This document shows, in pieces, positions 1 through 64,000 of a DNA stretch of 64,000 nucleotides. Source of the DNA: an uncultured Thermoleophilia bacterium. Lineage in GTDB: Bacteria; Actinomycetota; Thermoleophilia; UBA2241. The notes below the pieces were generated by a model, which was not told the DNA's origin, made no database searches, and saw only the letters and a program-made list of their open reading frames with translations. How positions within the stretch are numbered: the stretch's first letter is position 1; each line of letters begins with the position of its first letter. The position numbers were made by a program, and so were the translations under genes. The stretch lies in NCBI GenBank assembly GCA_963715985.1, contig CAVQSP010000010.1, positions 160,001 to 224,000 of the forward strand. Direction: 5' to 3'.

Positions 1-2
1 AG

Positions 3-368
3 TACTGGGACGAGCACCGCGACGGCATCTACGTGGACGTGGTCAGCGGTGACGCGCTGTTCAGCAGCCGCGACAAGTACGACTCCGGCACCGGCTGGCC
101 GAGCTTCTCGCGCCCGCTGCGCGACGAGGCCGTGACGACGAAGACCGACTACAAGCTCCTGATGCCGCGCACCGAGGTCCGCTCCCGCGCGGCCGGCTCG
201 CACCTCGGTCACCTGTTCAAGGACGGCCCGGCACCTACGGGTCAGCGCTACTGCATGAACTCGGCGGCGCTGCGCTTCATCCCCAAGGAGGACCTGGAGG
301 CGGAGGGGTACGGCGAGTACCTCCGCCTCTTCCAGGAGCCCGAGGGCGGCGCCGCGCACGACGAGTAG
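3..368 (+). CDS. msrB: Peptide-methionine (R)-S-oxide reductase, 5'-partial
   Basis: [42 protein letters not shown] motifs; frame runs off the window start. Confidence 0.95.
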
Positions 369-471
369 GGCCGCACCGCAGCGGACGAGCAGGGAGGCGA
401 TCCCCGGCTGCGGGAGGCACTGCGCCGGGGCCGTGTCGCGGCGCCCTGCCCGGTTGTCGTAGGATTCGCGC

Positions 472-1086
472 GTGGCTCGGTATCGCAACGAAGAAGAAGC
501 CCTCATCGGCCTCGCGAGGCAGCTGGCCGACGCGTGCCGTGAGGCCAAGTCGGACGAGGACGAGGAGTACGCGACCGACGCCATCAACGACTTCCTCCGC
601 GACAACGACCAGCACGCCCCCGCCGAGGCTCTCATCGCCCTGCTCGACATGCCCATGAGCAAACGCACGTGGCCGCTCGTGGACAGCGTCGAGGAGACGC
701 TCATCGGCCGCGGCTGGGAGGTCGTCGAGCCGCTGTTGGCGGCGACGCAGGGCCGCGTGTACGACCTCGCCGGCCCGGTGCCCCAGCGCGCCCGCGAGAC
801 GCTCTCCGGGCTCAGCCACGCGCGCCTGATCTTCGGCCTCGTCGACGTGCTGCGAGGCAAGGCCGACGACGACCTCAAGCGCGCCGCCGTGACCGACCTG
901 GTGGCGCTGGGCGACACGGCGGAGCCGGCGCTGCTCGAGGCGCTGGACCATCCCGCCGCGCGCCGCTGGGCCCAGGACGCCCTCGGCGACCTGCGCGCGG
1001 CGCGTGAAGAGGCGAAGCTGACCGAGGACCTGGAGCGGGCGGCCTCGGGTGAGGACCGCGTGGGAGGGAGAACGCGGGATGAGTGA
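472..1086 (+). CDS. HEAT-repeat-like helical hypothetical protein
   Basis: Helical LKRAAVTDLVALGD / RRWAQDALGDL repeats; GTG start 6 nt after TAGGAT. Confidence 0.6.
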   Translation: MARYRNEEEALIGLARQLADACREAKSDEDEEYATDAINDFLRDNDQHAPAEALIALLDMPMSKRTWPLVDSVEETLIGRGWEVVEPLLAATQGRVYDLAGPVPQRARETLSGLSHARLIFGLVDVLRGKADDDLKRAAVTDLVALGDTAEPALLEALDHPAARRWAQDALGDLRAAREEAKLTEDLERAASGEDRVGGRTRDE

Positions 1087-2500
1087 AGGTACGGCGCTCG
1101 CCGGCCTCGCGGCGGGGGTGGCCGCCGGGGAGGTGAGCGCCGAGGCGCTGGTGGCGAGGGCCTACGAGCGCGTCGGCAGTCTGAACGGGCAGGTCAACGC
1201 CGTCGTCGCGCTGCGCGACGAAGAGGAGGCGCTGGCCGAGGCGCGCGCGCTCGACGAGAGCGTCGGCCGGGGCGAGCGTCTCGGCGCTCTGGCGGGGGTG
1301 CCGTTCCTCGTCAAGGACGCGCAGGATCTCGCCGGCGTGCCCACCCGACACGGCTCGCTGCTGTTTGAGCGCGCGCCGCCCGCCGCTCGCGACACCCTTG
1401 CCGTGGCGCGTCTGCGGGCCGCTGGGGCGATCCCGGTCGGCAAGTCCAGCGTGCCGGAGTTCTGCTTCGAGGGATTCACGGCCAGCCGGCTCTCGGGGGA
1501 CACGCTCAACCCGTGGGCCCTGGATTGGTCGCCGGGCGGCTCGAGCGGCGGCTCCGCCGCCGCCATGGCCGCCGGCATGGTCCCGTTCGCCACGGCCACC
1601 GACGGCGGCGGCTCCGTGCGCATCCCGGCCGCCTTCTGCGGCCTCTACGGACTCAAGCCCACCAACGGTGTCATCGCCCGCGACCCCGTCCCCCAGTGGA
1701 TCGACTTCACCACGGACGGGCCGCTGGCGCTGTCGATGGCCGACCTGCGGCTGCTGCTGCACGTGCAGGCCGGCCCCTCCTCCGGTGACCCCACCGCCCT
1801 GCCGGAAGACGCGCTGCGCGGCCTGCTGTCCGGGCGCCCGGCCAGTCGGCCGTCGCTGGTGCTGGCCGCGCCGCGCTTCGTGGACTGGGGCCCGCTGCCA
1901 AACGCCATCGCGGACCTGTTCGACGCGGCCCTGACGAGCCTGGAGAAGGACCTCGGGGTGCGCGTGGAGCCGCTGGCGCCGGGGCAGATCTTCGGCGGGC
2001 TCAACATCGACGAAGACTGGTTCATCACCGGCGCCTGCGAGCAGGCGCGGGCCTTCGGGGAGGAGGCCGTGGAGGCTGAGGCCGACCGGCTGCACCCCGC
2101 GTTTCTCACGGCCATGCGCCACGGCCTGCGCGTGACGCTGGACGAGTACCTGGCGGCGCGCCGCCGGCGCTTCGACTACGTGCGCGCCCTCGACGACCTG
2201 CTGGGCGCCGACCGCGTGATCGTCACGCCGACGATGCCGGTGACCGGGTTCCTGGCGGACGGCCGCGAGGTGGGCGCCGACCACCCGGGCACGGCGTCGT
2301 CCTCCTACAACACGCAGGCACAGAACATGACGGGCCACCCGGCCCTCTCGGTGCCCGCGGGCGTCGCCCCCAACGGCGTGCCCTTCGGACTGCAGATCAC
2401 CGGCCCGCGCTTCGCCGACCCGCTCGTCCTGGCCCTCGGCGAGGCCTGGGAGCAGGTCCATCCGGCGCGCCGCGCGGCGCCCGGCTACCAGGCGTTCTGA
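1079..2500 (+). CDS. Amidase (amidase signature family)
   Basis: GVPFLVKD, PGGSSGGSAAA, TDGGGSVRIPA; ATG overlaps upstream gene. Confidence 0.93.
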   Translation: MSEGTALAGLAAGVAAGEVSAEALVARAYERVGSLNGQVNAVVALRDEEEALAEARALDESVGRGERLGALAGVPFLVKDAQDLAGVPTRHGSLLFERAPPAARDTLAVARLRAAGAIPVGKSSVPEFCFEGFTASRLSGDTLNPWALDWSPGGSSGGSAAAMAAGMVPFATATDGGGSVRIPAAFCGLYGLKPTNGVIARDPVPQWIDFTTDGPLALSMADLRLLLHVQAGPSSGDPTALPEDALRGLLSGRPASRPSLVLAAPRFVDWGPLPNAIADLFDAALTSLEKDLGVRVEPLAPGQIFGGLNIDEDWFITGACEQARAFGEEAVEAEADRLHPAFLTAMRHGLRVTLDEYLAARRRRFDYVRALDDLLGADRVIVTPTMPVTGFLADGREVGADHPGTASSSYNTQAQNMTGHPALSVPAGVAPNGVPFGLQITGPRFADPLVLALGEAWEQVHPARRAAPGYQAF

Positions 2501-2594
2501 GCCGGAGCGGTCGCCGAGGAGCCGTCACGGCAGCGTGTCCCCGGCGGCACAATCTTCCGCAACGCCGACGCAACACGCACTTCATAATCGCCGA

Positions 2595-2790
2595 CAAGAA
2601 TGGCACCAAGCCATACGACGGCATCGACGGCTGCCCCCCCGGCCGTCGGGACGCGACAGAGTCCGGTGCGCCCCCACCGTGTCGCTCCCAAGTTGCCCGG
2701 GCGGATCACCTCCTGCGCCCGGGAGCCGCTGGCCCCACATGGGCCGCGACGACTGCCCCCCAGTCGTCGCGGCCCATCCCCCTTTCTGGA
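2595..2790 (+). ncRNA. Candidate sRNA with four C-rich-loop hairpins (6C-like)
   Basis: Hairpins 2625-2648, 2648-2689, 2696-2723 and 2739-2777; CATAAT at 2583-2588; lies between convergent genes. Confidence 0.55.
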
Positions 2791-2845
2791 GCCTGTCGTC
2801 GGCGGCGTACGCCCGCGACCGAGGCCGCTCGGCCGGCGGGCCGTT

Positions 2846-4220
2846 TCAGGGCGTGACCGTCTCCACCGCGAACGACGCCCAGTTGAGTGCCTCGCTCAAC
2901 GTGGGGTGGACGGCGCGCGTGGCCTGAACGTCGTCCAGCGTGGCCCCTGCGCGCACGGCCACGGCGAGGCCGTAGATGAGCTCGGCGGCGTGCGGGCCCG
3001 CCAGGTGGGCGCCCACGAGGCGGCCGTCCTGCTCGGCGAGGAGCTTGACCAGGCCGCCGCGCCGATCGCTGATGATGGCCTGCGCGACCCACTCGAAGTC
3101 CCCGCGGGCGACCTGGTACGGGGCGCCGCGCGCGGCCAGCTCGGCTTCGCCGAGCCCCACGCGCGCCACCTCCGGCACGGTGAAGCAGGTGCTCGGCACC
3201 AGCGTCAGGTCGGGCGCCGTGGGTTCGCCGCCGACGATGCTCTGCGCGACCGCCTCGCCCTCGAGGCCGGCGACCGGCGTGAGCTGGACGCCGCCGGCCG
3301 CGTCTCCGGCGAACCACACGCGCGGGTTGCTCGTGCTGCGCAGGAAGGCGTCCAGGACCGGGCGGCCGCGCTCGTCGACGGCGACCTCGCCGGCGGCGAG
3401 GTCGAGGCCGTCGTAGTCGGGCCGCCGCCCCGTGGCCGCCAGGACCTGCTCGCAGGCCAGAGCGAGCGGACGACCCCCGGCGTCTTCGATCCTCACGGTG
3501 AGCGCCCCCGGGTCTCCCTCGATGCCCCGGATGCGCGCGTCCGTCACGAACGTCACCCCACCGGCCTCGAGGCCGCTCCGCGCGAGCGCGGCGGCCTCCG
3601 GGTCGAAGCCTCTCAGCACCTCGGAGCCGCGGAGCACCACCGTCACCTGCGTGCCGAGGGCGGCGTAGATGCCGGCGAACTCCATGGCGATGTAGCCGCC
3701 GCCCATCACGACCAGCGAGGCCGGCTGTCGCGGGTACCGCAGGGCGTCGTCGCTGGTGCCGGCGAGCTCGATGCCCGGCAGCGTGCGGCTTCACCGGCTG
3801 CGAGCCCGTGGCGACGACGATGTGGACGGGCTCTATCGCGTGGCCGCCGGCCATGACCTCAGCCGCCGACGCGAAGCGGGCGTCGCCGTGGACCACCTCT
3901 ACGCCGAGGCTCCTGAGCGCGCCCTCCTGGTCGCCGGCGTAGGCCTGCTGCATCTCCAGCCGCCACGCCATGAGCCGCGACCAGTCCAGTGCAGGCGGCC
4001 CGGGGGCGAAGCCCATGCGGGCCGCCTCCGCCGCCTCCCGGCGGGTCTGGGCGGCCGTGTACAGTGCCTTCTTGGGCACGCAGCCGCGCCACAGGCACGT
4101 GCCGCCGAACTCGCCGCGGTCCACGACCGTGACCGTGAGGCCCGCGGCCGCCGCGCTCCGCGCCACGCGCGTCCCCGCGGCCCCGGCGCCGATGACCAGC
4201 ACGTCCCGTTTCTCAGTCAT
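2846..4220 (-). CDS. Pyridine nucleotide-disulfide oxidoreductase (Lpd/Gor/MerA class), one frameshift near 3786
   Basis: GAGAAG, GGTCLWRGCVPKK, GGGYIAMEF, AGD, HPTLSE; halves in two frames joined by one extra base. Confidence 0.88.
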
Positions 4221-4373
4221 GGCCTGCCTCCCAAGGGCCGCTGGCTCGGGTCACTCGTACCCTTCGGCTTCACAAAGGGCAACACCCATTCTTCCCGAAC
4301 GTAACCTGAACAGGCGACACTCGCCGGGTACGTCAGGCAACGACCGCTCACGGTCCTCCCGAAAGGAGCCAGC

Positions 4374-4532
4374 GTGGAGCTCATCGTCACCTGTCTCGTC
4401 TGCGGCCAGGACGTCGATCTGGCGCGCCAGCTGGACCTGGCGCCCGAGGCGCCCTTCGGCTGTCCCTACTGCGATCCCGAGGTGGCCGAGGCCATCGGCC
4501 TGAACTTTCCCAAGGCCGACACCGCCGCCTGA
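4374..4532 (+). CDS. 52-aa zinc-ribbon microprotein (absent from ORF track)
   Basis: GAAAGGAG RBS then GTG; MELIVTCLVCGQDVDLARQLDLAPEAPFGCPYCDPEVAEAIGLNFPKADTAA. Confidence 0.75.
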   Translation: MELIVTCLVCGQDVDLARQLDLAPEAPFGCPYCDPEVAEAIGLNFPKADTAA

Positions 4533-4606
4533 GCCGGCCGGCGCAGGCGTGACCTCAGCGGCGGGCTCGCTGCCGCCGCACACACGTGCATGAGCGCGCC
4601 GTTGCC

Positions 4607-5245
4607 TCAGCCCGCGTCTTGTGCCTGCTGCCGCGCCAGCCGCTCGGCCCGCGCCTTGATACCCAGCATGCACTTGCGCATGAACGGGAGATCGCCGAGC
4701 TCCGTGGCGATCTGCTGAGGCAGCACCAGCGGGTTCGACCACCTGTACTCGTCGCGCATCCGGGTGATCAGCCGCGTGTGCGTCTCGTCGACGGCGTCGA
4801 GATACCAGAGCCAGGTGCCGGCGCGATCGCTTGCGCGCCACAGCATCCACCGCGGCTCCTCGAAGTCGTAGCACCGCATCGACGTCCAGGGGCTCATGGG
4901 GAAGGCCTTGCCGACCTCGAGGCCCTGATGCTCGGGGAGGATCTCCCAGGCACTCGGCCTGCCGCCGTTGTCCACCCAGTCGTAGCCGTACCAGCCGGCG
5001 CGGCCCCAGCCGATCTGCACGAGGAACGGCCAGATCTGCTCCGGCCGCGCCGCCACCGTGACCGCGCGAGTCGCGTTCCACTCGGGCAGCACGAACTCCT
5101 CATCGTGCGGGTAGACGCGCTGAAGCTCCTCCCGGCTGGCGCCCCAGGTCATCTGCCACGGTCTGCCCCAACGGACGTAGACCCAGATGCCTGCCGCCGC
5201 CTCGATGGCGACCGCCGCCAGAGCGATCCTGTGCAGCGTCTTCAT
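4607..5245 (-). CDS. SRPBCC-like conserved protein with N-terminal hydrophobic segment
   Basis: TRAVTVAARPEQIWPFLVQIGWGRAGWYGYD; paralog of 24494-25177. Confidence 0.75.
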   Translation of the reverse strand: MKTLHRIALAAVAIEAAAGIWVYVRWGRPWQMTWGASREELQRVYPHDEEFVLPEWNATRAVTVAARPEQIWPFLVQIGWGRAGWYGYDWVDNGGRPSAWEILPEHQGLEVGKAFPMSPWTSMRCYDFEEPRWMLWRASDRAGTWLWYLDAVDETHTRLITRMRDEYRWSNPLVLPQQIATELGDLPFMRKCMLGIKARAERLARQQAQDAG

Positions 5246-5381
5246 CGCTCCTCCTCCCCGGGATGGTCGTCACGCGCACGCCTGCCGGAGCGCGGCGACC
5301 CGCCCATGATACGCCGGGGCTGCGCTTTCGCATCGTCTTCCCCGGCGGTGCACAGATGCGCCGTGAGGGTACGATGGGCGC

Positions 5382-6038
5382 ATGTCCGCATCCCTCCAGA
5401 CGCGGTTCCGCGAGGCCCTTGTGGTGGGCAGCCTCCTGGCCCCGGAGGGCGCAGCGGCATACGACACCGCGATGCGTTGGTGGGGCTGGCCCACGGCGCA
5501 GGGCGGGAGGGACGTGGCCGGCGGCCCCCCGGGCGCGGCCGCTGAGCCGCCGATCCGCTTCATCACGCCCAAGCGCAAGCAGGCGATGCGCCCCGAGCTG
5601 CTCGGCGTGCACTTCGAGCTCGTCTTCATCAAGCCGGAGCGCATGTTCGGGGTGGAACTGCTGGGAGAGCCGGGGCTGCGCATCCGCGTCACCGACCGTG
5701 AACGCACGGTGATCGACATGCTCGACCGGAGCGACCTGTGCGGCGGCGTGCCTGCGGCCGCCGCCGCTCTTCTCGCCGCCTGGCCCGCACTTGATGTGGA
5801 GCGCCTGACGGAGCACCTCGTGCGCTTCGAGGGCGGCACGGTGCCCAGGAGGCTCGGCTATCTGGCCGAGCGCCTGGGCCTGCTGCCGCCGGACGATCCG
5901 ATGCTTCTCCGCTGGCGCGGACTCATCGGCGCCGGGTACTCCCTGCTCGAGCGCGGAGGACCCGCGACGGGCACCTACGTGCGCCGCTGGGGCCTGCGCG
6001 ACAACGTCGCCGGCCTGGCTGCGCTTCTCACGCCCTGA
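5382..6038 (+). CDS. AbiEi-like (type IV TA antitoxin-family) protein, orphan
   Basis: RVTDRERTVIDMLDRSDLCGG and RRLGYLAE resemble AbiEi C-terminal domains; no toxin adjacent. Confidence 0.65.
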   Translation: MSASLQTRFREALVVGSLLAPEGAAAYDTAMRWWGWPTAQGGRDVAGGPPGAAAEPPIRFITPKRKQAMRPELLGVHFELVFIKPERMFGVELLGEPGLRIRVTDRERTVIDMLDRSDLCGGVPAAAAALLAAWPALDVERLTEHLVRFEGGTVPRRLGYLAERLGLLPPDDPMLLRWRGLIGAGYSLLERGGPATGTYVRRWGLRDNVAGLAALLTP

Positions 6039-6167
6039 CGCCTGCTCCGATCGGGCGCCGGCTTCGCGACCACATGCGCTGCAGTGAACGACACCGGTCG
6101 CAGAGCGCCGCTCACACGGGACGGTGCTCGCCGCTTGGTGAGTCCGGCTGAGCCGCCGCCGGAGCGG

Positions 6168-6368
6168 TCAGCGGCCTCGGGACGTGCGGAGCACGATGAA
6201 CGTGCTCAGGGCCAGGGAACCGGCCGCCATGAGTCCGACCGCGACCAGTTCGAGCGGGCCGCTGCCGTCTGCCACCAGCGCGATCCCGAACAGCGCACAT
6301 GCGGCGCCGATGAGGAAGAGAAGCGGCCGGTCGCCTCGCGGCGTCGGCCGCCCGGTCCGCCGCGTCAC
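6168..6368 (-). CDS. Small two-TM membrane protein
   Basis: Two hydrophobic segments; GTGA overlap with the stop of the upstream zinc-ribbon gene. Confidence 0.6.
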   Translation of the reverse strand: MTRRTGRPTPRGDRPLLFLIGAACALFGIALVADGSGPLELVAVGLMAAGSLALSTFIVLRTSRGR

Positions 6369-6535
6369 GCCGCGCGCCCTTCGTGCTGCGTCTCCTCGTC
6401 GGTGGCGACGCGGCCGAGTCTCGTGCTGCCGCACTGCGGGCACGTGACCACGAAGCGCCGGTCTGCGCGGGCCTCCGCGGTCACGACGAACTCCTCGTCA
6501 CACTCGCTGCATACGTACACCAGCTCGGTTCCCAC
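6365..6535 (-). CDS. 56-aa zinc-ribbon microprotein (FmdB-like)
   Basis: GAAGGAG RBS; YVCSEC-x19-CPQCGS; ends EGRAA. Confidence 0.8.
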   Translation of the reverse strand: MGTELVYVCSECDEEFVVTAEARADRRFVVTCPQCGSTRLGRVATDEETQHEGRAA

Positions 6536-6568
6536 GTCGGCTCCTTCGCGTCGGTGCTCCGTGACCGT

Positions 6569-6623
6569 GTTGTACAGAGCCGGTGCTTGCCGGTCGTGAG
6601 ACCACTGTGAGACGAGCGTGAGT
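6569..6623 (-). promoter_or_regulatory. Three 11-bp-periodic (T)CTCAC direct repeats plus TACAAC -10-like element
   Basis: gtgag at 6596, 6607, 6618 on + strand; geometry matches the htrA promoter. Confidence 0.6.
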
Positions 6624-6718
6624 GCCGGGCGGGCGGATCGGGCGACGGACGGGCGCACACGTAGCTGCGCCGGTGGGCGCCCCGCAGGGGGGACGGGCGG
6701 TGGCGCCCGCCGGCGCGC

Positions 6719-6928
6719 TCAGTGGGTGGAGACTCCGGTGGCGGGCCCGTGGGCGCCGCGCTCGGTGGAGCTCGTGCCGGGAGCCGGCCCCGGCTCGTCT
6801 TCGCCGCCGTGCGGCGCCGCGGCGCGGGCTTCCGCTATGCGCAGCTCCTCGCGGCGCTCGTCCTCGGTCAGCGCCGACACGCGGGCGCTGCGCAGGTGTT
6901 CCCGGATCCTGGTGCGATGCGTCTTCAT
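6719..6928 (-). CDS. 69-aa charged hypothetical protein
   Basis: MKTHRTRIREHLRSARVSALTEDERREELRI...; near-leaderless ATG after a PHO-like promoter. Confidence 0.5.
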   Translation of the reverse strand: MKTHRTRIREHLRSARVSALTEDERREELRIAEARAAAPHGGEDEPGPAPGTSSTERGAHGPATGVSTH

Positions 6929-6937
6929 GGCGCTTAC

Positions 6938-6991
6938 ATCGTGGGCGCGGCGTGTTAGCGTTCTGTCAGCGGTCGCTGAACGTCTGGTTAC
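6938..6991 (-). promoter_or_regulatory. PHO-like direct-repeat array (GTAAC/TTCAG/CTGAC/CTAAC) plus CACGAT
   Basis: Units at 6987, 6976, 6965, 6954; hexamer 10 nt after the last unit. Confidence 0.5.
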
Positions 6992-7020
6992 GTCTCTGAG
7001 CTCACACCGAAGGAGCACCG

Positions 7021-7305
7021 ATGGGCTGTTGTCTGATCGTAGGGGTCCTCGCCGCGTCGCCGCGCATCATCCTGCTGGGCATGTGGCTGTTCACCGACTA
7101 CCTGAGCCGCATCGGGCTGCCGTTCATCTGGGGCTTCATCGGCTGGATCTTCGTGCCGTGCACGACCATCGCCTATGCCATCGCCGAGAACTCGTTCGGC
7201 GGACTGCAGGGCTGGGGCACTGTGGTGTTCGCGGCCGGCATCATCCTCGACATCCTGCTGTACGCGAGCGGGAACAGGAGCCGGCGGGAGCGCGGCTCCA
7301 CCTGA
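7021..7305 (+). CDS. Small integral membrane protein
   Basis: GAAGGAG RBS; 94 aa, three hydrophobic segments. Confidence 0.75.
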   Translation: MGCCLIVGVLAASPRIILLGMWLFTDYLSRIGLPFIWGFIGWIFVPCTTIAYAIAENSFGGLQGWGTVVFAAGIILDILLYASGNRSRRERGST

Positions 7306-7377
7306 GCTTCGGCGCGATCTGAGCAGCCGCACCTGGTGGCCGCGGCACCACGGCCACGTCCCGGCGGACCATCCGCG

Positions 7378-8676
7378 TCAGTCGATGGGAGGGACGGCAG
7401 CCGGCGGCTGAGGGATGCCGGGACCTCCGGCGAGAGCCGCCGCCGGCCGCAGCCGCCACACGTCCTTGACGAGCAGCACCCAGAAGGCGGCCACCAGACC
7501 GAGGCCGCCGGTGACCCAGCACATCGTCCCCACGCCGAACGCCTGGGCCAGTGGGCCGGCCAGCGCCAGCCCCGCCGGCCACAAGGCCATCGACGCCATC
7601 CAGTCCCAGGCCACCACTCGGCCCAATGACTCCTTGGGGATCTGCGTCTGCAGGGTCGAGTTCCACACCGCCACGAGGATGCCCACGCTGACCCCGCGCA
7701 GTCCGTAGACGACGCCCAGCACCCACGGGTCGCCGAAGATCACCATCGCCAGCGGCGCCGCCACCGCGGTGGCGCCGGTCAGCGACACGGTGATCATCGG
7801 CCGCTTGGGCCGGTAGCGCAGGGCGATGAGGGCGCCGCCGATCATGCCGGCGCTGAACACGGCCTGGAGCCATCCCCAGGCCGCCGCGCCGTAGCCCTCC
7901 TCGCGCAGCCCGAGCGGGCCGAGGATCTGGAACGGCGCGATCACGATGCACAGGACGAGGCACACGCGCAGCAGCATCACCCACAACCAGGTGCGCGACT
8001 TGACCTCGCGCCAGCCGGCGCGGAGCTCCGCGAAGAACCCCAGGACGGCCTCGGTCTTGACCACGGCCGGCACGCGCAGGGTCGCCAGAAAGGCCGCGCT
8101 GACCAGGAAGGTGACGCCGTCGACGGCGATGGCGCCGCCGGCGCCGATGAGGGCCACGAGGGTGCCGGCGATGGCCGGTCCCACCATCCAGCCGAAGTTG
8201 TCGCTCATGCCCATCAGGGCGTTGGCCTCCTGCAGTCTCGCGGCGGGCACGATCTGCGGCAGGATGGCGCCGGCCGCCGGACGGAAGAAGGCCTCCGCCG
8301 CGCCGTGAACCGCGGCGAGGGCGGCGAGCTGCCAGATCTGCGCCGTGCCGGTGAGCAGCAGCACGGCGCCGGTGATCTGCACTGCCGCGCGGATGAGGTC
8401 GCTGGCCATCATGAGCGCGGCGCGCGGCAGCCTGTCGGCCCACACGCCGCCGACCAGCGCCAGCGCTACCAGCGGCAGGCTCTGCGCGGCGAGCACCAGG
8501 CCGAGGTCGGTGCCCGAGCCGGTAAGATCGAGGACGGCGAAGGTGAGCGCCACCGGCGTGATGCCGTCGCCGAACACGGAGACGCTCTGCGCGAGAAAGA
8601 CGTTGCGGAACTCACGCCGGTGGAGCAGCCCGGCGCCCTCGCGCAGGCGTCCGGGGATGAGGCGCGAGAGACCCAT
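7378..8676 (-). CDS. MFS transporter (DHA3/macrolide-efflux-like)
   Basis: GGVWADRLPR motif A; about 12 TM segments. Confidence 0.92.
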   Translation of the reverse strand: MGLSRLIPGRLREGAGLLHRREFRNVFLAQSVSVFGDGITPVALTFAVLDLTGSGTDLGLVLAAQSLPLVALALVGGVWADRLPRAALMMASDLIRAAVQITGAVLLLTGTAQIWQLAALAAVHGAAEAFFRPAAGAILPQIVPAARLQEANALMGMSDNFGWMVGPAIAGTLVALIGAGGAIAVDGVTFLVSAAFLATLRVPAVVKTEAVLGFFAELRAGWREVKSRTWLWVMLLRVCLVLCIVIAPFQILGPLGLREEGYGAAAWGWLQAVFSAGMIGGALIALRYRPKRPMITVSLTGATAVAAPLAMVIFGDPWVLGVVYGLRGVSVGILVAVWNSTLQTQIPKESLGRVVAWDWMASMALWPAGLALAGPLAQAFGVGTMCWVTGGLGLVAAFWVLLVKDVWRLRPAAALAGGPGIPQPPAAVPPID

Positions 8677-8681
8677 GGCAT

Positions 8682-8798
8682 CGAGTCTACAAGGCGTGGG
8701 GTCCCTCGCGCCGCCGCCTGCTCTGCCTCGAGCCTCCGAGGCGGGGGTCCTGCGCGAGTCTACAAGGCGTGGGGTCCCTCGCGCCGCCGCCCTGCTCT
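8682..8798. repeat. Direct repeat of ~43 bp containing the MFS -10 element
   Basis: cgagtctacaaggcgtggggtccctcgcgccgccgcc(c)tgctct at 8682-8724 and 8755-8798. Confidence 0.85.
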
Positions 8799-9562
8799 CA
8801 GCTCGACAGCTTGGTGGCTCCCCGCGCTGCCCAGAGCGCCATGATGCCGGTCACGGTGGCGAAGCCGAACGTCACCGCGAAGCCGACGGCCAGCGACGAG
8901 CCGCTCCAGCCCACATTGATCAGCGAGCGCATCGAGTCGAACACGTAGGTGGTCGGGTTGATGGTGGCCGCCACCTTGAGCCAGCCGGCGGTGACGTACT
9001 CCTTGGGCACGAACGTGTAGCTCAGGAAGATGAGCGGGAAGAAGGCGAAGGTCGCCGCCTGGGCCGCCGCCGCGTTCTTCGTCTTCAGCGCCATGAACGC
9101 CGCGTAGCCGGCGAACGCCATGCCCCAGAGGAACGCGAGCACGACGACCAGCAGGAAGCCCACGGGGCCGGTGGCGACCTTGAGCCCCATGGCCAGGGCG
9201 AGCAGCATCACGAGGACCACCTGCGCCGTGAGGATGATGGCGCTGGCCACCATCGGACCCCAGATGACGGCGAGGCGCCGCGTGGGCGTGAGCAGCAGCT
9301 TGGTGAAGTAGCCGTTGTCGATGTCCTTGATGAGCGTCTGGCCGGCGAGGCCGGCGCCGCCGACCGCCGCGGACACGATGCTCACCGGCAGGATGAAGCC
9401 GAGGTAGGTGCCGACGAACCCCGGCAGCTGCGCCACGCTGTTCAGGCCGCTGTTGTACACGAAGAGGAAGAACACGCTGATGGCGATGTTGGGGATGATG
9501 GTCGCCGGCTGCCGCAGGGCGTTGCGCAGGGAGCGCCCGATGAGGATGACGAAGTCGTTCAT
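8798..9562 (-). CDS. ABC-2 type exporter permease (DrrB-like)
   Basis: About six TMs, NPTTY motif, coupled to the ATPase. Confidence 0.9.
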   Translation of the reverse strand: MNDFVILIGRSLRNALRQPATIIPNIAISVFFLFVYNSGLNSVAQLPGFVGTYLGFILPVSIVSAAVGGAGLAGQTLIKDIDNGYFTKLLLTPTRRLAVIWGPMVASAIILTAQVVLVMLLALAMGLKVATGPVGFLLVVVLAFLWGMAFAGYAAFMALKTKNAAAAQAATFAFFPLIFLSYTFVPKEYVTAGWLKVAATINPTTYVFDSMRSLINVGWSGSSLAVGFAVTFGFATVTGIMALWAARGATKLSS

Positions 9563-10659
9563 GACGGTGCCTCCTCGTCTGCTGGTGGAACGGGCCTGAC
9601 GCCTCCGGTGGCGTTGGGCGCGTCCTCGATGACGGCGGCGACGAACGCCGCCTCCGCCGCGGCCTTCGCGCCGCCTTCCGCGTCGCCCGCCTCGTCGACC
9701 TCGTGCTCGAGCGCCTCGCCGGTGACTCTGAGGAAGACGTCGTCGAGGCTCGGCTGTTCGATGTTCAGGCCCTGGAGCCTGATGTCTGCGCCGTCCAGGG
9801 CCCGCACCAGCTCCGGCACGTTCTCTGCCGCGCGCCCGAAGTACAGGCGCAGCTCGCGGTTGGCGGCCTGCCGGTTGGGAGCCACCGGCGCGAGCACGTC
9901 GTAGGCGCGCGCCGCGTCCTCGCAGGAGCCGAACTGCAGCTCCACGACCTCCTCGCCGACCTCGCGCTTGAGCTCCGCCGGCGTGCCCTGGGCGACGATG
10001 CGGCCCTTGTTGATGATGGCGACCTCGTCGGCCAGGCGATCGGCCTCCTCGAGGTACTGCGTGGTGAGGAAGATGGTCATGCCGAGCTCGTCGTTGAGGC
10101 GGCGCACCTCCTCCCAGATCGCCGCCCGGCTGGCCGGGTCCAGACCGGTGGTGGGCTCGTCGAGAAAGAGGATGCGGGGGTCGTGGACCAGGGCGAGCGC
10201 CAGGTCGAGGCGGCGCTTCATGCCGCCCGAGTACGAGCCCGACCGCTTGGCGGGGTCGACGTCGTCCAGTCCAACGAGGGCGAGCAGGCGTTCCGCCGTC
10301 TTCTTGCCCTCATCGCGCGGCGTGCCGAACAGCTGCGACTGCAGCAGGAGCAGCTCGCGCGCCGTCATCAGCGGGTCCAGGCCGACGTCCTGCAGCGCCA
10401 CGCCGATGGCCTTGCGCACCTTGCCGCCCTGCCGCTGCACGTCGTAGCCGGCCACGGTGGCGCGGCCGGCAGTGGGGTTCAGGATGGTGGTGAGGATCTT
10501 CACCAGGGTCGACTTGCCCGCGCCGTTCGGCCCCAGAAAGCCGAAGATGCGGCCGCCGGGGATCTCGAGGTCCACGCCGTCCACGGCGTGCAGCTTGCCG
10601 AAGTCCCGGCGCAGAGCCTGCGCGCTGATACTGCGGTCTTCGCCGTTGTGGTCGCTCAT
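9559..10659 (-). CDS. ABC exporter ATP-binding protein (DrrA-like)
   Basis: GPNGAGKST, YSGGMKRR, LFLDEPTTGLDP. Confidence 0.95.
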   Translation of the reverse strand: MSDHNGEDRSISAQALRRDFGKLHAVDGVDLEIPGGRIFGFLGPNGAGKSTLVKILTTILNPTAGRATVAGYDVQRQGGKVRKAIGVALQDVGLDPLMTARELLLLQSQLFGTPRDEGKKTAERLLALVGLDDVDPAKRSGSYSGGMKRRLDLALALVHDPRILFLDEPTTGLDPASRAAIWEEVRRLNDELGMTIFLTTQYLEEADRLADEVAIINKGRIVAQGTPAELKREVGEEVVELQFGSCEDAARAYDVLAPVAPNRQAANRELRLYFGRAAENVPELVRALDGADIRLQGLNIEQPSLDDVFLRVTGEALEHEVDEAGDAEGGAKAAAEAAFVAAVIEDAPNATGGVRPVPPADEEAPS

Positions 10660-10691
10660 CGGGGCTCCTCCATTTGCGCGCGCAACAAATT

Positions 10692-10705
10692 GTGAACGTG
10701 TTCAC
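10692..10705. promoter_or_regulatory. Palindromic operator GTGAAC-GT-GTTCAC (TetR-like)
   Basis: Inverted repeat in an AT-richer patch upstream of the ABC exporter. Confidence 0.5.
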
Positions 10706-10809
10706 GTGTTCCCCGACCGCGCGCGGGTCAATCCCGTGGCACGGTCGCCATCGGGTGATGCCCGTGGGACTGCCGGGTAGAACCCCGGCAACGATCGAGG
10801 AGGCGGACC

Positions 10810-12180
10810 ATGCCTGTGTTCGAGACGCGCGCTACCATGCCCGTCCCCGTGGACGAGCTGTTCGCGTACCATGCCCGACCGGGCGCGTTTGAACGGCTCG
10901 CTCCGCCGTGGCAGAAGCTGCGCGTCGTCGAGCAGACCGGCGGCATGGAGGACGGCGGCCGGGTGGCGTTCGACGTGTACGCCGGGCCGCTCAAGAAGCG
11001 CTGGGTCGCCGAGATGTCCGGGTTCGAGCCGGGCCGGCAGTTCGTGGACACACAGGTCTCCGGCCCGTTCTCCTCGTGGCGGCACACGCACCGCTTCCTG
11101 CCGGTCGACGAGACGACCAGCGAGCTCATCGACCACGTGGAGTACAGCCTGCCGGCCGGCGGGCTCACCGACTGGCTCGGTGAAGGGCCGGCCGGCAAGC
11201 AGATCGCGCGCCTCTTCGCCTTCCGCCAGGCGCGCACACGCATGGACCTCGAGCGTCACGCGCGGTGGTCCGGCGAGCCGCGCCTGCGCGTGGCCATCGC
11301 CGGCGCCAGCGGGTTCCTGGCCTCGAGCCTGGCCGTGTACCTCACGACCGCCGGCCACGACGTCGTCAAGCTCGTGCGCCGCGAGGCGGCCGGCCCGGCC
11401 GAGATCTCGTGGGACCCGGCCGCGGGTCGCCTCGACCCCGGCGCACTGGCCGGCGTGGACGCCGTGGTGAACCTGGCCGGCGCGACCATCGCGTCCTTGT
11501 GGACGGCCTCGCGTCGCGCCGCCATCATGGACAGCCGGGTGCAGGCCACCGAGACGCTCGTAGCTGCGATGTCCCGCATGGAGGCACCGCCCCGCGTGCT
11601 GGTCTCGGCCTCGGCCGTGGGCGCCTACGGTTCGCGCGGCGGCGTAGCACTCACGGAGGAGAGCGACCTCGGCGACGGCTTCCTGGCCGACGTCTGCCGC
11701 GCCTGGGAAGCGGCGGCGATGAAGGCCGCGGAGTCCGGCGTACGCGTGGTCACTCCTCGCTTCGGCATCGTCGTGAGCGCCTCGGCAGGGGCCGTGGCCA
11801 AGATGCTGCCCGCCTTCAGGGCCGGGCTCGGCACGCGACTCGGCGACGGCACCCAGTGGTGGAGCTGGGTCGACCTCGACGACGTGCTTGCGGCGCTCGA
11901 GTGGGCGCTGCACGACGGCGAGCTCGCCGCTGCGGTCAACGTCACGTCACCGGAGCCGGTGACCAACCTCGAGTTCACCAAGGTCCTCGGTCACGTGCTG
12001 CACCGCCCCGCGGTGCTGGCCGCGCCCGGCGCCGCCGTGTCGCGCGGCCTCGGCGGCATGGGACGGGAGATGTTCCTGGCCAGCCAGCGCGCGGTACCGA
12101 TGCGCCTCAACCAGCGCGGCTTCCGCTTCGCCTTCCCCGAGCTCGAGCCGGCGCTTCGGTACGAGCTCGGGCGTCCGTAG
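10810..12180 (+). CDS. SRPBCC domain fused to TIGR01777-family NAD-dependent epimerase
   Basis: N-terminal GPFSSWRHTHRF; IAGASGFL, VVNLAGATI, SASAVGAYG, WSWVDLDD. Confidence 0.9.
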   Translation: MPVFETRATMPVPVDELFAYHARPGAFERLAPPWQKLRVVEQTGGMEDGGRVAFDVYAGPLKKRWVAEMSGFEPGRQFVDTQVSGPFSSWRHTHRFLPVDETTSELIDHVEYSLPAGGLTDWLGEGPAGKQIARLFAFRQARTRMDLERHARWSGEPRLRVAIAGASGFLASSLAVYLTTAGHDVVKLVRREAAGPAEISWDPAAGRLDPGALAGVDAVVNLAGATIASLWTASRRAAIMDSRVQATETLVAAMSRMEAPPRVLVSASAVGAYGSRGGVALTEESDLGDGFLADVCRAWEAAAMKAAESGVRVVTPRFGIVVSASAGAVAKMLPAFRAGLGTRLGDGTQWWSWVDLDDVLAALEWALHDGELAAAVNVTSPEPVTNLEFTKVLGHVLHRPAVLAAPGAAVSRGLGGMGREMFLASQRAVPMRLNQRGFRFAFPELEPALRYELGRP

Positions 12181-12257
12181 GCCGAGCGGCCGGGAGGTCG
12201 CGGTGTGCCGGGCCGGGCGTCCGGTGGACTCCCCGCCCGCCCATCCGCCGGCCCGCG

Positions 12258-12894
12258 TCAATACGCGATGGCCACCGCATGCCCGATGTCGTCACCCAGA
12301 ACGAGCTGGTCGAGCATGAACTCGGCCACGTCGGCGCGTGCGATGCGCCGCCCGCCGGGTATCGAGAAGCCGGGCTCCACGCGGTACTCGCCGCGGGGCG
12401 GGCCGTCCGTGAGCCCGCCGGAGGCCCGTACGATGGTCCAGTCGAGCTGGCTCTGACGGACCGTGGTCTCCATGCGCCGCAGGTCGGCGTAGGCGGCGCG
12501 CAAGAAGAGGGGCTTGACCACAAGCTCGTGCACCCACGGCAGGTTGGGGTCGCGACCCGGCTGGGTGCCTCCCGCCGAGAGGACGACCAGGCGGCGCACG
12601 CCGTAGCGCTGCATGGAGCGGACCGCGTTGAGGGTGCCCAGCGAGTTCACCGGCGGGTCGCTCTTCTTCATCGCCACGCCAAGCGCGACCAGAACAGCGT
12701 CCTGCCCGTCGACGGCGTCGCTCACCACACCGCCGTCGAGGACGTCGCCGCGGACCACGCGCACTGCTGGCGGCAAGCGTGCCCAGCCGGTCGGGGGCGC
12801 GGACCAGCGCGGTCACCGTGTGACCGCGCTCCACCGCGCCCGCCGCCAGCAGCCGGCCCGTGCGGCCGGTGGCTCCGATGACGAGGACGTTCAT
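12258..12894 (-). CDS. NAD(P)-binding flavin-reductase-like atypical SDR, frameshift near 12775
   Basis: VIGATGRTG N-terminus and LDWTIVR / IARADVA C-terminus in different frames. Confidence 0.82.
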
Positions 12895-12945
12895 GGCAGT
12901 CGATGCTACCAGCCGGCGACCCCGCGCAGCGCCCGCGCCCGTCCA

Positions 12946-13659
12946 CTAGGCGCTCGCCAGCAGGTCGAGATAGGTGGCGGAGTCGAAGCCGCGGAGGACC
13001 TTCTTGGCCTCCACCAGCCAATCGCCTGCCGATGCGATCTGGCCGGGGTCACGGGTGTTGGGATAGGCGCCCAAGGCGAAGAGTGCCGCGCCCATGGAGT
13101 CGCGCTGTTCGTCGAGCATCGTCATCTTGCCTTGGTACGCCGAGTCGTGGAACACGCTCCAGTCGGGCGGCTGTTCGAAGACGGTGGTGTCGAAGCCGAT
13201 CCCGGTGGTGCCGGTCGCCCATGGCACGCTGAAGCGGTTGCCGGGGTCGAACGGCTCCGCACGGAACGCAGGGGCGAGGTTGTCCAGGCTGGTCACGATC
13301 GCCCGGTCGAGAAGCTGGAGCTGGTCGAGCTGGCGCAGACGCTCCAGCAGGTACTCGGAGGGGACGATGAGGTCGAACGTCGTCGCCTTACGCCCCTTGC
13401 GCCGCTTGACCTCCGCCAGCGCCAGGCGATCGGCCAGTTCATCGTTCGACGCGTAGGTCTCGTAGGTGACCTGCAGCCCGGTCTGATCGGTGAAATCGGT
13501 GAGGATGGTGGGGTCGATATAGTCCTGCCAGTTGAGGAAGTCGATGCGGCTCGCATCGGGGTTGCCGCAGGCCGCGAGCAGTGGCGAGAGCCACAGCGCC
13601 GCGCCGCCGACCACCCCCAGCTCGAGGAGTCGCCTGCGCGTGATCCGCGACCCGTCCAT
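12946..13659 (-). pseudogene. C-terminally truncated PotD/PotF-like polyamine-binding lipoprotein
   Basis: Tat-like TRRRLL and LAAC lipobox, NWQDYID, SVPWATGTTGI; stops at 237 aa with no continuation seen. Confidence 0.72.
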
Positions 13660-13662
13660 GGC

Positions 13663-14172
13663 CTAGGTCACCACCATGACCGGTACGCTCGCGTGCCGGG
13701 AGACTTTGTCCGCCACACCGCCGGCCATGACCCGGCGCAGCTTGTCGACCCCACTTCCGACCTCATGGCTCAGGCCCTGCCGGCCCATGATGATGAGGTC
13801 GGCCTCCTCCTCCTCGGCGATCTGGAGGATGCCCTCCGCCACATCTCCGCGGATCACGACGCCTCTCGCCCGCACGCCCTTCTCGTGCAGGAGCTGGACC
13901 GATTCCTCCGCAAGGCTCTGCGCCTCTTCGCGAAGACCCGCCTTCACGTCCTCGACGAACGCCGCGCCGCGTCCGCGCATGGTGAGGGGCGGGTCGAAAG
14001 CCACCACCACCACGACCTCGGCGTCGCAGTCGCGGGCCGACAACACGGACCAGGCGAGCGCACGCTCCGCGGAGTGCGAGCCGTCGAACGGCACCAGGAT
14101 CCGGCCGGGAGGCGGCACGTCGGGAATGACGACCGGAGCGTCCCAGTCGTCGGGACGCGCGTACTGTGTCAT
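13663..14172 (-). CDS. Universal stress protein
   Basis: ILVPFDGS, ADLIIMGRQG, GGVADKVSRHASVPVMVV. Confidence 0.9.
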   Translation of the reverse strand: MTQYARPDDWDAPVVIPDVPPPGRILVPFDGSHSAERALAWSVLSARDCDAEVVVVVAFDPPLTMRGRGAAFVEDVKAGLREEAQSLAEESVQLLHEKGVRARGVVIRGDVAEGILQIAEEEEADLIIMGRQGLSHEVGSGVDKLRRVMAGGVADKVSRHASVPVMVVT

Positions 14173-15484
14173 GGCGATCCCTCCTCCGTGGCCGGCCCCG
14201 AGAGCCGCTCCGGGCCGTTGCGGCCGATGTCGCGCAATGCACTCGTCTCGAAATCGAAGACCTTGTCGATGCCGCGCCGGCGCTTCGAAGGGCGCAGCAC
14301 GTAGTACATGATGGGCCCCGTCGCCAGGCCGATGGCGGCCCAGCCGATGCCCTGCACGGCGCCTACGTCGAGCACCTGGAAGTACACCGCGGCCGCGATC
14401 ACGAGCGCCGGGAAGAGAGTCACCAGCCCGACGCCGACCCATCCTCCGGGGATCCGGAACGGCCGCGAGATGTCGGGGCGTGTCTTCCGGAGCACGATCA
14501 GTGAAGCGAATTCGAGCAGAAGCGCACAGGCGTAGATGGTGACGTCGATCGCCACGAGGCTGCCGAAGGCGGACAGCACGAGGACCGTGCAGATCGAAGC
14601 CTGGATGATGATGGCCCGGGACGGCGTGCGAAAGCGGGGATGGAGTCTCGTGAGCCACGGGGAGAGGTAGCCGTCCTCGGCCAGTGAGAACGGGATGCGA
14701 CTGTATTGGAGCAGCCACGCGGAGTAGAGGCCGATGGCGGAGATCATCGCGGTGATCGTCATCACCGTGCCGAGCCATGGACCGCCGACCTCGGCGGCGA
14801 TCACGTTGTACGCGCCGGCCGTCCAGTCGACGTTGGTGGTGCCCACGACGGCCAGGCACACGAGCGTCGGGATGAGGTAGATCAGGGTGATGACGGGCAG
14901 CGTGATGGCCAGCGCTCGCGGGTAGTCGCGCCGCGGATCGCGGATCTCGCCCATGACCGTCGAGAGGCCGTCCCAGCCCATGTAGTTCCACATGACGACG
15001 AACAGACCAGCGCCGAACGCCGTGGGCACGCTCAGTCCCTCGAACGTGAACGGCACGAAGGGGTTGTACTGCATCTTGAAGAGTCCGAGGACCGTCACGA
15101 TGACGAACGGCAGCAGCACGATCACGAGGAAGAGCTTGGAGGAGTCACGGACCACGGTCGCTCCGCGGATGTTGACGTAGGCGAACACCCAGACGAGCGC
15201 CACGGCCACCAGCGAGCGGATGAGCTGGTTCTCCTGAAGCACCGGGAAGAAGTACGCGGAGTAGTCGACGAACAGTACCGGGTAGAGCGCCAGGTCGACG
15301 ATGCCTGTGACCCACATCCACCAGGTGAGGTTGAAGCCCCAGAACGGCCCGAGCGCGCTCTTGCCCCAGTGGTAGTACCCGCCCTCCGCCGGGATCGCCG
15401 TCGCCAGCTCGGCGACCATGAGCGCCGTGGGCAGGCTCCAGATGATCGGCGCGATCATGATGAGCAGCAGCAGGGCGGGCGACG
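14169..15484 (-). pseudogene. APC-family amino acid/polyamine permease lacking its first TM segment
   Basis: IWSLPTALMVAELATAIPAEGGYYHW, WNYMGWD, RPFRIPGG; no N-terminal GGPxG helix upstream. Confidence 0.7.
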
Positions 15485-15536
15485 CATCAACGGGGCCGGC
15501 GCATCGTGGCGCGCAGAGGGACGGTATCATCGGGTC

Positions 15537-16224
15537 ATGAGCATCGACCTCTCCGGCAAGGTCGTCCTGGTCACCGGGGCGAGCATGGGCATCGGCCGCG
15601 AGACCGCGCTGCAGTTCGCCGCGGCCGGCAGCCTGCTGGCGCTGACGTACTTCGAGCACCGCGACGAGATCGAGGAGGTCGCCGAGCTGTGCCGCACGCT
15701 CGGCTCGCCCGATGTGTTCACGGCCTCGCTGCAGCTCGCCGACGACGACAGCATCCGCACGCTGTTGGAGAAGGTCGTCGCCCACTTCGCCGCCGTGGAC
15801 GTCCTCGTGCACAACGCCGGCGTCATCGACTGGCGCCGGTTCCTCGGACCAGGACTTCGGCGCCATCGAGGGCCAGCTGGCGGTGAACCTCGAGGGCACG
15901 ATGAAGCTCACCTGGGTGTTCCTGCCGATGGTCAGGGACACCATGATCGCCATCGGCAGCACGGCGACCCTGCACGACTCGCGCACGCCGCCCACGTACT
16001 GCGCCACCAAGTGGGGTCTGCGCGGCTTCTTCAAAGCGCTGGCGCTCGAGCGCCCGGGCAAGCGCTTCGTCCTCGTACACCCTACGGGCACGGCGACGCG
16101 CATGAACGAGATGCAGGGCATGCCGCCGGAGCGCGTCGCCGACGTGGTGGTGCGGATCGCCGCCGGGGACATCCCGGTGGCGTCGGGCGGCGACGTGGAC
16201 ATGCGGGACTACATCGAGGGCTGA
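15537..16224 (+). CDS. Short-chain dehydrogenase/reductase, frameshift near 15845
   Basis: TGASMGIG, HNAG, YCATKWG; halves in two frames. Confidence 0.85.
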
Positions 16225-16271
16225 GGAGGGAGCGGGCGGGCGCTGTCGCGCCCGCCCACGTGATGCGAGGA

Positions 16272-16303
16272 GGGGCCGGGGCGGCTTGCGCCGCCCCGGC
16301 CCC
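16272..16303. terminator. GC-rich hairpin between convergent genes
   Basis: ggggccggggcggc-ttgc-gccgccccggcccc. Confidence 0.6.
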
Positions 16304-16339
16304 GTCGCATGGAGGCCCGGCTCCCAGGAGTAAGAGCCG

Positions 16340-18899
16340 TCACTCGTACTGGATGGCCTCCAGGATCCTCGTGCCGGCGGCGCGGCGCGCCGGCAGCACC
16401 GCCGCGATCACGCCGACGACCACGGAGAGCACGAGGAAGACCGCGAGCTGCGTGTACGGCAGGCTGAAGGTCAGCCCGTCGCCGCCCAGCTGGGTGACGA
16501 ACACGTAGGCCATGGCGATGCCGACCGCCGTGCCGAGCACCCCGCCGATCACGGCGGTGATGACGCTCTCGTAGCGCACCATCTGGCGGAGCTGTCGCCG
16601 GGTGGCGCCGATGGCGCGCAGCATGCCGATCTCGCGCGTCCGCTCGTGGACGCTCAGCACCAGGGTGTTGACGATGCCGAAGATCGAGATGATGACGCTC
16701 ATCGCGAGCAGACCGTAGAACATCATCAGGATCTGGTCGACCTGCTTGTTGATCGTGTCGAGATACTCGCCCTTGGTCATGACCTTCTGCGTCGGGAAGG
16801 CCGACAGCGCCTTCCGCACCGCGTCCTGCGTCGCTTCGACGTTGGCGCCGTCCTGCATGCGCACCATCGTGATGACGGATGCGGTCGGCAGGTCGAGGGC
16901 CTTGAAGGCGTCCAGGCTGGTGACCATGCCCGTGAACGCCATCTGGTCGCGGTAGAAGCCGAGCACGGTGAACTGGGCCTTCTTGCTGCCCTGCGTCATC
17001 ACGGTGATGGTGTCGCCTGCCTTGACCTTGTCCGCGAGTGGCGAGCCGTCCTCGAGCAGGACGTGGTGGGCGTCAAGCCTGGCGAAGAGGGCGTCGCTGC
17101 CGCCGTGCTTCCAGTCGAGCGCCCAGACGCGGGCGAAGACGGCGGGGTCGACGGCGTAGGCGCTCATGACCCCGCCCTTCTTGACCTTGACATCGGCGTA
17201 GCCGGTGCCGGCGGCGGTGTCGACGCCCTGGACGGCGTCCAGAGAGCGGATGGTCTTCTGCGGCACGCCCATGAACGCGGTGCGGTCCTGTGCGACCAGC
17301 TCTGCCCGCGTGGACTTCTCGATCGCGCCTCCGAACGAGCTCTTCATGAGCCTGGGCGAACACGGCGATGAACACGACCAGGGCGAGGCCGATCATGAGC
17401 GCGGCGGCCGTGGCGGCCGTGCGGCTCGGGTTGCGGCCGGCGTTGTCGCGGGCCAGACGGCCGCTGGTGGGCGCCAGCTTCTCCAGCGGCCAGCCGATGA
17501 CCCGGCTTGCCGGCCGCACGATGTACTTCGCCAGCATCGCGATGGCGACGAAGAGGAGCAGCGCGCCGATGCCCATGGAGAGCAGACGGTTGTTGGTCGC
17601 CCCGTCGCTGAAGATGCCGTAGGCGAGCGAGGCGGCGCCGAGGGCGGCGATGGCCACGGCGATCGCCGTCGTGAACTTCGTGAAGCGGGTCGGCGGCAGG
17701 GCCGCGCCCTCCTGGAGGGCGGCCACCGGCGGTACGCGCGTCGCGCGCATGGCCGGAGCCAGGGCGGAGACCAGGGTCACGCCGACGCCGACGAGTGCGG
17801 CGATGAGGATCGTCCGCGGCTCGAGGGCGATGCCGGCGGTCGGGATGTCGGCACCCATCGCCTTGAAGAGCGCGTTGATGCCCTTGGCGACGCCGAGGCC
17901 GGCGACGATGCCGGCGGCGGAGGCGAGTACGCCCAGCGTGAGCGCCTCGGCGACCACGGAGCGGAGCACCTGGCGCCGGCTGGCGCCGAGGGCGCGCAGC
18001 ATGGCGAACTCGCGGCGCCGCTGCGCCACAGTGATGCTGAAGGCGTTGAAGATGATGAACGCGCCGACGAAGACGGAGACGCCGGCGAACGCGAGGAGGA
18101 TCGGCGTGAGGAAGCCGGTGATGGAGGCGGCCGTTTCGCTGGTCGCGTCGGCGGCCGCCTGCTCGCCGGTCTTGACACTCACCGTCGCCGGCACGACGGT
18201 CTTGACGCGCGCGGCGAGCTCCTTGGGGGTCACGCCGGGGTCGGCGGCGATCGAGACGCCGCTCAGCTTGCCCGGCTCGCGGCCCCAGCGCTGCACGTCC
18301 TGCAGCCTGCCGGCGATCACGATGGTGCCGCCCATGGAGCCGGACTCGCCCCACGTGAACACGCCGGTGACCTTGACGTGCTGCAGGCCGGCCGCGGCGG
18401 CGACGTCGAAGCTGTCGCCCGGCTTCAGGCCTTCCTTGTCGGCGAAGCTCTTGATGATGCTGACTTCGTTGGCTGCCTGCGCGTCGCGCCCGGCGACGAG
18501 ACGGGCCTGGTTGAAGGGCGGGCCCGGGTTCGTGGTCAGCAGGGTCGGGGCGCCGCCGGTCTGGACGGTCTTGCCGTCCACGATCGCGGCGCCCAGCGTC
18601 TGGTACGTGCCGGCGGCCCTGGCGACGCCCGGCACCCCCTGGATCTGCGCGAGCATCGTGGTGTTCAGCGTCTGTGGGGTGGTGCCGCTGCTGTCCATCG
18701 CGGTGAACGCCGTCTTGGGTGACACCTGCACGGCGGTACCTTTGAACGACGTCTGGAAGATGTTGGCGAATCCGTTGTCGATCTGATCTGTCAGCACGTA
18801 CGTGCCGGTGATCATCGCCACGCCGAGCAGGATCGCCAGAAGCGTGAGGACGGTCCGGAGTGGCCGGCTGGCCAGGCTGCGGAAGGCGAGGCGGGTCAT
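16340..18899 (-). CDS. FtsX/MacB-like ABC permease with two FtsX units, frameshift near 17350
   Basis: [14 protein letters not shown] and [14 protein letters not shown] motifs. Confidence 0.88.
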
Positions 18900-19738
18900 C
18901 GGACCACCTCGAGATTCTTGATGGTGTCGTAGATGGCGTCGCGGGTCATGCGGTCCTCGTCCAGCTCGATGAGGCCGTCTTTGAGGAAGACGACGCGGTC
19001 GGCGATGCTGGCCGCGCTGGCGTCGTGCGTGACCATGATCACGGTCTGGCCGAACTCGTCGACGCTGCGGCGGAGCAGGTCGAGGACCTCGCCGCCGGTA
19101 CGCGAGTCGAGGTTGCCGGTGGGCTCGTCGGCGAACAGGACGGCCGGCCGGGTGATGAGCGCGCGGGCGACGGCGACGCGCTGCTGCTGGCCGCCGGAGA
19201 GCTCGGAGGGACGGTGCGTGAGGCGGTCCTGCAGGCCGACGGCCTCGATGACCGCGCGCCGCCAGGCCTCGTCCGCGCGGCGGCGGGCGAGCGAGAGCGG
19301 CAGGACGATGTTCTCGTCCGCGGTCAGCGTCGCCAGCAGGTTGAAGCTCTGGAAGATGAAGCCGATCTTGTCGCGGCGCAGCTGCGTGAGCTTCTTCTCC
19401 TTGAGCCGGGTGATCTCGACGCCGTCGATGCTGACCCGGCCACTCGTCGGCTGGTCGAGGCCGGCGAGGATGTGCATGAGCGTGCTCTTGCCGGAGCCGG
19501 AGGGGCCCATGATGGCCGTGAGCCGGCCCTCGGTGATGTCGATGTCGACGTCGCACAGGGCGTGCACGGCGGCGTCGCCCTTGCCGTAGGTGCGCGAGAG
19601 GCCGCGCGCCGTGACGACGGCGCGGCCGGGACCCCGCTCGGTGAAGAGCGACTCGCCGGTGAACTCATGCTCGAGCCGGGCGAGCGTCTCAGTAGCCTGG
19701 TCGATTCGTTCGCGCTCGGGAATGGTGGTGGTCTGCAT
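18896..19738 (-). CDS. LolD/MacB-type ABC ATP-binding protein
   Basis: [27 protein letters not shown]; AGGAGG RBS. Confidence 0.95.
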
Positions 19739-19930
19739 GATGTCTCCTCCTGAGTGACTTGCCTGAGGAGAACCTACGACCGCCGGTCGCGCTGCGAATC
19801 GCCCGGCGGTGGTCAATCGTGCGGGCGCCGGGGAGGGATATTCGCGCCCGCGCGCCGGCCCCGGTGGGGGGCGGGCGGCTACCCCGCCCGGGAGAGCCGG
19901 TCGCGGCAGGGGTACGCGGCCGGGGCGAGA

Positions 19931-19974
19931 TGTGCGAAGGGCGGCGAGGCCTCAGCCTCGCCGCCCTTCGCACA
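19931..19974 (-). terminator. 20-bp-stem hairpin downstream of fdh
   Basis: tgtgcgaagggcggcgaggc-ctca-gcctcgccgcccttcgcaca. Confidence 0.7.
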
Positions 19975-20023
19975 CACTACCCCGGCCGGGGTAGGCCGGA
20001 CTCTTGTTGCGGATGCCGCGCCG

Positions 20024-23000
20024 CTACTTGGCCGCGGCCCCGCGGTGCCTTGCCGTGATCTGCTCGGCCTCGCCGGGGGCGAGCTTCTCCATCTTGACGG
20101 CGCAGACCTTGAACTCCGCCGTCTTGGTCACGGGGTCGCCGGCCGAGTTGGTGAGCTCGTTGACCGGCGACTCCTTGTAGTGGAACGTCATGAACGTGAC
20201 GCCCGGAGCCACGCGGTCGGTGACCTGGATCCGCGTCGTGATGGAGCCGCGGCGCGAGCTCACGCGGATGAGCTCGCCGTCCTCGAAGCCGTACCGCGCC
20301 GCGTCCTCGGGGTTGACCATGGCCAGCTCCCACGGGCGCAGCATCTCGAGGCTCGCCGAGATGCGCGTGGAGATGTTGTACTGGTAGAGCATGCGGCCCG
20401 TGGTGAGCAACGTGGGGTACTCGTCGTCCACGATCTCCGCCGGGGGCTGGAAGGGGATGCCCTGCAGCAAGCCCTTGCCGCGCGTGAACTTGCCCTGGTG
20501 AAGGAACTGCGTGCCGGGGTGGTCCGGAGTCGGGCACGGCCACTGGACGCCGCCCTCGTTCTCGATGCGCTCCCACGTGATGCCGCCGAAGGTCGGGACG
20601 AGTCTGCTGACCTCCTGGAAGACCTCCTCGGGGGAGTTGAAAGGCATCGGGTAGCCGAGCCGCGCGGCCAGGTCGAGGATGATCTCCCAGTCCGGACGGC
20701 ACTCTCCCGGCGGGTCCACGGCCTTACGCACGCGCTGCACGCGGCGCTCGGTGTTGGTGAAGGTGCCGTCCTTCTCGGCGTACAGCGCGGCCGGGAGGAA
20801 GACGTCGGCGTGCGTGGCCGTCTCCGTCATGAAGATGTTCTGCACGACGAGGAGGTCCAGGCTCTGCAGTGCCCTGCGCACATGGTTGGCGTCGGCGTCG
20901 GTGAGGGCCGGGTCCTCGCCCATCACGAACATGGCCTTGAGCTTGCCCTCCACGGCGGCGTCGAGCATCTCGGGGATGCGCAGGCCGACCTTGTCCGGCA
21001 TCGGCACGCCGTAGGCCTCCGAGAACTTGGCCTTGGCGGCCTCGTCGAGCACGCTCGGGTAGCCGGGGAAGGAGTTGGGCAGGGCGCCCATGTCGCAGGA
21101 GCCCTGCACGTTGTTCTGGCCGCGCATGGGGTTGACGCCGGCGTTTGGCTTGCCGATGTGGCCGGTGACCATGCCGAGGTTGGCCAGGTTCATCACGTTG
21201 GCCGTGCCCACCGTGTGCTCGGTGATGCCCAGCGTGTAGAAGATGCCGGCCTTCTCGGTCTTGGCGTACAGCTCGGCGGCCGCGACGATCTGCTCGGCGG
21301 GGATGCCGGTGATCTCGGAGGCCCGCTCGGCCGGGTAGTCCTTGACCGTGTCCCACAGGTCGTCCCAGCCCTCACAGCGTTCGTCGATGTACGCCTGGTC
21401 GTGCCAGCCGTTGGTGATGATGGTGTGCAGCACGCCGTTGACGAACGCGTTGTCCGTACCCGGCCTGATCTGCAGCCACATGTAGGCGTGGTCCGCAAGC
21501 TCGGTACGCCGTGGGTCGATGACGATGAGCTTGGCGCCGCGGGCCGCGGCCTGCTTCATCTTGTTGCCGATGATCGGGTGCGCCTCGGTGGCGTTGGACC
21601 CGATGATGAAGAGCACGTCGTCACCGACGATCTCCCCGATGGAGTTCGTCATTGCGCCTGAACCGAGCGTGGCGGCCAGACCGGCCACCGTTGGAGCGTG
21701 TCAGGTACGTGCGCAGTGGTCTATGGAGTTCGTGTTGAGACCCGCCCTCGTGAGTCTCTGCAGGAGGTAGTTCTCCTCGTTGGTGCAGCGGGCCGAGCTG
21801 AGCACGCCGATGGCGTCCGGCCCGTCCTCCTCCTTGATGCGCAGGAGCCGCTCGGCCACGTAGTCGAGGGCCTCGTCCCAGGTGGCCTGCTCCCAGATGC
21901 CGCCGCGCTTGATGAGCGGGTGCGTGATGCGCTCCGGGCTGTCGATGAGGTCGGTGTGGAAGCGGCCCTTGACGCACAGCGAGCCCTGGTTGACCGGGGC
22001 GTCGTAGGCGGCGGTGACGCCGACCACCTTGCCGTCGACCACGTTGAGGTCGAAGTTGCAGCCCACGCCGCAGAACGGGCAAGTGGTGCGCACCTTGCTG
22101 CGCTCGAAGGCGCGCGTGCGCGTGAGCTGGCGGTTCGTGAGCGCACCCGTGGGGCACATGTCCACGCACTGCCCGCAGAAGCGGCAGAACGAGGTGTCGA
22201 GCTGGTGGTCGAACGGCCCGGCGATCTTGGCGTTGAAGCCGCGCTGGGTGAAGTTGATGGCCTCGGTGACCTGCACCTCGCGGCACACGCCCACGCACTT
22301 GCCGCAGAGGATGCAGCGCTTGGGGTCGTAGGCGATGAGCGGCTGCTCCTCGTAGGCGTCGTAGTCGCGGGCCTCGGCGCCCTGGAAGCGGTTGTCGAAG
22401 ACCTCGTACTCGATGCCGAGGCATTGCAGCTCGCAGTCGCCGTGCGCCTCGCACGTGCACTGCAGGCACAGCTGGGCGCCGCGTACTGCCTCGTCCTCGG
22501 GGAAGCCGAGCTCGATCTGCTCGAAGGTGGTCTTGCGGTCCTCGGGCCAGAGCTTGGGCATGTGCGCCGGGGCGCTGATCTCGGAGATGCCGGCGTTGAT
22601 GTCGATGAACACGGGCGGCACCTCGGCCATGCGGCGGATGCGCGGGTCGATGCCGCCCTTGGCGTCGAGCGCCTCGAGGAACGGCGTGCGGCGCAGGTCG
22701 TGGAGCTGCTGCGAGATGGCCTTCATGTCGTCGCCGCGCAGGTAGGCGTCCATGCTCCAGGCCGCCTTCTTGCCCTGGGCGACGGCCTGGATCACGGTCT
22801 GGGCGCCGAGCACGGCGTCACCGCCGGCGAAGACCTGCGGGTCGCCGGTCTGCAGCGTCCAGTCGTCTACCTGGATGGTGCGCCAGCGCGTGTGGGCGAT
22901 GCCCTGCTCCTCGCCGGCGCCGTCCAGCAGCGGGAACTGGCCGGTGGCGCTGATGATCTGGTCGCATTCCACGACGAACTCGGAGTCCTCGAGGGGCACA

Positions 23001-24286
23001 GGGCGCCGGCGGCCGGAGGCGTCCGGCTCACCGAGCTCCATGCGGATCAACTCGATGCCGTGCACGTTGCCGGCGTCGTCGGTGAGCACGCGCACCGGCG
23101 CCACCTGCAGGACCATGCGCACGCCCTCCTCCTCGGCCTCGTCGACCTCGGTGTGGTGGGCGGGCATCTCCTTGCGCGAGCGCCGGTAGAGGCACGTGAC
23201 CTCGTCGGCGCCCAGGCGCACGGCGGTGCGGCAGGCGTCCATGGCGGTGAAGCCGCCGCCGATGACGCTGACCTTCTTGCCGACCGCGACAACGCCGTGG
23301 CGCTCGTAGTCGCCGAGGAAGTCGACGGCCGTCACGCTGCCGGGGGCCTCCTCGCCGGGGATGTTCATGGTGTTGGAGTTGAAGGCGCCCAGGGCGAGGA
23401 AGACGACGTCGTACTCGGCCTTGAGGTCCTCGAGCTGGAAGTCGGTGCCCAGGCGCACGCCCGTCTGGATCTCCACGCCCATGCGCCAGAGGATGTTGAT
23501 CTCGGCCTCCAGGATGTCGCGCGGCAGGCGGTACGACGGGATGCCGTAGCGGAGCATGCCGCCCGGCTTGGGCTGCGCCTCGAAGATCTTGACGGCGTGG
23601 CCCTCGAGGCGGGCGTAGAAGGCGGCGGCGAGGCCGGCGGGCCCGCCGCCCACGATGGCGATCTTCTTGCCGGAGTCCGGCTTGGGCTCGGCCGGCAGCA
23701 GCAGCTCGCCGGTCTGCTCGGCCGGGCGCGTCTGGTCGGCCATGAAGCGGTGCAGCTGGCAGATGGTGATGGGCTCCTCCACCAGCTGGCGGCGGCACGG
23801 GCCCTCACAGGGCCGCGGGCAGACGCGTCCGAGGATGCCGGGGAAGGGCAGGTCCTGACGCAGCACGCGCATGCCGCCCTCGTAATCCCGCTCGGCGATG
23901 CGGCCGAGGAAGTCGGGGATCTTGATGTGCGTGGGGCAGGCGTCGCGGCAGGGCGGCGTGCAGTACGACGTGTGGTCGCTGAAGATGAGCTCCAGGTTGA
24001 GCTGGCGGATGGCGCGCAGCTCCGCCGTCTGCGTGGTGATGACCATGCCGTCCACGGCCGGCGTGTCGCAGGCGGTGACCGGGTCCTTGCGGCCCTCCAC
24101 CTCGACGATGCACAGGCGGCACGCCGAAGCGACGTGCAGCGTGTCGTGGTAGCAGAGGGTGGGGATGGTGACGCCGGCCACCCGGGCGGCCTCGAGGATG
24201 CTGGAGCCCTCGGGGACGATGACGGGGTGGCCGTCGACGGTGAGCGCGATCACGTCGGTCGCGCGTGAGGCTGCGGACTCGGTCAC
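20024..24286 (-). CDS. fdhF: Selenocysteine formate dehydrogenase alpha fused to 2Fe-2S and GltD-like FAD/NADPH modules (~1420 aa)
   Basis: In-frame TGA at 21701-21703 in [27 protein letters not shown] joins two ORFs; CPFCGVGC, RGQNNVQG; GGAG RBS before GTG at 24286. Confidence 0.92.
21665..21703 (-). promoter_or_regulatory. Bacterial SECIS element of fdh
   Basis: UGA + 11 nt + GGUGGCC-GGUCU-GGCCGCC hairpin with an E. coli fdh-like GGUCU loop. Confidence 0.85.
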
Positions 24287-24493
24287 AGCAACTCCATTCG
24301 CTCGCTCGGCACTGGCACCTCGGTCGCACACGCGGCGGCCGGCGCTCCCACGGGAGGCCGTCGCTCGGCCGGATGCCGGCCGGCGAAGGCCGCCTCCACA
24401 GACGGACACTTCCCGAGCGGTCCAGGCGCCCGAGAAGCAGATACAGTGTACAACGCGCGAGGCTGGGGTTGAAGCGCGGCGCTCGAGCGCTGT

Positions 24494-25177
24494 TCAGCCG
24501 GCGGCGCGCTCCGCGCGGGCGCGGATGCCGCGCAGCATCCCCCGCTCCATGAGCAGGTGCGCCGGCCCGAGCATCACGCCGCGGGCGGCGCGCGCCGACA
24601 CAGTGTCGGCCCACGCCGCCCGCGAGCGCACGAGCAGGCGCGTGCTCGCGGGGCCCGGCGTCTGGAGCACGAAGGCCCAGGTCCACTCGATCTCGCCCTT
24701 GAAGAAGTCCCCGGGCCCCTGAGGAGGCTCGCCGGGCGCGCCGCTGCGCAGCACGAGGGCGCGCTCGGGCTCCAGCGTGACGATGGTCATCTTCATGACC
24801 CCGTCCGGGTCCAGCGTGATGAAGTCCTCGCCGGCGCGCAGGTGCTGCCATTCGGGCCGGACTTCGTCGGCGTTGCGGATCTTGAGGCCGGCGAGGTTCT
24901 CCAGGCGGGCGTAGCTGTAGAAGCCGCCGCGATTCTGGCCCAGCTGCAGGAGCCAGGGCCAGACGGCGGCGGCCGGCGCCGCGATGGTGATGGCGCGCGT
25001 CGTCACGTAGAGCGGGTTGTCGATGAGCTCGTCGCCGGGCAGCGGCGCTACGACCTCATCCCACGTGGCGCCCCAGTCCATGACGCGCGGTCGTGCCTCG
25101 GACCAGATCGCCGCGACCGCGCCGGTCACCGCCGCCCCGGCCAGAAGTGCCACCCCTACCGTGCGTCTCATGGTCAC
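24494..25177 (-). CDS. SRPBCC-like conserved protein
   Basis: TRAITIAAPAAAVWPWLLQLGQNRGGFYSY; paralog of 4607-5245. Confidence 0.78.
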   Translation of the reverse strand: MTMRRTVGVALLAGAAVTGAVAAIWSEARPRVMDWGATWDEVVAPLPGDELIDNPLYVTTRAITIAAPAAAVWPWLLQLGQNRGGFYSYARLENLAGLKIRNADEVRPEWQHLRAGEDFITLDPDGVMKMTIVTLEPERALVLRSGAPGEPPQGPGDFFKGEIEWTWAFVLQTPGPASTRLLVRSRAAWADTVSARAARGVMLGPAHLLMERGMLRGIRARAERAAG

Positions 25178-25203
25178 GCCTCCCTGCCGCCGTCACCGGC
25201 AGC

Positions 25204-25787
25204 TTACCCGCCTGCAGCGACGATCTCGCGCGCGAGAGATACAGCCACCACCTCGGCGCCGGCCTCGGTGAAGTGGACGCCGTCCACCGTGAAGGGGCCG
25301 CGCCCGGCCGCCGCCGCCTCCGCGAACGCCGGGCGCAGGTCCAGGGTGCGTGCCGCGGGCCACGCGCCGGCGCAGCTCGCGAAGGCGTCGCCGAGCTCGT
25401 CGGCGTGAGCCTCCCACACCGAGCCCTCCGCCTCCAGCACGAGAGGCCGCACGCACACCATCCGGGGCGCCCGCTCCGCCGTCCATCCAGCACGCGCGCG
25501 TAGTCGGCGGAGATGCCGGCGAGCCGCGACTCCCAGCTCCACGCGGCCGCGTCGCCGGCCGCGTCCCACACCCCGGCGACGGCGTCGTTGACGCCTATCC
25601 ACACGAAGGCGAGGTCGACGGCGCCGGGGTCCTGCCGGGGCGCGCGCCGCAGGAGGTCGGCCACGGAGTCGCCCGCGCGACCGAGGTTGAGCAGCCGGTG
25701 CGCGGCGAACCGCTCCTCGAGCAGCGGGAAGAAGGCGGCGCCCGGCCACCCCTCAGTGAGACTGTCACCCAGGAAGGCGATCCTCAT
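25204..25787 (-). CDS. SGNH/GDSL hydrolase, frameshift near 25485
   Basis: GDSLTEG, IGVND, DGVHF blocks split over two frames. Confidence 0.85.
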
Positions 25788-25857
25788 GGACTGAGTCTAC
25801 GCCGGGCACCGCCTCGGTGTAGGCTGTGCGTCGGCGCCCACCCTGTTGCCGAGGACC

Positions 25858-26319
25858 ATGACCATGAGCCAGCAGTATCGCCATACCCAGGTCGGCTGGA
25901 CGATCATCGTGCTCGTGGTCGCCGCCGTGGTCGCCGAGATCCTCCTCGTGGTCGTCCTCGCTCCCGGCAGCACGCTCGCTCTCTCCCTCTCGGGCGCGTT
26001 GGCCGCCATCCTCGCCGTCACGCTGGTCCTGTTCTCCACCCTCACCGTGACCGTGGACGACGCCGCCGTCCGGCTGGCCTTCGGGCTGGAGGCACTGCGT
26101 CGCGAGGTCTCCCTGGACCAGATCGCCGAGGCCCGCAGAGTACGCAACGCCTGGTACTCGGGCTGGGGCGTGCGCGTCATCCCCAACGGCCGCCTGTACA
26201 ACGTGGGCGGGCTGGATGCCGTCGAGCTGCAACTGGACAACGGACGCGTGGTGCGCGTGGGCACCGACGAGCCAGACGTGCTCCTGGCGGCGGTGCAGCG
26301 CGCGCTGCGGGAGAGATAG
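25858..26319 (+). CDS. Two-TM membrane protein with small C-terminal soluble domain
   Basis: YRHTQVGW, two TMs, GWGVR..LYNVGG..AVEL..GTDEP. Confidence 0.75.
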   Translation: MTMSQQYRHTQVGWTIIVLVVAAVVAEILLVVVLAPGSTLALSLSGALAAILAVTLVLFSTLTVTVDDAAVRLAFGLEALRREVSLDQIAEARRVRNAWYSGWGVRVIPNGRLYNVGGLDAVELQLDNGRVVRVGTDEPDVLLAAVQRALRER

Positions 26320-26331
26320 GAGGCGAGAGAG

Positions 26332-26970
26332 GTGAGCCCCAAGCACCGCACTTGCGACGACGCGGCGGGCGTGCCCGACCCCAGCGGCCTCGAGGTCCTG
26401 CTGACACGGCTGATGCTGCACGGCGTCATGAGCGGGGCGTACAGGAAGTGGGTCATCAGCATCGGGCTGCGCGGCGACGAGCGCGTGCTGGACTACGGCA
26501 GCGGCAGCGGCGCCGCCGCGCGGCACCTGGTCAAGGTCCTTGAGGCCGGCGGCGGCCGCCTGACCTGCGCGGACATCTCGCCGGCCTGGCAGGCGGCGTT
26601 GCGCAAGACGCTGGCCGGCTGCGAGGTGGAGTACGCGCTCGGCGACATCCGCCGGCTGGAGCTGCCCGCCGGCTCCTTCGACGTCGTGGTGATGCACTGG
26701 ATGTTCCACGACGTGCCGGCAGCGGACCGCCGCGCCGTCCTCGACGAGCTGGCGCGCCTCCTGCGCCCGGGCGGTCGCCTGGCCACGCGCGAGCCTACGC
26801 GCCGCGACGAGGGCATCCCGGCGGTGCAGCTTCGTGGCCTCCTGAAGGGCGCCGGACTGCGCGAGCTCCGCGGCTTCGAGGCGTCCGCCTTCATGATGGG
26901 GCCGTACTACTCAGGCGTGTGGGAGAAGCCGGAGGCCGCCGAGGCCGCCGAGGGCGGCGACGGGCGCTGA
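26332..26970 (+). CDS. Class I SAM-dependent methyltransferase
   Basis: VLDYGSGSG, SFDVV, LLRPGG. Confidence 0.9.
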   Translation: MSPKHRTCDDAAGVPDPSGLEVLLTRLMLHGVMSGAYRKWVISIGLRGDERVLDYGSGSGAAARHLVKVLEAGGGRLTCADISPAWQAALRKTLAGCEVEYALGDIRRLELPAGSFDVVVMHWMFHDVPAADRRAVLDELARLLRPGGRLATREPTRRDEGIPAVQLRGLLKGAGLRELRGFEASAFMMGPYYSGVWEKPEAAEAAEGGDGR

Positions 26971-27018
26971 GGCGCCGGCCGGCTCCGTCCGCCCAGTCTC
27001 GCCGCCGCCCCGCGGTCC

Positions 27019-28038
27019 TCAGCTCGCCGGCTGCTGCTGCGTGATGCAGTGGATGTTGCCGTCGGCCTTGGCGAGCTCCAGCGTGGGGAGCTGGACCACC
27101 TGCCGGCGCGGGAAGAGGCCGCCTACGATCCGCGCCGCCTCCTCGTCCGCGGCGTCGCCGAACCCCGGCAGCAGCACAGCGCCGTCGGCGACGTAGAAGT
27201 TGACGTAGGAGGGCGAGAGCAGGGCGCCGCGGTACTCCATCCTCGGCGGCGCCGGAAGCTCGACCACCTCGAGGGCGCGCCCGGCCGTGTCGCGCTCCGC
27301 GCGCAGGCGGGCCAGGTTCTCGTGGACGGCCTCGTGCTGAGGGTCCTCGCGGTCGTCGCAGCCCAGCGCGACGACCACGCCGGGTGCCGTGAAGGCCGCC
27401 AGGTTGTCCACGTGCCCGCCGGTGTTGTCGTGCTCCAGCGGGGCCGCCAGCCAGATGACGCGTTCGGCGCCGAGGTATGCGCAGAGGAGGCGCTCCGCCT
27501 CGTCCCTGGACAGTCCCGGGTTGCGGCGGGGGTCCAGGACCACGCTCTCCGTGGTGAGCAGGGTGCCGGCGCCGTCTGTGTGCACGGCGCCGCCCTCGAG
27601 CACCAGCGGCGCCGCGAAGCGCCGCGCCCCCACCAGGTCGAGGATGCGCCGCGCCATGTTGGCGGTGCGCGCGTACTCCGCGTAGATGCCGCCGTAGGCG
27701 TTGAAGCGCCAGTCCACGCCGGCCAGGCCGCCGCGCCCGTCGATGAGGAAGGTCGGCGCGGTGTCACGGGCCCACGAGTCGTCGCTGGGCACTGCGACGA
27801 CGTCGATCTCGGCGCCCGTGGCCGCAAGAGCGCGGCGGGCCGCCGCGGCGTGCTCCGCGTTGGCCGTCATCGTGACCGGCTCGTGGCGGGCGATGGCGTG
27901 CGCGACCTCCACGAACGTGGCGCGCGCCTTCTCGATGTCGTCCCAGTTCTCCGGGCGGCACGGCCAGGCCATCCAGCACCCCGCGTGCGGGGCCCATTCG
28001 GCCGGCATGAAGAAGCCCGCTTCTCGAGGTGTCGTCAC
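27019..28038 (-). CDS. aguA: Agmatine deiminase
   Basis: MPAEWAPH, DSWARD, LEGGAV, TGGHVDN, SYVNFY, GNIHCITQQQP. Confidence 0.93.
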   Translation of the reverse strand: MTTPREAGFFMPAEWAPHAGCWMAWPCRPENWDDIEKARATFVEVAHAIARHEPVTMTANAEHAAAARRALAATGAEIDVVAVPSDDSWARDTAPTFLIDGRGGLAGVDWRFNAYGGIYAEYARTANMARRILDLVGARRFAAPLVLEGGAVHTDGAGTLLTTESVVLDPRRNPGLSRDEAERLLCAYLGAERVIWLAAPLEHDNTGGHVDNLAAFTAPGVVVALGCDDREDPQHEAVHENLARLRAERDTAGRALEVVELPAPPRMEYRGALLSPSYVNFYVADGAVLLPGFGDAADEEAARIVGGLFPRRQVVQLPTLELAKADGNIHCITQQQPAS

Positions 28039-28161
28039 GCCGCTCTCCTCCCGGGGGACCTTGGCAGCCCGCCTCGCGGTCGCGAGCTGCCCGCAGCATA
28101 CCCCGGCCCATACGGGGCCCCGCGCATCGGCTACAGTAAGGGGGGACGGCAAGGAGGGATC

Positions 28162-28761
28162 ATGGGAGGCGACACGCAGCTGCTGAGCGCACGCGCCGTG
28201 CGCCGGCTGGACGTCGGCACCGTCATCTGGGTGGTCGTGTGGGTGGCGCTCGGCGTGCTCATGTGGCAGGACATCGACGGTCAGACGCAGCTCGCCGGCG
28301 ACGTCGTCAAGGTCGGCGAGGCCGTGCAGAACACCGGGCAGGCGCTGGGAGTGGTCGGGGGGCTGCCGCTCGTGGGGGGCAGCATCGGTGAGTTCGCCGG
28401 CAAGATCGAGGCGCTCGGCAAGGAGGTCACGGTCAGCGGGCAGACGAGCCAGGACGGCATCCACCGGGTGGCGCTGATCGCCGGGCTGGCCGTCGGCATC
28501 CTGCCCGCCGCTCTCGCCCTGTTCCTGTACCTGCCCGTGCGCATGCGCTGGCGCCGCCACGTCAAGGCCGTGGCCGACGCGCTGCCGCAGGCGGCCGGCG
28601 ACCCCGCCTTCGAGCACTACCTGGCGCGGCGCGCCGTGGACGCGCTCACCTGGGACGAGCTGCGCGCGGTGAGCGGCGACCCGTGGAAGGCGATGGCGAA
28701 CGGCGACTACCGGGCGCTCGCCGACGCCGAGCTCGCGCGCCTCGGACTGAGCCGGCCGTAG
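28162..28761 (+). CDS. Hypothetical membrane protein
   Basis: AAGGAGG RBS; two TMs; C-terminus LADAELARLGL. Confidence 0.75.
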   Translation: MGGDTQLLSARAVRRLDVGTVIWVVVWVALGVLMWQDIDGQTQLAGDVVKVGEAVQNTGQALGVVGGLPLVGGSIGEFAGKIEALGKEVTVSGQTSQDGIHRVALIAGLAVGILPAALALFLYLPVRMRWRRHVKAVADALPQAAGDPAFEHYLARRAVDALTWDELRAVSGDPWKAMANGDYRALADAELARLGLSRP

Positions 28762-28881
28762 CCGGGGGTCCGGGGCGCTCGCCACGCCTCGCGGCTCTGT
28801 CACCGCACCCGCTGGCGCGGTGGTAGAGTGCCGCTGTGGCTCGCCCCGCAGGCGGGGCGCCTCTTCTACCTTGGAGGTCCG

Positions 28882-30742
28882 GTGCGCAAGTTCACCCGCG
28901 TGGCTGCTCATCGCCGCCGCCGTGCTGCTCGCGGCCGCCGGAGTGGCCGGCCTCGGGGCCGGCCCCGCGGCGGCCAAGGACTACTCCATCGACGACGTCA
29001 CCATCGACGCCAAGGTACTGCGCAACGGCGACGTGCGCGTACACGAGCAGCGCACACTGACGTTCTCCGGCACCTTCCACTACGTCTACTGGGACTACGA
29101 CACCAAGGGGTCGGAGGGCATCCGTGTCAGGGGCGCGGGCGGGCCCTCGGGACCGTACGCGGAGGGTCCCTCCTCCTTGGTCGGCTCGTCGATGATCGTG
29201 CCTGACACCTACGCGGTGCAGGAGGGGCTCGACACGGTGCGCGTGCAGCTGGACTTCGAGCTCACCGACACCGATGCCACCTTCTACGTGGACTACACAG
29301 CGTTCGGCGCCGCCAAGCGCTGGAAGGACACCGCCGAGCTGTACTGGCAGTTCATCGGCGCGGGCTCGGCCAAGCCCGCCGACCGCGCCACCATCACCGT
29401 GCACCTGCCCTCCGGCGTGACCACGAGCGAGGTACGCACGTGGACGCACGGACCGCTGTGGGGCACGGTGACCATCCAGCCCGACGGGAGCGTGGTCAGC
29501 GAGGTCTCGCCGCTCCCCGCCGAGACGTTCGTCGAGTCGCGCATCCTCTTCCCGGCGGACGCTCTGAGCGATGCGGCGCCCTCCGCGGCGCCCAGGCTGC
29601 AGGCCGTGCTCGACGAGGAGAAGGGGCTCGCCGACGCAGCGAACAGGTCGCGCCTGTGGGCGCGCGTCAAGGTCTTCCTGTGGAGCGTCCCCGGCGCCGG
29701 CCTGCCGCTCCTCGCGCTCATCCTCGTGCTGGTGCTGTACTTCAAGTACGGCCGCGAGCCCAAGACCCGGTTCAAGGCCGAGTACCTGCGCGACATCCCC
29801 GAGCCGTCGCTGCCGCCGGCCCTCGTCGGCTTCATCTGGCGCATGGGCAACGTGGCGCGCGAGGACGCCACCGCCACGCTGCTCGACCTGGTCAATCGCG
29901 GCGTGATCGCCATCGAGCGCGTACAGGTCGCCGAGGACGGTCTCTTCGGGGCCAAAGACCAGACCACGTACCGCCTCACGCTGCAGGAGGACCAGCTCGG
30001 CGGCCTGGCGGACTTCGAGCGCGACCTCGTCGACCTCGTCTTCGACACGATGGTGAGGTCGACGAGCTTCCTGCTCAGCGAGCTCAAGGACGAAGTCAAG
30101 AAGCGTCGCACGACGGTGGCCAGCGGGTACAAGTCGTGGACCGACAAGGTGCAGAAGGAGGGCGAGCGCCGCGGGTACCTGGACACCAGGGCCGACCGCA
30201 TGGCGTTCGCCGGGGCGGCCGTCTCCTTCATCGCCATCGTGGGTGCCGGCGCCGCCGCCGTGTTCAGCCAGTTCTGGTGGTTCCTCATCGGGGTCGTGGT
30301 GGGCATCTTGCTCGTCTCCCTCTCGCGCGCCATCAAGCGGCGCTCCCAGGAGGCTGCCGAACTGCACGCGCAGTACGAGGCGCTCAAGCGCTACATGAAG
30401 GACTTCGGGCGCATGGACGAGAAGCCGCCGGACGCCGTGGTCCTGTGGGAGCAGTTCCTCGTGTACGCCGTCGTGTTCGACATGGCCGACGAGGTGGTCA
30501 AGGCGATGCAGGTCAGGATCCCCGAGGTGGTCGAGGACCCGGCCTTCGGGCGCATGTACTGGCTCATGTTCCCCATGTACGGCCCGGGCGGCGGAGGGTC
30601 GCCCTTCTCGGAGATGAGCCAGAGCTTCACCCAGGCCGTGGCCGTGGCCACGTCGTCGTCCTCGTCGGGATCCGGCGGCGGAGGCGGCTTCTCCGGCGGC
30701 GGCGGAGGCGGCGGAGGCGGCGGAGGGTTCGGCGCCGGCTGA
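28882..30742 (+). CDS. DUF2207-family membrane protein, probable frameshift near 28897
   Basis: AELYWQFIG, WEQFLVYAV, Gly/Ser tail GGGFSGGGGGGGG; GGAGG-GTG start is one base out of frame with the signal peptide. Confidence 0.85.
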
Positions 30743-30897
30743 GCCCTGCGGGCCCGGCGCCATGAAGAGCTGGGCCGAAGCGGTTTACACTGTCGCGGAA
30801 TGGTTTACCCTGCCGCCGGAGCGGGCATGCTCCGGTCAAACGTGACCGCTACCCCAGGGCTCCGGAAGGCCGAAGGGGTGTGTCGAGGAGGGTTCCC

Positions 30898-31326
30898 ATG
30901 GCACGACCCGACCCCACAGTGTTCGGCGAGAAGGTCCGCCTCGTCTCCACCGCAGTCGCGGCGGCACGCGGCGCCGATCGCCGCCACTTCGATTTCACCG
31001 GGGAGGTGGCCCCGGGCGTGCGCCTCGTGCTGAGCGAAGCCGGCGACATCCCGCTCGCCCTCTCCCTGTGGACCCGGCAGGAGGACATCGCAGCGCTCTG
31101 CGGCGATGGGTCCGTGCCGGCCGCCGCGGCGCTGCTCGCCATCGACGGCGTCCAGGCGCGCGCTGCCACGGACGCCGGCTTCACCGTCGACCTGGCGCAG
31201 TTCAAGCGCAGCCAGCCGCAACCGGACGTCTACTACGCGCTGCTGGACCGCTCCAGCGAACGTCACGTCCACGCAGTCCTGCACGGGCTGGTGCCCGCGC
31301 TCAACGCACACCCGGTCGCCGCCTGA
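30898..31326 (+). CDS. Hypothetical protein (142 aa)
   Basis: GAGGAGG RBS, GC3-rich codons; ends HPVAA. Confidence 0.7.
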   Translation: MARPDPTVFGEKVRLVSTAVAAARGADRRHFDFTGEVAPGVRLVLSEAGDIPLALSLWTRQEDIAALCGDGSVPAAAALLAIDGVQARAATDAGFTVDLAQFKRSQPQPDVYYALLDRSSERHVHAVLHGLVPALNAHPVAA

Positions 31327-31593
31327 GTGACCCGCTCACCGGTGGCACAACGGGACGAGATGCCTTCCGGCAGCCCGGCGGCCGCGCCCTGCGAAGTGGG
31401 AGCGCGGCCGCGGCGTGGCCGGAGGGCGTCAGGCCGTTCGTCCCGCACGTTCTCACTCCCGGCCCGGCACCAACGGTACTCACCGTTGACACTGGTAGCA
31501 TGAACGTTCCCGACTGATCCACTGATCCGTACCCGAGAGGGCGGCGCGGCCATTGGGGCCACGCGCCGCACACCAAAGGAGGAGCACACCAAG

Positions 31594-32139
31594 ATGGCAG
31601 AGCCGTACAAGAACACGCCGCCGGCACCCGAGGACAAGGGCGCCATGACCGCCCAGAACATCGCCGCCGCGCTGGCCGGCGAGAGCCAGGCCTCGCAGAA
31701 GTACCTGGCCTTCGCCGACGTCGCCGACGCCGAGGGCTACCCCAACGTGGCGCGCCTCTTCCGCGCCGTGGCCTACGCCGAGAGCACGCACGCCCGCAAC
31801 CACCTCAGCGTGCTCGGCGGCATCGGCACCACGACCGAGAACCTCAAGGCCGCGTGGGGCGGCGAGACCTTCGAGATCGACGAGATGTACCCAGCCTACG
31901 ACGCCGTCGCCAAGCTGCAGGGCAACAAGAGCGCGCAGACCAGCATCCGCTACGCCCTCACGGCCGAGAAGGACCACCAGGGCATCTACGACAGCACGCT
32001 CAAGGGCGTCGAGGGCCAGGCTGACCTCGGCGCCGCTGCCGTCCGCGTCTGCCCCATCTGCGGCCACACCGTCCTCGGCGATGCTCCGGACGAGTGCCCC
32101 GTGTGCGGCACCGCCGGCTCGTACTTCAAGGAGTTCTGA
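31594..32139 (+). CDS. rbr: Rubrerythrin
   Basis: AGESQA..KY, AESTHA, GETFE..EMYP, C-terminal CPIC..CPVC. Confidence 0.93.
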   Translation: MAEPYKNTPPAPEDKGAMTAQNIAAALAGESQASQKYLAFADVADAEGYPNVARLFRAVAYAESTHARNHLSVLGGIGTTTENLKAAWGGETFEIDEMYPAYDAVAKLQGNKSAQTSIRYALTAEKDHQGIYDSTLKGVEGQADLGAAAVRVCPICGHTVLGDAPDECPVCGTAGSYFKEF

Positions 32140-32140
32140 G

Positions 32141-32686
32141 ATGGACGAGGCTTTCGAGAAGCGCCTTCCCAAGCCCGAAGAGCTCAACGCGATGACGAAG
32201 GAGAGCCTCGCGGCCGCCTTCGCCGGTGAGAGCCAGGCGGCCGAGAAGTACCTCGTCTGGGCCGACCAGGCCGAGGAGGAAGGGTTCCCGAACGTCGCCA
32301 AGCTGTTCCGCGCCATCTCCTTCGCCGAGACTCGCCACGCGCGCAATCACCTGCGCGTGATGGGCGGCATCGGCAGCACCGCCGACAACCTCGCCGCGGC
32401 CTTCGGCGGCGAGAGCTTCGAGGTCGACGAGATGTACCCGGCCTACCACGAGATCGCGAAGCTGCAGGGCAACAACCAGGCCGTGCGCAGCATCAACTAC
32501 GCGCTCAAGTCCGAGGTGGACCACAAGGGCCAGTACACCGCTGCCCGCGAGGCCGTCGTGGCCGGCAGCGACATCGCCGAGACGCAGGTCAACGTGTGCC
32601 TCATCTGCGGTCACACCGTGGTCGGCGACGCGCCGGACAAGTGCCCCTACTGCGCCGCCACCAAGGAGTACTACCGCACGTTCTGA
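32141..32686 (+). CDS. rbr: Rubrerythrin (tandem paralog)
   Basis: AFAGESQA, AETRHA, GESFE..EMYP, CLIC..CPYC. Confidence 0.93.
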   Translation: MDEAFEKRLPKPEELNAMTKESLAAAFAGESQAAEKYLVWADQAEEEGFPNVAKLFRAISFAETRHARNHLRVMGGIGSTADNLAAAFGGESFEVDEMYPAYHEIAKLQGNNQAVRSINYALKSEVDHKGQYTAAREAVVAGSDIAETQVNVCLICGHTVVGDAPDKCPYCAATKEYYRTF

Positions 32687-32922
32687 TCGTCGGCGGAGGC
32701 GCGGCGCCGCTTCGGCGGCCGCGCCCCGAGCAGCTTGACCCGGCGGGGCCGGGCGGCGACAGCCGCCCGGCCCCGCCGTCGTTCTCCGTTCATCCGGCGG
32801 CGGCACTCCGCCATCGGCCCCGGCGATCAGCAGGCCACAGGCGGGTGGACCGAGGCCGCACCGGGTACACCCCCTTGCATGTGCAACTATTCTTCCAGCT
32901 CTCCGCACAGGAGGGACGAGTG

Positions 32923-33354
32923 ATGGAACGCAAGAGCTTCGCACGGCCGTGGATCGCCGTCTCGGCAGTGCTGGTGATCGCCCTGCTCGTGGCGGCCTGC
33001 GGTGGTGCGGCCTCCGGGGCGGTGACGACGTCTTCGGCGAGTGCGCCGGTGTCCGGCGGAGGCATGGGGAGCGCGACCAGCGTGCTGATCGCGAGCTACG
33101 CCTTCTCGCCGCAGTCGATCACCGTCAAGGCGGGTACCACGGTCACCTGGACCAACAACGACTCGGTGCCGCACAACGTGGTCTCGGCCAGCGACGCCTC
33201 GACTGGCGCCTCGACGACGGACACGTTCGCCAGCGGCAACCTGACCCAGGGCCAGACGTTCAGCTACACGTTCGACACGGCCGGTACTTACTACTACGAG
33301 TGCTCCATCCATGCGTCGATGGCGACCATGCACGGGACGGTGGTCGTGCAGTAG
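32923..33354 (+). CDS. Plastocyanin/azurin-like cupredoxin lipoprotein
   Basis: VAAC lipobox; PHNV and YECSIH..M type-1 copper ligands. Confidence 0.88.
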   Translation: MERKSFARPWIAVSAVLVIALLVAACGGAASGAVTTSSASAPVSGGGMGSATSVLIASYAFSPQSITVKAGTTVTWTNNDSVPHNVVSASDASTGASTTDTFASGNLTQGQTFSYTFDTAGTYYYECSIHASMATMHGTVVVQ

Positions 33355-33403
33355 TGACGCGAGCCCCCGGGGCGGCGCTGCGCGCCGCCCCGGGGGCTCG
33401 TCA
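33355..33403. terminator. Hairpin between convergent genes
   Basis: cgagcccccggggcggcgc ... gcgccgccccgggggctcg. Confidence 0.6.
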
Positions 33404-33457
33404 CATGGCTTGGTCTGATCGCCCGGTCCGGCGTGCCCGGCGCGGGGCGAACTCGCG

Positions 33458-34189
33458 TCAGCCGCCTGCGGCCGACGCCGAGGGGGACGGCGAGGCGGTC
33501 AGCGTGGCAGGGTCGTAGCCGGCCGCGTACTCGACGCCGATGTCCTCGGCGCGCTGCCTCAGCCAGTCGGCCCACGTCGCGTCCTGGGCCGCCTGCAGAA
33601 GCGTTGCCTGGATGGTCGCCTTCGCCTTCGCGAACGTGGCCGTCTTCTTCTTCTTGCTCAGCTCGCTCTTGTGGGCGTCCCAGTAAGCCTGCATCTCCTC
33701 GTCGCTGACCTTGACGTCCTTCACGACCTTGGCCTGCAGTTTCTGCGTGAGGAGCTGCGACCTGATCGTCCGCTCGAGGAGGTCTTGGGTCATGCCCGCC
33801 TGCGTGAGCATCGCCTCAAACGCCTTGGCGCCACCGTAGGCTTCCTGCATCTTGGAGATCTGGTCCTTGACCTCCGTGTCGGTGACGGATACGTCGTACT
33901 TGGCCGCGCTCTTGGCGATGACCTGGAGCTGTACGAGATAGTCCACGATCTGGCCCGTGTACCGGTCGTACTCGGCCGTGCCCACTTTCGGGTAGCTCGA
34001 TCCCTGTGCCTTGAGCTGGGCTGTGGCCTGGGCGACGAGCTCGTCGTACTGCGCTTTGGTGATGGTGGTGTCGCCGACGGTCGCGACCGCGTCGCTCGGC
34101 ACGCTGCCGCCGCTCCCGCCGCAACCGGCCGCGGCGAGGATCCCGAGCAGCGCGAGAACGAGGATGACGGCGCCGGTCTTGCGTTTCAC
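33458..34189 (-). CDS. SurA N-terminal/PrsA-like chaperone lipoprotein without PPIase domain
   Basis: AAGC lipobox; AVATVGDTTITKAQYD, VSVTDTEV, VSDEEMQAYW. Confidence 0.8.
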   Translation of the reverse strand: MKRKTGAVILVLALLGILAAAGCGGSGGSVPSDAVATVGDTTITKAQYDELVAQATAQLKAQGSSYPKVGTAEYDRYTGQIVDYLVQLQVIAKSAAKYDVSVTDTEVKDQISKMQEAYGGAKAFEAMLTQAGMTQDLLERTIRSQLLTQKLQAKVVKDVKVSDEEMQAYWDAHKSELSKKKKTATFAKAKATIQATLLQAAQDATWADWLRQRAEDIGVEYAAGYDPATLTASPSPSASAAGG

Positions 34190-34224
34190 GTGACCCCCTC
34201 GATGGGACCTGGACAGACCGCAGG

Positions 34225-34279
34225 ATGCTAGTACATCCCCCTGAGCATCATCTGTGACGAAGCTGAGAGCAACCTGAGA
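34225..34279 (-). promoter_or_regulatory. MprA-like TCTCAG-N5 direct-repeat array (four units) plus TAGCAT -10
   Basis: ctgag/ctgtg at 34241, 34252, 34263, 34274; -10 lies 10 nt after the last unit. Confidence 0.7.
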
Positions 34280-34336
34280 GACACGCTTCAGGAGGCTGGA
34301 CCGACGTTCCTCGACGCGTGCGGTGCCGCGGGGGTC

Positions 34337-35059
34337 TCAGCTGGGGGATGCGGAGGCGGACGGCGTGGGCATGGTGGCCGGATCGTAGCCTTCCGCGTAC
34401 GTCACGCCCAGCTCCTTGCCGCGCTTCTCCAGCCAGGCGGCCCACGCCTCACGCTGAGCTGCCGCCAGGAGTGTGGCGCGGATGATCGGCTTGGCCTTCG
34501 CGAACGTCGCCGTCTTCTCCGTCTGGCTGAGCTCGTCCTTGTGGGCGGTCCAGTAGCCCTTGACCTGGCCGTCGGTGACCTGCGTGCCTTTGAGGACCGC
34601 GGCCTGCACGCCCTGCGTGACCAGACGCGTCTTCATCGACGCCCTGAACATGGCCTCAGTCAGCCCGGCGTCCTGGAGCTTCGCCGTGAGCTGGGCCGCG
34701 CCGCCGAAGGCCTCCTCCATCTTCGCGATCTGGTCGGCCACCTCGGCGTCGGTGACCGACACGCCGTACTTGGGGGCGCTCAGGAGGACGATCTGGTTCT
34801 GGACGAGGTAGTCGACGATCGGGACGGCGTACTCGTTGTAGGCCGGCGTGCCCGCCTTGGGGAAGTCCGCGCCCTGCTGCTTGAGCTGGGCTGTGGCCTG
34901 GGCGATGAGCTCGTCGAACTGCGCCTTGGTGACGCTCGTGCCGCCCACGGTGGCGATGGCGTCGCCGGACACGCCGCCGCCGCTTCCGCCGCAGCCGGCG
35001 GCGGCGAGGACGCCCAGCAGCACGAGCGCGAGGAAGATGGCTGAGGCCTTGCGTGTCAC
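34337..35059 (-). CDS. SurA N-terminal/PrsA-like chaperone lipoprotein (tandem paralog)
   Basis: Colinear with 33458-34189; shared KTATFAKAK and GYDPAT. Confidence 0.8.
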   Translation of the reverse strand: MTRKASAIFLALVLLGVLAAAGCGGSGGGVSGDAIATVGGTSVTKAQFDELIAQATAQLKQQGADFPKAGTPAYNEYAVPIVDYLVQNQIVLLSAPKYGVSVTDAEVADQIAKMEEAFGGAAQLTAKLQDAGLTEAMFRASMKTRLVTQGVQAAVLKGTQVTDGQVKGYWTAHKDELSQTEKTATFAKAKPIIRATLLAAAQREAWAAWLEKRGKELGVTYAEGYDPATMPTPSASASPS

Positions 35060-35324
35060 GTGACTCCCCTCGAGAGAACGCGGATCGGCGCCGGAGTGGG
35101 CTTGGACTCCGGCAGCGCCTGCGATTGTAGCGGGTCTGGCCGAGCGGCGTCCGCGCGGGAGCCCGCTGAGACTGGAGGGAGTGTTGCTGCGGGGGCCCCG
35201 GCGTGCGCCGCGAGACGCCAGCCCCCGCCCGACTCATGCGACGGGGCGACGTGCCATGCCATATGGTCTAGAATCTGCCGGCACGCGCGGGCTGAGCCCG
35301 CGGCATCGTCAGGAGGTCCGCGAC

Positions 35325-35777
35325 GTGGGTTACAACTTCGGTGTCGGCCGCGAGGCGCCGACCTTCACGCTCAGCGCCGCCGACGGCAACGAGATCGCCC
35401 TCGCGCAGTACCGCGGCGACTGGCTTCCCGTTCTTGTGTTCCTGCCCGCCGCGGATCCCGGTGCCGGCGCCGCGCTGACCGGGCTGAGCGCGGCCGCCGA
35501 CACGCTCTGGGGCCTGCGCGGCCAACTGCTCGGCGTGTGTGACGCCGGCGCGGACGCGCTCCGCGACCTGGCCGCATCCACCGAGGGCCTCTCCTTCCCG
35601 CTGCTCGCGGACGACGGCACCGTGGCCCGCGCGTACGGGGCGCTCAAGCCGGACGGCGCGCTGCGGCCGATGGTGTTCGTAGTGGACCGCGCGGGCAAGA
35701 TCGTGTGGAGCGGCGAGGGCGCCGAGGCGCTCGTGCCGGAGGCCATCGTGGCGGCGTTCCGCCAGGTGGTGCGCTGA
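35325..35777 (+). CDS. AhpC/TSA (peroxiredoxin-fold) protein lacking the peroxidatic Cys
   Basis: APTFTL, VLVFLP, FPLLAD..VARAYG, FVVDRAGKI; AGGAGG RBS. Confidence 0.75.
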   Translation: MGYNFGVGREAPTFTLSAADGNEIALAQYRGDWLPVLVFLPAADPGAGAALTGLSAAADTLWGLRGQLLGVCDAGADALRDLAASTEGLSFPLLADDGTVARAYGALKPDGALRPMVFVVDRAGKIVWSGEGAEALVPEAIVAAFRQVVR

Positions 35778-35844
35778 TTCCTGTTCCTTTCCCGGTGCGC
35801 GGGGGAAAACAGGACAGGAAGCACCCGAAAAGGAGCCCCTCCCC

Positions 35845-36213
35845 ATGATCGTCGGTCAGACCATGTTCAGCGTGCTCAAGGGCACGGAGCACCGCGCCGA
35901 GGCAGCTCTGCAGGAGCTCGCCGCCACCGTGAGTGTCGCGCCCGGACACGGCAGCCATCGCATCCTGCGCTCCTTCGGCATGTCGCCGCTGGCCAGCGCC
36001 TTGCACGACGAGGGCCGTGAGGCCGCGCTCGGCGACGTGCACTTCGTCTTCGAGACGCAGTGGGAGTCGCTGCAGGACCACGACGCGTTCTACGCCGGCA
36101 ACGCCGTGCGCCGCGTGTACTCCACCCTGCAGTCCATCCTCACCAGCGGACCGTTCGAGGTGCTGTACGACGGGCTTGTGGAGCAGCCCGAGCACGACAA
36201 TGTGGCCATTTAG
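35845..36213 (+). CDS. Antibiotic biosynthesis monooxygenase (ABM)-like protein
   Basis: Dimeric alpha/beta-barrel pattern: APG...FVFETQWESLQDHDAF. Confidence 0.6.
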   Translation: MIVGQTMFSVLKGTEHRAEAALQELAATVSVAPGHGSHRILRSFGMSPLASALHDEGREAALGDVHFVFETQWESLQDHDAFYAGNAVRRVYSTLQSILTSGPFEVLYDGLVEQPEHDNVAI

Positions 36214-36541
36214 TCGCGGTTCGTCGGGCGTCGCCGTCGGCGACGTCGACGTGCGCGAGGCGTACGATCGGTGCCGGCGTGGCGCGAAGCTCGTCGACGT
36301 GCGCTCCCCCGGCGAGTTCCGGGGGTCGCGCGCCAAGGGCGCTCGCAACGTGTCGCCCGACCAGATCAAGAGGGACGCCACCGGGCTCAAGCGGGACGAC
36401 GAGCTCCTCGTCATCTGTGCGAGCGGCCACCGCAGCTCGCGCGCCGCGCGCCAGCTTGCAGGCATGGGGTTCACCAACGTGAGCAACGTGCGCGGCGGCC
36501 TGCACGCGTGGAGGAGCGCCGGGCTGCCGCTCAAGAAGTAG
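36200..36541 (+). CDS. Rhodanese-domain sulfurtransferase
   Basis: LVDVRSPGEF, VICASGHRS, GGLHAW. Confidence 0.9.
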   Translation: MWPFSRGSSGVAVGDVDVREAYDRCRRGAKLVDVRSPGEFRGSRAKGARNVSPDQIKRDATGLKRDDELLVICASGHRSSRAARQLAGMGFTNVSNVRGGLHAWRSAGLPLKK

Positions 36542-36571
36542 TGCGGTGAGGGCGCGGCACGCGCGCCCGGG

Positions 36572-36790
36572 TCAGACGCGTCAGCCGCCGGCCGATACCT
36601 GTACCGTGCCGTCCTCCTCCACGATGACCGGCACGATCATGCTGCCGAGGGTGAGTTCGGCGAGCTTCTCGGTGGCGCCGGGCGCGGTGGTGACGTCCAC
36701 GTCCTCGTACTCCACGCCCCGTGCGATGAGGTCGTTGCGGGCGGCGGTGCAGTACGGGCATCCGGGCTTGGTGTAGATGACGACGGACAC
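36572..36790 (-). CDS. UXX-star glutaredoxin-like selenoprotein
   Basis: IYTKPGCPYC...IVPVIVE..GG-UGA-R-V-UGA with SECIS-like hairpin GGGCGCG-CGUGC-CGCGCCC 12 nt after the first UGA. Confidence 0.85.
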
Positions 36791-36890
36791 GGACCCTCCT
36801 CTGACGGCGGCCCGGCAGGCCCGGACCTCTCCAAGTCTACAGCGGTTCCAACGCCTGCGGGCCTTCGCCGCCAGTCTCGATCGCCGCCGG

Positions 36891-39482
36891 CTAGCGCCGG
36901 AACAGCCGCAAGCCGTTGGCCGTGACCAGCAGCGACGTGCCCATGTCGGCGAACACCGCCAGCCAGAGGCTCACGAGGCCCAGAGGAGCGAGCACCAGGA
37001 AGAGCCCCTTCACGGCGATCGAGAAGACGATGTTCTGCCAGATGATGCGCTTGGTGCGGCGGCCGAGGAGGATGACGCCGGGGACGGCCGTGAGGTCGTC
37101 GCCCATGAGCGCGATGTCGGCGGTCTGAAGCGCCGCGTCGGTGCCGGCCGCTCCCATGGCGATGCCGAGCGTGGCCGTGGCGAGAGCGGGGGCGTCGTTG
37201 ACGCCGTCGCCGACCATGGCGACCGCGTCGTAGCGGTCGCGCAACTCGGCGACGGCGGCCACCTTGTCGGCGGGCAGGAGGCCGGCACTGCACGTCGTCG
37301 ATGCCGGCCTGCGCGGCGATCGGCCGCGGCCGTCTCTGCGTTGTCGCCGGTCAGCATGGTGATGTGCTCGACGCCGAGCGCGCGCAGGCGCGCGACGGCG
37401 TCGGCGGCGCCGTCGCGCAGCGGGTCGCTGACGGCGATGACGCCCAGCGCGCCGTGCTCGTCGCCGACGGCCACGGCGGTCTTGCCCTCGCGCTCGAGGC
37501 GCGAGACGGCGGCGACCAGCTCGGGGTCGGCGGCGTGCACGCCGAGCAGCTCCGGGCGCCCGGCGAAGCAGAGGCGCCCGCCGATCTCGCCGCGCACGCC
37601 CTTGCCGGGGATCGCGCGGAAGCGCTCGACCACAGGTGCGTGCGCGTGGTCCTCGCGGGACTCGTGCACGTGGTCGGCGCGGGAGCTGTGCGCCGGGCCA
37701 TCGCAGGCGCAGGCATCCGGCGCGGAGTCGTCGCAGCCGCAGCCGCGGGCGCCGCGCGCGTGCGAGCACGGCGCGTGCCAGCGGGTGCTCGCTGAGCCGC
37801 TCCAGGGCTGCGGCCACCTTCAGCACCTCGTCCTCACTCGCCCCGCCCACCGCCACGACGTCGGTGACCTGCGGCCGGCCCACGGTGAGCGTGCCGGTCT
37901 TGTCGACGGCCACCGCCCTCAGGCCGGCGGCCTGCTCGAGGAACACGCCGCCCTTGATGAGCACGCCGTTGCGCGTGGCCCGCGCCAGAGCCGCGAGGAT
38001 GCTCACCGGGGTGCTGATCACGAGCGCGCACGGGCAGCTGATGATGAGCAGCGCGAGGCCGCGATAGAACCAGGTGTCGAACGAGGCGCCGAACAGCGGC
38101 GGCACGAAGGCGACGGCCGCCGCCAGCGCCACCACCGCGGGCGTGTAGCGGGCCGCGAAGCGGTCCACGATGCTCTGGGCGGGGGCACGCTGCGCCTGCG
38201 CCTCTTCCACGAGATGGACGATCCTGGCCACGGTGTTGTCGGAGCCCACCGCCGTGGCCCGCAGCCGCAGCGTGCCGCCCTCGACGATGGAGCCGGCGAA
38301 CACCTGGTCGCCCGGGCGCCTTGGTGACCGGGCGCGACTCGCCCGTGACCTGGGACTGGTCTGCTGCCGCGTGCCCGTCGATGACGATGCCGTCCACGGC
38401 GACGCGTTGCCCGGGGCGAGCGAGCACCACGTCGCCGGGCCGCACCTCTTCCACGGGGACCGTGGTCTCCTGCCCGTCGCGCAGCACGGCGGCCTCCGGG
38501 GGCGTCAGTGCCATGAGCCCGGTGATGGCGCGACGGGTCCGCTCCAGCGTGGCGACCTGCAGCACCGTGCCGAGGCCGAAGAGGAAGGTGACGAGGCCGG
38601 CCTCCGACCACTGTCCGATGGCTGCGGCGCCGACGGCGGCCAGCGTCATGAGGACGTTCATGTCCACCTGGCGGGCGCGGAGGCTGAAGAAGGCGGCGCG
38701 GGCCACGAAGGCCCCGCCCGCGACCATCGCCGCGGCGAAGAGCCAGGGCGAGGCGGCCGGCCACACGGCCTCGGCGACGAAGCCGGCGACGATGAAGATG
38801 CCGGAGACCAAGGTGAGCGCGGCGCGCCCGTCGCTGAGCCAGAAGCCGCGCGTCGGGGCTCGCGCTGCTCGCGCGGACGGCCGCGCCGGAGCCCTGCGGG
38901 CGCGCGGCCGCCTTCTCCTGCGCGCGCTCGAGCGTGTCGTAGCCGAGCCGCCGCACCGCTGTGTAGACGCGATCGAGGTCGGTGCGCGACGGGTCGATGG
39001 CCAGGGCGAGCGTGGCGGCGCCGAAGTTGACGTCCGCCCGGCGCACGCCACGTCTCTTTGCGCAGCGCACTCTGCAGCTTGACGGCGCAGTCGGCGCAGT
39101 CCATGCCGGTGACGTGCAGGATGCGCTGCTCGCTGCCGTCCTCGCCGGGCAGCGGTATGAGCAGATCGAGTTCGCCGTGGTCGTGCACGGCGAGCGGGCA
39201 GTGGTCGCTGCAGTGAGCCTGGGCGCCCGCGCGCCGCGCGTACGTGCGCACGGCGGTCGCGTCCAGCACCCCCTCGTCGAAGTGCACGCTCAGCAGGCCG
39301 CGAGAGACGTCTGCCTCGATGGCGTGGACGCCGTCCACGCGGCCGAGCTCGCGGCTCACCTCTTCCACGCACCCTCCACACTCGGCCTCGCGCGGCAGCA
39401 GCAGGGCGAGCTCCAGGGTGTGCTCGGTGAGCGCTGCGCTTTCGGCGCCCCGCTCGCTGAGCCCGCTGCGTCGCTCAGTCAT
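36891..39482 (-). CDS. P1B heavy-metal-translocating ATPase (ZntA/CadA-like), several frameshifts
   Basis: GMDCADC HMA, TGES, CPC, DKTGT, SEHP, VGDGVND, FADMG spread over several frames. Confidence 0.88.
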
Positions 39483-39904
39483 CTGAGCTCGCCTCCCGCC
39501 GGCCTCACCCAGCCGCCGTGCCGCACGTGCTCGCGCGTGATGTCCAGCAGCACGCGGATGTGCGCGTCGTCGGGCGAGTAGAACACCATCTTGCCGTCGC
39601 GGCGGGCGCGCACGAGGCCGTTGCTGCGCAGCACGCGCAGGTGGTGACTCACGTTGGACTCGCTCATCTCCACGGCGGCGGCGAGGTCGCACACGCACAG
39701 CTCGCCGGCCTCGATGATGGCCTCCACCAGACGGCAGCGGCTCGGGTCGGCGAGGACCTTGAACAGGCCCGAGATCGCCGCGGTCTCCTCCGCGCCCGCC
39801 AGCCCCTCACGCACCGTGCGCACCCGCGCAGGGTCCACCACGGTGACATCGCAGTGGTCGAGACGTTCGGCCTCGTCCTTGCCGCAGATCACGTCGTCGG
39901 ACAT
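39479..39904 (-). CDS. ArsR/SmtB-family metalloregulator (CadC-like)
   Basis: FKVLADPSR, GELCVCDLA, VSHHLRVLR, N-terminal Cys; alternative start at 39916. Confidence 0.92.
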   Translation of the reverse strand: MSDDVICGKDEAERLDHCDVTVVDPARVRTVREGLAGAEETAAISGLFKVLADPSRCRLVEAIIEAGELCVCDLAAAVEMSESNVSHHLRVLRSNGLVRARRDGKMVFYSPDDAHIRVLLDITREHVRHGGWVRPAGGELR

Positions 39905-39920
39905 CAGGTACCCCATATCT

Positions 39921-39948
39921 GAACATATGAGCGGACATTCATATGATA
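39921..39948. promoter_or_regulatory. SmtB/CadC-type inverted-repeat operator
   Basis: CATATGA-gcggacat-TCATATG directly upstream of the arsR-ATPase operon. Confidence 0.8.
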
Positions 39949-40004
39949 CCCGTCAGCCGCCCGTGTGCCAAGTGCTGTGAGGGCCATTGGGCGGGGGGCC
40001 TGGA

Positions 40005-40200
40005 CACGGCGCCGTGGTCTCCTCGCCGGCCTCGTTCACGCGTCCGCTCGTCGTCGGCTGGAAGGTCCGGCCGTCCACCACGACCAGCTCCCCCGTCGAG
40101 GTCGTCTAATGCGCCGGCCGCGAAGTCGCCGTGCTCCCGGATCGTCTTGAGGGGGATGTGCCGGTTGTAGACGCCCTCGTCGAGGGCGCTTTCCGGCGAA
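40005..40200 (-). pseudogene. Remnant of alpha-acetolactate decarboxylase
   Basis: SALDEGVY...EHGDFAAGALDDLDG / ELVVVDGRTFQ across a frameshift; no start or C-terminus. Confidence 0.6.
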
Positions 40201-40318
40201 CGGCTGGCCCTCCGGCGGTCGCGTGGAGATCCGCCGCGAAGAAGCAAGAGGGCGGGGCGCGCCGCGAGCGCCCCGCCCTCGTCACGCCGGCCCTTGCGGG
40301 CCGCCGGTCCTGCGGCCG

Positions 40319-41530
40319 TCACATGCTGGCCGGCCGCTCCGTCAGCGTCACCTGGACGTCCTTGGTGGAGTCGCCGCTGAGGACGGTGAGCGTCAGCGTG
40401 TCGCCGGGCTTGTGCTGGTTGATGATGGCGATGAGGTCCTCCATGCCGGCGACCTGCTCGCCGTCGATGGCGGTGATCACATCGCCGCCCGCGACGTATG
40501 TCTGGCCCTGGAGCTGCGACTGCTGCGAGCCGCCCTTGAGACCGGCTTTGGCGGCCGGGCTGTCGTTGGTCACGGCTGCGATCAGCACGCCGCCGTCGAC
40601 CTTGAGACCGAGGGCGGCGGCCACGTCGGACGTGACGCTCTGACCCTGGATGCCGAGCCACGCGTAGGTCACCTTGCCGCTCGTCTTGAGCTGCTCCATC
40701 ACGCCCCTGGCCGTGTTGATGGGCACCGCGAACCCGAGGCCCTGGTTGCCGCCGGACTGTGAGGCGATCTGCTCGTTGATGCCGATGACCTCGCCGGCGG
40801 CGTTGATGAGGGGGCCGCCCGAGTTGCCTTCGTTGATGGCGGCGTCCGTCTGGATGCCGTTGGGGATCACCGAACCGTTGGGCGACTGCAGGTTGCGGTC
40901 GGTCGCCGAGACGATGCCGGACGTCACCGTGAAGTCGTACCCCAGGGGATTGCCGATGGCCACCACGGGCTCGCCCACCTGCACCGCGTCCGAGTCGGCG
41001 AGCGGCAGCGCCAACAGGGTGGGCGCCTTGGCCGGATCGACCTTGAGCAGGGCGACGTCGCTGGTCTCGTCGACACCGACGATGGTCGCCGGCACCTTGG
41101 TCGACTCCGTGCCGTCGGCGGTCTTGAACACCACGCTCACCGTGGACGCGCGCTTGCCGTCGTTCTCTACGACGTGCGCGTTGGTGAGGATGTGGCCGTC
41201 GGTGGACACGACGAAACCGGAGCCCAGACCCTGCACCGGCCCGGACGACTGGCCGAAGGGGGATTGGGTCTGGCTCGCCGGGAACGTGGAGAAGACCTCG
41301 ACGACGCCGGCCGAGTACTGCTGGTAGATCTCCGCCGGTGTGAGCCCGGTGCTCGTGCTGCTCATCGACACTGTGGACGTGGATGGAGCGCCGGCCGTCG
41401 TCGCGCGGACGACCGTCTTGGTCTCAGTCTTCACCGGCAGGACGCCGACCACCATCAAGGCAACGAGGACCAGGGCAGTCGCGGCGATGCCGGCGAGGAA
41501 CATCCACAAAGCTGACGCTGACTTGCTCAT
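40319..41530 (-). CDS. htrA: HtrA/DegP-like membrane-anchored serine protease with PDZ domain
   Basis: GSGFVV, TNAHVV, IQTDAAINEGNSGGPL, C-terminal PDZ. Confidence 0.95.
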   Translation of the reverse strand: MSKSASALWMFLAGIAATALVLVALMVVGVLPVKTETKTVVRATTAGAPSTSTVSMSSTSTGLTPAEIYQQYSAGVVEVFSTFPASQTQSPFGQSSGPVQGLGSGFVVSTDGHILTNAHVVENDGKRASTVSVVFKTADGTESTKVPATIVGVDETSDVALLKVDPAKAPTLLALPLADSDAVQVGEPVVAIGNPLGYDFTVTSGIVSATDRNLQSPNGSVIPNGIQTDAAINEGNSGGPLINAAGEVIGINEQIASQSGGNQGLGFAVPINTARGVMEQLKTSGKVTYAWLGIQGQSVTSDVAAALGLKVDGGVLIAAVTNDSPAAKAGLKGGSQQSQLQGQTYVAGGDVITAIDGEQVAGMEDLIAIINQHKPGDTLTLTVLSGDSTKDVQVTLTERPASM

Positions 41531-41566
41531 GGGGTGCCTCCCGGTGTGAGTGTGGCTTGCGTACTG

Positions 41567-41621
41567 GTTGTACGCGCCGCACCTTGGGAGAGCCTGAGCC
41601 GGAGCTGAGAAGAGGCTGAGA
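41567..41621 (-). promoter_or_regulatory. MprA-like TCTCAG-N5 array upstream of htrA plus TACAAC
   Basis: TCTCAG cctct TCTCAG ctccg GCTCAG gctct CCCAAG on the minus strand. Confidence 0.72.
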
Positions 41622-41652
41622 ATGGAGGCGAGAGCGGCGCCCAGGACCTCGA

Positions 41653-43110
41653 TCAGGGCGAAGCCGTCACGACCTCTGTCGGCGTGTCCCGGTCGTCGGT
41701 GTCACCGACCCCGAGTTGCCCCCGGTCGTTCTCGCCCCAGGTCCAGAGCGTGCCGTCCGCTTTCGCGGCGAGAGAGATGTAGTGGCCGCCGGACACGGCG
41801 ACCCAGTCAGTCTCGGTGCCGATCTGCGCCGGGGCGGTCCTGTCCTCGGTGTCGCCGACGCCGAGCTGGCCGACGCCGTTCCAGCCGAAGGACCACAGCG
41901 AGCCGTCCGTCTTGAGGGCCAGTGTGTGGTGGTCGCCGCAGGACACGGCAGCCCAGTCCTTGCCCAGGCCGACCTCAGTCGGGGTCAGGCGCTGGACGGT
42001 GTCTCCGAGACCGAGCTGGCCGTTGCCGTTGTAGCCCCACGCCAGCAGCCTGCCGCTGCTGGTGATGGCCAGGGTGGAGCCGTTGCCGCAGCTGACCGCC
42101 ACCCAGACCCTGTCATCGCCCACCCTGGCAGGGCTGAGGCGCAGCCTCGTGTCGCCCACCCCAAGCTGGCCGTTACCGTTGTACCCCCAGCCCCAGAGGC
42201 TGCCGTCCTTCTTGAGCGCCATGGCGTGGGTGGAGGCGGCGGAGACGAGCGTCCAGTCGGCGTCCCGGCCGACCTGGGTCGGAACCGTCCGCCGCGCCCC
42301 GTCGCCCACCCCGAGTTGGCCGTTGCCGTTGGCGCCCCAGGCCCAGAGCGTGCCGTTCGTCTTGACGGCGAGGGAGTAGTACCGGCCCGCGGAGACGGCC
42401 GCCCAGTCGCCGTCGCCGCCGACCTGTGTCGGGGCGCTCACCGTGACGGTGGTCTCGCCGACGCCGAGCTGGCCCTCGCCGTCGCCGCCCCATGCCCAGA
42501 GCGTGCCGTCGGTCTTGAGGGCCAGGGTGTGATCCCTGCCGGCGGACACCGCCGCCCACGCGGCATCGGTGCCGACCGCAGAGGGCGTCGCGTGCGCGTC
42601 CTTGTCGGGGGTACCGATGCCGAGCTCGCCCACATCGTTGCGGCCCCACGCCCACAACGCGTGGTCGCTCGTCAGGGCGACCATGCCTGAACCGCCGCAG
42701 GCTCCCACCGACCATCCGGCGCTCGCTGCCTGCACGTCGATGGCGAGGACGCTGCTGCGGACCTGCATTCTGCCCGCCTTGTACTGGGCCACCAGATCCC
42801 AGGTGCCGGCCTTGCCGGGCGTCACCGCGACGGTGAAGGCACCGTCGGCTGACAGTTCGGTGGTGCCGACGGCCTTCCACCGTGTGCCGGCCTGCTCGAG
42901 GATGGCGATCGAGGTGGCGCCGGCGCGGGGGTTGGTCACCGCGCCTGAGAGTGTGACGGGCGTACCCACGGTGACGGTCGTGGACGCCGTCTCCAGGCGC
43001 ACGGATGGCTTCGTCGCGGCCATCGCATCAACGGAGGGCAGGAGCACGAGGACAGCTGCGGCGAGGACGACGAGCAGCGCGTCATTGCGGCGCCTCACGG
43101 CAGCCTCCAT
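41653..43110 (-). CDS. Secreted RCC1-repeat beta-propeller protein with Ig-like N-domain
   Basis: Signal peptide; repeated LWAWG.N..GQLGVGD / WAAVSAG..HTLALKTDG units. Confidence 0.9.
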   Translation of the reverse strand: MEAAVRRRNDALLVVLAAAVLVLLPSVDAMAATKPSVRLETASTTVTVGTPVTLSGAVTNPRAGATSIAILEQAGTRWKAVGTTELSADGAFTVAVTPGKAGTWDLVAQYKAGRMQVRSSVLAIDVQAASAGWSVGACGGSGMVALTSDHALWAWGRNDVGELGIGTPDKDAHATPSAVGTDAAWAAVSAGRDHTLALKTDGTLWAWGGDGEGQLGVGETTVTVSAPTQVGGDGDWAAVSAGRYYSLAVKTNGTLWAWGANGNGQLGVGDGARRTVPTQVGRDADWTLVSAASTHAMALKKDGSLWGWGYNGNGQLGVGDTRLRLSPARVGDDRVWVAVSCGNGSTLAITSSGRLLAWGYNGNGQLGLGDTVQRLTPTEVGLGKDWAAVSCGDHHTLALKTDGSLWSFGWNGVGQLGVGDTEDRTAPAQIGTETDWVAVSGGHYISLAAKADGTLWTWGENDRGQLGVGDTDDRDTPTEVVTASP

Positions 43111-43195
43111 CTCGCCGGCGCCGCTGTGAGAGCGCGCGGATCCTGGGTCGTGCGATGCATCGGTCTCCTGCGAAGCGGGTCTCAGAACCGCGCGC

Positions 43196-43227
43196 AGAGT
43201 ACCAAGGGAGTGTGAGGAGTCCGTTAG
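43196..43227 (-). promoter_or_regulatory. PHO-like CTAAC-N6-CTCAC plus TACTCT -10
   Basis: gtgag at 43212, gttag at 43223; 10-nt spacer to the -10. Confidence 0.6.
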
Positions 43228-43282
43228 CCGGGACTCGTGCGAAGCGATGCCCACATGTCGGCTCGCCGGAGCCGCCTTCGCC

Positions 43283-43738
43283 TCAGTGCCGGTGCGGCAC
43301 GACCAGCACGGGGACGGTGCTGTGATGCAGCAGCTTGTACGACGTGGATCCGAGGAGCACTCCTCGGATCGCGCCTGAGCCGTGGCTGCCGACGACGATC
43401 AGGTCCGCGTTCCGTGCCTTGGCCACGTCGAGCAAAGCCGCGGCGGGCGCCTTGTGTTCGATCGTCGACTCGACCGGCACGCCGGCCGCGGCGATGCGTG
43501 CTGTCGCGTCGTCCAGCACGCGACTCACCGCGGCCTCCGCGGGCAGCTCCGCATCCTGAAGCTCCGGGACCATGAGCTCAGCGGCCATCGGACCGCCGCC
43601 GACTGACAGGTTCACCTCAAGCCCGTTCACCACGACGATCGTGCTGCCGGTCGCGTCGCGCGCGAGGCCGACGGCGACCTCGAGCGCCTCCTTGGCACAG
43701 TCGGACCCGTCGTAACCGAGGACGATGGTGCGCGCCAT
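43283..43738 (-). CDS. Universal stress protein
   Basis: IVLGYDGS, ADLIVVGSHG, LLGSTSYKLLHHSTVPVLVVP. Confidence 0.92.
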   Translation of the reverse strand: MARTIVLGYDGSDCAKEALEVAVGLARDATGSTIVVVNGLEVNLSVGGGPMAAELMVPELQDAELPAEAAVSRVLDDATARIAAAGVPVESTIEHKAPAAALLDVAKARNADLIVVGSHGSGAIRGVLLGSTSYKLLHHSTVPVLVVPHRH

Positions 43739-43835
43739 TGCCACTCCTCTCAGGCGTCGATCGGACACTCGATGCTCCCAGCTTCCCCGGCTTGGCGACA
43801 GCTGAGACACGCGCGGGCGCGGCCGGGCCGGCCGG

Positions 43836-43889
43836 TTCACGCGGCCCAGACGCCGCGCTCACCGGCACCTAACGGGCCGCGGGCAGACT
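43836..43889 (+). promoter_or_regulatory. PHO-like array TTCAC/CAGAC/CTCAC/CTAAC plus CAGACT
   Basis: Units at 43836, 43847, 43858, 43869; hexamer 10 nt after the last unit. Confidence 0.6.
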
Positions 43890-43897
43890 GACGGACC

Positions 43898-44227
43898 ATG
43901 ATGGCCAGGCACTTCGGGATCCGGCGGCAGGTCCGCGGCGTTCGCGCATCCGCGCTGCGGAACGACGACCGGTGGCAGATGCGGGAAGTCGGGGTCGGAC
44001 GTCTGCTCGCACGTCCCTGCGCGACTGGCCGGTTCCGCGCCATCCACGTTGCTTCTCGAGCCCCCGCTGCGCGTGGACGCAGTCTGAGGCGGACGCAGGG
44101 CCGGCCGGTGTCCCTGATGGCGCACGGCGCCGGCCGGCCCAGCACCAGATACCGCGTGGCGTCCGTGACGCGCTCCCGGAGGCAGCGCAGGCGCCCCGTC
44201 ACCCAACGAGCTACGGAGAACAGATGA
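43898..44227 (+). CDS. Possible Arg-rich 109-aa protein
   Basis: ATG 8 nt after the -10 (leaderless geometry); ATGA overlap with the next gene; no recognisable domain. Confidence 0.35.
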   Translation: MMARHFGIRRQVRGVRASALRNDDRWQMREVGVGRLLARPCATGRFRAIHVASRAPAARGRSLRRTQGRPVSLMAHGAGRPSTRYRVASVTRSRRQRRRPVTQRATENR

Positions 44228-44400
44228 CCGCACCGTTCAACCTCGTCTGTGAGGTGTGCGCCGAGGAGTTCCTCGTCGCGAACGCCGTCTACCGGGCGAA
44301 CCCCAGCATCGTCCCGTGCCCTCGCTGTGGCAGCACCGATCTCGTCCTGCTGGACACCGGCGAGGACCCGGGCTTCAGGTCCGCAGCAGCCGTGGCGTGA
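44224..44400 (+). CDS. 58-aa zinc-ribbon microprotein
   Basis: GGAG RBS; LVCEVC-x19-CPRCGS; ends SAAAVA. Confidence 0.8.
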   Translation: MTAPFNLVCEVCAEEFLVANAVYRANPSIVPCPRCGSTDLVLLDTGEDPGFRSAAAVA

Positions 44401-44582
44401 GCGCTGTGATCCAGGGGATCCACCTCATCTGTGAGGTCTGCGCCGAGGAGACGCTCATCGCGGTCCCGGCGCAGCGGACTCGATACGGCCTGGTGGAGTG
44501 TCCGCGCTGCGGGAGTGCCTACCTTGTCCTGGTGGACCCCGCCGAAGCCGGAGGGCCAAAGGCCGCTTCGGCAGTGGCCTGA
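44397..44582 (+). CDS. 61-aa zinc-ribbon microprotein (tandem paralog)
   Basis: GTGA overlap; LICEVC-x19-CPRCGS; ends AASAVA. Confidence 0.78.
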   Translation: MSAVIQGIHLICEVCAEETLIAVPAQRTRYGLVECPRCGSAYLVLVDPAEAGGPKAASAVA

Positions 44583-44624
44583 CCCTGCCGACGCGTGGGG
44601 GCGGTCGCCCGACCGCCCGACCGC

Positions 44625-45133
44625 TCAGCAGTAGCCCTTCTCCAGGCGCCGCAGGAAGCACGCGGCGATGTCTTCCGCGGACTGCACGACGGCGTACGAA
44701 AACGCCGTGTCCTGTCGCAGCTCGTGCGGCGGCCGGGCGCCGGCGCCGAAGAGGTCCGGCACCGTCGACATGAGCGCCTCCAGCCATGGGACGCCTTCCG
44801 AGACGGCTCGCAGGCGGAAGAGCTGCCACGCCGCACGCAGTCCGGCGACGGCCTTTGCCAGCGCCTCAAAGGCCGCGGATAGCCCCCCCAACCGGGCAGC
44901 CGCCCGTGTCGTCTGTGCAGTTCGGCATACTCGGCTTCAGCCAGCTCGACCCGTCGCACCCACTCCGTGATGGTCCGCGCCCGCAAGCCGAGGACCACGG
45001 ACGGCGCGTGGCGGCCGGCCGCCGAAGGGGTACGGCCATGTCCGCCGGCGGCGCCGTGACGTCCAGGCGCCGGCGCCGCGTCGATGGCCACCGCGGCACT
45101 CGTGGGCAGGGGCGGAGTGCAGACCTCAGTCAC
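44625..45133 (-). CDS. Hypothetical helical protein, probable frameshift in G-run near 44885
   Basis: Protein-like segments TITEWVRRVELAEAEY and LSAAFEALAKAVAG join at a homopolymer. Confidence 0.4.
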
Positions 45134-45483
45134 GTCTCGGCGCCGGCCGAGGGGTCGTCCCGAAGGAAGCCGATGGTGTACGACGTCACCGAGGTGTCAG
45201 GTTTGTAGCCGAGCACGCCGCCGACGCGGAGGCCTTCGATGCCCGGAATGAGGTCCGCCCCGGATGGGCCTTGGCCGGGCCGCTGGATCTCGTTCTCGGC
45301 GAGGACGACCCAGCCGTGCTCGAGCTGACGCCGCACCTCTTCCTCGTCCGTGGTCTCCACGATCATGTCGAAGTCGGCGCGTGAGTACTCCACCATGTGG
45401 CCCTCCGCATCCAGCACCTCGAAGCGATCGGCCTCACGCGGCGCGTCTTCGCTCGCGTGGTCGTGCCTGTGGAAGATACTCAA
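45130..45483 (-). CDS. Acidic hypothetical protein
   Basis: GGAGG RBS before TTG; GC3-biased ORF. Confidence 0.6.
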   Translation of the reverse strand: MSIFHRHDHASEDAPREADRFEVLDAEGHMVEYSRADFDMIVETTDEEEVRRQLEHGWVVLAENEIQRPGQGPSGADLIPGIEGLRVGGVLGYKPDTSVTSYTIGFLRDDPSAGAET

Positions 45484-45704
45484 CCTCCAACCTCCAGTTC
45501 GATTCCGTGGCCGGCACATCGACCGTAGTCCTTCATCATCTCTTGGTCGCGTGAGTTTCGTGTGAGGAACCTCTGCCGGCGCGGGCGGACGGCGGCCGCG
45601 AATACGCCGGTCCCTCCGTGCGACACGGTGACGGTGCAGGAGGCCGGCCCGTCAAGGGGTAGAGTTGGAGGCGTGATGGGCGGGCGCAGACCGAGGAGGG
45701 CGAC

Positions 45705-47075
45705 GTGAGCGCGGCGGCCGGCGGGCAGGAGCCGCCGCGCCATCAGCCACCGCGGCCGGAGCCGCCAGCGGGCCCGCGGCACGACGAGGGACTGGCACCT
45801 CCGCCGGACATCGAGGCGGACGCGCGCTCCACCGGCCTGCGCGCCTTCACCCGCGACCTCTTCTCGCGCGAGTTGCTGCGCTACCTGGGCCCCGGCTTCG
45901 TCGTGACCATCGGCTTCATCGATCCGGGCAACTGGGCCACCAACATCGCCGGCGGCTCGCAGTTCGGCTACCAGCTGCTGTGGGTCGTTTCGCTCAGCAC
46001 GCTCATGCTCATCTTCCTGCAGCACATGGCGGCCAAGCTCGGCATCGTCACCGGTCGCTCCCTCGCCGCCAACGTGCGCGCTCACATGCCTCGCTGGATG
46101 GTCTGGCTGCTTGGCGTGACCATCGCCGCCGCCTGCGTGGCGACTGCGCTGGCGGAGTACCTGGGCGCCGCCCTCGGCTTCAATCTGCTGTTCGGCTTGC
46201 CGCTGTGGATCGGCGCTCCGCTCACTCTCGTCCTGGTCTACCTCGCCATACTGGGCCAGGCGTACCACCGCCTGGAGCGCATCATCCTCGTGTTTCTCGC
46301 CGTGATCGCCGCCTGCTATGTCGTCGAGTTGTTCATCGTGAAGCCTGATTGGGCGGCGGCCGCGCCGGACTGGGTGATCCCCAGCGTGAGCAGTGCCAGC
46401 ATCCTCATCGCTCTCGGCATGCTGGGCGCCATCGTGATGCCGCACAACATCTACCTGCACTCCAACGTCATCCAGTCGCGCGACTGGGATGTGGACTCCG
46501 TGCGACGCGATCGACTCATGCACTTCGAGCTCGCCGACACCACGCTGGCCATGGGCATGGGCTGGCTCGTCAACTCGGCGATGATCATCGTCGCCGCGGC
46601 GGTGTTCTACTCGGCGGGCGTAGAGGTCACGAGCATCGAGCAGGCCTCGCAGACGCTTGAGCCGCTCGTGGGATCGCTCGCCCAGCTCGTCTTCGGCATC
46701 GCGCTGCTGGCCGCCGGGCTGTCTTCTTCGGTGACGGCCTCGCTCGCCGAGGCCAATATCGTCACCGGGTATCTCGGCCGACCCGAAGACCCCCGCACCC
46801 GCGTGTACAAGGTCGGGCTCGTGGTGCTCACGCTGCCGGCGATGGTGCTCATCGTCGTCGGCCTCGACGCCTACCAGGCATTGATCATCAGCCAGGTGAT
46901 CCTCAGCCTGCAGCTGCCGTTCACCATCGTCCCCCTGCTCTGGCTCAGCCGGGCGCGGCGTGTGATGGGCACGGAGCGCACGGGTACCATCACGACTGCC
47001 GTCGGCGTTCTTGTGGCGGCGCTGATCATCGGGCTTAACGTGTTCCTGCTGTACACCACGTTCTGGGGAGGCTGA
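45705..47075 (+). CDS. mntH: NRAMP divalent metal (Mn2+) transporter
   Basis: IDPGNWATN, GAIVMPHNIYLHS, SQVILSLQLPF. Confidence 0.95.
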   Translation: MSAAAGGQEPPRHQPPRPEPPAGPRHDEGLAPPPDIEADARSTGLRAFTRDLFSRELLRYLGPGFVVTIGFIDPGNWATNIAGGSQFGYQLLWVVSLSTLMLIFLQHMAAKLGIVTGRSLAANVRAHMPRWMVWLLGVTIAAACVATALAEYLGAALGFNLLFGLPLWIGAPLTLVLVYLAILGQAYHRLERIILVFLAVIAACYVVELFIVKPDWAAAAPDWVIPSVSSASILIALGMLGAIVMPHNIYLHSNVIQSRDWDVDSVRRDRLMHFELADTTLAMGMGWLVNSAMIIVAAAVFYSAGVEVTSIEQASQTLEPLVGSLAQLVFGIALLAAGLSSSVTASLAEANIVTGYLGRPEDPRTRVYKVGLVVLTLPAMVLIVVGLDAYQALIISQVILSLQLPFTIVPLLWLSRARRVMGTERTGTITTAVGVLVAALIIGLNVFLLYTTFWGG

Positions 47076-47085
47076 GGCAGTGGGC

Positions 47086-47514
47086 ATGTACGAGCGCATC
47101 CTGGTGCCGGTCGAAGGCACCGAGACCGACCGGCCCGTGCTCGAGCACATCGGCCGGCTGGCCGCCATGTGCGGCGCCGAGGTCACGCTGCTGCGGGTCG
47201 CGCACTACCACACGCGTGACGAGCGCGCCTCCGAGCTGGAGGACGCCGAGGGCGATCTGGAGCGCGACGCGGCGGTGCTGCGCAGCGCCGGCATCACCGT
47301 GCGCACGCTCATCGTGCACGGCGAGCCGGCGGACGTCATCCTCGCGCAGGCGCAGTCGCTCAGGCCGGACCTCATCGCCATGGCCACGCACGGGCACGGC
47401 TGGGCCAAGCGCATCGTGCTCGGCAGCGTGGCCGACCACGTCAGGCACAACAGCGACGTGCCTCTTCTTCTCCTCAAGAGCCGCTCAACGGCCGCAGTCC
47501 TCCGTAGGGAGTAG
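47086..47514 (+). CDS. Universal stress protein
   Basis: MYERILVPVEG, DLIAMATHGH, LGSVADHV. Confidence 0.92.
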   Translation: MYERILVPVEGTETDRPVLEHIGRLAAMCGAEVTLLRVAHYHTRDERASELEDAEGDLERDAAVLRSAGITVRTLIVHGEPADVILAQAQSLRPDLIAMATHGHGWAKRIVLGSVADHVRHNSDVPLLLLKSRSTAAVLRRE

Positions 47515-47559
47515 TACACTCGGCCGAGGCCTGTGCGGGCCCAGGCGGAAGGGCGAGTC

Positions 47560-48522
47560 ATGGTCAAGCAAGCAGGTCGCTCCTGGTGGTCGCGCTGGTG
47601 GAAGCGCCTCGCCATCATCGTGGGGGTGCTCGTCGTCCTCTTCGTCGGCGCCTCGGCGGTAGCCGCCAAGTTCACGGAGAGCAACAAGTTCTGCGGCACC
47701 GACTGCCACGAGATGTGGCCGTACCGCGACACCTGGGAGAAGTCCGCGCACAAGGATGTGGACTGCGTGCAGTGTCACATCCCGCCGGGACCCGCGAACT
47801 TCGCCATCACCAAGATGTACGCCTCCCGCGAGGTGTGGGTGCACATCACCGGCCTCCCCAAGAAGCCGATCACCGTCACGCGCCACATCCCCAACTCGGC
47901 CTGCGAGCGCAGCGGCTGCCACACGACCCCAGTGACCAAGACGATCTCGCTGGGCTCGCCGGCGCCGGTCAGCTTCCAGCACGGGAGCAAAGGCCATACC
48001 AAGCAGTTGTGCATCGCCTGCCACGCCTCGCTCGTGCACGAGGGCGCCCCCGGCGTCACGGCGCCGCCGGCCAACTCCATGACGTCATGCTTCTCCTGTC
48101 ACACCAACGGACCCAAGGACTGCGCCTACTGCCACAAGCCTCCGCACGCCGACCGCGGCAACTGCGCCAACTGCCACGGGCTCGTGAGCTGGAGCGGCGG
48201 CAAGGGCGGCGCCCACCCCGGCGGTCCACTGACGGGCAAGCACGGGCAGATCTCCTGCGAGACCTGCCACACGCAGGGCACGTCGGTGAAGCCTGACGGC
48301 TGCATCAAGTGCCACGGCGATCAGCACAACGGCCTCACGAGCTGCGTGGACTGCCACACCATCAAGGACTGGAACCCGTCCAAGTTCACGCACCCGCAGG
48401 AGGGCGAGCACATCCCGAGCGGGGAGGTGCCGCTGCAGTGCAACGCCTGTCACCTCAACGGGTTCGGCCAGAAGGCCAGCTGTCCGTGCCACGGCGGCTC
48501 GGCGCCGAGCGGCGGCGGATGA
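47560..48522 (+). CDS. Membrane-anchored multiheme c-type cytochrome
   Basis: N-terminal TM; nine CxxCH plus CX3CH, CX4CH and CXCH; NapC/NrfH-like start. Confidence 0.9.
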   Translation: MVKQAGRSWWSRWWKRLAIIVGVLVVLFVGASAVAAKFTESNKFCGTDCHEMWPYRDTWEKSAHKDVDCVQCHIPPGPANFAITKMYASREVWVHITGLPKKPITVTRHIPNSACERSGCHTTPVTKTISLGSPAPVSFQHGSKGHTKQLCIACHASLVHEGAPGVTAPPANSMTSCFSCHTNGPKDCAYCHKPPHADRGNCANCHGLVSWSGGKGGAHPGGPLTGKHGQISCETCHTQGTSVKPDGCIKCHGDQHNGLTSCVDCHTIKDWNPSKFTHPQEGEHIPSGEVPLQCNACHLNGFGQKASCPCHGGSAPSGGG

Positions 48523-48608
48523 CCGCGGGCTGAGCGCGCCGCGCCGGGGCTCCGGCGGCGAGCGGGCGGGCTGAGCGCGCCGCGCCCGCCAGCTATACTG
48601 GCCCGGCG

Positions 48609-49379
48609 ATGGAGCGCCTCGCCCTCTTCGACATCGACTGCACCCTGATCGACGCCCACGGCGCCGGCGGGCGCGCCATCATGCAGGCCATCAGGGACGT
48701 GTACGGCGTCCAGGGCGAGCTCGGCGACTACAGCTTCCACGGGCGCACTGACCCCGGCATCATCCGCGACCTCGCCGATCTGTGGGGAGCCACGGACCCC
48801 GAGGTGGTGGTCGGTCGCTACGAGGGCGAGACGCAGCCGCAGATGGTGCACGATCTCGCCGAGCAGCTGGGCACGCCGGCGGACCTCGTGGACGCGCGCG
48901 TGCAGGAGTGCATCGGCCGGTACCTGGAGCTGCTCGCCACGGAGGTCGGGGACGGCCGCATCGAGGTGTTGCCCGGCGTCAAGGAGCTGGTCACGGCGCT
49001 GGCCGCCGACCGGCGCGTGGTCCTGGGGCTGCTGACCGGCAACGTGGCCGAGGGCGCCCGCATCAAGCTGCTGCCCACCGGGCTGTGGCCGCTCTTCAAG
49101 GTAGCGGCCTACGGCTCGGACTCCGGCCTTCGCCCCGAGCTGCCGGCCATCGCCGTGGCGCGCGCCGAGGAACTGACGGGGCGGCGCTTCACCGGCAAGG
49201 AGGTCGTGGTCATCGGGGACACGCCGGCCGACGTGGAGTGTGGCGCCGGCATCGGCGTGAAGACGATCGCCGTGGCGACAGGGCGGCACGGGATCGACGA
49301 GCTCGCCGCTCACCACCCGGACTACGTCTTCGCCGACCTCGGCGAGTGGCGCGCCGCGTACGAGGCCATCCTGGCCTGA
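48609..49379 (+). CDS. HAD-family hydrolase
   Basis: LFDIDCTL, LLTGN, VIGDTPAD. Confidence 0.9.
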   Translation: MERLALFDIDCTLIDAHGAGGRAIMQAIRDVYGVQGELGDYSFHGRTDPGIIRDLADLWGATDPEVVVGRYEGETQPQMVHDLAEQLGTPADLVDARVQECIGRYLELLATEVGDGRIEVLPGVKELVTALAADRRVVLGLLTGNVAEGARIKLLPTGLWPLFKVAAYGSDSGLRPELPAIAVARAEELTGRRFTGKEVVVIGDTPADVECGAGIGVKTIAVATGRHGIDELAAHHPDYVFADLGEWRAAYEAILA

Positions 49380-49596
49380 GGGCGGCGCCGGCCGCTCTTC
49401 TCGGCAGCCGCTCAGCTCGCTTCGGCGCCCGTGGCGCCCGCGCCGGCCACGTTCTCTCCGACGCTCTTCACCGCTTCGCCGAATCCTCACGGCGTCCATA
49501 CGTTGCACGGGGACACTCAATGCTGCGTCGGACGATCCTGAACGGAACGGCCCGTGCCTGGCGCGACCACACGCACGGGCGAGGACCTCACGGAGG

Positions 49597-49980
49597 ATGG
49601 CGGGCATGTCCAACAGATGCACTCTGGAGACCGACGAGCAGCTGGACGATCCGTCGGCGGGCATCAGCGAGGCGCAACGGATCCTGATCATCACGGCGGC
49701 GACGGGTGAGCTCTCGCGACGGTGGAGCCGTCCGGCCGGTGCACCCGATGCGGTGGGACCGGGCGCGAGGCCGGCGGTGCCGCGCGTGGGCGCAGTCGAG
49801 ACCCAGCGCACGCGCGGGCACGCGGTGCGGGAGGCCGTCTTCCGCGCGACGTCCGTGGCGAGAGCTCCTCTGGCGGGCACGCCACGCCACGTGCGGCTCC
49901 TCGTGCTCGCGCTCTTCGTCGTGATGATCGTGGTCTGTGGCGTGATCGCGGTGGCCGCGTACGCGCTGCCCATGCCGTGA
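49597..49980 (+). CDS. Hypothetical protein with C-terminal TM
   Basis: GGAGG near start; hydrophobic C-terminus. Confidence 0.4.
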   Translation: MAGMSNRCTLETDEQLDDPSAGISEAQRILIITAATGELSRRWSRPAGAPDAVGPGARPAVPRVGAVETQRTRGHAVREAVFRATSVARAPLAGTPRHVRLLVLALFVVMIVVCGVIAVAAYALPMP

Positions 49981-50017
49981 CGTTGGCCGGGCGGCGCCGC
50001 GGACGCCGCTGCGTTTA

Positions 50018-50082
50018 CTCACACGAACCTGACAGTCGCCTGCCCTGAGGCTCACCAGTCCCTAACGGGCGCGCACAAGACT
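50018..50082 (+). promoter_or_regulatory. Five-unit PHO-like array plus AAGACT
   Basis: CTCAC 50018, CTGAC 50029, CTGCC 50040, CTCAC 50051, CTAAC 50062. Confidence 0.72.
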
Positions 50083-50138
50083 CGCCGCAGGCAACGCCCC
50101 GTGGCGCAGCCGCGACCCGCGAAAGGAGACTGCAGGAG

Positions 50139-51805
50139 ATGAAGACACGACGCACGAGGAGGCTGCGGCGCACAGTGGTGTTCGCGGCCGCCGCCGCCCT
50201 GATGGTCCTTGTGTTGGCCGCCTCTGCGAGCGCCGCCACCAAGAAGAGCACCGGACGCTGGGAGTCCGGCGACATCCACACGCACACCTGGCTCACCGAC
50301 GGCAAGAACACCCAGGGCGAAGTGCTACGCAACGCGTTCGAGAACTACGGTCTGGACTACTTCGCCAACTCGGAGCACGGCGGGCAGTCGACGTACAACC
50401 CGGCCGGCCTCGCGTTCGTGACCCCGGTCTGGCGCTGGATCACGCTGACGAACTGCTCCTTCCCCGTCATCCTTGACGCCCGCCAGTCGTATCCGGAGAA
50501 GCAGATCATCCAGGGCCTGGAGTGGAACGCGCCGACGCACGAGCACGTCAGCGTCGGCATCGTGGCGGCCGGCAACGAGCCCGGTGGCATCGGTACCTTC
50601 GAGTATCGCTTCGACGCCAAGGACACCGACACCAGCCGCGCCGGTGAGGCGACCAAGGCCGTCACGCACACCGAGAAGGACGCAGCCGGGAACACCATCA
50701 CCATCACCGACGTGCCCGCCATCTCGATGGACAAGACCAACACGACTGCCGCCGACACGATCGCTGCCGTCCAGTGGCTGGACGATAACTTCAGCACCGA
50801 CGCGTACGCGGTGGTCAACCATCCGTCACGCGCCCAGCTCTGGCACGTCGGCGACTTCCGCGCGCTCAACGACGCCGCCCCGACGGTGGCCTTCGGCATG
50901 GAAGGCCTTCCCGGTCACCAGCCCGAGCTCATGGGGCGCGGCGGCTACGACTACGCGTTCGCTGACGCGGCCGTCCAGGAGCGCGCCCGTACCTACGGCG
51001 GCGCCGACTGGATGACCGCCAAGGTCGGCGGTCTCTGGGACTCGCTGCTCGGCGAGGGCCGGAACTGGTGGATCTTCAACAACAGCGACTACCATCAATA
51101 CTCGACGAACTACAACGACGCCAGCGGCGCCTTCTACGCGACGCGCTACTACGACTTCTGGCCGGGCCAGTACAACAAGACGTGGACGTGGGTCGACCAG
51201 CCCACCACCGAGGGCGTCGTGGACGCCATGCGCTCGGGCAACTCCTTCGTGGCCGACGGTGACCTCATCAGCGCCCTGAACTTCAAGGTCGTGGACGGCA
51301 AGAAGAGCGCGACCATGGGCCAGACGCTCACCTCGAGCCGCGGCAAGACCGTCACCGTGACCGTCGCCTTCAAGTCGCCGGAGATGAACGCCAACGGCGA
51401 CTCCGTGAAGGTGGACCACGTCGACCTGATCGCCGGCGACGTGACCGGGCCTATCAGCCCGTCCAGCGCGGACTACACGACCAAGGAGACCAACAGCTCA
51501 ACCAAGGTCGTCTCGAGCTTCAAGACCTTCCAGAACAAGGCCGGCTGGCTCAGCGCCTCGTTCAAGGTGAAGGTCGAAGGCCCGATGTACTTCCGCCTGC
51601 GCGGCACGAACCTGCCGCCCAGCACCGCCAACGAGACCGACGCGGAGGGCAACCCGCTCGTCGACACGCTCAGCTACGTCGACGTGCCGAACCCCGATCC
51701 CAAGGCGGCGGCGACGACGCCGACGATCCACGGCAACCTGCCGCCAGATCGTGCTGGGACGACCTCTGGTTCTACTCCAACCCGATCTACGTCAGCACGC
51801 CCTGA
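50139..51805 (+). CDS. Secreted PHP-family metallophosphoesterase, frameshift near 51745
   Basis: Signal peptide; GDIHTHT, SEHGG, NHP, NSDYH; C-terminus DLWFYSNPIYV in another frame ends at TGA 51803-51805. Confidence 0.82.
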
Positions 51806-51878
51806 GCGGCAGCTGATCCTACCAAGCCTCGGCGGAGGGCGCGGGGCCGGCGCAAGCCGGGCCCCGCGCCCTCTTTCG

Positions 51879-53135
51879 TCAGCTGAAGCGCAGCGGGGAG
51901 AGCAGGGTCAGGTCCAGCGAGGGCGCCCGTCCGCCGGCGATCTCGGCCACCAGCCGGCCGGTGACCGGTCCGAGCGTGAGGCCGAGCATGCAGTGACCGG
52001 CGGCGACGATGACGCGCTCGCGGCGCGGCACGCGACCGACGACCGGCAGGCCGTCGGGCGTCACCGGCCGCGGCCCGCGCCACACCTGCCGCGTCTCGCC
52101 GTCGGCGGGGATGCCCATCACGCGCTCCGCGCCCTCGCGCAGACGCGCGACGCGGCGGCGCCTCACGCGCATGTCCCAGCCGGAGAGTTCGAGCGTGCTC
52201 CCCAGGCGCAGGCTGTCCCCCAGCGGCGTCAGGACGACGTGGGCGTCGCCCAGGTAGAGGGGCACTTCGGGGAAGTCGGCAGGCCGCTCGACGTCGACGC
52301 TGTAGCCCTTGGCCGGCTCGATGGGAAGCGGCAGGCCGAGGTCGCGCGTCAGCGCGGGCGTCCAGGCGCCGGCAGCCAGCACCACCTGCTCGGCCGCGAA
52401 CTCGCCGCGTGTGGTCACGAGGCGTACGCCCGCGCCGTCAGGCTCCAGTGCGATGGCTTCCGTGCCCGTACGCACGTCGGCGCCGTCGTCGGCAGCGCGG
52501 GAGGCCATGGCGCGGGTGAAGAGTGCCGGGTCCATGTGCCCGTCCTCGGGATAGGCGATGGCGCCGGCGAGGCGGCCGCGTACGCCCGCGAAGCGGGCGC
52601 CGACGTCCGCCTCGGTCAGCACGTCGGCCTGCACTCCCAGGGGGCGCGATGCCTCGAGCTCCTCGAGCGCCGCGGCCAGCGACTCCGGCGACTCGTAGGC
52701 CTGCACGAGGCCGTCGCGATGGTACAGCCAGCGCTCGCCGCCGTCCGTCGCCAGGGCGTCGTGCAGGCCGACGCTGGCCACGTGCAGGCTGCGCAGCACG
52801 GGCATCGCCGCCTCCACCCTGGCTGGAGTAGCGGCGGCGCGAAACAGCCAGAGCCAGCGCAGCAGCGCCGCGCTCGGCCGCGGCGCGATGTAGAAGGGGC
52901 TGGACGTGTCCAGCAACCAGCGCAGGCCCTGGCCAAGGGCGCCGGGCGACGCCAGCGGCACGCAGTCGCCGGGCACCAGCAGGCCGCAGTTGGCGTGCGC
53001 CCCGCAGGCGACGGGTGCGATCTCGCTCTCGCGCTCGAGCAGGGTGACCGCCGCGCCTGCGGCCGCCAGAGCCTGGGCGGCGCAGGCTCCTACGGGTCCG
53101 CCGCCCACCACCACCACGTCCGTGCGCTGGTGCAT
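51879..53135 (-). CDS. dadA: D-amino acid dehydrogenase-like FAD oxidoreductase
   Basis: VGGGPVG, PAKGYS, GPRPVTPDGLPVVG, GHCMLGLTLGPVTG. Confidence 0.88.
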   Translation of the reverse strand: MHQRTDVVVVGGGPVGACAAQALAAAGAAVTLLERESEIAPVACGAHANCGLLVPGDCVPLASPGALGQGLRWLLDTSSPFYIAPRPSAALLRWLWLFRAAATPARVEAAMPVLRSLHVASVGLHDALATDGGERWLYHRDGLVQAYESPESLAAALEELEASRPLGVQADVLTEADVGARFAGVRGRLAGAIAYPEDGHMDPALFTRAMASRAADDGADVRTGTEAIALEPDGAGVRLVTTRGEFAAEQVVLAAGAWTPALTRDLGLPLPIEPAKGYSVDVERPADFPEVPLYLGDAHVVLTPLGDSLRLGSTLELSGWDMRVRRRRVARLREGAERVMGIPADGETRQVWRGPRPVTPDGLPVVGRVPRRERVIVAAGHCMLGLTLGPVTGRLVAEIAGGRAPSLDLTLLSPLRFS

Positions 53136-53168
53136 GTCCGCCCCTCCCGGTCGTGTGTACCCCGTATG

Positions 53169-53200
53169 CTAACCAAGTTCTAACATCCGGACGGTAGCGT
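53169..53200 (+). promoter_or_regulatory. PHO box (CTAAC-N6-CTAAC) plus TAGCGT upstream of phoP
   Basis: Units at 53169 and 53180; -10 at 53195. Confidence 0.72.
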
Positions 53201-53235
53201 CGTTCGTCGGGCCTGCAGCAGGATCATGGGCGGTG

Positions 53236-53940
53236 ATGGTGGCCAAAGAGACCGTGCTCGTCGTGGACGACGAGCGAGATATCCTCGAGCTCGTCAAGTA
53301 CAACCTCGACAAAGAGGGCTATCAGGTGACCGTCGTGGCGACCGGCGAGGACGCCCTGCTCGCGACGCGCACCAAGATGCCCGACATCGTCGTCCTTGAC
53401 CTGATGCTTCCGGGTGTCGACGGGCTTGAGGTCTGCCGGCGCCTCAAGGCCGATCCCAAGACTCGCACGATTCCGATCGTCATGCTCACCGCCAAGGGTG
53501 ACGAAGCCGATGTGGTCACCGGTCTGGAGCTCGGCGCCGCCGACTACGTCACCAAGCCGTTCAGCCCGCGGGTGCTCACGGCGCGGATCCGCGCCGTGCT
53601 GCGGCGGGGCGATGCCGCGGAAGACACGGGGACCACGATCCGCGTGAAGGACCTCACCATCCATCCGGGTCGGCACCAGGTGACGGTCAACGACAAGCCC
53701 GTCGAGCTCACGGCCACGGAGTTCCGCATCATGGTCTTTCTGGCCAAGCGCCCCGGTTGGGTGTTCACTAGGCAGCAGATCGTCGACGCCGCCCAAGGGG
53801 ATGACGTATTCGTCACGGACCGCTTCGTCACCGACCGCTCGGTCGATGTGCACATCGTCTCGCTGCGCCGCAAGCTCGGAGAGTGCGGCGCGTACATCGA
53901 GACCGTGCGCGGGGTGGGGTACCGTCTTCAGGACGAGTGA
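53236..53940 (+). CDS. phoP: PhoB/PhoP response regulator (OmpR family)
   Basis: VVDDE, LDLMLPG, KPFSPR, IETVRGVGY; next to phoR and pst. Confidence 0.9.
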   Translation: MVAKETVLVVDDERDILELVKYNLDKEGYQVTVVATGEDALLATRTKMPDIVVLDLMLPGVDGLEVCRRLKADPKTRTIPIVMLTAKGDEADVVTGLELGAADYVTKPFSPRVLTARIRAVLRRGDAAEDTGTTIRVKDLTIHPGRHQVTVNDKPVELTATEFRIMVFLAKRPGWVFTRQQIVDAAQGDDVFVTDRFVTDRSVDVHIVSLRRKLGECGAYIETVRGVGYRLQDE

Positions 53941-53943
53941 CCC

Positions 53944-55740
53944 GTGCGTAGACCGCGGCTGTTCTGGCGCATCTTCCTCACGTACCTCCTCGTCATCGCG
54001 CTCTGCGCGACCGCCGTCGGCTTCTTCGCCGTGCGCTCGGCGCGGAGTTTCTACGTGGCGCACACGGAGAGCGAACTGCAGGCGCGCGCGCAGCTCGTGC
54101 GCGAGCAGGTCGTGGCCGACGTCGGTACCCAGAGCGCCGATGCGCTCGAACTGCTGGTGCGCCGGCTCGGGGCGGCCTCAGGCACGCGCATCACGCTGAT
54201 CTCGGCGGGTCTGCCCGGCGCGGTGTCGGGGACGGTGCTGGCCGACTCGGACTCCGTGCCGGCTGAGATGGGCGATCACAGCGACCGGCCCGAGTTCAGA
54301 CAGGCACTCCTGGGCCGCACGGGCGTCTCCATCCGTCACAGCACCACGCTTGACGTGGAGATGATGTATGTGGCCGTGCCCGTCATCGAGGACGGCCGCG
54401 TGACGTCCGTCGTGCGCGCGGCCATCCCGCTCACGCGGGTCAACAGCGCGCTGGCTGAGCTGTATTGGCGCATCGGGTTGAGTGCCGTGGTCGTCGCCGT
54501 GATCGCGGCGCTCATCGGGCTGTTGGTCTCCAGCCGCATCAGCCGGCAGATGCGCGAGATCAAGGACGGCGCCGAACGCCTCGCCGGCGGCGACTTCGCG
54601 TACAAGCTGTACGTGCCGCGCACGCTCGAGTTCGCGGCCGTGGCCGAGAGCCTCAACGCCATGGCCGAGGAGCTCGACGACAAGATCGGCACGCTGACGA
54701 GGGAGCGCAACGAGCGGGAGGCGGTCCTCGCCAGCATGGTGGAGGGCGTCCTGGCCGTGGACGCCGACGAGCGCATCATCGCGCTCAACGCCGCGGCGGC
54801 CGGGCTAGCCGGGGTCACCCCGGAAGAGGCGGAGGGGCACTCGGTGCAGGAGGTGCTGCGCAACCCCGACCTTCAGCGCGTGGTCGCCCAGACGCTGTCC
54901 GGGCACGAGCCCGTGGAGGCCGACATCATCATGCGCGTCGGGTCCGAGGAGCGCTCGCTGCAGGCCAACGGGACGCTGCTGCGCGCCGGCGACGGGGAGG
55001 CATCGGCCGGCGCCGTCGTCGTGCTCAACGACGTGACCAGGCTCAAGCGCCTGGAGGCGGTGCGTCGCGACTTCGTCGCCAACGTGTCGCACGAGCTCAA
55101 GACGCCGGTGACCTCCATCAAGGGGTTCGCTGAGACCCTGGAGGACGGCGCGCTCGACGACCCGGAGACGGCGCGCCGGTTCGTCGGCATCATCGTTGGA
55201 CAAGCGGACCGGCTGAACTCGATCATCGGCGACCTGCTCTCGCTGTCGACGCTCGAGCAGCGCGAGGGCGAGTCGCGCCTCACGCTTGAGGAGACGGACA
55301 TCTGCGACGTCCTGCGCGTGGCCGTGGAGGTCTGCGAGCTCAAGGCGCAGGCCAAGCGCATCTCGATCAGCGTGGCCTGTGTGCGCTGCGTGCTCACGGC
55401 CGTGAACTCGCCGCTGCTCGAGCAGGCGGTCGTCAATCTCGTCGACAACGCCGTCAAGTACAGCCCCGAGGGCAGTGCGGTGCAAGTCGACCTGACCGAG
55501 GCTCCGGACGAGATCATCATCTCCGTGACCGACCATGGGTCCGGGGTGCCGCGCGAACACCTGCCACGCCTGTTCGAGCGCTTCTACCGCGTCGACAAGG
55601 CGCGCAGCCGCGACCTCGGCGGCACGGGCCTGGGCCTGGCCATCGTCAAGCACATCGCCCAGGCTCATGGCGGCAGCGTGTCGGTGGACAGCGTCGTCGG
55701 GCTCGGCAGCACGTTCCGCATCCACCTGCCGCGCGGCTGA
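53944..55740 (+). CDS. phoR: PhoR sensor histidine kinase (HAMP, PAS, HisKA, HATPase)
   Basis: DFVANVSHELKTP, NLVDNAVKY, FERFYRVDKARSR..GGTGLGLAIVKH. Confidence 0.93.
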   Translation: MRRPRLFWRIFLTYLLVIALCATAVGFFAVRSARSFYVAHTESELQARAQLVREQVVADVGTQSADALELLVRRLGAASGTRITLISAGLPGAVSGTVLADSDSVPAEMGDHSDRPEFRQALLGRTGVSIRHSTTLDVEMMYVAVPVIEDGRVTSVVRAAIPLTRVNSALAELYWRIGLSAVVVAVIAALIGLLVSSRISRQMREIKDGAERLAGGDFAYKLYVPRTLEFAAVAESLNAMAEELDDKIGTLTRERNEREAVLASMVEGVLAVDADERIIALNAAAAGLAGVTPEEAEGHSVQEVLRNPDLQRVVAQTLSGHEPVEADIIMRVGSEERSLQANGTLLRAGDGEASAGAVVVLNDVTRLKRLEAVRRDFVANVSHELKTPVTSIKGFAETLEDGALDDPETARRFVGIIVGQADRLNSIIGDLLSLSTLEQREGESRLTLEETDICDVLRVAVEVCELKAQAKRISISVACVRCVLTAVNSPLLEQAVVNLVDNAVKYSPEGSAVQVDLTEAPDEIIISVTDHGSGVPREHLPRLFERFYRVDKARSRDLGGTGLGLAIVKHIAQAHGGSVSVDSVVGLGSTFRIHLPRG

Positions 55741-56102
55741 GCCGCTCTGCGTGAACGGGGCTTCACGTCGGCCCGCGCCGTGATGCTCCGCACCCAGCGG
55801 CGCCCCTGCATCTGGGCGGCGACGAAGAAGCGACCGTACAGCCGCCGCCCCAGCCTCAGCCGCCGAAACCCCGGGTGGACGCCGACGACGTGGGCGTACG
55901 CCTCATCGGGATGCGTGTGCGACAGGAAGCCCAGGAGAAAGCCGACCAGCTCGGCGTCGGTCTCCAGCACGAAGCTCGTCGTGGCGAACTGCGTGAAGGA
56001 GACGTGCGAGAGCCGTGCGCTCATGGAGCGCCCGCTCCACCACTCGTCGACGACGGCCGGCACGCGGTCGTAGTCCGAGGGGCACGCGTGGCGCAGGCGC
56101 AT
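55665..56102 (-). pseudogene. GNAT acetyltransferase, apparently 3'-truncated
   Basis: LVGFLLGF..EAYAHVVGVHPGFRR..LGRRLY; similarity ends near 55780 and the frame runs into phoR. Confidence 0.6.
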
Positions 56103-56104
56103 GG

Positions 56105-56302
56105 TCAGCGCTCGCTTCTCGAATACGACGGTTCCATCCGCTCGAGGAACCAGCCGGGGCGGACCGAGAACAGCATGCGGCACCGCTCCGAGCAGAACAG
56201 GTAGCTCCTGCCGTCGATCTCGGTGGTCAGCAGCGCCTGCTCCCTGGTGAGCTGCCGCCCGCACACGGGGTCGTAGTCGGGCCGTTGAAGGGATCCGTTC
56301 AC
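56105..56302 (-). CDS. YHS-domain protein
   Basis: DPVCG...DGRSYLFCSERC..LF...P. Confidence 0.8.
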   Translation of the reverse strand: MNGSLQRPDYDPVCGRQLTREQALLTTEIDGRSYLFCSERCRMLFSVRPGWFLERMEPSYSRSER

Positions 56303-56509
56303 AGGGCACACCTCCGTGTCGCCTTCTCGGGGAGGCCGCCGCTTCACGCGACGACTCCGCTCCATGGTGGCGGGCTCGTGTTCACGGCGTGTGTGCCTGA
56401 CGTCAGAAGGCGACGACTCGCCGCCGGCGCGATGCGCGACGTCGGCGCCGCGCCTTCATCGCCCGCCCGCCGGACCTTCACGGGCCGTGAGCCGGAGAGT
56501 ATCCCCTCC

Positions 56510-56552
56510 CTCACGTGAGGCTCATCGGTCGCTCACGGAGCTCTTCTAGCCT
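56510..56552 (+). promoter_or_regulatory. PHO box (CTCAC/CTCAT/CTCAC) plus TAGCCT upstream of pstS1
   Basis: Units at 56510, 56521, 56532; -10 at 56547. Confidence 0.75.
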
Positions 56553-56626
56553 GCACCGGTGGGCACGGCGACGGACGCGGCCGGCCCACTTCTTCCGCAC
56601 TACAACTGCTCGAAGGAGAGGTGCCA

Positions 56627-57688
56627 ATGAGATCGGCGAAGTCACGAATCACGCTCGGCACGGCCCTGGTGGGCCTCGTCGCCGTCCTGCTGGCGGTGAT
56701 GATCGCCCCTGCCATGGCGGCGGTGACCATCAACGGCGCGGGCGCCACGTTCCCCGCTCCGCTCTACTACAAGTGGGCCAACGACTTCAAAGCGAAGACC
56801 AGCAACAAGGTCAACTACCAGGCCATCGGCTCCGGTGGCGGGATCTCGGCGATCAAGGCCGGCACGGTGCTGTTCGGCGGCTCCGACACGCCGCTCACGG
56901 CGGCCGACCTCTCCAGCAGCGGCCTCGTGCAGTTCCCGAGCTGCATCGGTGGCGTCGTCCCGATCGTGAACCTGCCCGGCATCACCAACGGCAAGCTCAA
57001 GCTGACCGGCGCGGTGCTGGCCGATATCTACCTCGGCAAGATCACCACGTGGAACGCTTCGGCCATCAAGGCGCTGAACCCCGGCGTCAATCTGCCGTCG
57101 AGCCGAATCCTGGTCGTCCATCGTTCGGACGCCTCGGGCACCTCCTGGATCTTCACCAAGTACCTCTCGGCGGTGTCGAGCGAGTGGGCCAACAAGGTCG
57201 GCGCCGACAAGAGCGTGCGCTGGCCGGTCGGCGTTGCCGGTAAGGGCAACGAGGGCGTCGCCGCGCTGGTGAAACAGTCCAAGGGCCGCATCGGCTACGT
57301 CGAGTACGCCTATTCGGTGCAGTCGCGCATCCCGTGGACGCAGATGAGGAACGCCGCCGGCAAGTTCGTGTCTCCTTCTCTGGGCACCTTCGCGTCCGCC
57401 GCCAGCGGCGCATCGTGGTCGGCCGCCAACGGATTCGGCACCGTCATGGTGAACGCCAAGGGCGCCAACAGCTGGCCGATCACCGGCGCCTCGTTCGTGA
57501 TCGTCAAGAAGAGCACCGGCGACTATGCGACCGCTCACGCCATGTTCCAGTTCTGGGACTGGGCGTACAAGAGCGGCCGTTCTCAGGCGTCCGCGCTCCA
57601 GTACGTGAGCATGCCGCTCTCGGTCGTCAAAGCCGTCGAGAAGGTGTGGCACGCGCAGGTGAAGGCCGGCGGGAAGGCCGCCTGGTAA
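56627..57688 (+). CDS. pstS: Phosphate ABC transporter binding protein (no lipobox)
   Basis: GAGATFPAPLY, IGSGGG, HRSDASGTS, GKGNEGV, WPITGASF. Confidence 0.95.
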   Translation: MRSAKSRITLGTALVGLVAVLLAVMIAPAMAAVTINGAGATFPAPLYYKWANDFKAKTSNKVNYQAIGSGGGISAIKAGTVLFGGSDTPLTAADLSSSGLVQFPSCIGGVVPIVNLPGITNGKLKLTGAVLADIYLGKITTWNASAIKALNPGVNLPSSRILVVHRSDASGTSWIFTKYLSAVSSEWANKVGADKSVRWPVGVAGKGNEGVAALVKQSKGRIGYVEYAYSVQSRIPWTQMRNAAGKFVSPSLGTFASAASGASWSAANGFGTVMVNAKGANSWPITGASFVIVKKSTGDYATAHAMFQFWDWAYKSGRSQASALQYVSMPLSVVKAVEKVWHAQVKAGGKAAW

Positions 57689-57979
57689 GGACCGTCTGAG
57701 GTCGGCGGGCCCGCCGCAGGAACGCCCGCCCGGACCATTCCCTGGCAGGCACGCGTCCGTGTCGATGCCGTGGTTCACCCTCCGCGGCTGTCGCCCAGCC
57801 GGGCGAGGCGGTGTCCAGGAGTCCGGCGGCGTCCGTCTTGAGGGCGGGGCTCCCCTTGCGGGAGCCCCGCCCGCCGCTGTCTCTGGTGCCGGTAGAGGTG
57901 CGGCTCGCACCAGCGCCCAAGCCCTCAGCGGTCGATCCGCTGCCCACCCCGACCGGGGCAACGAACGAGCTACGGGTCG

Positions 57980-58011
57980 CTAACCGAACGCTCACATTGC
58001 GCCGGTAACCT
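57980..58011 (+). promoter_or_regulatory. PHO box (CTAAC-N6-CTCAC) plus TAACCT upstream of pstS2
   Basis: Units at 57980 and 57991; -10 at 58006. Confidence 0.75.
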
Positions 58012-58088
58012 ACCTCTTCGGCGACGCGTCTGCGGCGCCACTGTCAGGGAATGACGGCTCATCACGAGACGTGAAGGGGAGGATCTGC

Positions 58089-59240
58089 ATGAAGAAGGTT
58101 CTGCGCCCCCGGCGCGCAACATACGTGGTCGCGGCGCTGCTGGTCGTGGCTGTGGCGGCGCTTGCTCTGGCCGCCTGCGGCGGCAGCGACACCGGAGCAC
58201 CAGGCGGCACCTCTGCCAGCGGCAGCCCCGCTGCGGCCATCGAAGGCTTCACTCCAGTCCCCATGAGTGAGGGCACCATCCTGGGCGCGGGGGCCAGCTT
58301 CCCGGCGCCGCTCTACATGAAGTGGGGTTCGGACTACGCAGGTGTGACGGACGTCAAGCTCAACTATCAGTCCATCGGCTCCGGAGGCGGGATCGCCGCC
58401 ATCGAGGCGAAGACCGTGGACTTCGGCGCCTCGGACGCGCCGCTCGAGCAGAGCGAGCTCGACGCCGCCGGGCTCGCCCAGTTCCCCATGGTGGTCGGCG
58501 GTGTGGTCATCGTCGTGAACCTCGACGGCGTGGCCGACGGGCAGCTCAAGCTCACCCCGGACGTCCTCGCCAACATCTTCATGGGCACCACGACCCAGTG
58601 GGACGACCCATCCATCACCGCGCTCAACCCGGGCGTCTCGCTGCCGGCGACGAAGATCAACGTCGTGCACCGCTCTGACGGCTCCGGCACCACCTGGATC
58701 TTCACGCACTACCTGACCGACGCAGCCGGCACCATCTGGACGGCCGGCGCCGACAAGGAGATCCCCTGGCCGGTGGGCGTGGGCGGCAAGGGCAACGAGG
58801 GTGTGGCCGCCAGCGTACAGCGGCTCAGCGGCTCGATCGGCTACGTGGAGTACGCCTATGCGAAGCAGACCGGCATGACCACCACGCAGCTGCAGAACAA
58901 GGACGGCTCGTGGGTCTCGCCGAGCATCGAGAGCTTCAGCGCGGCCACCGCGAACGCCGACTGGGAGGGCAGCCTGCCCAGCATGTACCTGATCCTCGTG
59001 AACCAGCCCGGCGCCGATTCCTGGCCCATCACCGGCGCCTCGTTCATCCTGGTGCAGAAGGAACAGGCGGATGCCGCCCGCGCCAAGACGGTGTTCGAGT
59101 TCTTTGACTGGGCCTACACGAGCGGGGCCTCCGCGGCCACGCAGCTCGACTACGTGCCGATCCCGGAGAACGTGTACCAGCTGGTCCAGGACCAGGTGTG
59201 GCCGACGGTCGTTGCCTCCGGTACGCCGGTATGGCCGTGA
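58089..59240 (+). CDS. pstS: Phosphate ABC transporter binding lipoprotein
   Basis: LAAC lipobox; GAGASFPAPLY, HRSDGSGTT, GKGNEGV. Confidence 0.95.
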   Translation: MKKVLRPRRATYVVAALLVVAVAALALAACGGSDTGAPGGTSASGSPAAAIEGFTPVPMSEGTILGAGASFPAPLYMKWGSDYAGVTDVKLNYQSIGSGGGIAAIEAKTVDFGASDAPLEQSELDAAGLAQFPMVVGGVVIVVNLDGVADGQLKLTPDVLANIFMGTTTQWDDPSITALNPGVSLPATKINVVHRSDGSGTTWIFTHYLTDAAGTIWTAGADKEIPWPVGVGGKGNEGVAASVQRLSGSIGYVEYAYAKQTGMTTTQLQNKDGSWVSPSIESFSAATANADWEGSLPSMYLILVNQPGADSWPITGASFILVQKEQADAARAKTVFEFFDWAYTSGASAATQLDYVPIPENVYQLVQDQVWPTVVASGTPVWP

Positions 59241-59277
59241 CCCGCACTCGCTGAACTGACTCCGGGAGGCAGGAACC

Positions 59278-60291
59278 GTGAGCACAGTCGAAGCCCAACT
59301 ACCAGCAGGCCCCGGTGGGCCGCGCGGCGCCGCTGAGGCGGCGCCGCGCGGCCGCCGTCTCCGTCTCGGCGACCCGATCTTCCGCGTCCTTGCCACGGCG
59401 TGCGGCATCACCGTCGCCGTGGCCATGTTCGGGCTCGCCGTCGTGCTCGTCTACGACTCCTGGCCGGCCATCAGCGCGCTCGGCACCGACATGCTGACCA
59501 CGGTGGCGTGGTCGCCGACCACCAGCGAGTACGGCGCTCTCTCCGCACTCGCCGGCACGGCGCTCAGCACCATCGTCGCGATGGTGATCGCCGTGCCTCT
59601 GGCGCTGGTCATCGCCCTGTTGCTGGTGGAGCTCGTGCACCCCGCCGTGGCCCGCGTGGTCGGCACGGGCATCGAGATGCTCGCCGCCATCCCCAGCATC
59701 ATCTTCGGCATGGTCGGCTTGTTCGTCATCGTGCCGTTCATCCAGGACAAGTTCACGCCCTGGGTGCTCAACTCGCCGCTCGGCAAAGTCCCGGGCATAG
59801 AGCCCGGTCCGCAGTTCCAGGGCGGCGGGCTCTCCATCTTCACCGCCGGCGTCGTGCTGGCGTTCATGGTGCTGCCGTTCATCACGGCCGTGTCCCGCGA
59901 CGTCCTCATGATGGTCCCCAGGGTCACCAAGGAGGCCGGCTACGGCATGGGCTCCACGACGTGGGAGGTCATGCGCAAGATCAGCCTGCGCTACGCCAAC
60001 AGCGGCATCGTCGGCGCCGTGTTCATCGGCCTCGGCCGGGCCCTCGGTGAGACCATGGCCGTCGCGTACCTGATCGGCAGTCTGTACACGGACCTGCCGC
60101 GCTCGATCTTCGATCCCGGCACGTCCATCGCCTCGCTCATCGCGCAGCAGTTCAGCGAGGCCACCGACAAGGTCCAGGTCAGCGCGCTCATCGAGCTCGG
60201 GCTCATCCTGTTCGCCATCACGGTGCTGTTCCAGATCCTGGCGCAAGCCTGGCTGCGACGCGTGCAGCGCGTCACCGGAGGCCGGGCATGA
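59278..60291 (+). CDS. pstC: Phosphate ABC transporter permease
   Basis: LAAIPSIIFG, GLGRALGETMAV. Confidence 0.95.
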   Translation: MSTVEAQLPAGPGGPRGAAEAAPRGRRLRLGDPIFRVLATACGITVAVAMFGLAVVLVYDSWPAISALGTDMLTTVAWSPTTSEYGALSALAGTALSTIVAMVIAVPLALVIALLLVELVHPAVARVVGTGIEMLAAIPSIIFGMVGLFVIVPFIQDKFTPWVLNSPLGKVPGIEPGPQFQGGGLSIFTAGVVLAFMVLPFITAVSRDVLMMVPRVTKEAGYGMGSTTWEVMRKISLRYANSGIVGAVFIGLGRALGETMAVAYLIGSLYTDLPRSIFDPGTSIASLIAQQFSEATDKVQVSALIELGLILFAITVLFQILAQAWLRRVQRVTGGRA

Positions 60292-61250
60292 GCGCCGCTG
60301 ACGCCAGCATCGAGCGGGTCGCTTCGGCGGGGCGCCGGCTCTGCGCCGTGCCCGACGGCTCCGCCCGCCTCTGCCCGTCGCCCGACCGCTCCATCGCACG
60401 GCGCAAGGCCGTCGACGCCACCGTCAAGGTGCTCTCGTGGATCGGCGCCTCGGTGGGCATCGCCGTGATGGCCTTCATCGTCTACGAGGTCGTGCGGCGC
60501 GGCTGGGCGGCGTGGAGCGTCGCCTTCTTCACCCAGCCCACGCCGCAGGACGTGACGTCCACGGCCGGCGGCTTCGCCAACGCCATCGTCGGCACCATCG
60601 TGATCACGGGGTCGCCGCGCTGCATCGCGATCCCCACCGGCTTTCTCGGCGGCGTCTACCTGGCCGAGTTCGGACGCAACGGACGCCTCGCCACGGCGGT
60701 GCGCATGATCGCCAACGTGGTGATGGGCGTGCCGTCCATCATCGTCGGCGTCTTCGCGTTCGCGATCCTGGTGAAGCCGTTGCAGCACTACTCCGGCTTC
60801 GCCGGCTCGGTGGCCCTGGCGTTCATCATGCTGCCGGTGATGGCCCGCACCACGGAGGACATCCTCAACCTGGTGCCCAACGAGCTGCGCGAGTCCGGCC
60901 TTGCCATGGGAGCGCCACGCTGGAAGGTCACGCTCGGCGTCGTCTGCAAGGCGGCGCGCGGCGGGCTCATCACCGGCGCGTCCCTGGCGGTCGTTCGCGT
61001 CGCCGGCGAGACGGCGCCGCTGCTGTTCACCGCTCTGAGCAGCCCCTACTGGATGACGGGGCTCTTCGGACCGGGCGGGTTCTTCGGCGGCCCGGTCGCC
61101 AACCTCACCAAGACGATCTACGACTTCTCCGGGTCTCCGTACCCGCAGTGGCAGACCCTCGCCTGGGGCGGCGCGCTCCTCATCATCGTCGCCGTTCTCG
61201 GCATGAACATCCTGGTCAGACTCCTCTTCCAGCGAGGCAAACAATGGTAG
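60288..61250 (+). CDS. pstA: Phosphate ABC transporter permease
   Basis: GVPSIIVG, RVAGETAPLLFT, AWGGALL. Confidence 0.95.
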   Translation: MSAADASIERVASAGRRLCAVPDGSARLCPSPDRSIARRKAVDATVKVLSWIGASVGIAVMAFIVYEVVRRGWAAWSVAFFTQPTPQDVTSTAGGFANAIVGTIVITGSPRCIAIPTGFLGGVYLAEFGRNGRLATAVRMIANVVMGVPSIIVGVFAFAILVKPLQHYSGFAGSVALAFIMLPVMARTTEDILNLVPNELRESGLAMGAPRWKVTLGVVCKAARGGLITGASLAVVRVAGETAPLLFTALSSPYWMTGLFGPGGFFGGPVANLTKTIYDFSGSPYPQWQTLAWGGALLIIVAVLGMNILVRLLFQRGKQW

Positions 61251-62113
61251 GGACGACGGTGGACGAACCGACACAGATCCAGGGCCCCGGCACGGTGGTG
61301 CCGCCGCGGCTCGAGGTCGCGGAATCACGGCGCGAGGTCACTGAGGACTTCGCCTCGCTGCCCACGGAGCTCGCGGTGCGCGACCTGGACTTCTTCTACG
61401 GCAAGGAGCAGGCGCTCTTCGCCAACAGCATCGACATCAAGAAGAACCGCGTGACCGCGGTCATCGGCCCGTCGGGGTGCGGCAAGTCGACGCACATCCG
61501 CACGTACAACCGCATCTTCAACCTGTACCGCGACCAGCGCGCCGCGGGCACGATCATGATGGACGGCGTCGACATCCTCTCGTCGCAGGTCGACCTGCTC
61601 GACCTGCGACGCCGCATCGGCATGATCTTCCAGAAGCCCAGCCCCTTCCCGATGACGGTGTTCGACAACGTCGCCTACGGGTTGCGCCAGCACTACAAGC
61701 TCAACCGCTCCGAGCTCTCCATGCGCGTGGAGGACGCCCTCAAGCGCTCCGCCATCTGGGACGAGGTCAAGCACAAGCTGAACGAGCCGGGCAACGCCCT
61801 CTCCGGCGGCCAGCAGCAGCGGCTCTGTATCGCACGCGCTATCGCCGCCGAGCCGGACGTGCTGCTCATGGACGAGCCCTGCTCGGCCATCGATCCGGTG
61901 GCCACGGCCAAGATCGAGGAGCTCATCCTGGCGCTCAAGAGCAAGTACACGATCGTGCTCGTCACCCACAACATGCAGCAGGCGGCCCGCGTGAGCGACT
62001 ACACGGCCTTCTTCTTCCAGGGCCGCATCATCGAGTTCGGACCGACCACGCACATCTTCTCGAACCCCTCGGAGAAGCAGACAGAAGAGTACATCACCGG
62101 TCGCTTCGGCTGA
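61244..62113 (+). CDS. pstB: Phosphate ABC transporter ATPase
   Basis: [40 protein letters not shown]. Confidence 0.96.
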   Translation: MVGTTVDEPTQIQGPGTVVPPRLEVAESRREVTEDFASLPTELAVRDLDFFYGKEQALFANSIDIKKNRVTAVIGPSGCGKSTHIRTYNRIFNLYRDQRAAGTIMMDGVDILSSQVDLLDLRRRIGMIFQKPSPFPMTVFDNVAYGLRQHYKLNRSELSMRVEDALKRSAIWDEVKHKLNEPGNALSGGQQQRLCIARAIAAEPDVLLMDEPCSAIDPVATAKIEELILALKSKYTIVLVTHNMQQAARVSDYTAFFFQGRIIEFGPTTHIFSNPSEKQTEEYITGRFG

Positions 62114-62129
62114 GCTGCGAGGCCTCGTC

Positions 62130-62825
62130 ATGACGCATCTGCAACGCGAGATCGACAAGCTGAAGCGCAAGATCCTCGCTCTCGGGGCGCTGGTCGAGGA
62201 CGTCCTGCGTCTCTCGTTCCAGGCCATCGAGGAGCGCGACGCGCTGAAGGCGCAGCGCGTGGTCGCCACCGACCTGGTGATCGACGAGCAGGAGGTGGAG
62301 GTCGAGGAGGAGTGCCTCAAGATCCTCGCGCTCTATCAGCCGGTGGCCGGCGACCTGCGCTTTCTTGTGGCCGTCATCAAGATCAACAGCGAGCTGGAAC
62401 GTATCGGCGACCTGGCCTCCAATGTCGCCGAGCGCGCGCTGTCGCTGTCGCAGGAGCATCCCGTGCCGGTGCCGGCCGTCCTCACGGTGATGGCCGACCG
62501 CACGGGCGCGATCCTCGAGAAGGCCCTGGACGCGCTCGTGCGCCAGGACGTAGACACGGCGCGCTGCGTGCTGGGCGCGGACGACGAGATCGACCGCCTG
62601 TACCAGGACCTGATCGAGGAGCTCAAGAAGAGTATCCGCGCCGACATCGAACACCTCGACGCCATCGTGCTGCTCTTCAGTGTGGCGCGCTACCTGGAGA
62701 GGCTGGCCGACCACGCCACCAACATCGCGGAGGACGTGCTCTACATGGTGGAGGGGGAGATCCTCCGCCACCAGATGCCCGACTCTCCGGCGGCGCTGCT
62801 GCCGTGGGAGGAGAGGGGCCTGTGA
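62130..62825 (+). CDS. phoU: Phosphate signalling protein PhoU
   Basis: QPVAGDLR, ELERIGD, LERLADHATNIAE. Confidence 0.96.
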   Translation: MTHLQREIDKLKRKILALGALVEDVLRLSFQAIEERDALKAQRVVATDLVIDEQEVEVEEECLKILALYQPVAGDLRFLVAVIKINSELERIGDLASNVAERALSLSQEHPVPVPAVLTVMADRTGAILEKALDALVRQDVDTARCVLGADDEIDRLYQDLIEELKKSIRADIEHLDAIVLLFSVARYLERLADHATNIAEDVLYMVEGEILRHQMPDSPAALLPWEERGL

Positions 62826-62953
62826 GCGGCCGCCGAGTCTGACCCGTCCTTCCCGGCGGCGCGGATTCCTGCCGCGCGCCGCCGCCGGAGGGCGCACCTG
62901 CGGCCCGGGCCTACCCCTACCAGGCCCGGGCCGCTCCCGCGTACGGCGGGGCG

Positions 62954-64000
62954 CTACTGGACGGTGACGGTGGTGGTCGGCGAGACGGCCTTGTCCCATT
63001 TGAAGTAGTACTGCGTCGTCTGCTCCGGGCTGATGGCCTCGCTGTAGGCCGAGTAGCGCGCCGTGTAGCCGCTGCCGAGGTCCTCGGTCTCCGTCGTGGT
63101 CGTCACCTCGCGGCTGCGCCACTGGCCGTCGTAGTTGAAGTACAGGCGCACCGCCTCGCCGGTGGCGAGCGCGGGGTAGATGCGGCCCTTGAGCGTGAGG
63201 CTCTCCCCGGCGGCGATGGTGACGGCGTCACGTGCCGCCGGGCTGATCGACATGCTGACGAACTGCGCCCAGGTGCTCTTGAGGCCGAGCTTCATGCGCA
63301 GCGCGTTGCCGTCCATGAACTTGACGCCGCCGCTGCTGATGAGGGCGGCCTTGACGATGCGCGGCGACGAGCCGCGCTTGACCGTGTAGACGGCGCGCAG
63401 GGTGCCCTTGACGCCGAGCGGGCTCGCGACCTCGGCGGCCGTGCGCCGCAGCGGGCCCCAGTCGTGGAGCGAGGCGTACGTGTCGTAGGGGTCCTCGACG
63501 CTCTTGAGGTAGGCGATCGGCGAGGCGCCCGGCCAGCCGTCCTCGATGTTCTCGGTGCGGCCGCCCGAGCAGGAGAAGTACACGGCGAGGATGGGCTTGC
63601 CCTTGTGCACCGGCACGACGCCGGCCGTCTCCTTGACCGCGCGGTCCGTGTTCGGGTCCTCGATGCCCACGCCCACGTACGCCTGGCTGCGCACGTCGCA
63701 GTACACGTCCCAGGACTCGTTGGGCTTGCGTGAGCCGAGCACGAAGGCGCGCGCCGCGCACGCCTGCGCCTTGAGCGCTTCCAGCGGCCACGACGGCGGT
63801 ACCTCGTGCGGTATCACCCCGCGCAGGTAGCTCTCGAGCGGTACGGCGTTGACCATCATCAGCTTGCCGTCCTCGCGCACCACGCGGATGACTCCGCGGT
63901 ACGGTCCCGTGTCGCCGAGGTCGGTGGCCGTGAGCACGCGCAGTGAGCCCGAACCGGGCGTGAAGGTGACGGGTGAGCTGAAGGCCTGCGTCTGGCCGCC
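62954..64000 (-). CDS. SpoIID/LytB-domain cell-wall protein, 5'-partial
   Basis: LESYLRGVIPHEVPPSWPLEALKAQACAAR, SQAYVG, YFSCSGGRT, YLKSVEDPYD. Confidence 0.9.
   Translation of the reverse strand, partial: GGQTQAFSSPVTFTPGSGSLRVLTATDLGDTGPYRGVIRVVREDGKLMMVNAVPLESYLRGVIPHEVPPSWPLEALKAQACAARAFVLGSRKPNESWDVYCDVRSQAYVGVGIEDPNTDRAVKETAGVVPVHKGKPILAVYFSCSGGRTENIEDGWPGASPIAYLKSVEDPYDTYASLHDWGPLRRTAAEVASPLGVKGTLRAVYTVKRGSSPRIVKAALISSGGVKFMDGNALRMKLGLKSTWAQFVSMSISPAARDAVTIAAGESLTLKGRIYPALATGEAVRLYFNYDGQWRSREVTTTTETEDLGSGYTARYSAYSEAISPEQTTQYYFKWDKAVSPTTTVTVQ

What the first reader, a model, noticed from the sequence alone, without database searches (positions are those of the whole stretch)
2583..2790. 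Candidate sRNA of four C-rich-loop hairpins, one displaying the 16S anti-Shine-Dalgarno sequence
Seen: after CATAAT (2583-2588) come four consecutive hairpins: cgacggct-gCCCCCCC-ggccgtcg (2625-2648); a long stem capped by cggtg-cgCCCC-caccg (2648-2689); cccgggcg-GATCACCTCCTg-cgcccggg (2696-2723); and a perfect 17-bp stem with a CCCCC loop (2739-2777) followed by ccccctttct. GGATCACCTCCT (2703-2714) is identical to the conserved 3' end of 16S rRNA. Known: actinobacterial 6C RNA has two C-loop hairpins that pair with G-rich mRNA sites, and alphaproteobacterial cuckoo/AbcR RNAs use CCUCC loops. Inference: an expanded, possibly undescribed RBS-targeting sRNA that could repress leadered but not leaderless mRNAs.
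Basis: partly seen in the sequence, partly recalled or inferred. Interest (0 to 1): 0.8.

Follow-up and report, generated by a model that had tools for sequence, protein, structure and literature searches.

The report
New three-loop C-rich small RNA
This is a real, previously uncatalogued small RNA gene of an uncultured group of soil and sediment Actinobacteria; three of its hairpin loops are rich in cytosine, so it probably silences messenger RNAs by covering their ribosome-binding sites, like several known bacterial small RNAs.

Summary
The four hairpins fold far better than shuffles (z -6.3). The HP3 loop 12-mer equals the 3' tail of this organism's own 16S rRNA.

The element is a conserved gene of about 200 nt. 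It has three copies in this genome. It matched in 52 of 53 other genomes of the genus, labelled "uncultured Thermoleophilia". There were no convincing matches in 135 other genomes of the class or 150 of the phylum.

The helices covary: 33 of 47 pairs show double changes, and 0 of 500 shuffles do as well. About 45 nt of promoter-like sequence upstream is conserved, and conservation stops after the terminator tail.

Three loops are conserved:
- a C-run in 79 of 79 copies;
- CCCC in 78 of 79;
- CCUCC in 69 of 79.

The terminator's C-loop (16 of 79) and the long 16S identity (1 of 79) are not conserved. No Rfam family reaches threshold, and 6C is not even listed.

Best reading: a new trans-acting sRNA family that pairs with G-rich or Shine-Dalgarno sites, working like 6C, RoxS or cuckoo RNAs without being a member of any. 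The function is inferred, not shown.

The parts
2546..2588 (+). Conserved promoter-like region. It holds three direct CAAY repeats 10-11 nt apart (CAAT 2550-2553, CAAC 2560-2563, CAAC 2571-2574), the near-invariant GCAACAC (2570-2576) and a -10-like CATAAT (2583-2588).
   Evidence: The consensus of the 80 nt upstream of 77 distinct copies is ..CGgC..AAccT.cCTCAAcgccg.CgcAACACgg.CTTCAtATT. Conservation starts about 45 nt upstream and is absent further out. The simple sigma-70 scan finds no canonical promoter. The role of the repeats as a binding site is inferred.
2589..2624 (+). 5' part of the predicted transcript (start about 2595, inferred). It has a variable stretch followed by the conserved unpaired CAAGCCAUACGACGGCA (2607-2623). 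CGGC at 2619-2622 may pair with GCCG at 2725-2728 to close a junction around HP1-HP3.
   Evidence: Nearly invariant columns are listed. The closing helix is paired in 82.9% of cells, but only one pair covaries (GC to AU in 7 sequences), so it is tentative. The ATGGC/GCCAT hairpin of the single-sequence fold is not kept in other copies, judged by eye.
2625..2648 (+). HP1: a 7-8 bp stem displaying the loop GCCCCCCC (2633-2640).
   Evidence: Helix 1 is paired in 97.1% of cells, and 4 of 7 pairs change on both sides. The loop has a run of at least 4 C in 79 of 79 distinct copies, at least 5 C in 75 and at least 7 C in 53.
2648..2689 (+). HP2: a long interrupted stem capped by cggtg-CGCCCC-caccg (inner hairpin 2664-2679).
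   Evidence: The inner helix is paired in 97.2% of cells, with 4 of 5 pairs changing on both sides. The outer helix is paired in 73.1%, with 8 of 10 pairs changing on both sides. The loop holds CCCC in 78 of 79 copies.
2696..2723 (+). HP3: an 8-bp stem displaying the loop GAUCACCUCCUG (2704-2715), which holds the anti-Shine-Dalgarno core.
   Evidence: Helix 4 is paired in 94.3% of cells, with 5 of 8 pairs changing on both sides. CCTCC is in 69 of 79 loops and CCTCCT in 53. In this copy, 12 nt equal the tail of the organism's own 16S.
2724..2738 (+). Unpaired linker AGCCGCUGGCCCCAC holding a further C-rich stretch, GGCCCC (2731-2736).
   Evidence: GGCCCC is present in the linker of 65 of 79 copies.
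2739..2790 (+). Terminator hairpin (17 bp, 2739-2777, loop CCCCC) followed by the tail CCCCCUUUCUGG.
   Evidence: Helix 5 is paired in 96.1% of cells, with 12 of 17 pairs changing on both sides. The 10 nt after the stem hold on average 3.8 T on the + strand, against 0.75 on the - strand. Conservation ends right after the tail. The loop has at least 4 C in only 16 of 79 copies. The consensus terminator scan does not call it, because it needs 5 T in 8.

Best explanation
Positions about 2595-2790 (+ strand) encode a stand-alone, trans-acting small RNA of about 200 nt. It is driven by its own conserved promoter (2546-2588) and ended by a strong hairpin terminator.

The RNA belongs to a new family found in one genus of uncultured Thermoleophilia (Actinomycetota). 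Genomes carry one to at least five paralogous copies, and this one carries three.

Three hairpins hold conserved C-rich loops open: a C-run, GCCCCC and (A)CCUCCU. A fourth C-rich stretch, GGCCCC, lies unpaired before the terminator.

The most likely mechanism is that these loops act as seeds. They would base-pair, G-C rich and probably without a chaperone, with G-runs and GGAGG Shine-Dalgarno sequences in the translation-initiation regions of several mRNAs. That would block ribosome binding or change mRNA stability. 6C does this in mycobacteria, and RoxS and FsrA do it in Bacillus.

Shown here: gene-like conservation, structure with covariation, strand, the loop motifs and copy number. Inferred: the transcription start, the pairing with mRNAs and its outcome.
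For: 1. Conservation as a unit.
- blastn and a covariance model built here (R1) find full-length matches in 52 of 53 other genomes of the genus and 15 of 15 in the class draw.
- There are three copies in this genome: 181, 165.7 and 88.2 bits.

2. Structure.
- On 79 distinct copies, 91.2% of cells pair, against 83.3% in shuffles.
- 33 of 47 pairs have changes on both sides, and 0 of 500 shuffles reach any of the five measures.
- Slid controls pair in only 32-52% of cells. That alignment was fitted to the model, but the MAFFT alignment of 39 copies gives the same picture: 89.2% paired, 25 pairs with double changes, 0 of 500 shuffles.

3. Loops are kept while stems change.
- HP1 has a run of at least 4 C in 79 of 79 copies.
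- HP2 has CCCC in 78 of 79.
- HP3 has CCTCC in 69 of 79.

4. It behaves as its own transcription unit.
- About 45 nt upstream are conserved, including a -10-like CAyAtT.
- Conservation stops after the terminator tail.

5. The strand is +.
- G-U cells outnumber A-C cells 173 to 79.
- The T-rich tail exists only on the + strand.

6. It is not a leader of the next gene.
- In this window the downstream gene converges on it: a Pyr_redox oxidoreductase on the - strand. The upstream gene is an amidase.
- Across copies, downstream genes lie in either orientation.

7. It is inherited vertically. The same neighbourhoods recur across species:
- amidase / sRNA / Pyr_redox;
- an unknown protein of about 300 aa / sRNA / TetR or hydrolase;
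- MsrB / tandem sRNAs / ABC ATPase.

8. Plausible targets exist in this genome.
- GGAGG, AGGAGG, G6 and G7 lie 4-13 nt before candidate start codons at ORF 5' ends 2.6, 3.6, 3.2 and 3.6 times as often as random positions (rate 0.0113).
- Six control words, including CCTCC and CCCCCC, lie at 0.8-1.0 times.

9. A precedent exists. C-rich loops of 6C bind G-rich ribosome-binding sites without a chaperone (PMC6486639, passages read).

10. There is a weak hint of expression. Short contigs (128-180 nt) of relatives of this RNA stand in four metatranscriptome libraries, covering parts of 2547-2793.
Against: - No experiment, and no raw RNA reads, show a transcript, its ends or its level. The RNA-library evidence is assembled contigs of relatives (90-97% alike). 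Such libraries can hold DNA, and one contig (X19) covers 2547-2690, upstream of the predicted start.
- The consensus scans call neither a sigma-70 promoter nor an intrinsic terminator here. The -35 region is not canonical and the U-tail is short.
- No target is shown. The duplex ranking included stem nucleotides and has no control, so its top hits are only examples.
- CCUCC is missing from the HP3 loop in 10 of 79 copies.
- The RBS-enrichment test uses home-made start-codon candidates, not a gene caller.
- The genome is a MAG, 88.8% complete with 7.29% contamination.
Confidence: 0.6

Rival explanations
1. Decoy or sponge RNA. The repeated C-rich loops do not act on mRNAs one by one. Instead they soak up a factor, such as a poly(C)-binding or KH-domain protein, or a G-rich small RNA, as CsrB does for CsrA or RosA for RoxS.
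For: - Several similar single-stranded motifs displayed on separate hairpins, plus multiple gene copies, are the anatomy of a titrating RNA.
- G-rich sponge RNAs that pair with C-rich sRNAs are known (PMC8216469, passages).
Against: - No partner was identified.
- The three loops differ from each other (C7, GCCCCC, CCUCC), which fits several RNA targets better than one protein site.
- CsrA and Hfq are, as far as I recall, absent from Actinobacteria. That was not tested here.
Confidence: 0.15
2. Global 16S-tail mimic. When induced, the CCUCC loop competes with ribosomes for Shine-Dalgarno sequences in general. Translation would then shift from leadered to leaderless mRNAs, rather than a defined regulon being controlled.
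For: - The HP3 loop copies the 16S tail over 12 nt in this copy.
- The loop holds CCUCC in 69 of 79 copies and CCUCCU in 53 of 79.
- Several gene copies could give high dosage.
Against: - The long identity is in 1 of 79 copies, and the conserved part is only 5-7 nt.
- The two best-conserved loops are C-runs, not anti-SD sequences.
- Stoichiometric competition with ribosomes would need very high levels, and nothing is known about levels.
Confidence: 0.1
3. A cis-acting element rather than a gene: a 3' UTR or terminator cluster of the amidase gene, or a leader or riboswitch of a downstream gene.
For: - It lies 89 nt after the stop of the amidase ORF (1049..2500) on the same strand.
- The amidase neighbour recurs in several species.
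- One RNA-library contig extends upstream of the predicted start.
Against: - Other copies follow unrelated genes: an unknown protein, MsrB, DAO and UPF0182.
- The conserved promoter-like 45 nt travels with every copy.
- In this window the downstream gene is on the opposite strand, so it cannot be a leader here.
- Tandem copies each carry the upstream motif.
Confidence: 0.05
4. A mobile or dispersed repeat (REP/MITE-like), or a small protein gene.
For: - It is multi-copy.
- Several copies sit at contig ends in fragmented MAGs.
- A long ORF (2600..3856 +) formally starts inside it.
Against: - There are only 3 copies in 4.35 Mb.
- Copies sit in syntenic places.
- Copies within one genome differ by 13% or more, with compensatory changes.
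- No terminal inverted repeats were seen.
- Copy lengths differ by non-multiples of three (192-209 nt), and loop lengths differ by single bases, which is incompatible with a conserved reading frame.
Confidence: 0.03

Closest known systems
6C / B11 sRNA of Actinomycetes (Rfam RF01066; PMC6486639)
   Same: - Same phylum.
- Hairpins that display loops of consecutive cytosines.
- In 6C those loops bind G-rich ribosome-binding sites of many mRNAs without a chaperone (passages read). This is the mechanism proposed here.
   Different: - No detectable homology. 6C is not among the matches at E<=10 on this region.
- The best 6C score anywhere in this genome is 20.4 bits, against a cut-off of 47.
- About 200 nt rather than the 75 model positions of 6C.
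- Three display hairpins plus a terminator.
- One loop is an anti-SD CCUCC rather than a C-run.
- Several paralogous copies per genome.
Cuckoo RNAs of Alphaproteobacteria (CcsR1-4/RSs0680, ar14, NfeR1; PMC4615179)
   Same: - A modular row of 2-4 hairpins with anti-SD-like C/U-rich loops.
- Multiple paralogous and sometimes tandem copies per genome, with fragmented synteny (abstract and section 6 read).
- These families give the best, though sub-threshold, Rfam scores here: ar7 23.6 bits, CcsR1 19.9 and ar14 15.
   Different: - All scores are far below the gathering thresholds (60, 65.3 and 58.8).
- It is in a different phylum.
- Cuckoo hairpins all carry the same CCUCCUCCC motif. Here the three loops differ and only one holds CCUCC.
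RoxS/RsaE, FsrA and CsfG of Firmicutes (C-rich-region sRNAs; PMC8216469)
   Same: - Several C-rich regions in unpaired positions are used to pair with mRNA targets.
- No Hfq-type chaperone is needed (passages read, plus my own recall for the chaperone point).
   Different: - No Rfam match to RsaE at E<=10.
- Different phylum, size and architecture.
Scr3202 of Streptomyces (Rfam RF02833)
   Same: The weak alignment covers CCAAG, a hairpin with a C-rich loop and a terminator hairpin.
   Different: It scores 23.1 bits against a cut-off of 52, with E 0.47. It covers only the 3' half and probably reflects a generic shape.

Membership tests
6C RNA (RF01066) | Match to the Rfam covariance model at or above 47 bits. 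| tested here: not met
   There is no 6C row among the 11 matches at E<=10 on 2400-2950. The window has 0 matches at gathering score. The best 6C score in the genome is 20.4 bits, at another place. In the class scan 0 of 121 genomes were over the cut-off, but the control genome C. glutamicum also stayed below it, so that scan is insensitive.
6C RNA (RF01066) | Two hairpins whose loops carry conserved runs of cytosines. | tested here: met
   The HP1 and HP2 loops have C-runs in 79 of 79 and 78 of 79 copies. This is a likeness of design, not evidence of descent.
6C RNA (RF01066) | C-rich loops pair with G-rich leaders and repress translation. | not testable with these tools
   There is only indirect support: G-runs and GGAGG are enriched before candidate starts.
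Cuckoo RNAs (CcsR1 RF02791, ar14 RF02344, ar7 RF02342) | Match to the family models at gathering score. | tested here: not met
   CcsR1 scores 19.9 against 65.3, ar14 15 against 58.8 and ar7 23.6 against 60 bits.
Cuckoo RNAs (CcsR1 RF02791, ar14 RF02344, ar7 RF02342) | Every hairpin loop carries the same CCUCCUCCC motif (PMC4615179 abstract). | tested here: not met
   The loops are GCCCCCCC, CGCCCC and xxACCUCCUx. Only HP3 holds CCUCC.
Cuckoo RNAs (CcsR1 RF02791, ar14 RF02344, ar7 RF02342) | Several paralogous copies, some in tandem. | tested here: met
   There are 3 copies in G000. Tandem pairs occur in G004, G010, G064 and G069.
RsaE/RoxS | Match to the Rfam model. | tested here: not met
   It is not listed at E<=10.
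Scr3202 (RF02833) | Match at 52 bits or more. | tested here: not met
   23.1 bits, E 0.47.
Intrinsic (Rho-independent) terminator | A G+C-rich hairpin followed by a U-tract. | tested here: inconclusive
   The 17-bp stem is conserved with covariation. The tail is CCCCCUUUCU, with on average 3.8 T in 10 nt, and it fails the scan's rule of 5 T in 8.
REP / MITE-type dispersed repeat | Many dispersed copies, non-syntenic insertion and terminal repeats. | tested here: not met
   There are 3 copies in 4.35 Mb, and neighbourhoods are shared between species.

The most novel reading that the evidence does not exclude
The family is a signal-controlled translational switch. A response-regulator-type activator binds the three CAAY direct repeats, 10-11 nt apart, that replace the -35 box, and induces several paralogous RNAs at once. 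Their CCUCC and C-run loops mimic the 16S tail and mask Shine-Dalgarno and G-run ribosome-binding sites genome-wide. Translation would then shift towards leaderless mRNAs during stress or dormancy in these slow-growing soil Actinobacteria.
Probability: 0.1. Interest if true: 0.8.

Novelty: new variant of a known kind. Interest (0 to 1): 0.45.

Why it matters
Thermoleophilia are abundant in soils and sediments but almost uncultured. The full-text searches run here found no paper on a small RNA from them.

This family is a well-supported regulatory RNA for the class. It has a ready covariance model, about 80 distinct sequences and clear seed candidates.

It also adds an independent case to the pattern that high-GC and Gram-positive bacteria lacking Hfq use C-rich loops against G-rich ribosome-binding sites. 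It combines the 6C type of loop (a C-run) and the cuckoo type (CCUCC) in one molecule.

It is not a new principle. Similar anti-SD-loop RNAs have been flagged repeatedly in other lineages of this scan.

Tried and rejected
- **Rfam.** The window gave nothing at gathering score. At E<=10 there were only sub-threshold, generic hits.

- **Consensus scan.** It found no promoter or terminator in 2300-3000.

- **RNAalifold.** On the MAFFT alignment it missed HP3 because of loop indels, and it proposed a long-range GGG/CCC pairing that I did not adopt. I supplied the structure by hand instead.

- **Closing helix CGGC/GCCG.** It shows only weak covariation and is kept as tentative. One search was a length slip of the same request.

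- **Weak blastn hit of the 5' part.** The hit at window 18389-18445 (-), and at like places in relatives, reads as ordinary coding sequence and is unrelated.

- **Weak model hits outside the genus.** G041 (41.9 bits), G176 (29.7) and G109 (28.3) lack the C-rich loops or match mainly the terminator, so I do not count them.

- **Sequencing runs.** DNA runs from soil, wetland and freshwater sediment hold half or more of the words. RNA runs hold small shares. When laid, they give only short contigs of relatives. The absence of cover over the flanking genes in those RNA runs is not evidence of anything.

- **Target ranking by RNAduplex.** I ranked about 10,800 candidate start regions. The top examples are real genes: a 4Fe-4S protein, an ArsP-type permease, Zn- and Fe-alcohol dehydrogenases, an ABC ATPase, an MFS transporter and an aminotransferase. 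However, the query pieces included stem bases and there was no control, so I draw no conclusion.

- **Regulon search with the promoter motif.** It found only this copy, plus a partial look-alike at C17:205480.

- **Earlier notes of this scan.** There was nothing on this genome or sequence.

Full report
**What is there**

The flagged stretch lies in a 345-nt gap between two convergent genes. Upstream is an amidase ORF on the + strand, ending at 2500. Downstream is a pyridine-nucleotide-disulphide oxidoreductase on the - strand, ending near 2846.

The + strand of 2583-2800 folds at -113.7 kcal/mol, with z -6.31 against 200 shuffles.

The genome's own 16S rRNA gene is at C14:56314-57864. It ends ...GGCTGGATCACCTCCTTTCT. 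The 12-mer in the HP3 loop is therefore a true copy of this organism's anti-Shine-Dalgarno tail.

**It is a conserved gene, not a chance cluster of hairpins**

- blastn of 2560-2800 finds a second copy in the same genome (87% identical). It also finds strong matches in all 24 same-genus genomes drawn, except G021, whose best match was E 0.004.
- I aligned 39 copies (A1), wrote the four-hairpin structure on the alignment and counted pairs. 89.2% of cells pair, against 83.1% in shuffles. 25 of 47 pairs change on both sides. 0 of 500 shuffles do as well, and slid controls pair in 33-46% of cells.
- A covariance model built from this alignment (R1) finds three copies in this genome: C10:162589-162787 (the finding, 181 bits), C17:117292-117489 (165.7 bits) and a divergent C11:560891-561089 (88.2 bits).
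- The model matches in 52 of 53 other genomes of the genus. G021 had no match. G071, 64% complete, had only a 33-bit 3' partial.
- Up to five full-length matches are listed for one genome (G058). Tandem pairs occur in G004, G010, G064 and G069.
- In the other ten genera of the family, 11 of 35 genomes had a match at E<=0.001. None exceeded 42 bits, and most covered only the terminator part.
- In a draw of the class, 5 of 135 genomes outside the genus had such weak matches. In a draw of the phylum, 0 of 150 did.
- The model may miss more distant relatives, so I write 'not found in those searched', not 'absent'.
- Public records that hold the motif pair with the family's spacing are titled 'uncultured Thermoleophilia bacterium' or Actinomycetota.

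**Anatomy from 79 distinct copies (A2)**

- Structure. 91.2% of cells pair. 33 of 47 pairs change on both sides, and 0 of 500 shuffles reach this. This alignment is fitted to the model and so leans towards it, but the independent MAFFT alignment agrees.
- Loops are more constant than stems:
  - HP1 has a run of at least 4 C in 79 of 79 copies, and at least 7 C in 53.
  - HP2 has CCCC in 78 of 79.
  - HP3 has CCTCC in 69 of 79, CCTCCT in 53, ACCTCCT in 28, TCACCTCCT in 7 and ATCACCTCCT in 1, which is this copy.
  - The linker has GGCCCC in 65 of 79.
  - The terminator loop has at least 4 C in only 16 of 79.
- So the molecule has three conserved display loops plus one unpaired C-rich stretch. 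The fourth 'C-loop', and the long 16S identity, are local accidents of this copy or its subclade.
- A four-base helix (CGGC/GCCG) may close a junction around HP1-HP3, but it has little covariation.

**Own transcription unit, + strand**

- The 45 nt upstream are conserved in 77 copies. Conservation vanishes further upstream and directly after the terminator tail.
- The conserved block holds a -10-like CAyAtT, a near-invariant GCAACAC, and three CAAY repeats 10-11 nt apart that overlap the -35 position. That layout is typical of activator-dependent promoters. This is an inference from general knowledge. The consensus scan sees no sigma-70 promoter.
- G-U cells outnumber A-C cells 173 to 79, and a T-rich tail follows the terminator only on the + strand.
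- Copies lie behind different genes, and downstream genes are on either strand. The same three or four neighbourhoods recur between species. This speaks for paralogues inherited vertically, and against a leader, a 3' UTR or a mobile repeat.
- Copy lengths (192-209 nt) and loop lengths differ by single bases, so it does not encode a peptide.

**Expression**

- No raw RNA reads were available.
- Contigs assembled from four metatranscriptome libraries hold relatives of the RNA, 90-97% alike: 2640-2793, 2630-2727 (twice) and 2547-2690.
- This is a weak hint only. Such libraries can contain DNA, and the last contig starts upstream of the predicted start.

**How it probably works**

- The conserved single-stranded parts are C-runs and CCUCC.
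- In this genome G-runs are rare. There are 174 G7 on both strands. By my own arithmetic, base composition alone would give thousands.
- G6, G7, GGAGG and AGGAGG lie 4-13 nt before candidate start codons 2.6-3.6 times as often as random positions. Six control words do not.
- For 6C of mycobacteria it was shown that C-rich loops bind G-rich ribosome-binding sites of many mRNAs without a chaperone (PMC6486639, passages). RoxS and FsrA use C-rich regions likewise (PMC8216469, passages).
- I therefore take base-pairing with G-rich or Shine-Dalgarno sites, with translational repression, as the most likely mechanism (confidence about 0.6).
- Rivals are a decoy for a protein or a G-rich RNA (0.15), global competition with the ribosome for SD sites (0.1), a cis element (0.05), and a repeat or peptide gene (0.03).

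**Comparison with known families**

- No Rfam family reaches its threshold. 6C is not listed even at E<=10, and it scores at most 20.4 bits anywhere in the genome.
- The best sub-threshold scores belong to alphaproteobacterial cuckoo-type RNAs (ar7, CcsR1, ar14) and to Streptomyces Scr3202.
- The RNA shares with cuckoo RNAs the modular row of hairpins, the anti-SD-like loop and the paralogous or tandem copies (PMC4615179, abstract and section 6). It lacks their uniform CCUCCUCCC loops.
- It works like these families but is a member of none.
- Full-text searches for small RNAs of Thermoleophilia, Gaiellales or Solirubrobacterales, and for anti-SD C-rich sRNAs of Actinobacteria, found nothing relevant. 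One search listed only the 6C literature.

**Verdict**

This is a real, well-supported and so far uncatalogued sRNA family, and a new variant of the known C-rich-loop kind. Function remains inferred.

Noticed in passing
G000:C11:560891-561089 (- strand; outside the window): A third, divergent paralogue (88.2 bits). It has the same architecture but different stem sequences. Its loops are GUCCCCCUC, CUGCCCU and GCUGACCUCCUC. It lies next to a DUF5131 gene.
   Followed up: partly
G004:C13:532169-532675; G010:C11:5855-6310; G064:C81:5251-5692; G069:C3:34016-34481: Tandem pairs of the sRNA, 60-125 nt apart. Each has its own upstream motif. They usually lie between an MsrB (SelR) gene and an ABC-transporter ATPase.
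   Followed up: partly
window 2550-2574: Three CAAY direct repeats at 10-11 nt spacing overlap the -35 position of the sRNA promoter and are conserved in most copies. This looks like a binding site for a direct-repeat-binding activator, but no factor was identified.
   Followed up: partly
G000:C17:~205480 (- strand; outside the window): A stretch resembling the sRNA promoter core (GCAACGCCGACGGCAACACGAAC) lies about 110 nt upstream of a protein-coding start. The frame behind that start hits an in-frame TAG after about 50 codons. It could be a shared regulator site, a pseudogene or chance.
   Followed up: no
whole genome G000: Runs of G or C are strongly avoided. There are 1146 G6 and 174 G7 on both strands in 4.35 Mb at 70% G+C, far below what base composition alone predicts by my arithmetic. 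The 6C paper reports similar avoidance for mycobacteria.
   Followed up: partly
window 18389-18445 (- strand): A weak blastn likeness to the 5' part of the sRNA recurs in relatives. It reads as ordinary protein-coding sequence and is unrelated.
   Followed up: yes
fragmented relatives (e.g. G014:C1, G019:C44, G019:C112, G019:C88): Several copies sit at or within a few hundred bases of contig ends, as expected if near-identical paralogues break short-read assemblies. Copy numbers in fragmented MAGs are therefore lower bounds.
   Followed up: no

Follow-up and report, generated by a model that had tools for sequence, protein, structure and literature searches.

Small zinc ribbons of the FmdB type (Zn_ribbon_8, PF09723; TIGR02605, CxxC_CxxC_SSSS) carry two CxxC pairs, the second of which reads CPxCGS and is followed by a short strand; a literature search found no tested function of FmdB proteins. 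The microproteins described here, encoded in a 64-kb stretch of DNA ('the window') from an uncultured soil or wetland actinobacterium of the Thermoleophilia, share this layout: for one of them, P0002, FmdB is the top match in both Pfam and NCBIfam, and the stored Pfam annotation labels P0006, P0016 and P0022 as PF09723. The family to which P0002 belongs (family B) nevertheless lacks the N-terminal MP-Y-Y/F motif of the four classic FmdB-like genes in the same genome, and carries Ala-Ala ends and PHO-box promoters, whereas those four genes lack the AA end. Single-domain zinc-finger proteins of fewer than 70 residues, with several copies in each genome and with links to stress adaptation and regulation, are also represented by the C(P)XCG micro-proteins of Haloferax volcanii and by Brz of Halobacterium; these, however, are archaeal, their relation to the present proteins is limited to weak DUF hits, and a conserved Ala-Ala end or Pho control is absent from the abstracts. 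A further comparison is offered by the amino-group carrier LysW, a zinc ribbon of about 55 residues whose acidic tail is flexible and whose C-terminus is essential for function, and weak profile matches to LysW were obtained; the proteins here, unlike LysW, have neither the EDWGE end nor a LysX-type ligase nearby, and their scores fall far below the cut-off.

A conserved free Ala-Ala end is also a property of ClpXP degrons, among them the ssrA tag, sigma-AntA and the VAA ends of RsdA and RseA. Passages of a study of Streptomyces sigma-AntA report Ala-Ala at the C-terminus of 67 of 71 orthologues (a rate comparable to that found here), degradation by ClpXP in vitro, and stabilisation by Asp-Asp (PMC7142297). 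Portions of a further report state that ClpX of M. tuberculosis reads xxx-Ala-Ala degrons, with the antepenultimate residue tuning affinity (10.1101/491043), and sections of an E. coli tag screen describe terminal Ala-Ala as necessary and not sufficient, with upstream Gly or Ser giving weak tags and with Pro, His, Gly and short polar residues disfavoured in third-last position (PMC10862746). The organism studied here likewise encodes ClpX (637.7 bits) and a tmRNA tag, AENNSLALAA. Its tails differ in having T, R, A, E or Q as the third-last residue, rather than L or V, and in being carried by zinc ribbons of 50-70 aa from three unrelated families, for which the degron role is a prediction.

The PHO boxes of Streptomyces PhoP, according to passages of their description (PMC2275107), are built from 11-nt units (GG/TTCAYYYRG/CG), and lie upstream of pstS and of the regulator's own gene. 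The arrangement in the window is similar in its two to five 11-bp-phased repeats and in the TCAY-like core beside the -35 region. It differs in its unit, CT[C/A/G]A[C/T], with C instead of G/T before the T, in the fixed distance of 10 nt between the array and a -10-like hexamer, and in putative targets that include zinc-ribbon microproteins; a full-text literature search found no paper linking 'Pho regulon' with 'zinc ribbon'.

Four microprotein genes and their families

The four ORFs considered here are real zinc-ribbon microprotein genes of an uncultured Thermoleophilia genus (Table 1). Translation reproduced the lengths, the 19 residues between the cysteine pairs and all four C-termini given in a first-pass annotation, and its count of three ribosome-binding sites and one coupled start was likewise borne out: AAGGAG or GGAG lies 5-8 nt ahead of the starts at 4374, 6535 and 44224, and the GTG start of P0004 (44397) overlaps the TGA of P0003 as GTGA, a tandem order and overlap also present in L020. 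The accompanying statement that the ORF list calls none of the four correctly holds for P0002, P0003 and P0004, found there only within longer frames (6365-6658, 43972-44400 and 44256-44582), and is mistaken for P0001. Codon-position GC is coding-like (GC3 0.79-0.89, GC2 0.45-0.53), a codon model built from long genes of the same genome scores 4374-4532, 6365-6535 and 44224-44400 as genes, and pN/pS against orthologous DNA is 0.23-0.38 (P0001, 0.23-0.38; P0003, 0.25 against L020; P0004, 0.23). Genome-wide (4.35 Mb), the CxxC-x19-CPxC spacing occurs in 10 stop-to-stop frames no longer than 130 aa, among them P0001, P0002 and P0004 but not P0003, whose open frame is longer; the other seven are Arg/Ser/Cys-rich off-frame products, and all four real genes therefore lie within this one window. 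Comparison of homologues, dozens to more than 100 per family, showed the four cysteines to be invariant and the 19-residue spacing to be exact in each family.

Table 1. Genes and promoter elements in the window (PWM ranks to be read as qualified in the text)
Feature	Position	Strand	Description
P0001	4374..4532	+	52 aa, family A zinc ribbon, CLVC-x19-CPYC, end KADTAA; AAGGAG 7 nt 5' of start
P0002	6365..6535	-	56 aa, FmdB-like zinc ribbon, CSEC-x19-CPQC, end HEGRAA
PHO-box array of P0002	6596..6622	-	three CTCAC units, 11-bp phase
69-aa gene	6719..6928	-	directly upstream of P0002, same strand
PHO-box-like site of 69-aa gene	6938-6980	-	rank 8 (full matrix), 11 (units only)
PHO-box-type promoter of P0003-P0004 operon	43847..43889	+	CTCAC-N6-CTAAC-N10-CAGACT
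Leader insertion of P0003	43937..44194	+	258 nt, genome-specific, contains GGACGCAG-N8-GGACGCAG repeat
P0003	44224..44400	+	58 aa, FmdB-like zinc ribbon, CEVC-x19-CPRC, end SAAAVA
P0004	44397..44582	+	61 aa, P0003 paralogue, CEVC-x19-CPRC, end AASAVA
PHO box of PhoP-like regulator	53158-53200		upstream of 53233..53940; full-PWM rank 2
OmpR/PhoB-family response regulator, PhoP-like	53233..53940	+	Response_reg + Trans_reg_C
Histidine kinase, PhoR-like	53944..55740	+	HAMP-PAS-HisKA-HATPase domain content
PHO box of pstS1	56510..56552	+	CTCAC-N6-CTCAT-N6-CTCAC-N10-TAGCCT
pstS1, pstS2, pstC, pstA, pstB, phoU	56627..62825	+	profile matches, two PhoU domains

The four had been proposed to form a single family, and this proposal did not survive comparison: P0001 and P0002 have no significant similarity (E 0.036), and identity is 52% between P0003 and P0004 (E 7e-18) and 39% between P0002 and P0003 (E 1e-9). 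As judged from these alignments, P0002, P0003 and P0004 are homologous (family B), and P0001 represents a separate family A, whose 20 further members are nearly all 53 aa long and strongly conserved, with an AbiEi-like gene always downstream. Within the FmdB-like zinc ribbons, family B forms a divergent branch restricted to one lineage. Its profile retrieved no more than 98 representatives from among 1.84 billion (E<=1e-3), and profile searches located it in 16 of 24 same-genus genomes, in none of 16 other genomes of the class and, at E<=1e-6, in none of 300 other genomes of the phylum. The likeness to FmdB and Zn_ribbon_8 raised in the earlier annotation was upheld for all three proteins, each below the curated Zn_ribbon_8 cut-off of 34.4 bits (29.6 for P0002, then 20.9 and 12.5; P0002 also scores 27.0 bits with TIGR02605, cut-off 31.3).

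In related genomes a third zinc-ribbon family (family C) adjoins family B. In other organisms, family-B zinc ribbons occur fused to a segment that matches the N-terminal 35-48 residues of the 69-aa gene (identity with the P0058 N-terminus and the P0091 N-terminus, 56-57%; E 1e-8 and 3e-9), and relatives of this gene neighbour family B in L004, L006, L007 and L010. The neighbours examined comprise Usp, an RCC1-repeat protein, MFS, small proteins without known role and the AbiEi-like gene.

PHO-box-type promoters and C-terminal tails

The best NCBIfam match of the response regulator in the window is PhoB (TIGR02154, 253.5 bits, below the cut-off of 296.2), and the pst genes score 378 and 364 bits (PstS), 270 (PstC), 245-280 (PstA) and 370 (PstB), over the cut-off where applicable. 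Twenty-three pstS promoters of the genus share the plan unit-N6-unit-N6-unit-N10-TAGnnT, and a PWM (43 nt in its full version) was derived from 22 pstS-promoter sites, all from other genomes. With ranks that depend on crudely called genes and on a template picked by eye for the motif, the full PWM places pstS1, phoP, pstS2, a PHP phosphoesterase gene and P0003/P0004 first to fifth in the genome (G000), the units-only version places the P0002 promoter first genome-wide, and the P0003/P0004 promoter is third both with units only and with units plus the -10. After the three units of the P0002 array come a fourth, degenerate one and a -10-like hexamer, TACAAC (6569-6574); strict triple repeats number four in the genome, and precede a gene only at pstS1 and P0002. 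The site of the P0003-P0004 operon is conserved in L020 (19.8 bits), and more weakly in L003. In this genome the 258-nt insertion places the site roughly 330 nt ahead of the ATG; this piece has no further copy in the genome, and on either side of it 43701-43936 and 44195-44539 align to adjoining parts of L020. Among family-B loci of other genomes and metagenomes, 14 of 23 reach 14 bits or more and so exceed all shuffles, with nearly all of these sites at -86/-87 relative to the start codon. The OmpR-type direct repeats previously reported ahead of three of the four genes are present in front of P0002 and the P0003-P0004 operon, where they match the pstS/phoP PHO-box architecture of the genus; the P0001 promoter has a PWM score of 4.4 in the window, and its orthologues reach no more than 8.0, within the shuffle maxima.

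In each protein the zinc-ribbon core precedes a tail that is variable and rich in Gly/Pro/Asp/Glu, and most lineages keep only its final two residues (Ala-Ala, sometimes Val-Ala); among the last eight positions, entropy is lowest at -1 and -2 in all three families. As background, the crude gene set of this genome (4100 genes) has 90 products with an AA end (2.2%) and 129 with an [AV]A end (3.1%). An [AV]A end is present in 19 of 21 family-A proteins (P0001 and its homologues), and the 29 proteins of family C include 28 with AA and one with VA. Family B is mixed: of its 121 non-identical members, 39 have an AA end, concentrated in a CPCC clade (33 of 45), and 60 have a last residue other than A. 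The P0002 orthologues P0006 and P0016 likewise end HEGRAA, those of P0003 end AAAVA, AAAVV or AAAPA, and among 34 P0004-like proteins none ends in AA (their ends include LQQ, AVI and APA). GC bias does not account for the terminal [AV]A. Comparison of homologues shows selection on the alanine tail in the family of P0001, in P0002 and its orthologues and in the related CPCC clade; tail conservation does not extend to P0004, nor to the AVA of P0003 beyond close orthologues.

Possible roles of the alanine-tailed zinc ribbons

The favoured explanation, held tentatively and at somewhat less than an even chance, is that these are lineage-specific, PhoP-activated zinc-ribbon microproteins whose Ala-Ala end is probably an ssrA-like ClpXP degron. 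P0002 with the upstream 69-aa gene, and the P0003-P0004 operon, would belong to the Pho (phosphate-starvation) regulon, as suggested by 11-bp-phased CT[C/A]AC repeats 10 nt ahead of a -10-like hexamer. Because the microprotein promoters share this plan with pstS1, pstS2 and phoP, the PhoP-like regulator is their likely activator; binding by PhoP and induction by phosphate limitation are predicted from promoter sequence.

A reading in which the ORFs are untranslated, with RNA elements or chance frames making up the conserved stretches, is extremely improbable: long open frames in all six phases are typical of high-GC genomes, but the Shine-Dalgarno sites are correctly spaced, codon-position GC is coding-like, the low pN/pS values come with many synonymous changes, cysteines and spacing are preserved across each family, and Rfam gives no matches. 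It is unlikely, to a far lesser degree, that the proteins are ordinary stable FmdB-like zinc ribbons, their alanine ends a by-product of Ala-rich, high-GC, low-complexity tails and shared descent, and their repeats bound by an OmpR-family regulator unrelated to phosphate. Genome composition (70% GC, with Ala making up 13% of residues and ending 17% of proteins) points in that direction, as do the freely varying tails of P0004-like proteins, the half of family B that ends in non-A, the common descent of close orthologues' tails and the sub-threshold PhoB score of the regulator. Against this, AA ends are enriched 15- to 45-fold over background in three families, positions -1 and -2 are far more conserved than -3 to -8 despite tails of 17 to 41 residues, CPCC representatives at <=50% identity retain AA in 17 of 25 cases, Ala codons (GCG/GCC/GCA) and stop codons vary among homologues, and the same repeat plan stands in front of both pstS genes, phoP and the PHP phosphoesterase gene, with few other occurrences genome-wide.

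The conserved end might instead be a docking or attachment point for a partner, in a small carrier or adaptor like LysW, ThiS/MoaD or Pup in which a flexible acidic linker joins the zinc ribbon, as the handle, to a defined carboxylate at the C-terminus; in a variant, an unfoldase receives the bound target from the tail in trans. Such a design, also judged unlikely, would fit the ribbon, variable acidic linker and near-invariant end common to three unrelated families, the acidic residues ahead of AA (EEAA, EQAA, REAA), which differ from strong E. coli ClpX tags in the portions of the screen considered, and the AA-tailed ribbons of different families that lie side by side in L004, L007 and L033. 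LysW-type proteins are weak relatives (NCBIfam carrier_LysW_Arch matches P0004 at E 1.6e-4, and the family-B profile matches P0134, ending EDYGE, at E 6.4e-4), but LysW scores are far below the cut-off (21.7 versus 75 bits), the terminal residue is Ala where LysW uses Glu, no ATP-grasp or other ligase occurs among the neighbours examined, and a partner was not found.

With regard to the favoured degron reading, degradation by ClpXP and binding of a target by the zinc ribbon are predictions, as is the role of short-lived regulator or adaptor put forward in the first-pass annotation. That P0003 and P0004 have Val-Ala in place of Ala-Ala speaks against a degron there. The unconserved tail of P0004, the family-B members with other last residues, the P0001 promoter that fails to match the PHO-box matrix, the distance of the P0003 PHO box from its ATG and the sub-threshold PhoB score of the regulator also count against the favoured reading. 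Given their third-last residues and the acidic residues upstream, the tails may be weak ClpX tags or be read otherwise. If the Ala-Ala end is a degron, the microprotein would exist only while PhoP drives its transcription.

The four genes, their families and their neighbours

Translation of the four zinc-ribbon reading frames described in the first-pass annotation (P0001 to P0004; coordinates in the table) reproduced that description, including the C-termini: each encodes two CxxC pairs in the arrangement CxxC-x19-CPxC, with a spacing of exactly 19 residues, and each falls within the size range (about 40-100 residues) of the FmdB/Zn_ribbon_8 zinc ribbons. The three ribosome-binding sites and the single translational coupling that had been proposed were also found: AAGGAG or GGAG is positioned 5-8 nt upstream of the start codons at 4374, 6535 and 44224, and the GTG start of P0004 at 44397 overlaps the TGA of P0003. 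Because the GC content of the window is 67-75%, open frames alone are weak evidence of coding. The codon-position GC of all four is coding-like (GC3 0.79-0.89, GC2 0.45-0.53); a codon model trained on the long genes of the genome called three of the four as genes (44397-44582 was not listed on its own); and comparison with orthologous DNA gave pN/pS values of 0.23-0.38, with many synonymous changes. Within the 4.35-Mb assembly, the 19-residue spacing was found in ten stop-to-stop frames of at most 130 residues, three of which are P0001, P0002 and P0004 (P0003 sits inside a longer open frame and is not among the ten); since the remaining seven are Arg/Ser/Cys-rich off-frame products, all four real genes lie in the one window. 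That P0001 to P0004 are real genes is regarded as very probable. An Rfam scan of the whole window gave no match at gathering score, a tRNA/tmRNA scan of it found none, and the public sequencing runs that matched the locus included no RNA run; its DNA was matched in 24 such runs (wetland, sediment and soil metagenomes), each containing at most 0.38 of the sampled words.

The four proteins had been taken for a single dispersed family, a view that was abandoned in favour of two: P0003 and P0004 are 52% identical (E 7e-18) and P0002 and P0003 39% identical (E 1e-9), and the similarity of P0001 to P0002 reaches E 0.036 at best. P0001 and its homologues are here termed family A, P0002 to P0004 and theirs family B, and a third zinc-ribbon type, encountered in related genomes, family C; the four Cys residues are invariant across all alignments. 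The suggested likeness to FmdB was sustained for P0002 to P0004, for which Zn_ribbon_8/FmdB (PF09723) is the best or leading Pfam match at scores short of membership (29.6, 20.9 and 12.5 bits, respectively, against a cut-off of 34.4), and not for P0001, which matched no family model, Zn_ribbon_8 included, in Pfam and NCBIfam scans. The related model TIGR02605 scored 27.0 bits (P0002) and 16.3 bits against a cut-off of 31.3. P0002 itself appears borderline for PF09723, since the stored annotation of a near-identical protein, P0006, lists PF09723.16. Four classic FmdB-like genes (of the MATYEF.C..C type) are found elsewhere in the genome, none of which ends in Ala-Ala, and a literature search on FmdB and zinc ribbons found nothing relevant. 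The Haloferax-type C(P)XCG micro-proteins, which have fewer than 70 residues and two C(P)XCG motifs, constitute a descriptive class and not a homology family; the second motif of P0002 to P0004 is CPxCG, their first CxxC is followed by D or A instead of G, and P0001 has CLVCG and CPYCD.

The 20 homologues of P0001 are nearly all exactly 53 residues in length and share 19 invariant columns; the named records that carry family A are metagenome-assembled genomes of Thermoleophilia or Actinomycetota, and the family is present in 2 of 24 same-genus genomes. The nearest clusters to P0001 in the ESM Atlas were unnamed or generic zinc-binding DUFs, without structure. Family B was detected at E<=1e-3 in 16 of the 24 same-genus genomes, although some of the weak matches may represent FmdB genes of the classic type; it was detected in none of 16 genomes from other families of the class and, at E<=1e-6, in none of 300 other genomes of the phylum, for each of which at most 21 candidates were scored. 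A family-B profile produced 98 matches at E<=1e-3 against 1.84 billion representatives, and a PDB search with it returned an archaeal RpoM ribbon as the best match (E 0.0011), followed by bL33, none of them usable. Family C (MSVTLVCT.CGTRLERDWIRSL...CP.C...GYVEV..., again with the 19-residue spacing) is present in 3 of the 24 same-genus genomes and absent from the genome under study. It adjoins family-B genes at three loci from other genomes or metagenome contigs (L004, L007 and L033), so that different Ala-Ala-tailed ribbon families are physically clustered; at these loci the two genes are convergent and about 100-130 bp apart.

Family A is followed at all six loci by a homologue of the 218-aa gene, which matches just the C-terminal part of AbiEi antitoxin/regulator models (PADLOC, E 4.3e-31); the positions next to it showed no AbiEii-type toxin gene. 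Only in this genome are P0001 and the 218-aa gene separated by a 212-aa gene, which is of unassigned family. The neighbours of family B include 69-aa, 94-aa and 129-aa genes. The 94-aa product matches no known family; its identity across the genus is 87-94% at five of six loci (67% at L014), and in several genomes it is encoded beside the 69-aa gene and a family-B ribbon. Over its first 35-48 residues, the 69-aa product shares 56-57% identity with the N-termini of two homologous proteins, P0058 and P0091, in which such a segment is fused to a family-B ribbon, and this fusion suggests that the 69-aa product and the ribbon work together. Genes resembling P0003 and P0004 are adjacent at L020 (with the same overlap), L002 (divergent) and L009 (convergent), and not at L003, L005 or L011.

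Coordinates of the zinc-ribbon genes, their neighbours and associated sites (window positions unless a contig is named)
Feature	Position	Strand	Residues	Remark
P0001	4374-4532	+	52	ends KADTAA
212-aa gene	4607-5245	-	212	
218-aa gene	5382-6038	+	218	
P0002	6365-6535	-	56	ends HEGRAA
TACAAG-type leader element	6560-6575	-		
69-aa gene	6719-6928		69	family-B neighbour
94-aa gene	7021-7305	+	94	family-B neighbour; predicted membrane protein
RCC1-repeat/Big_3_5 gene	41653-43254	-		
Its PHO-box-like site	43196-43238			
P0003-P0004 promoter site	43847-43889			
Insertion in P0003 leader	43937-44194			258 nt
P0003	44224-44400	+	58	ends SAAAVA
P0004	44397-44582	+	61	ends AASAVA
129-aa gene	45130-45519		129	family-B neighbour
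PHO-box-like site of 1002-aa gene	50040-50082			
1002-aa gene	50175-53183	+	1002	
PhoP-like regulator gene	53233-53940	+		
Region noted for pstS promoter dialects	58011-58263			
Small zinc protein, outside window	C14:143257-143502	-		ends NVA
clpP, outside window	C14:423587-424157			two pieces

Conservation of the C-terminal residues

Background frequencies were established with our own crude codon-score gene caller (which also supplied the labels for downstream genes): of 4100 products from the genome, 90 (2.2%) end in Ala-Ala, 129 (3.1%) in [AV]A and 17% in Ala. In comparison, 19 of 21 family-A proteins end in [AV]A (10 AA, 9 VA), preceded by residues that vary from one protein to another (RRRAAA, RWRKVA, RRQAVA, RRREVA, GDTAA), and 28 of 29 family-C proteins end in AA and the other in VA, 21-35 residues after the last Cys. 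The 121 non-identical members of family B comprise 39 ending in AA, 10 in VA, 12 in some other xA and 60 otherwise; AA is found in 33 of 45 proteins of its CPCC clade, the remaining CPxC group (which includes P0002 and P0003) has 6 AA and 5 VA among 42, and the subgroup resembling P0004 has no AA and 5 VA among 34. When representatives of at most 50% identity were counted, AA was retained by 17 of 25 in the CPCC clade and by 3 of 43 in all others, into which the P0004-like group was pooled. The AA state requires at least nine changes on a quick tree of the family-B ribbon core.

The first-pass annotation had allowed that the C-termini of homologues might prove random, with Ala merely reflecting GC bias. 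The outcome is mixed and on balance speaks against randomness: family A, the CPCC clade and family C keep [AV]A or AA, and the P0004-like group does not. Among the four genes themselves, the tail type of P0001 is conserved; both orthologue clusters of P0002 share its HEGRAA end, and AA is retained in the related CPCC clade; the AVA end of P0003 is restricted to close orthologues (AAAVA, AAAVV, AAAPA); and that of P0004 is not conserved (AVI, APA, ASA and LQQ among relatives). In alignments anchored at the C-terminus, entropy is lowest at positions -1 and -2 among the last eight residues in all three families, with values at these positions of 1.27 bits in the CPCC clade (versus 3.1-3.6) and of 0 and 0.22 in family C (versus 1.8-2.9). 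The terminal Ala codons vary (GCG, GCC, GCA), as do the stop codons, and selection therefore acts on the residues. The low background, the entropy minimum and the variable codons together led to rejection of GC bias as the source of these ends. In the zinc-ribbon tails, constraint falls on the last two residues alone, and the core is under purifying selection. Outside the window, contig C14 of the same genome encodes a small double C2H2/CxxC-type zinc protein (MSMQMYPCPHC...CVTCDEEF...) with another Val-Ala end.

Direct-repeat promoters and their probable link to the phosphate regulon

Three of the four genes had been placed behind OmpR-type direct-repeat promoters, an assignment that stands for P0002 and for P0003/P0004 (two transcription units). 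Upstream of P0002 are three exact CTCAC units, 11 bp apart, and like arrays, followed by TACAAG, precede orthologous or related family-B genes in other genomes. The window also encodes a PhoB-type response regulator and kinase, two pstS genes, pstCAB and phoU, and the pstS1 promoter reads CTCAC-N6-CTCAT-N6-CTCAC. The strict triple repeat occurs four times in the genome (mean of 0.33 in three shuffles), and just two of these, at pstS1 and P0002, lie upstream of a gene; with one mismatch permitted, the window contains 3 matches against 0.69 expected, a number reached in 3 of 100 shuffles. At least two 11-bp-phased units of the pstS type, placed by the -35 position, are present at P0002 and at the P0003-P0004 operon and absent at P0001.

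The pstS loci of the genus yielded 25 matches in 17 of 25 genomes, and 23 distinct pstS promoters fit the plan unit-N6-unit-N6-unit-N10-TAGnnT, with units that are either CTCAC/CTCAT (pstS1 type) or CTGAC/CTAAC (pstS2 type); the existence of mixed cases suggests that one regulator reads both dialects. The difference between the two pstS paralogues of the genus (pstS1, CTCAC/CTCAT; pstS2, CTGAC-CTAAC-CTAAC) was noted for window 58011-58263 and for the pstS2 promoters of L045-L068. The unit resembles the Streptomyces PHO-box repeat, which is described as GG/TTCAYYYRG/CG, 11 nt in length and present in two to eight copies near -35 (PMC2275107).

A template (units at columns 1-5, 12-16 and 23-27, then N10 and TAGnnT) was picked by eye before training, and a matrix derived from 22 sites, all from other genomes, was scanned across the whole genome under study. 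The full 43-nt matrix ranked pstS1 first, followed in order by the regulator's own promoter, pstS2, a PHP-domain phosphoesterase gene, the P0003-P0004 promoter, the RCC1-repeat gene, the 1002-aa gene and the 69-aa gene upstream of P0002; scored on the units only, the first four were the P0002 promoter, pstS1, the P0003-P0004 promoter and the 1002-aa gene. The P0001 promoter never rose above the matrix threshold in the whole-genome scan. Of 23 family-B loci taken from other genomes and from metagenome contigs, 14 (the near-identical contigs L023 and L024 both being counted among them) scored at least 14 bits, against a maximum of 13.6 over all shuffles, and the high-scoring sites are placed, with few exceptions, at -86 or -87 relative to the start codon. 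Three of 26 rows were left out of this count: two because each is the second gene in an operon, and window 44224 because its promoter falls outside the 250 nt that were scanned. Thus the promoter plan of P0002 and of P0003-P0004 is common to pstS and phoP; the direct repeats are most likely PHO boxes, and Pho control of P0002 and of P0003/P0004 is judged probable.

Family-A promoters scored at most 8.0, equal to the shuffle maxima, and those of family C scored low; a PHO box for P0001 was rejected, since the upstream block of its orthologues scores no better than shuffles. That block (ACACAAAG-TCAAC ... GTAACC-N10-GACACT) is itself conserved in L013-L018, about 20-45 nt before the start codons, and the orthologues carry a GC-rich hairpin (GCCGGTGCGCCCGTGCGCCGGCC) just before the ribosome-binding site; the window copy keeps the block without the hairpin. 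The insertion in the leader of P0003, which is unique in the genome and absent from its close relative L020, puts about 330 nt between the PHO box and the ATG, where about 90 nt would otherwise lie. A direct repeat, GGACGCAG-N8-GGACGCAG, was rejected as the promoter of P0003 because it lies inside this genome-specific insertion and is missing from L020. In most of the family-B leaders at L021, L023-L027, L031 and L034, a GCATGA is kept four bases after the -10-like TACAAG (TACAAG-N4-GCATGA) and may serve as a start-stop mini-ORF or as an element of the transcription start; its counterpart in the window reads TACAAC-N4-TCACGG.

Many of the top-scoring sites lie at 41-59 kb of the window, a stretch that looks like a Pho-regulon island and in which two Usp genes, an Nramp transporter, a NapC/NirT cytochrome gene and a HAD hydrolase gene are also found. 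The 1002-aa gene within it has no Pfam match and lies directly upstream of the phoP-like gene, and the RCC1-repeat/Big_3_5 protein is secreted-looking. A full-text literature search for a link between the Pho regulon and zinc ribbons found none.

Candidate roles of the Ala-Ala tail

The reading favoured here is that the PhoP-like regulator would activate the P0002 and P0003-P0004 genes on phosphate limitation, and that the Ala-Ala C-terminus would be read by ClpXP. A free C-terminal Ala-Ala is present in P0001 (TAA) and P0002 (RAA) and not in P0003 or P0004 (AVA), and the third-last residues of the four (T, R, A and A) do not include the hydrophobic L or V of LAA and VAA; the commonest residue at this position is A in the CPCC clade (18 of 47), E in family C (15 of 29) and A in family A (12 of 21). 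The genome encodes ClpX (637.7 bits), and its tmRNA encodes the tag AENNSLALAA. The clpP gene beside clpX is read in two frames, as two pieces covering model positions 3-113 and 105-192, which may be a frameshift or an assembly error.

Published accounts offer both precedent and caution. For the actinobacterial regulator sigma-AntA, an Ala-Ala end is found in 67 of 71 orthologues; ClpXP degrades the protein, and Asp-Asp stabilises it (PMC7142297). Anti-sigma factors of M. tuberculosis carry xxx-Ala-Ala degrons, in which the third-last residue tunes ClpX binding (10.1101/491043). In an E. coli tag screen, Ala-Ala was necessary and not sufficient, Gly or Ser upstream produced weak tags, and Pro, His, Gly or a short polar residue was unfavourable as the third-last residue (PMC10862746). 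The zinc-ribbon tails have an acidic character and carry T, R, A, E or Q third-last, which counts against a strong degron; the C-terminus may therefore act as a degron that is weak and tunable, or may be read by some other factor. A proteolytic role for Ala-Ala is therefore put forward tentatively, at somewhat less than an even chance, and the complete statement (real genes, Pho control and an Ala-Ala degron) falls just short of even. A LysW-type carrier was rejected, as the proteins end in AA or VA in place of an EDWGE-type Glu and their best score is 21.7 against 75 bits; among the neighbours scanned, no ATP-grasp (LysX-type) gene was found. A further, improbable proposal is that at least three unrelated ribbon families, switched on by phosphate starvation, are degron adaptors acting in trans, whose ribbons would grip different targets and whose shared tail would feed ClpXP or another unfoldase that reads Ala-Ala. 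The families would then have converged on one design, in which a CxxC-x19-CPxC handle is joined by a disordered acidic linker, free in length, to an Ala-Ala C-terminus, and the gene upstream of P0002, fused to family-B ribbons elsewhere, would mark one target or partner. Such adaptors, if real, would parallel ssrA or Pup tagging in a way that is gene-encoded and non-covalent.

To our knowledge, few kinds of unannotated gene in bacteria and archaea are as common as those for small zinc-ribbon proteins, hardly any of which has been assigned a role. FmdB-like zinc ribbons, natural Ala-Ala-type degrons and PHO-box regulons are all known kinds; what appears to be new is their combination, the convergence of three unrelated ribbon families on one tail, and the Pho control. 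PHO-box promoters that are indistinguishable from those of pstS would place the microproteins in the phosphate-starvation response. The retention of a terminal Ala-Ala in three unrelated families, while the remaining tail drifts, suggests that one and the same factor, ClpXP being the simplest candidate, reads the C-terminus. If the favoured degron reading is true, the single actinobacterial precedent of an Ala-Ala-tailed regulator, sigma-AntA, would be extended to a class of microproteins, and genomes could be searched for short-lived regulators by a simple sequence signature; should the tail instead form a docking or carrier site, its role would be newer still.
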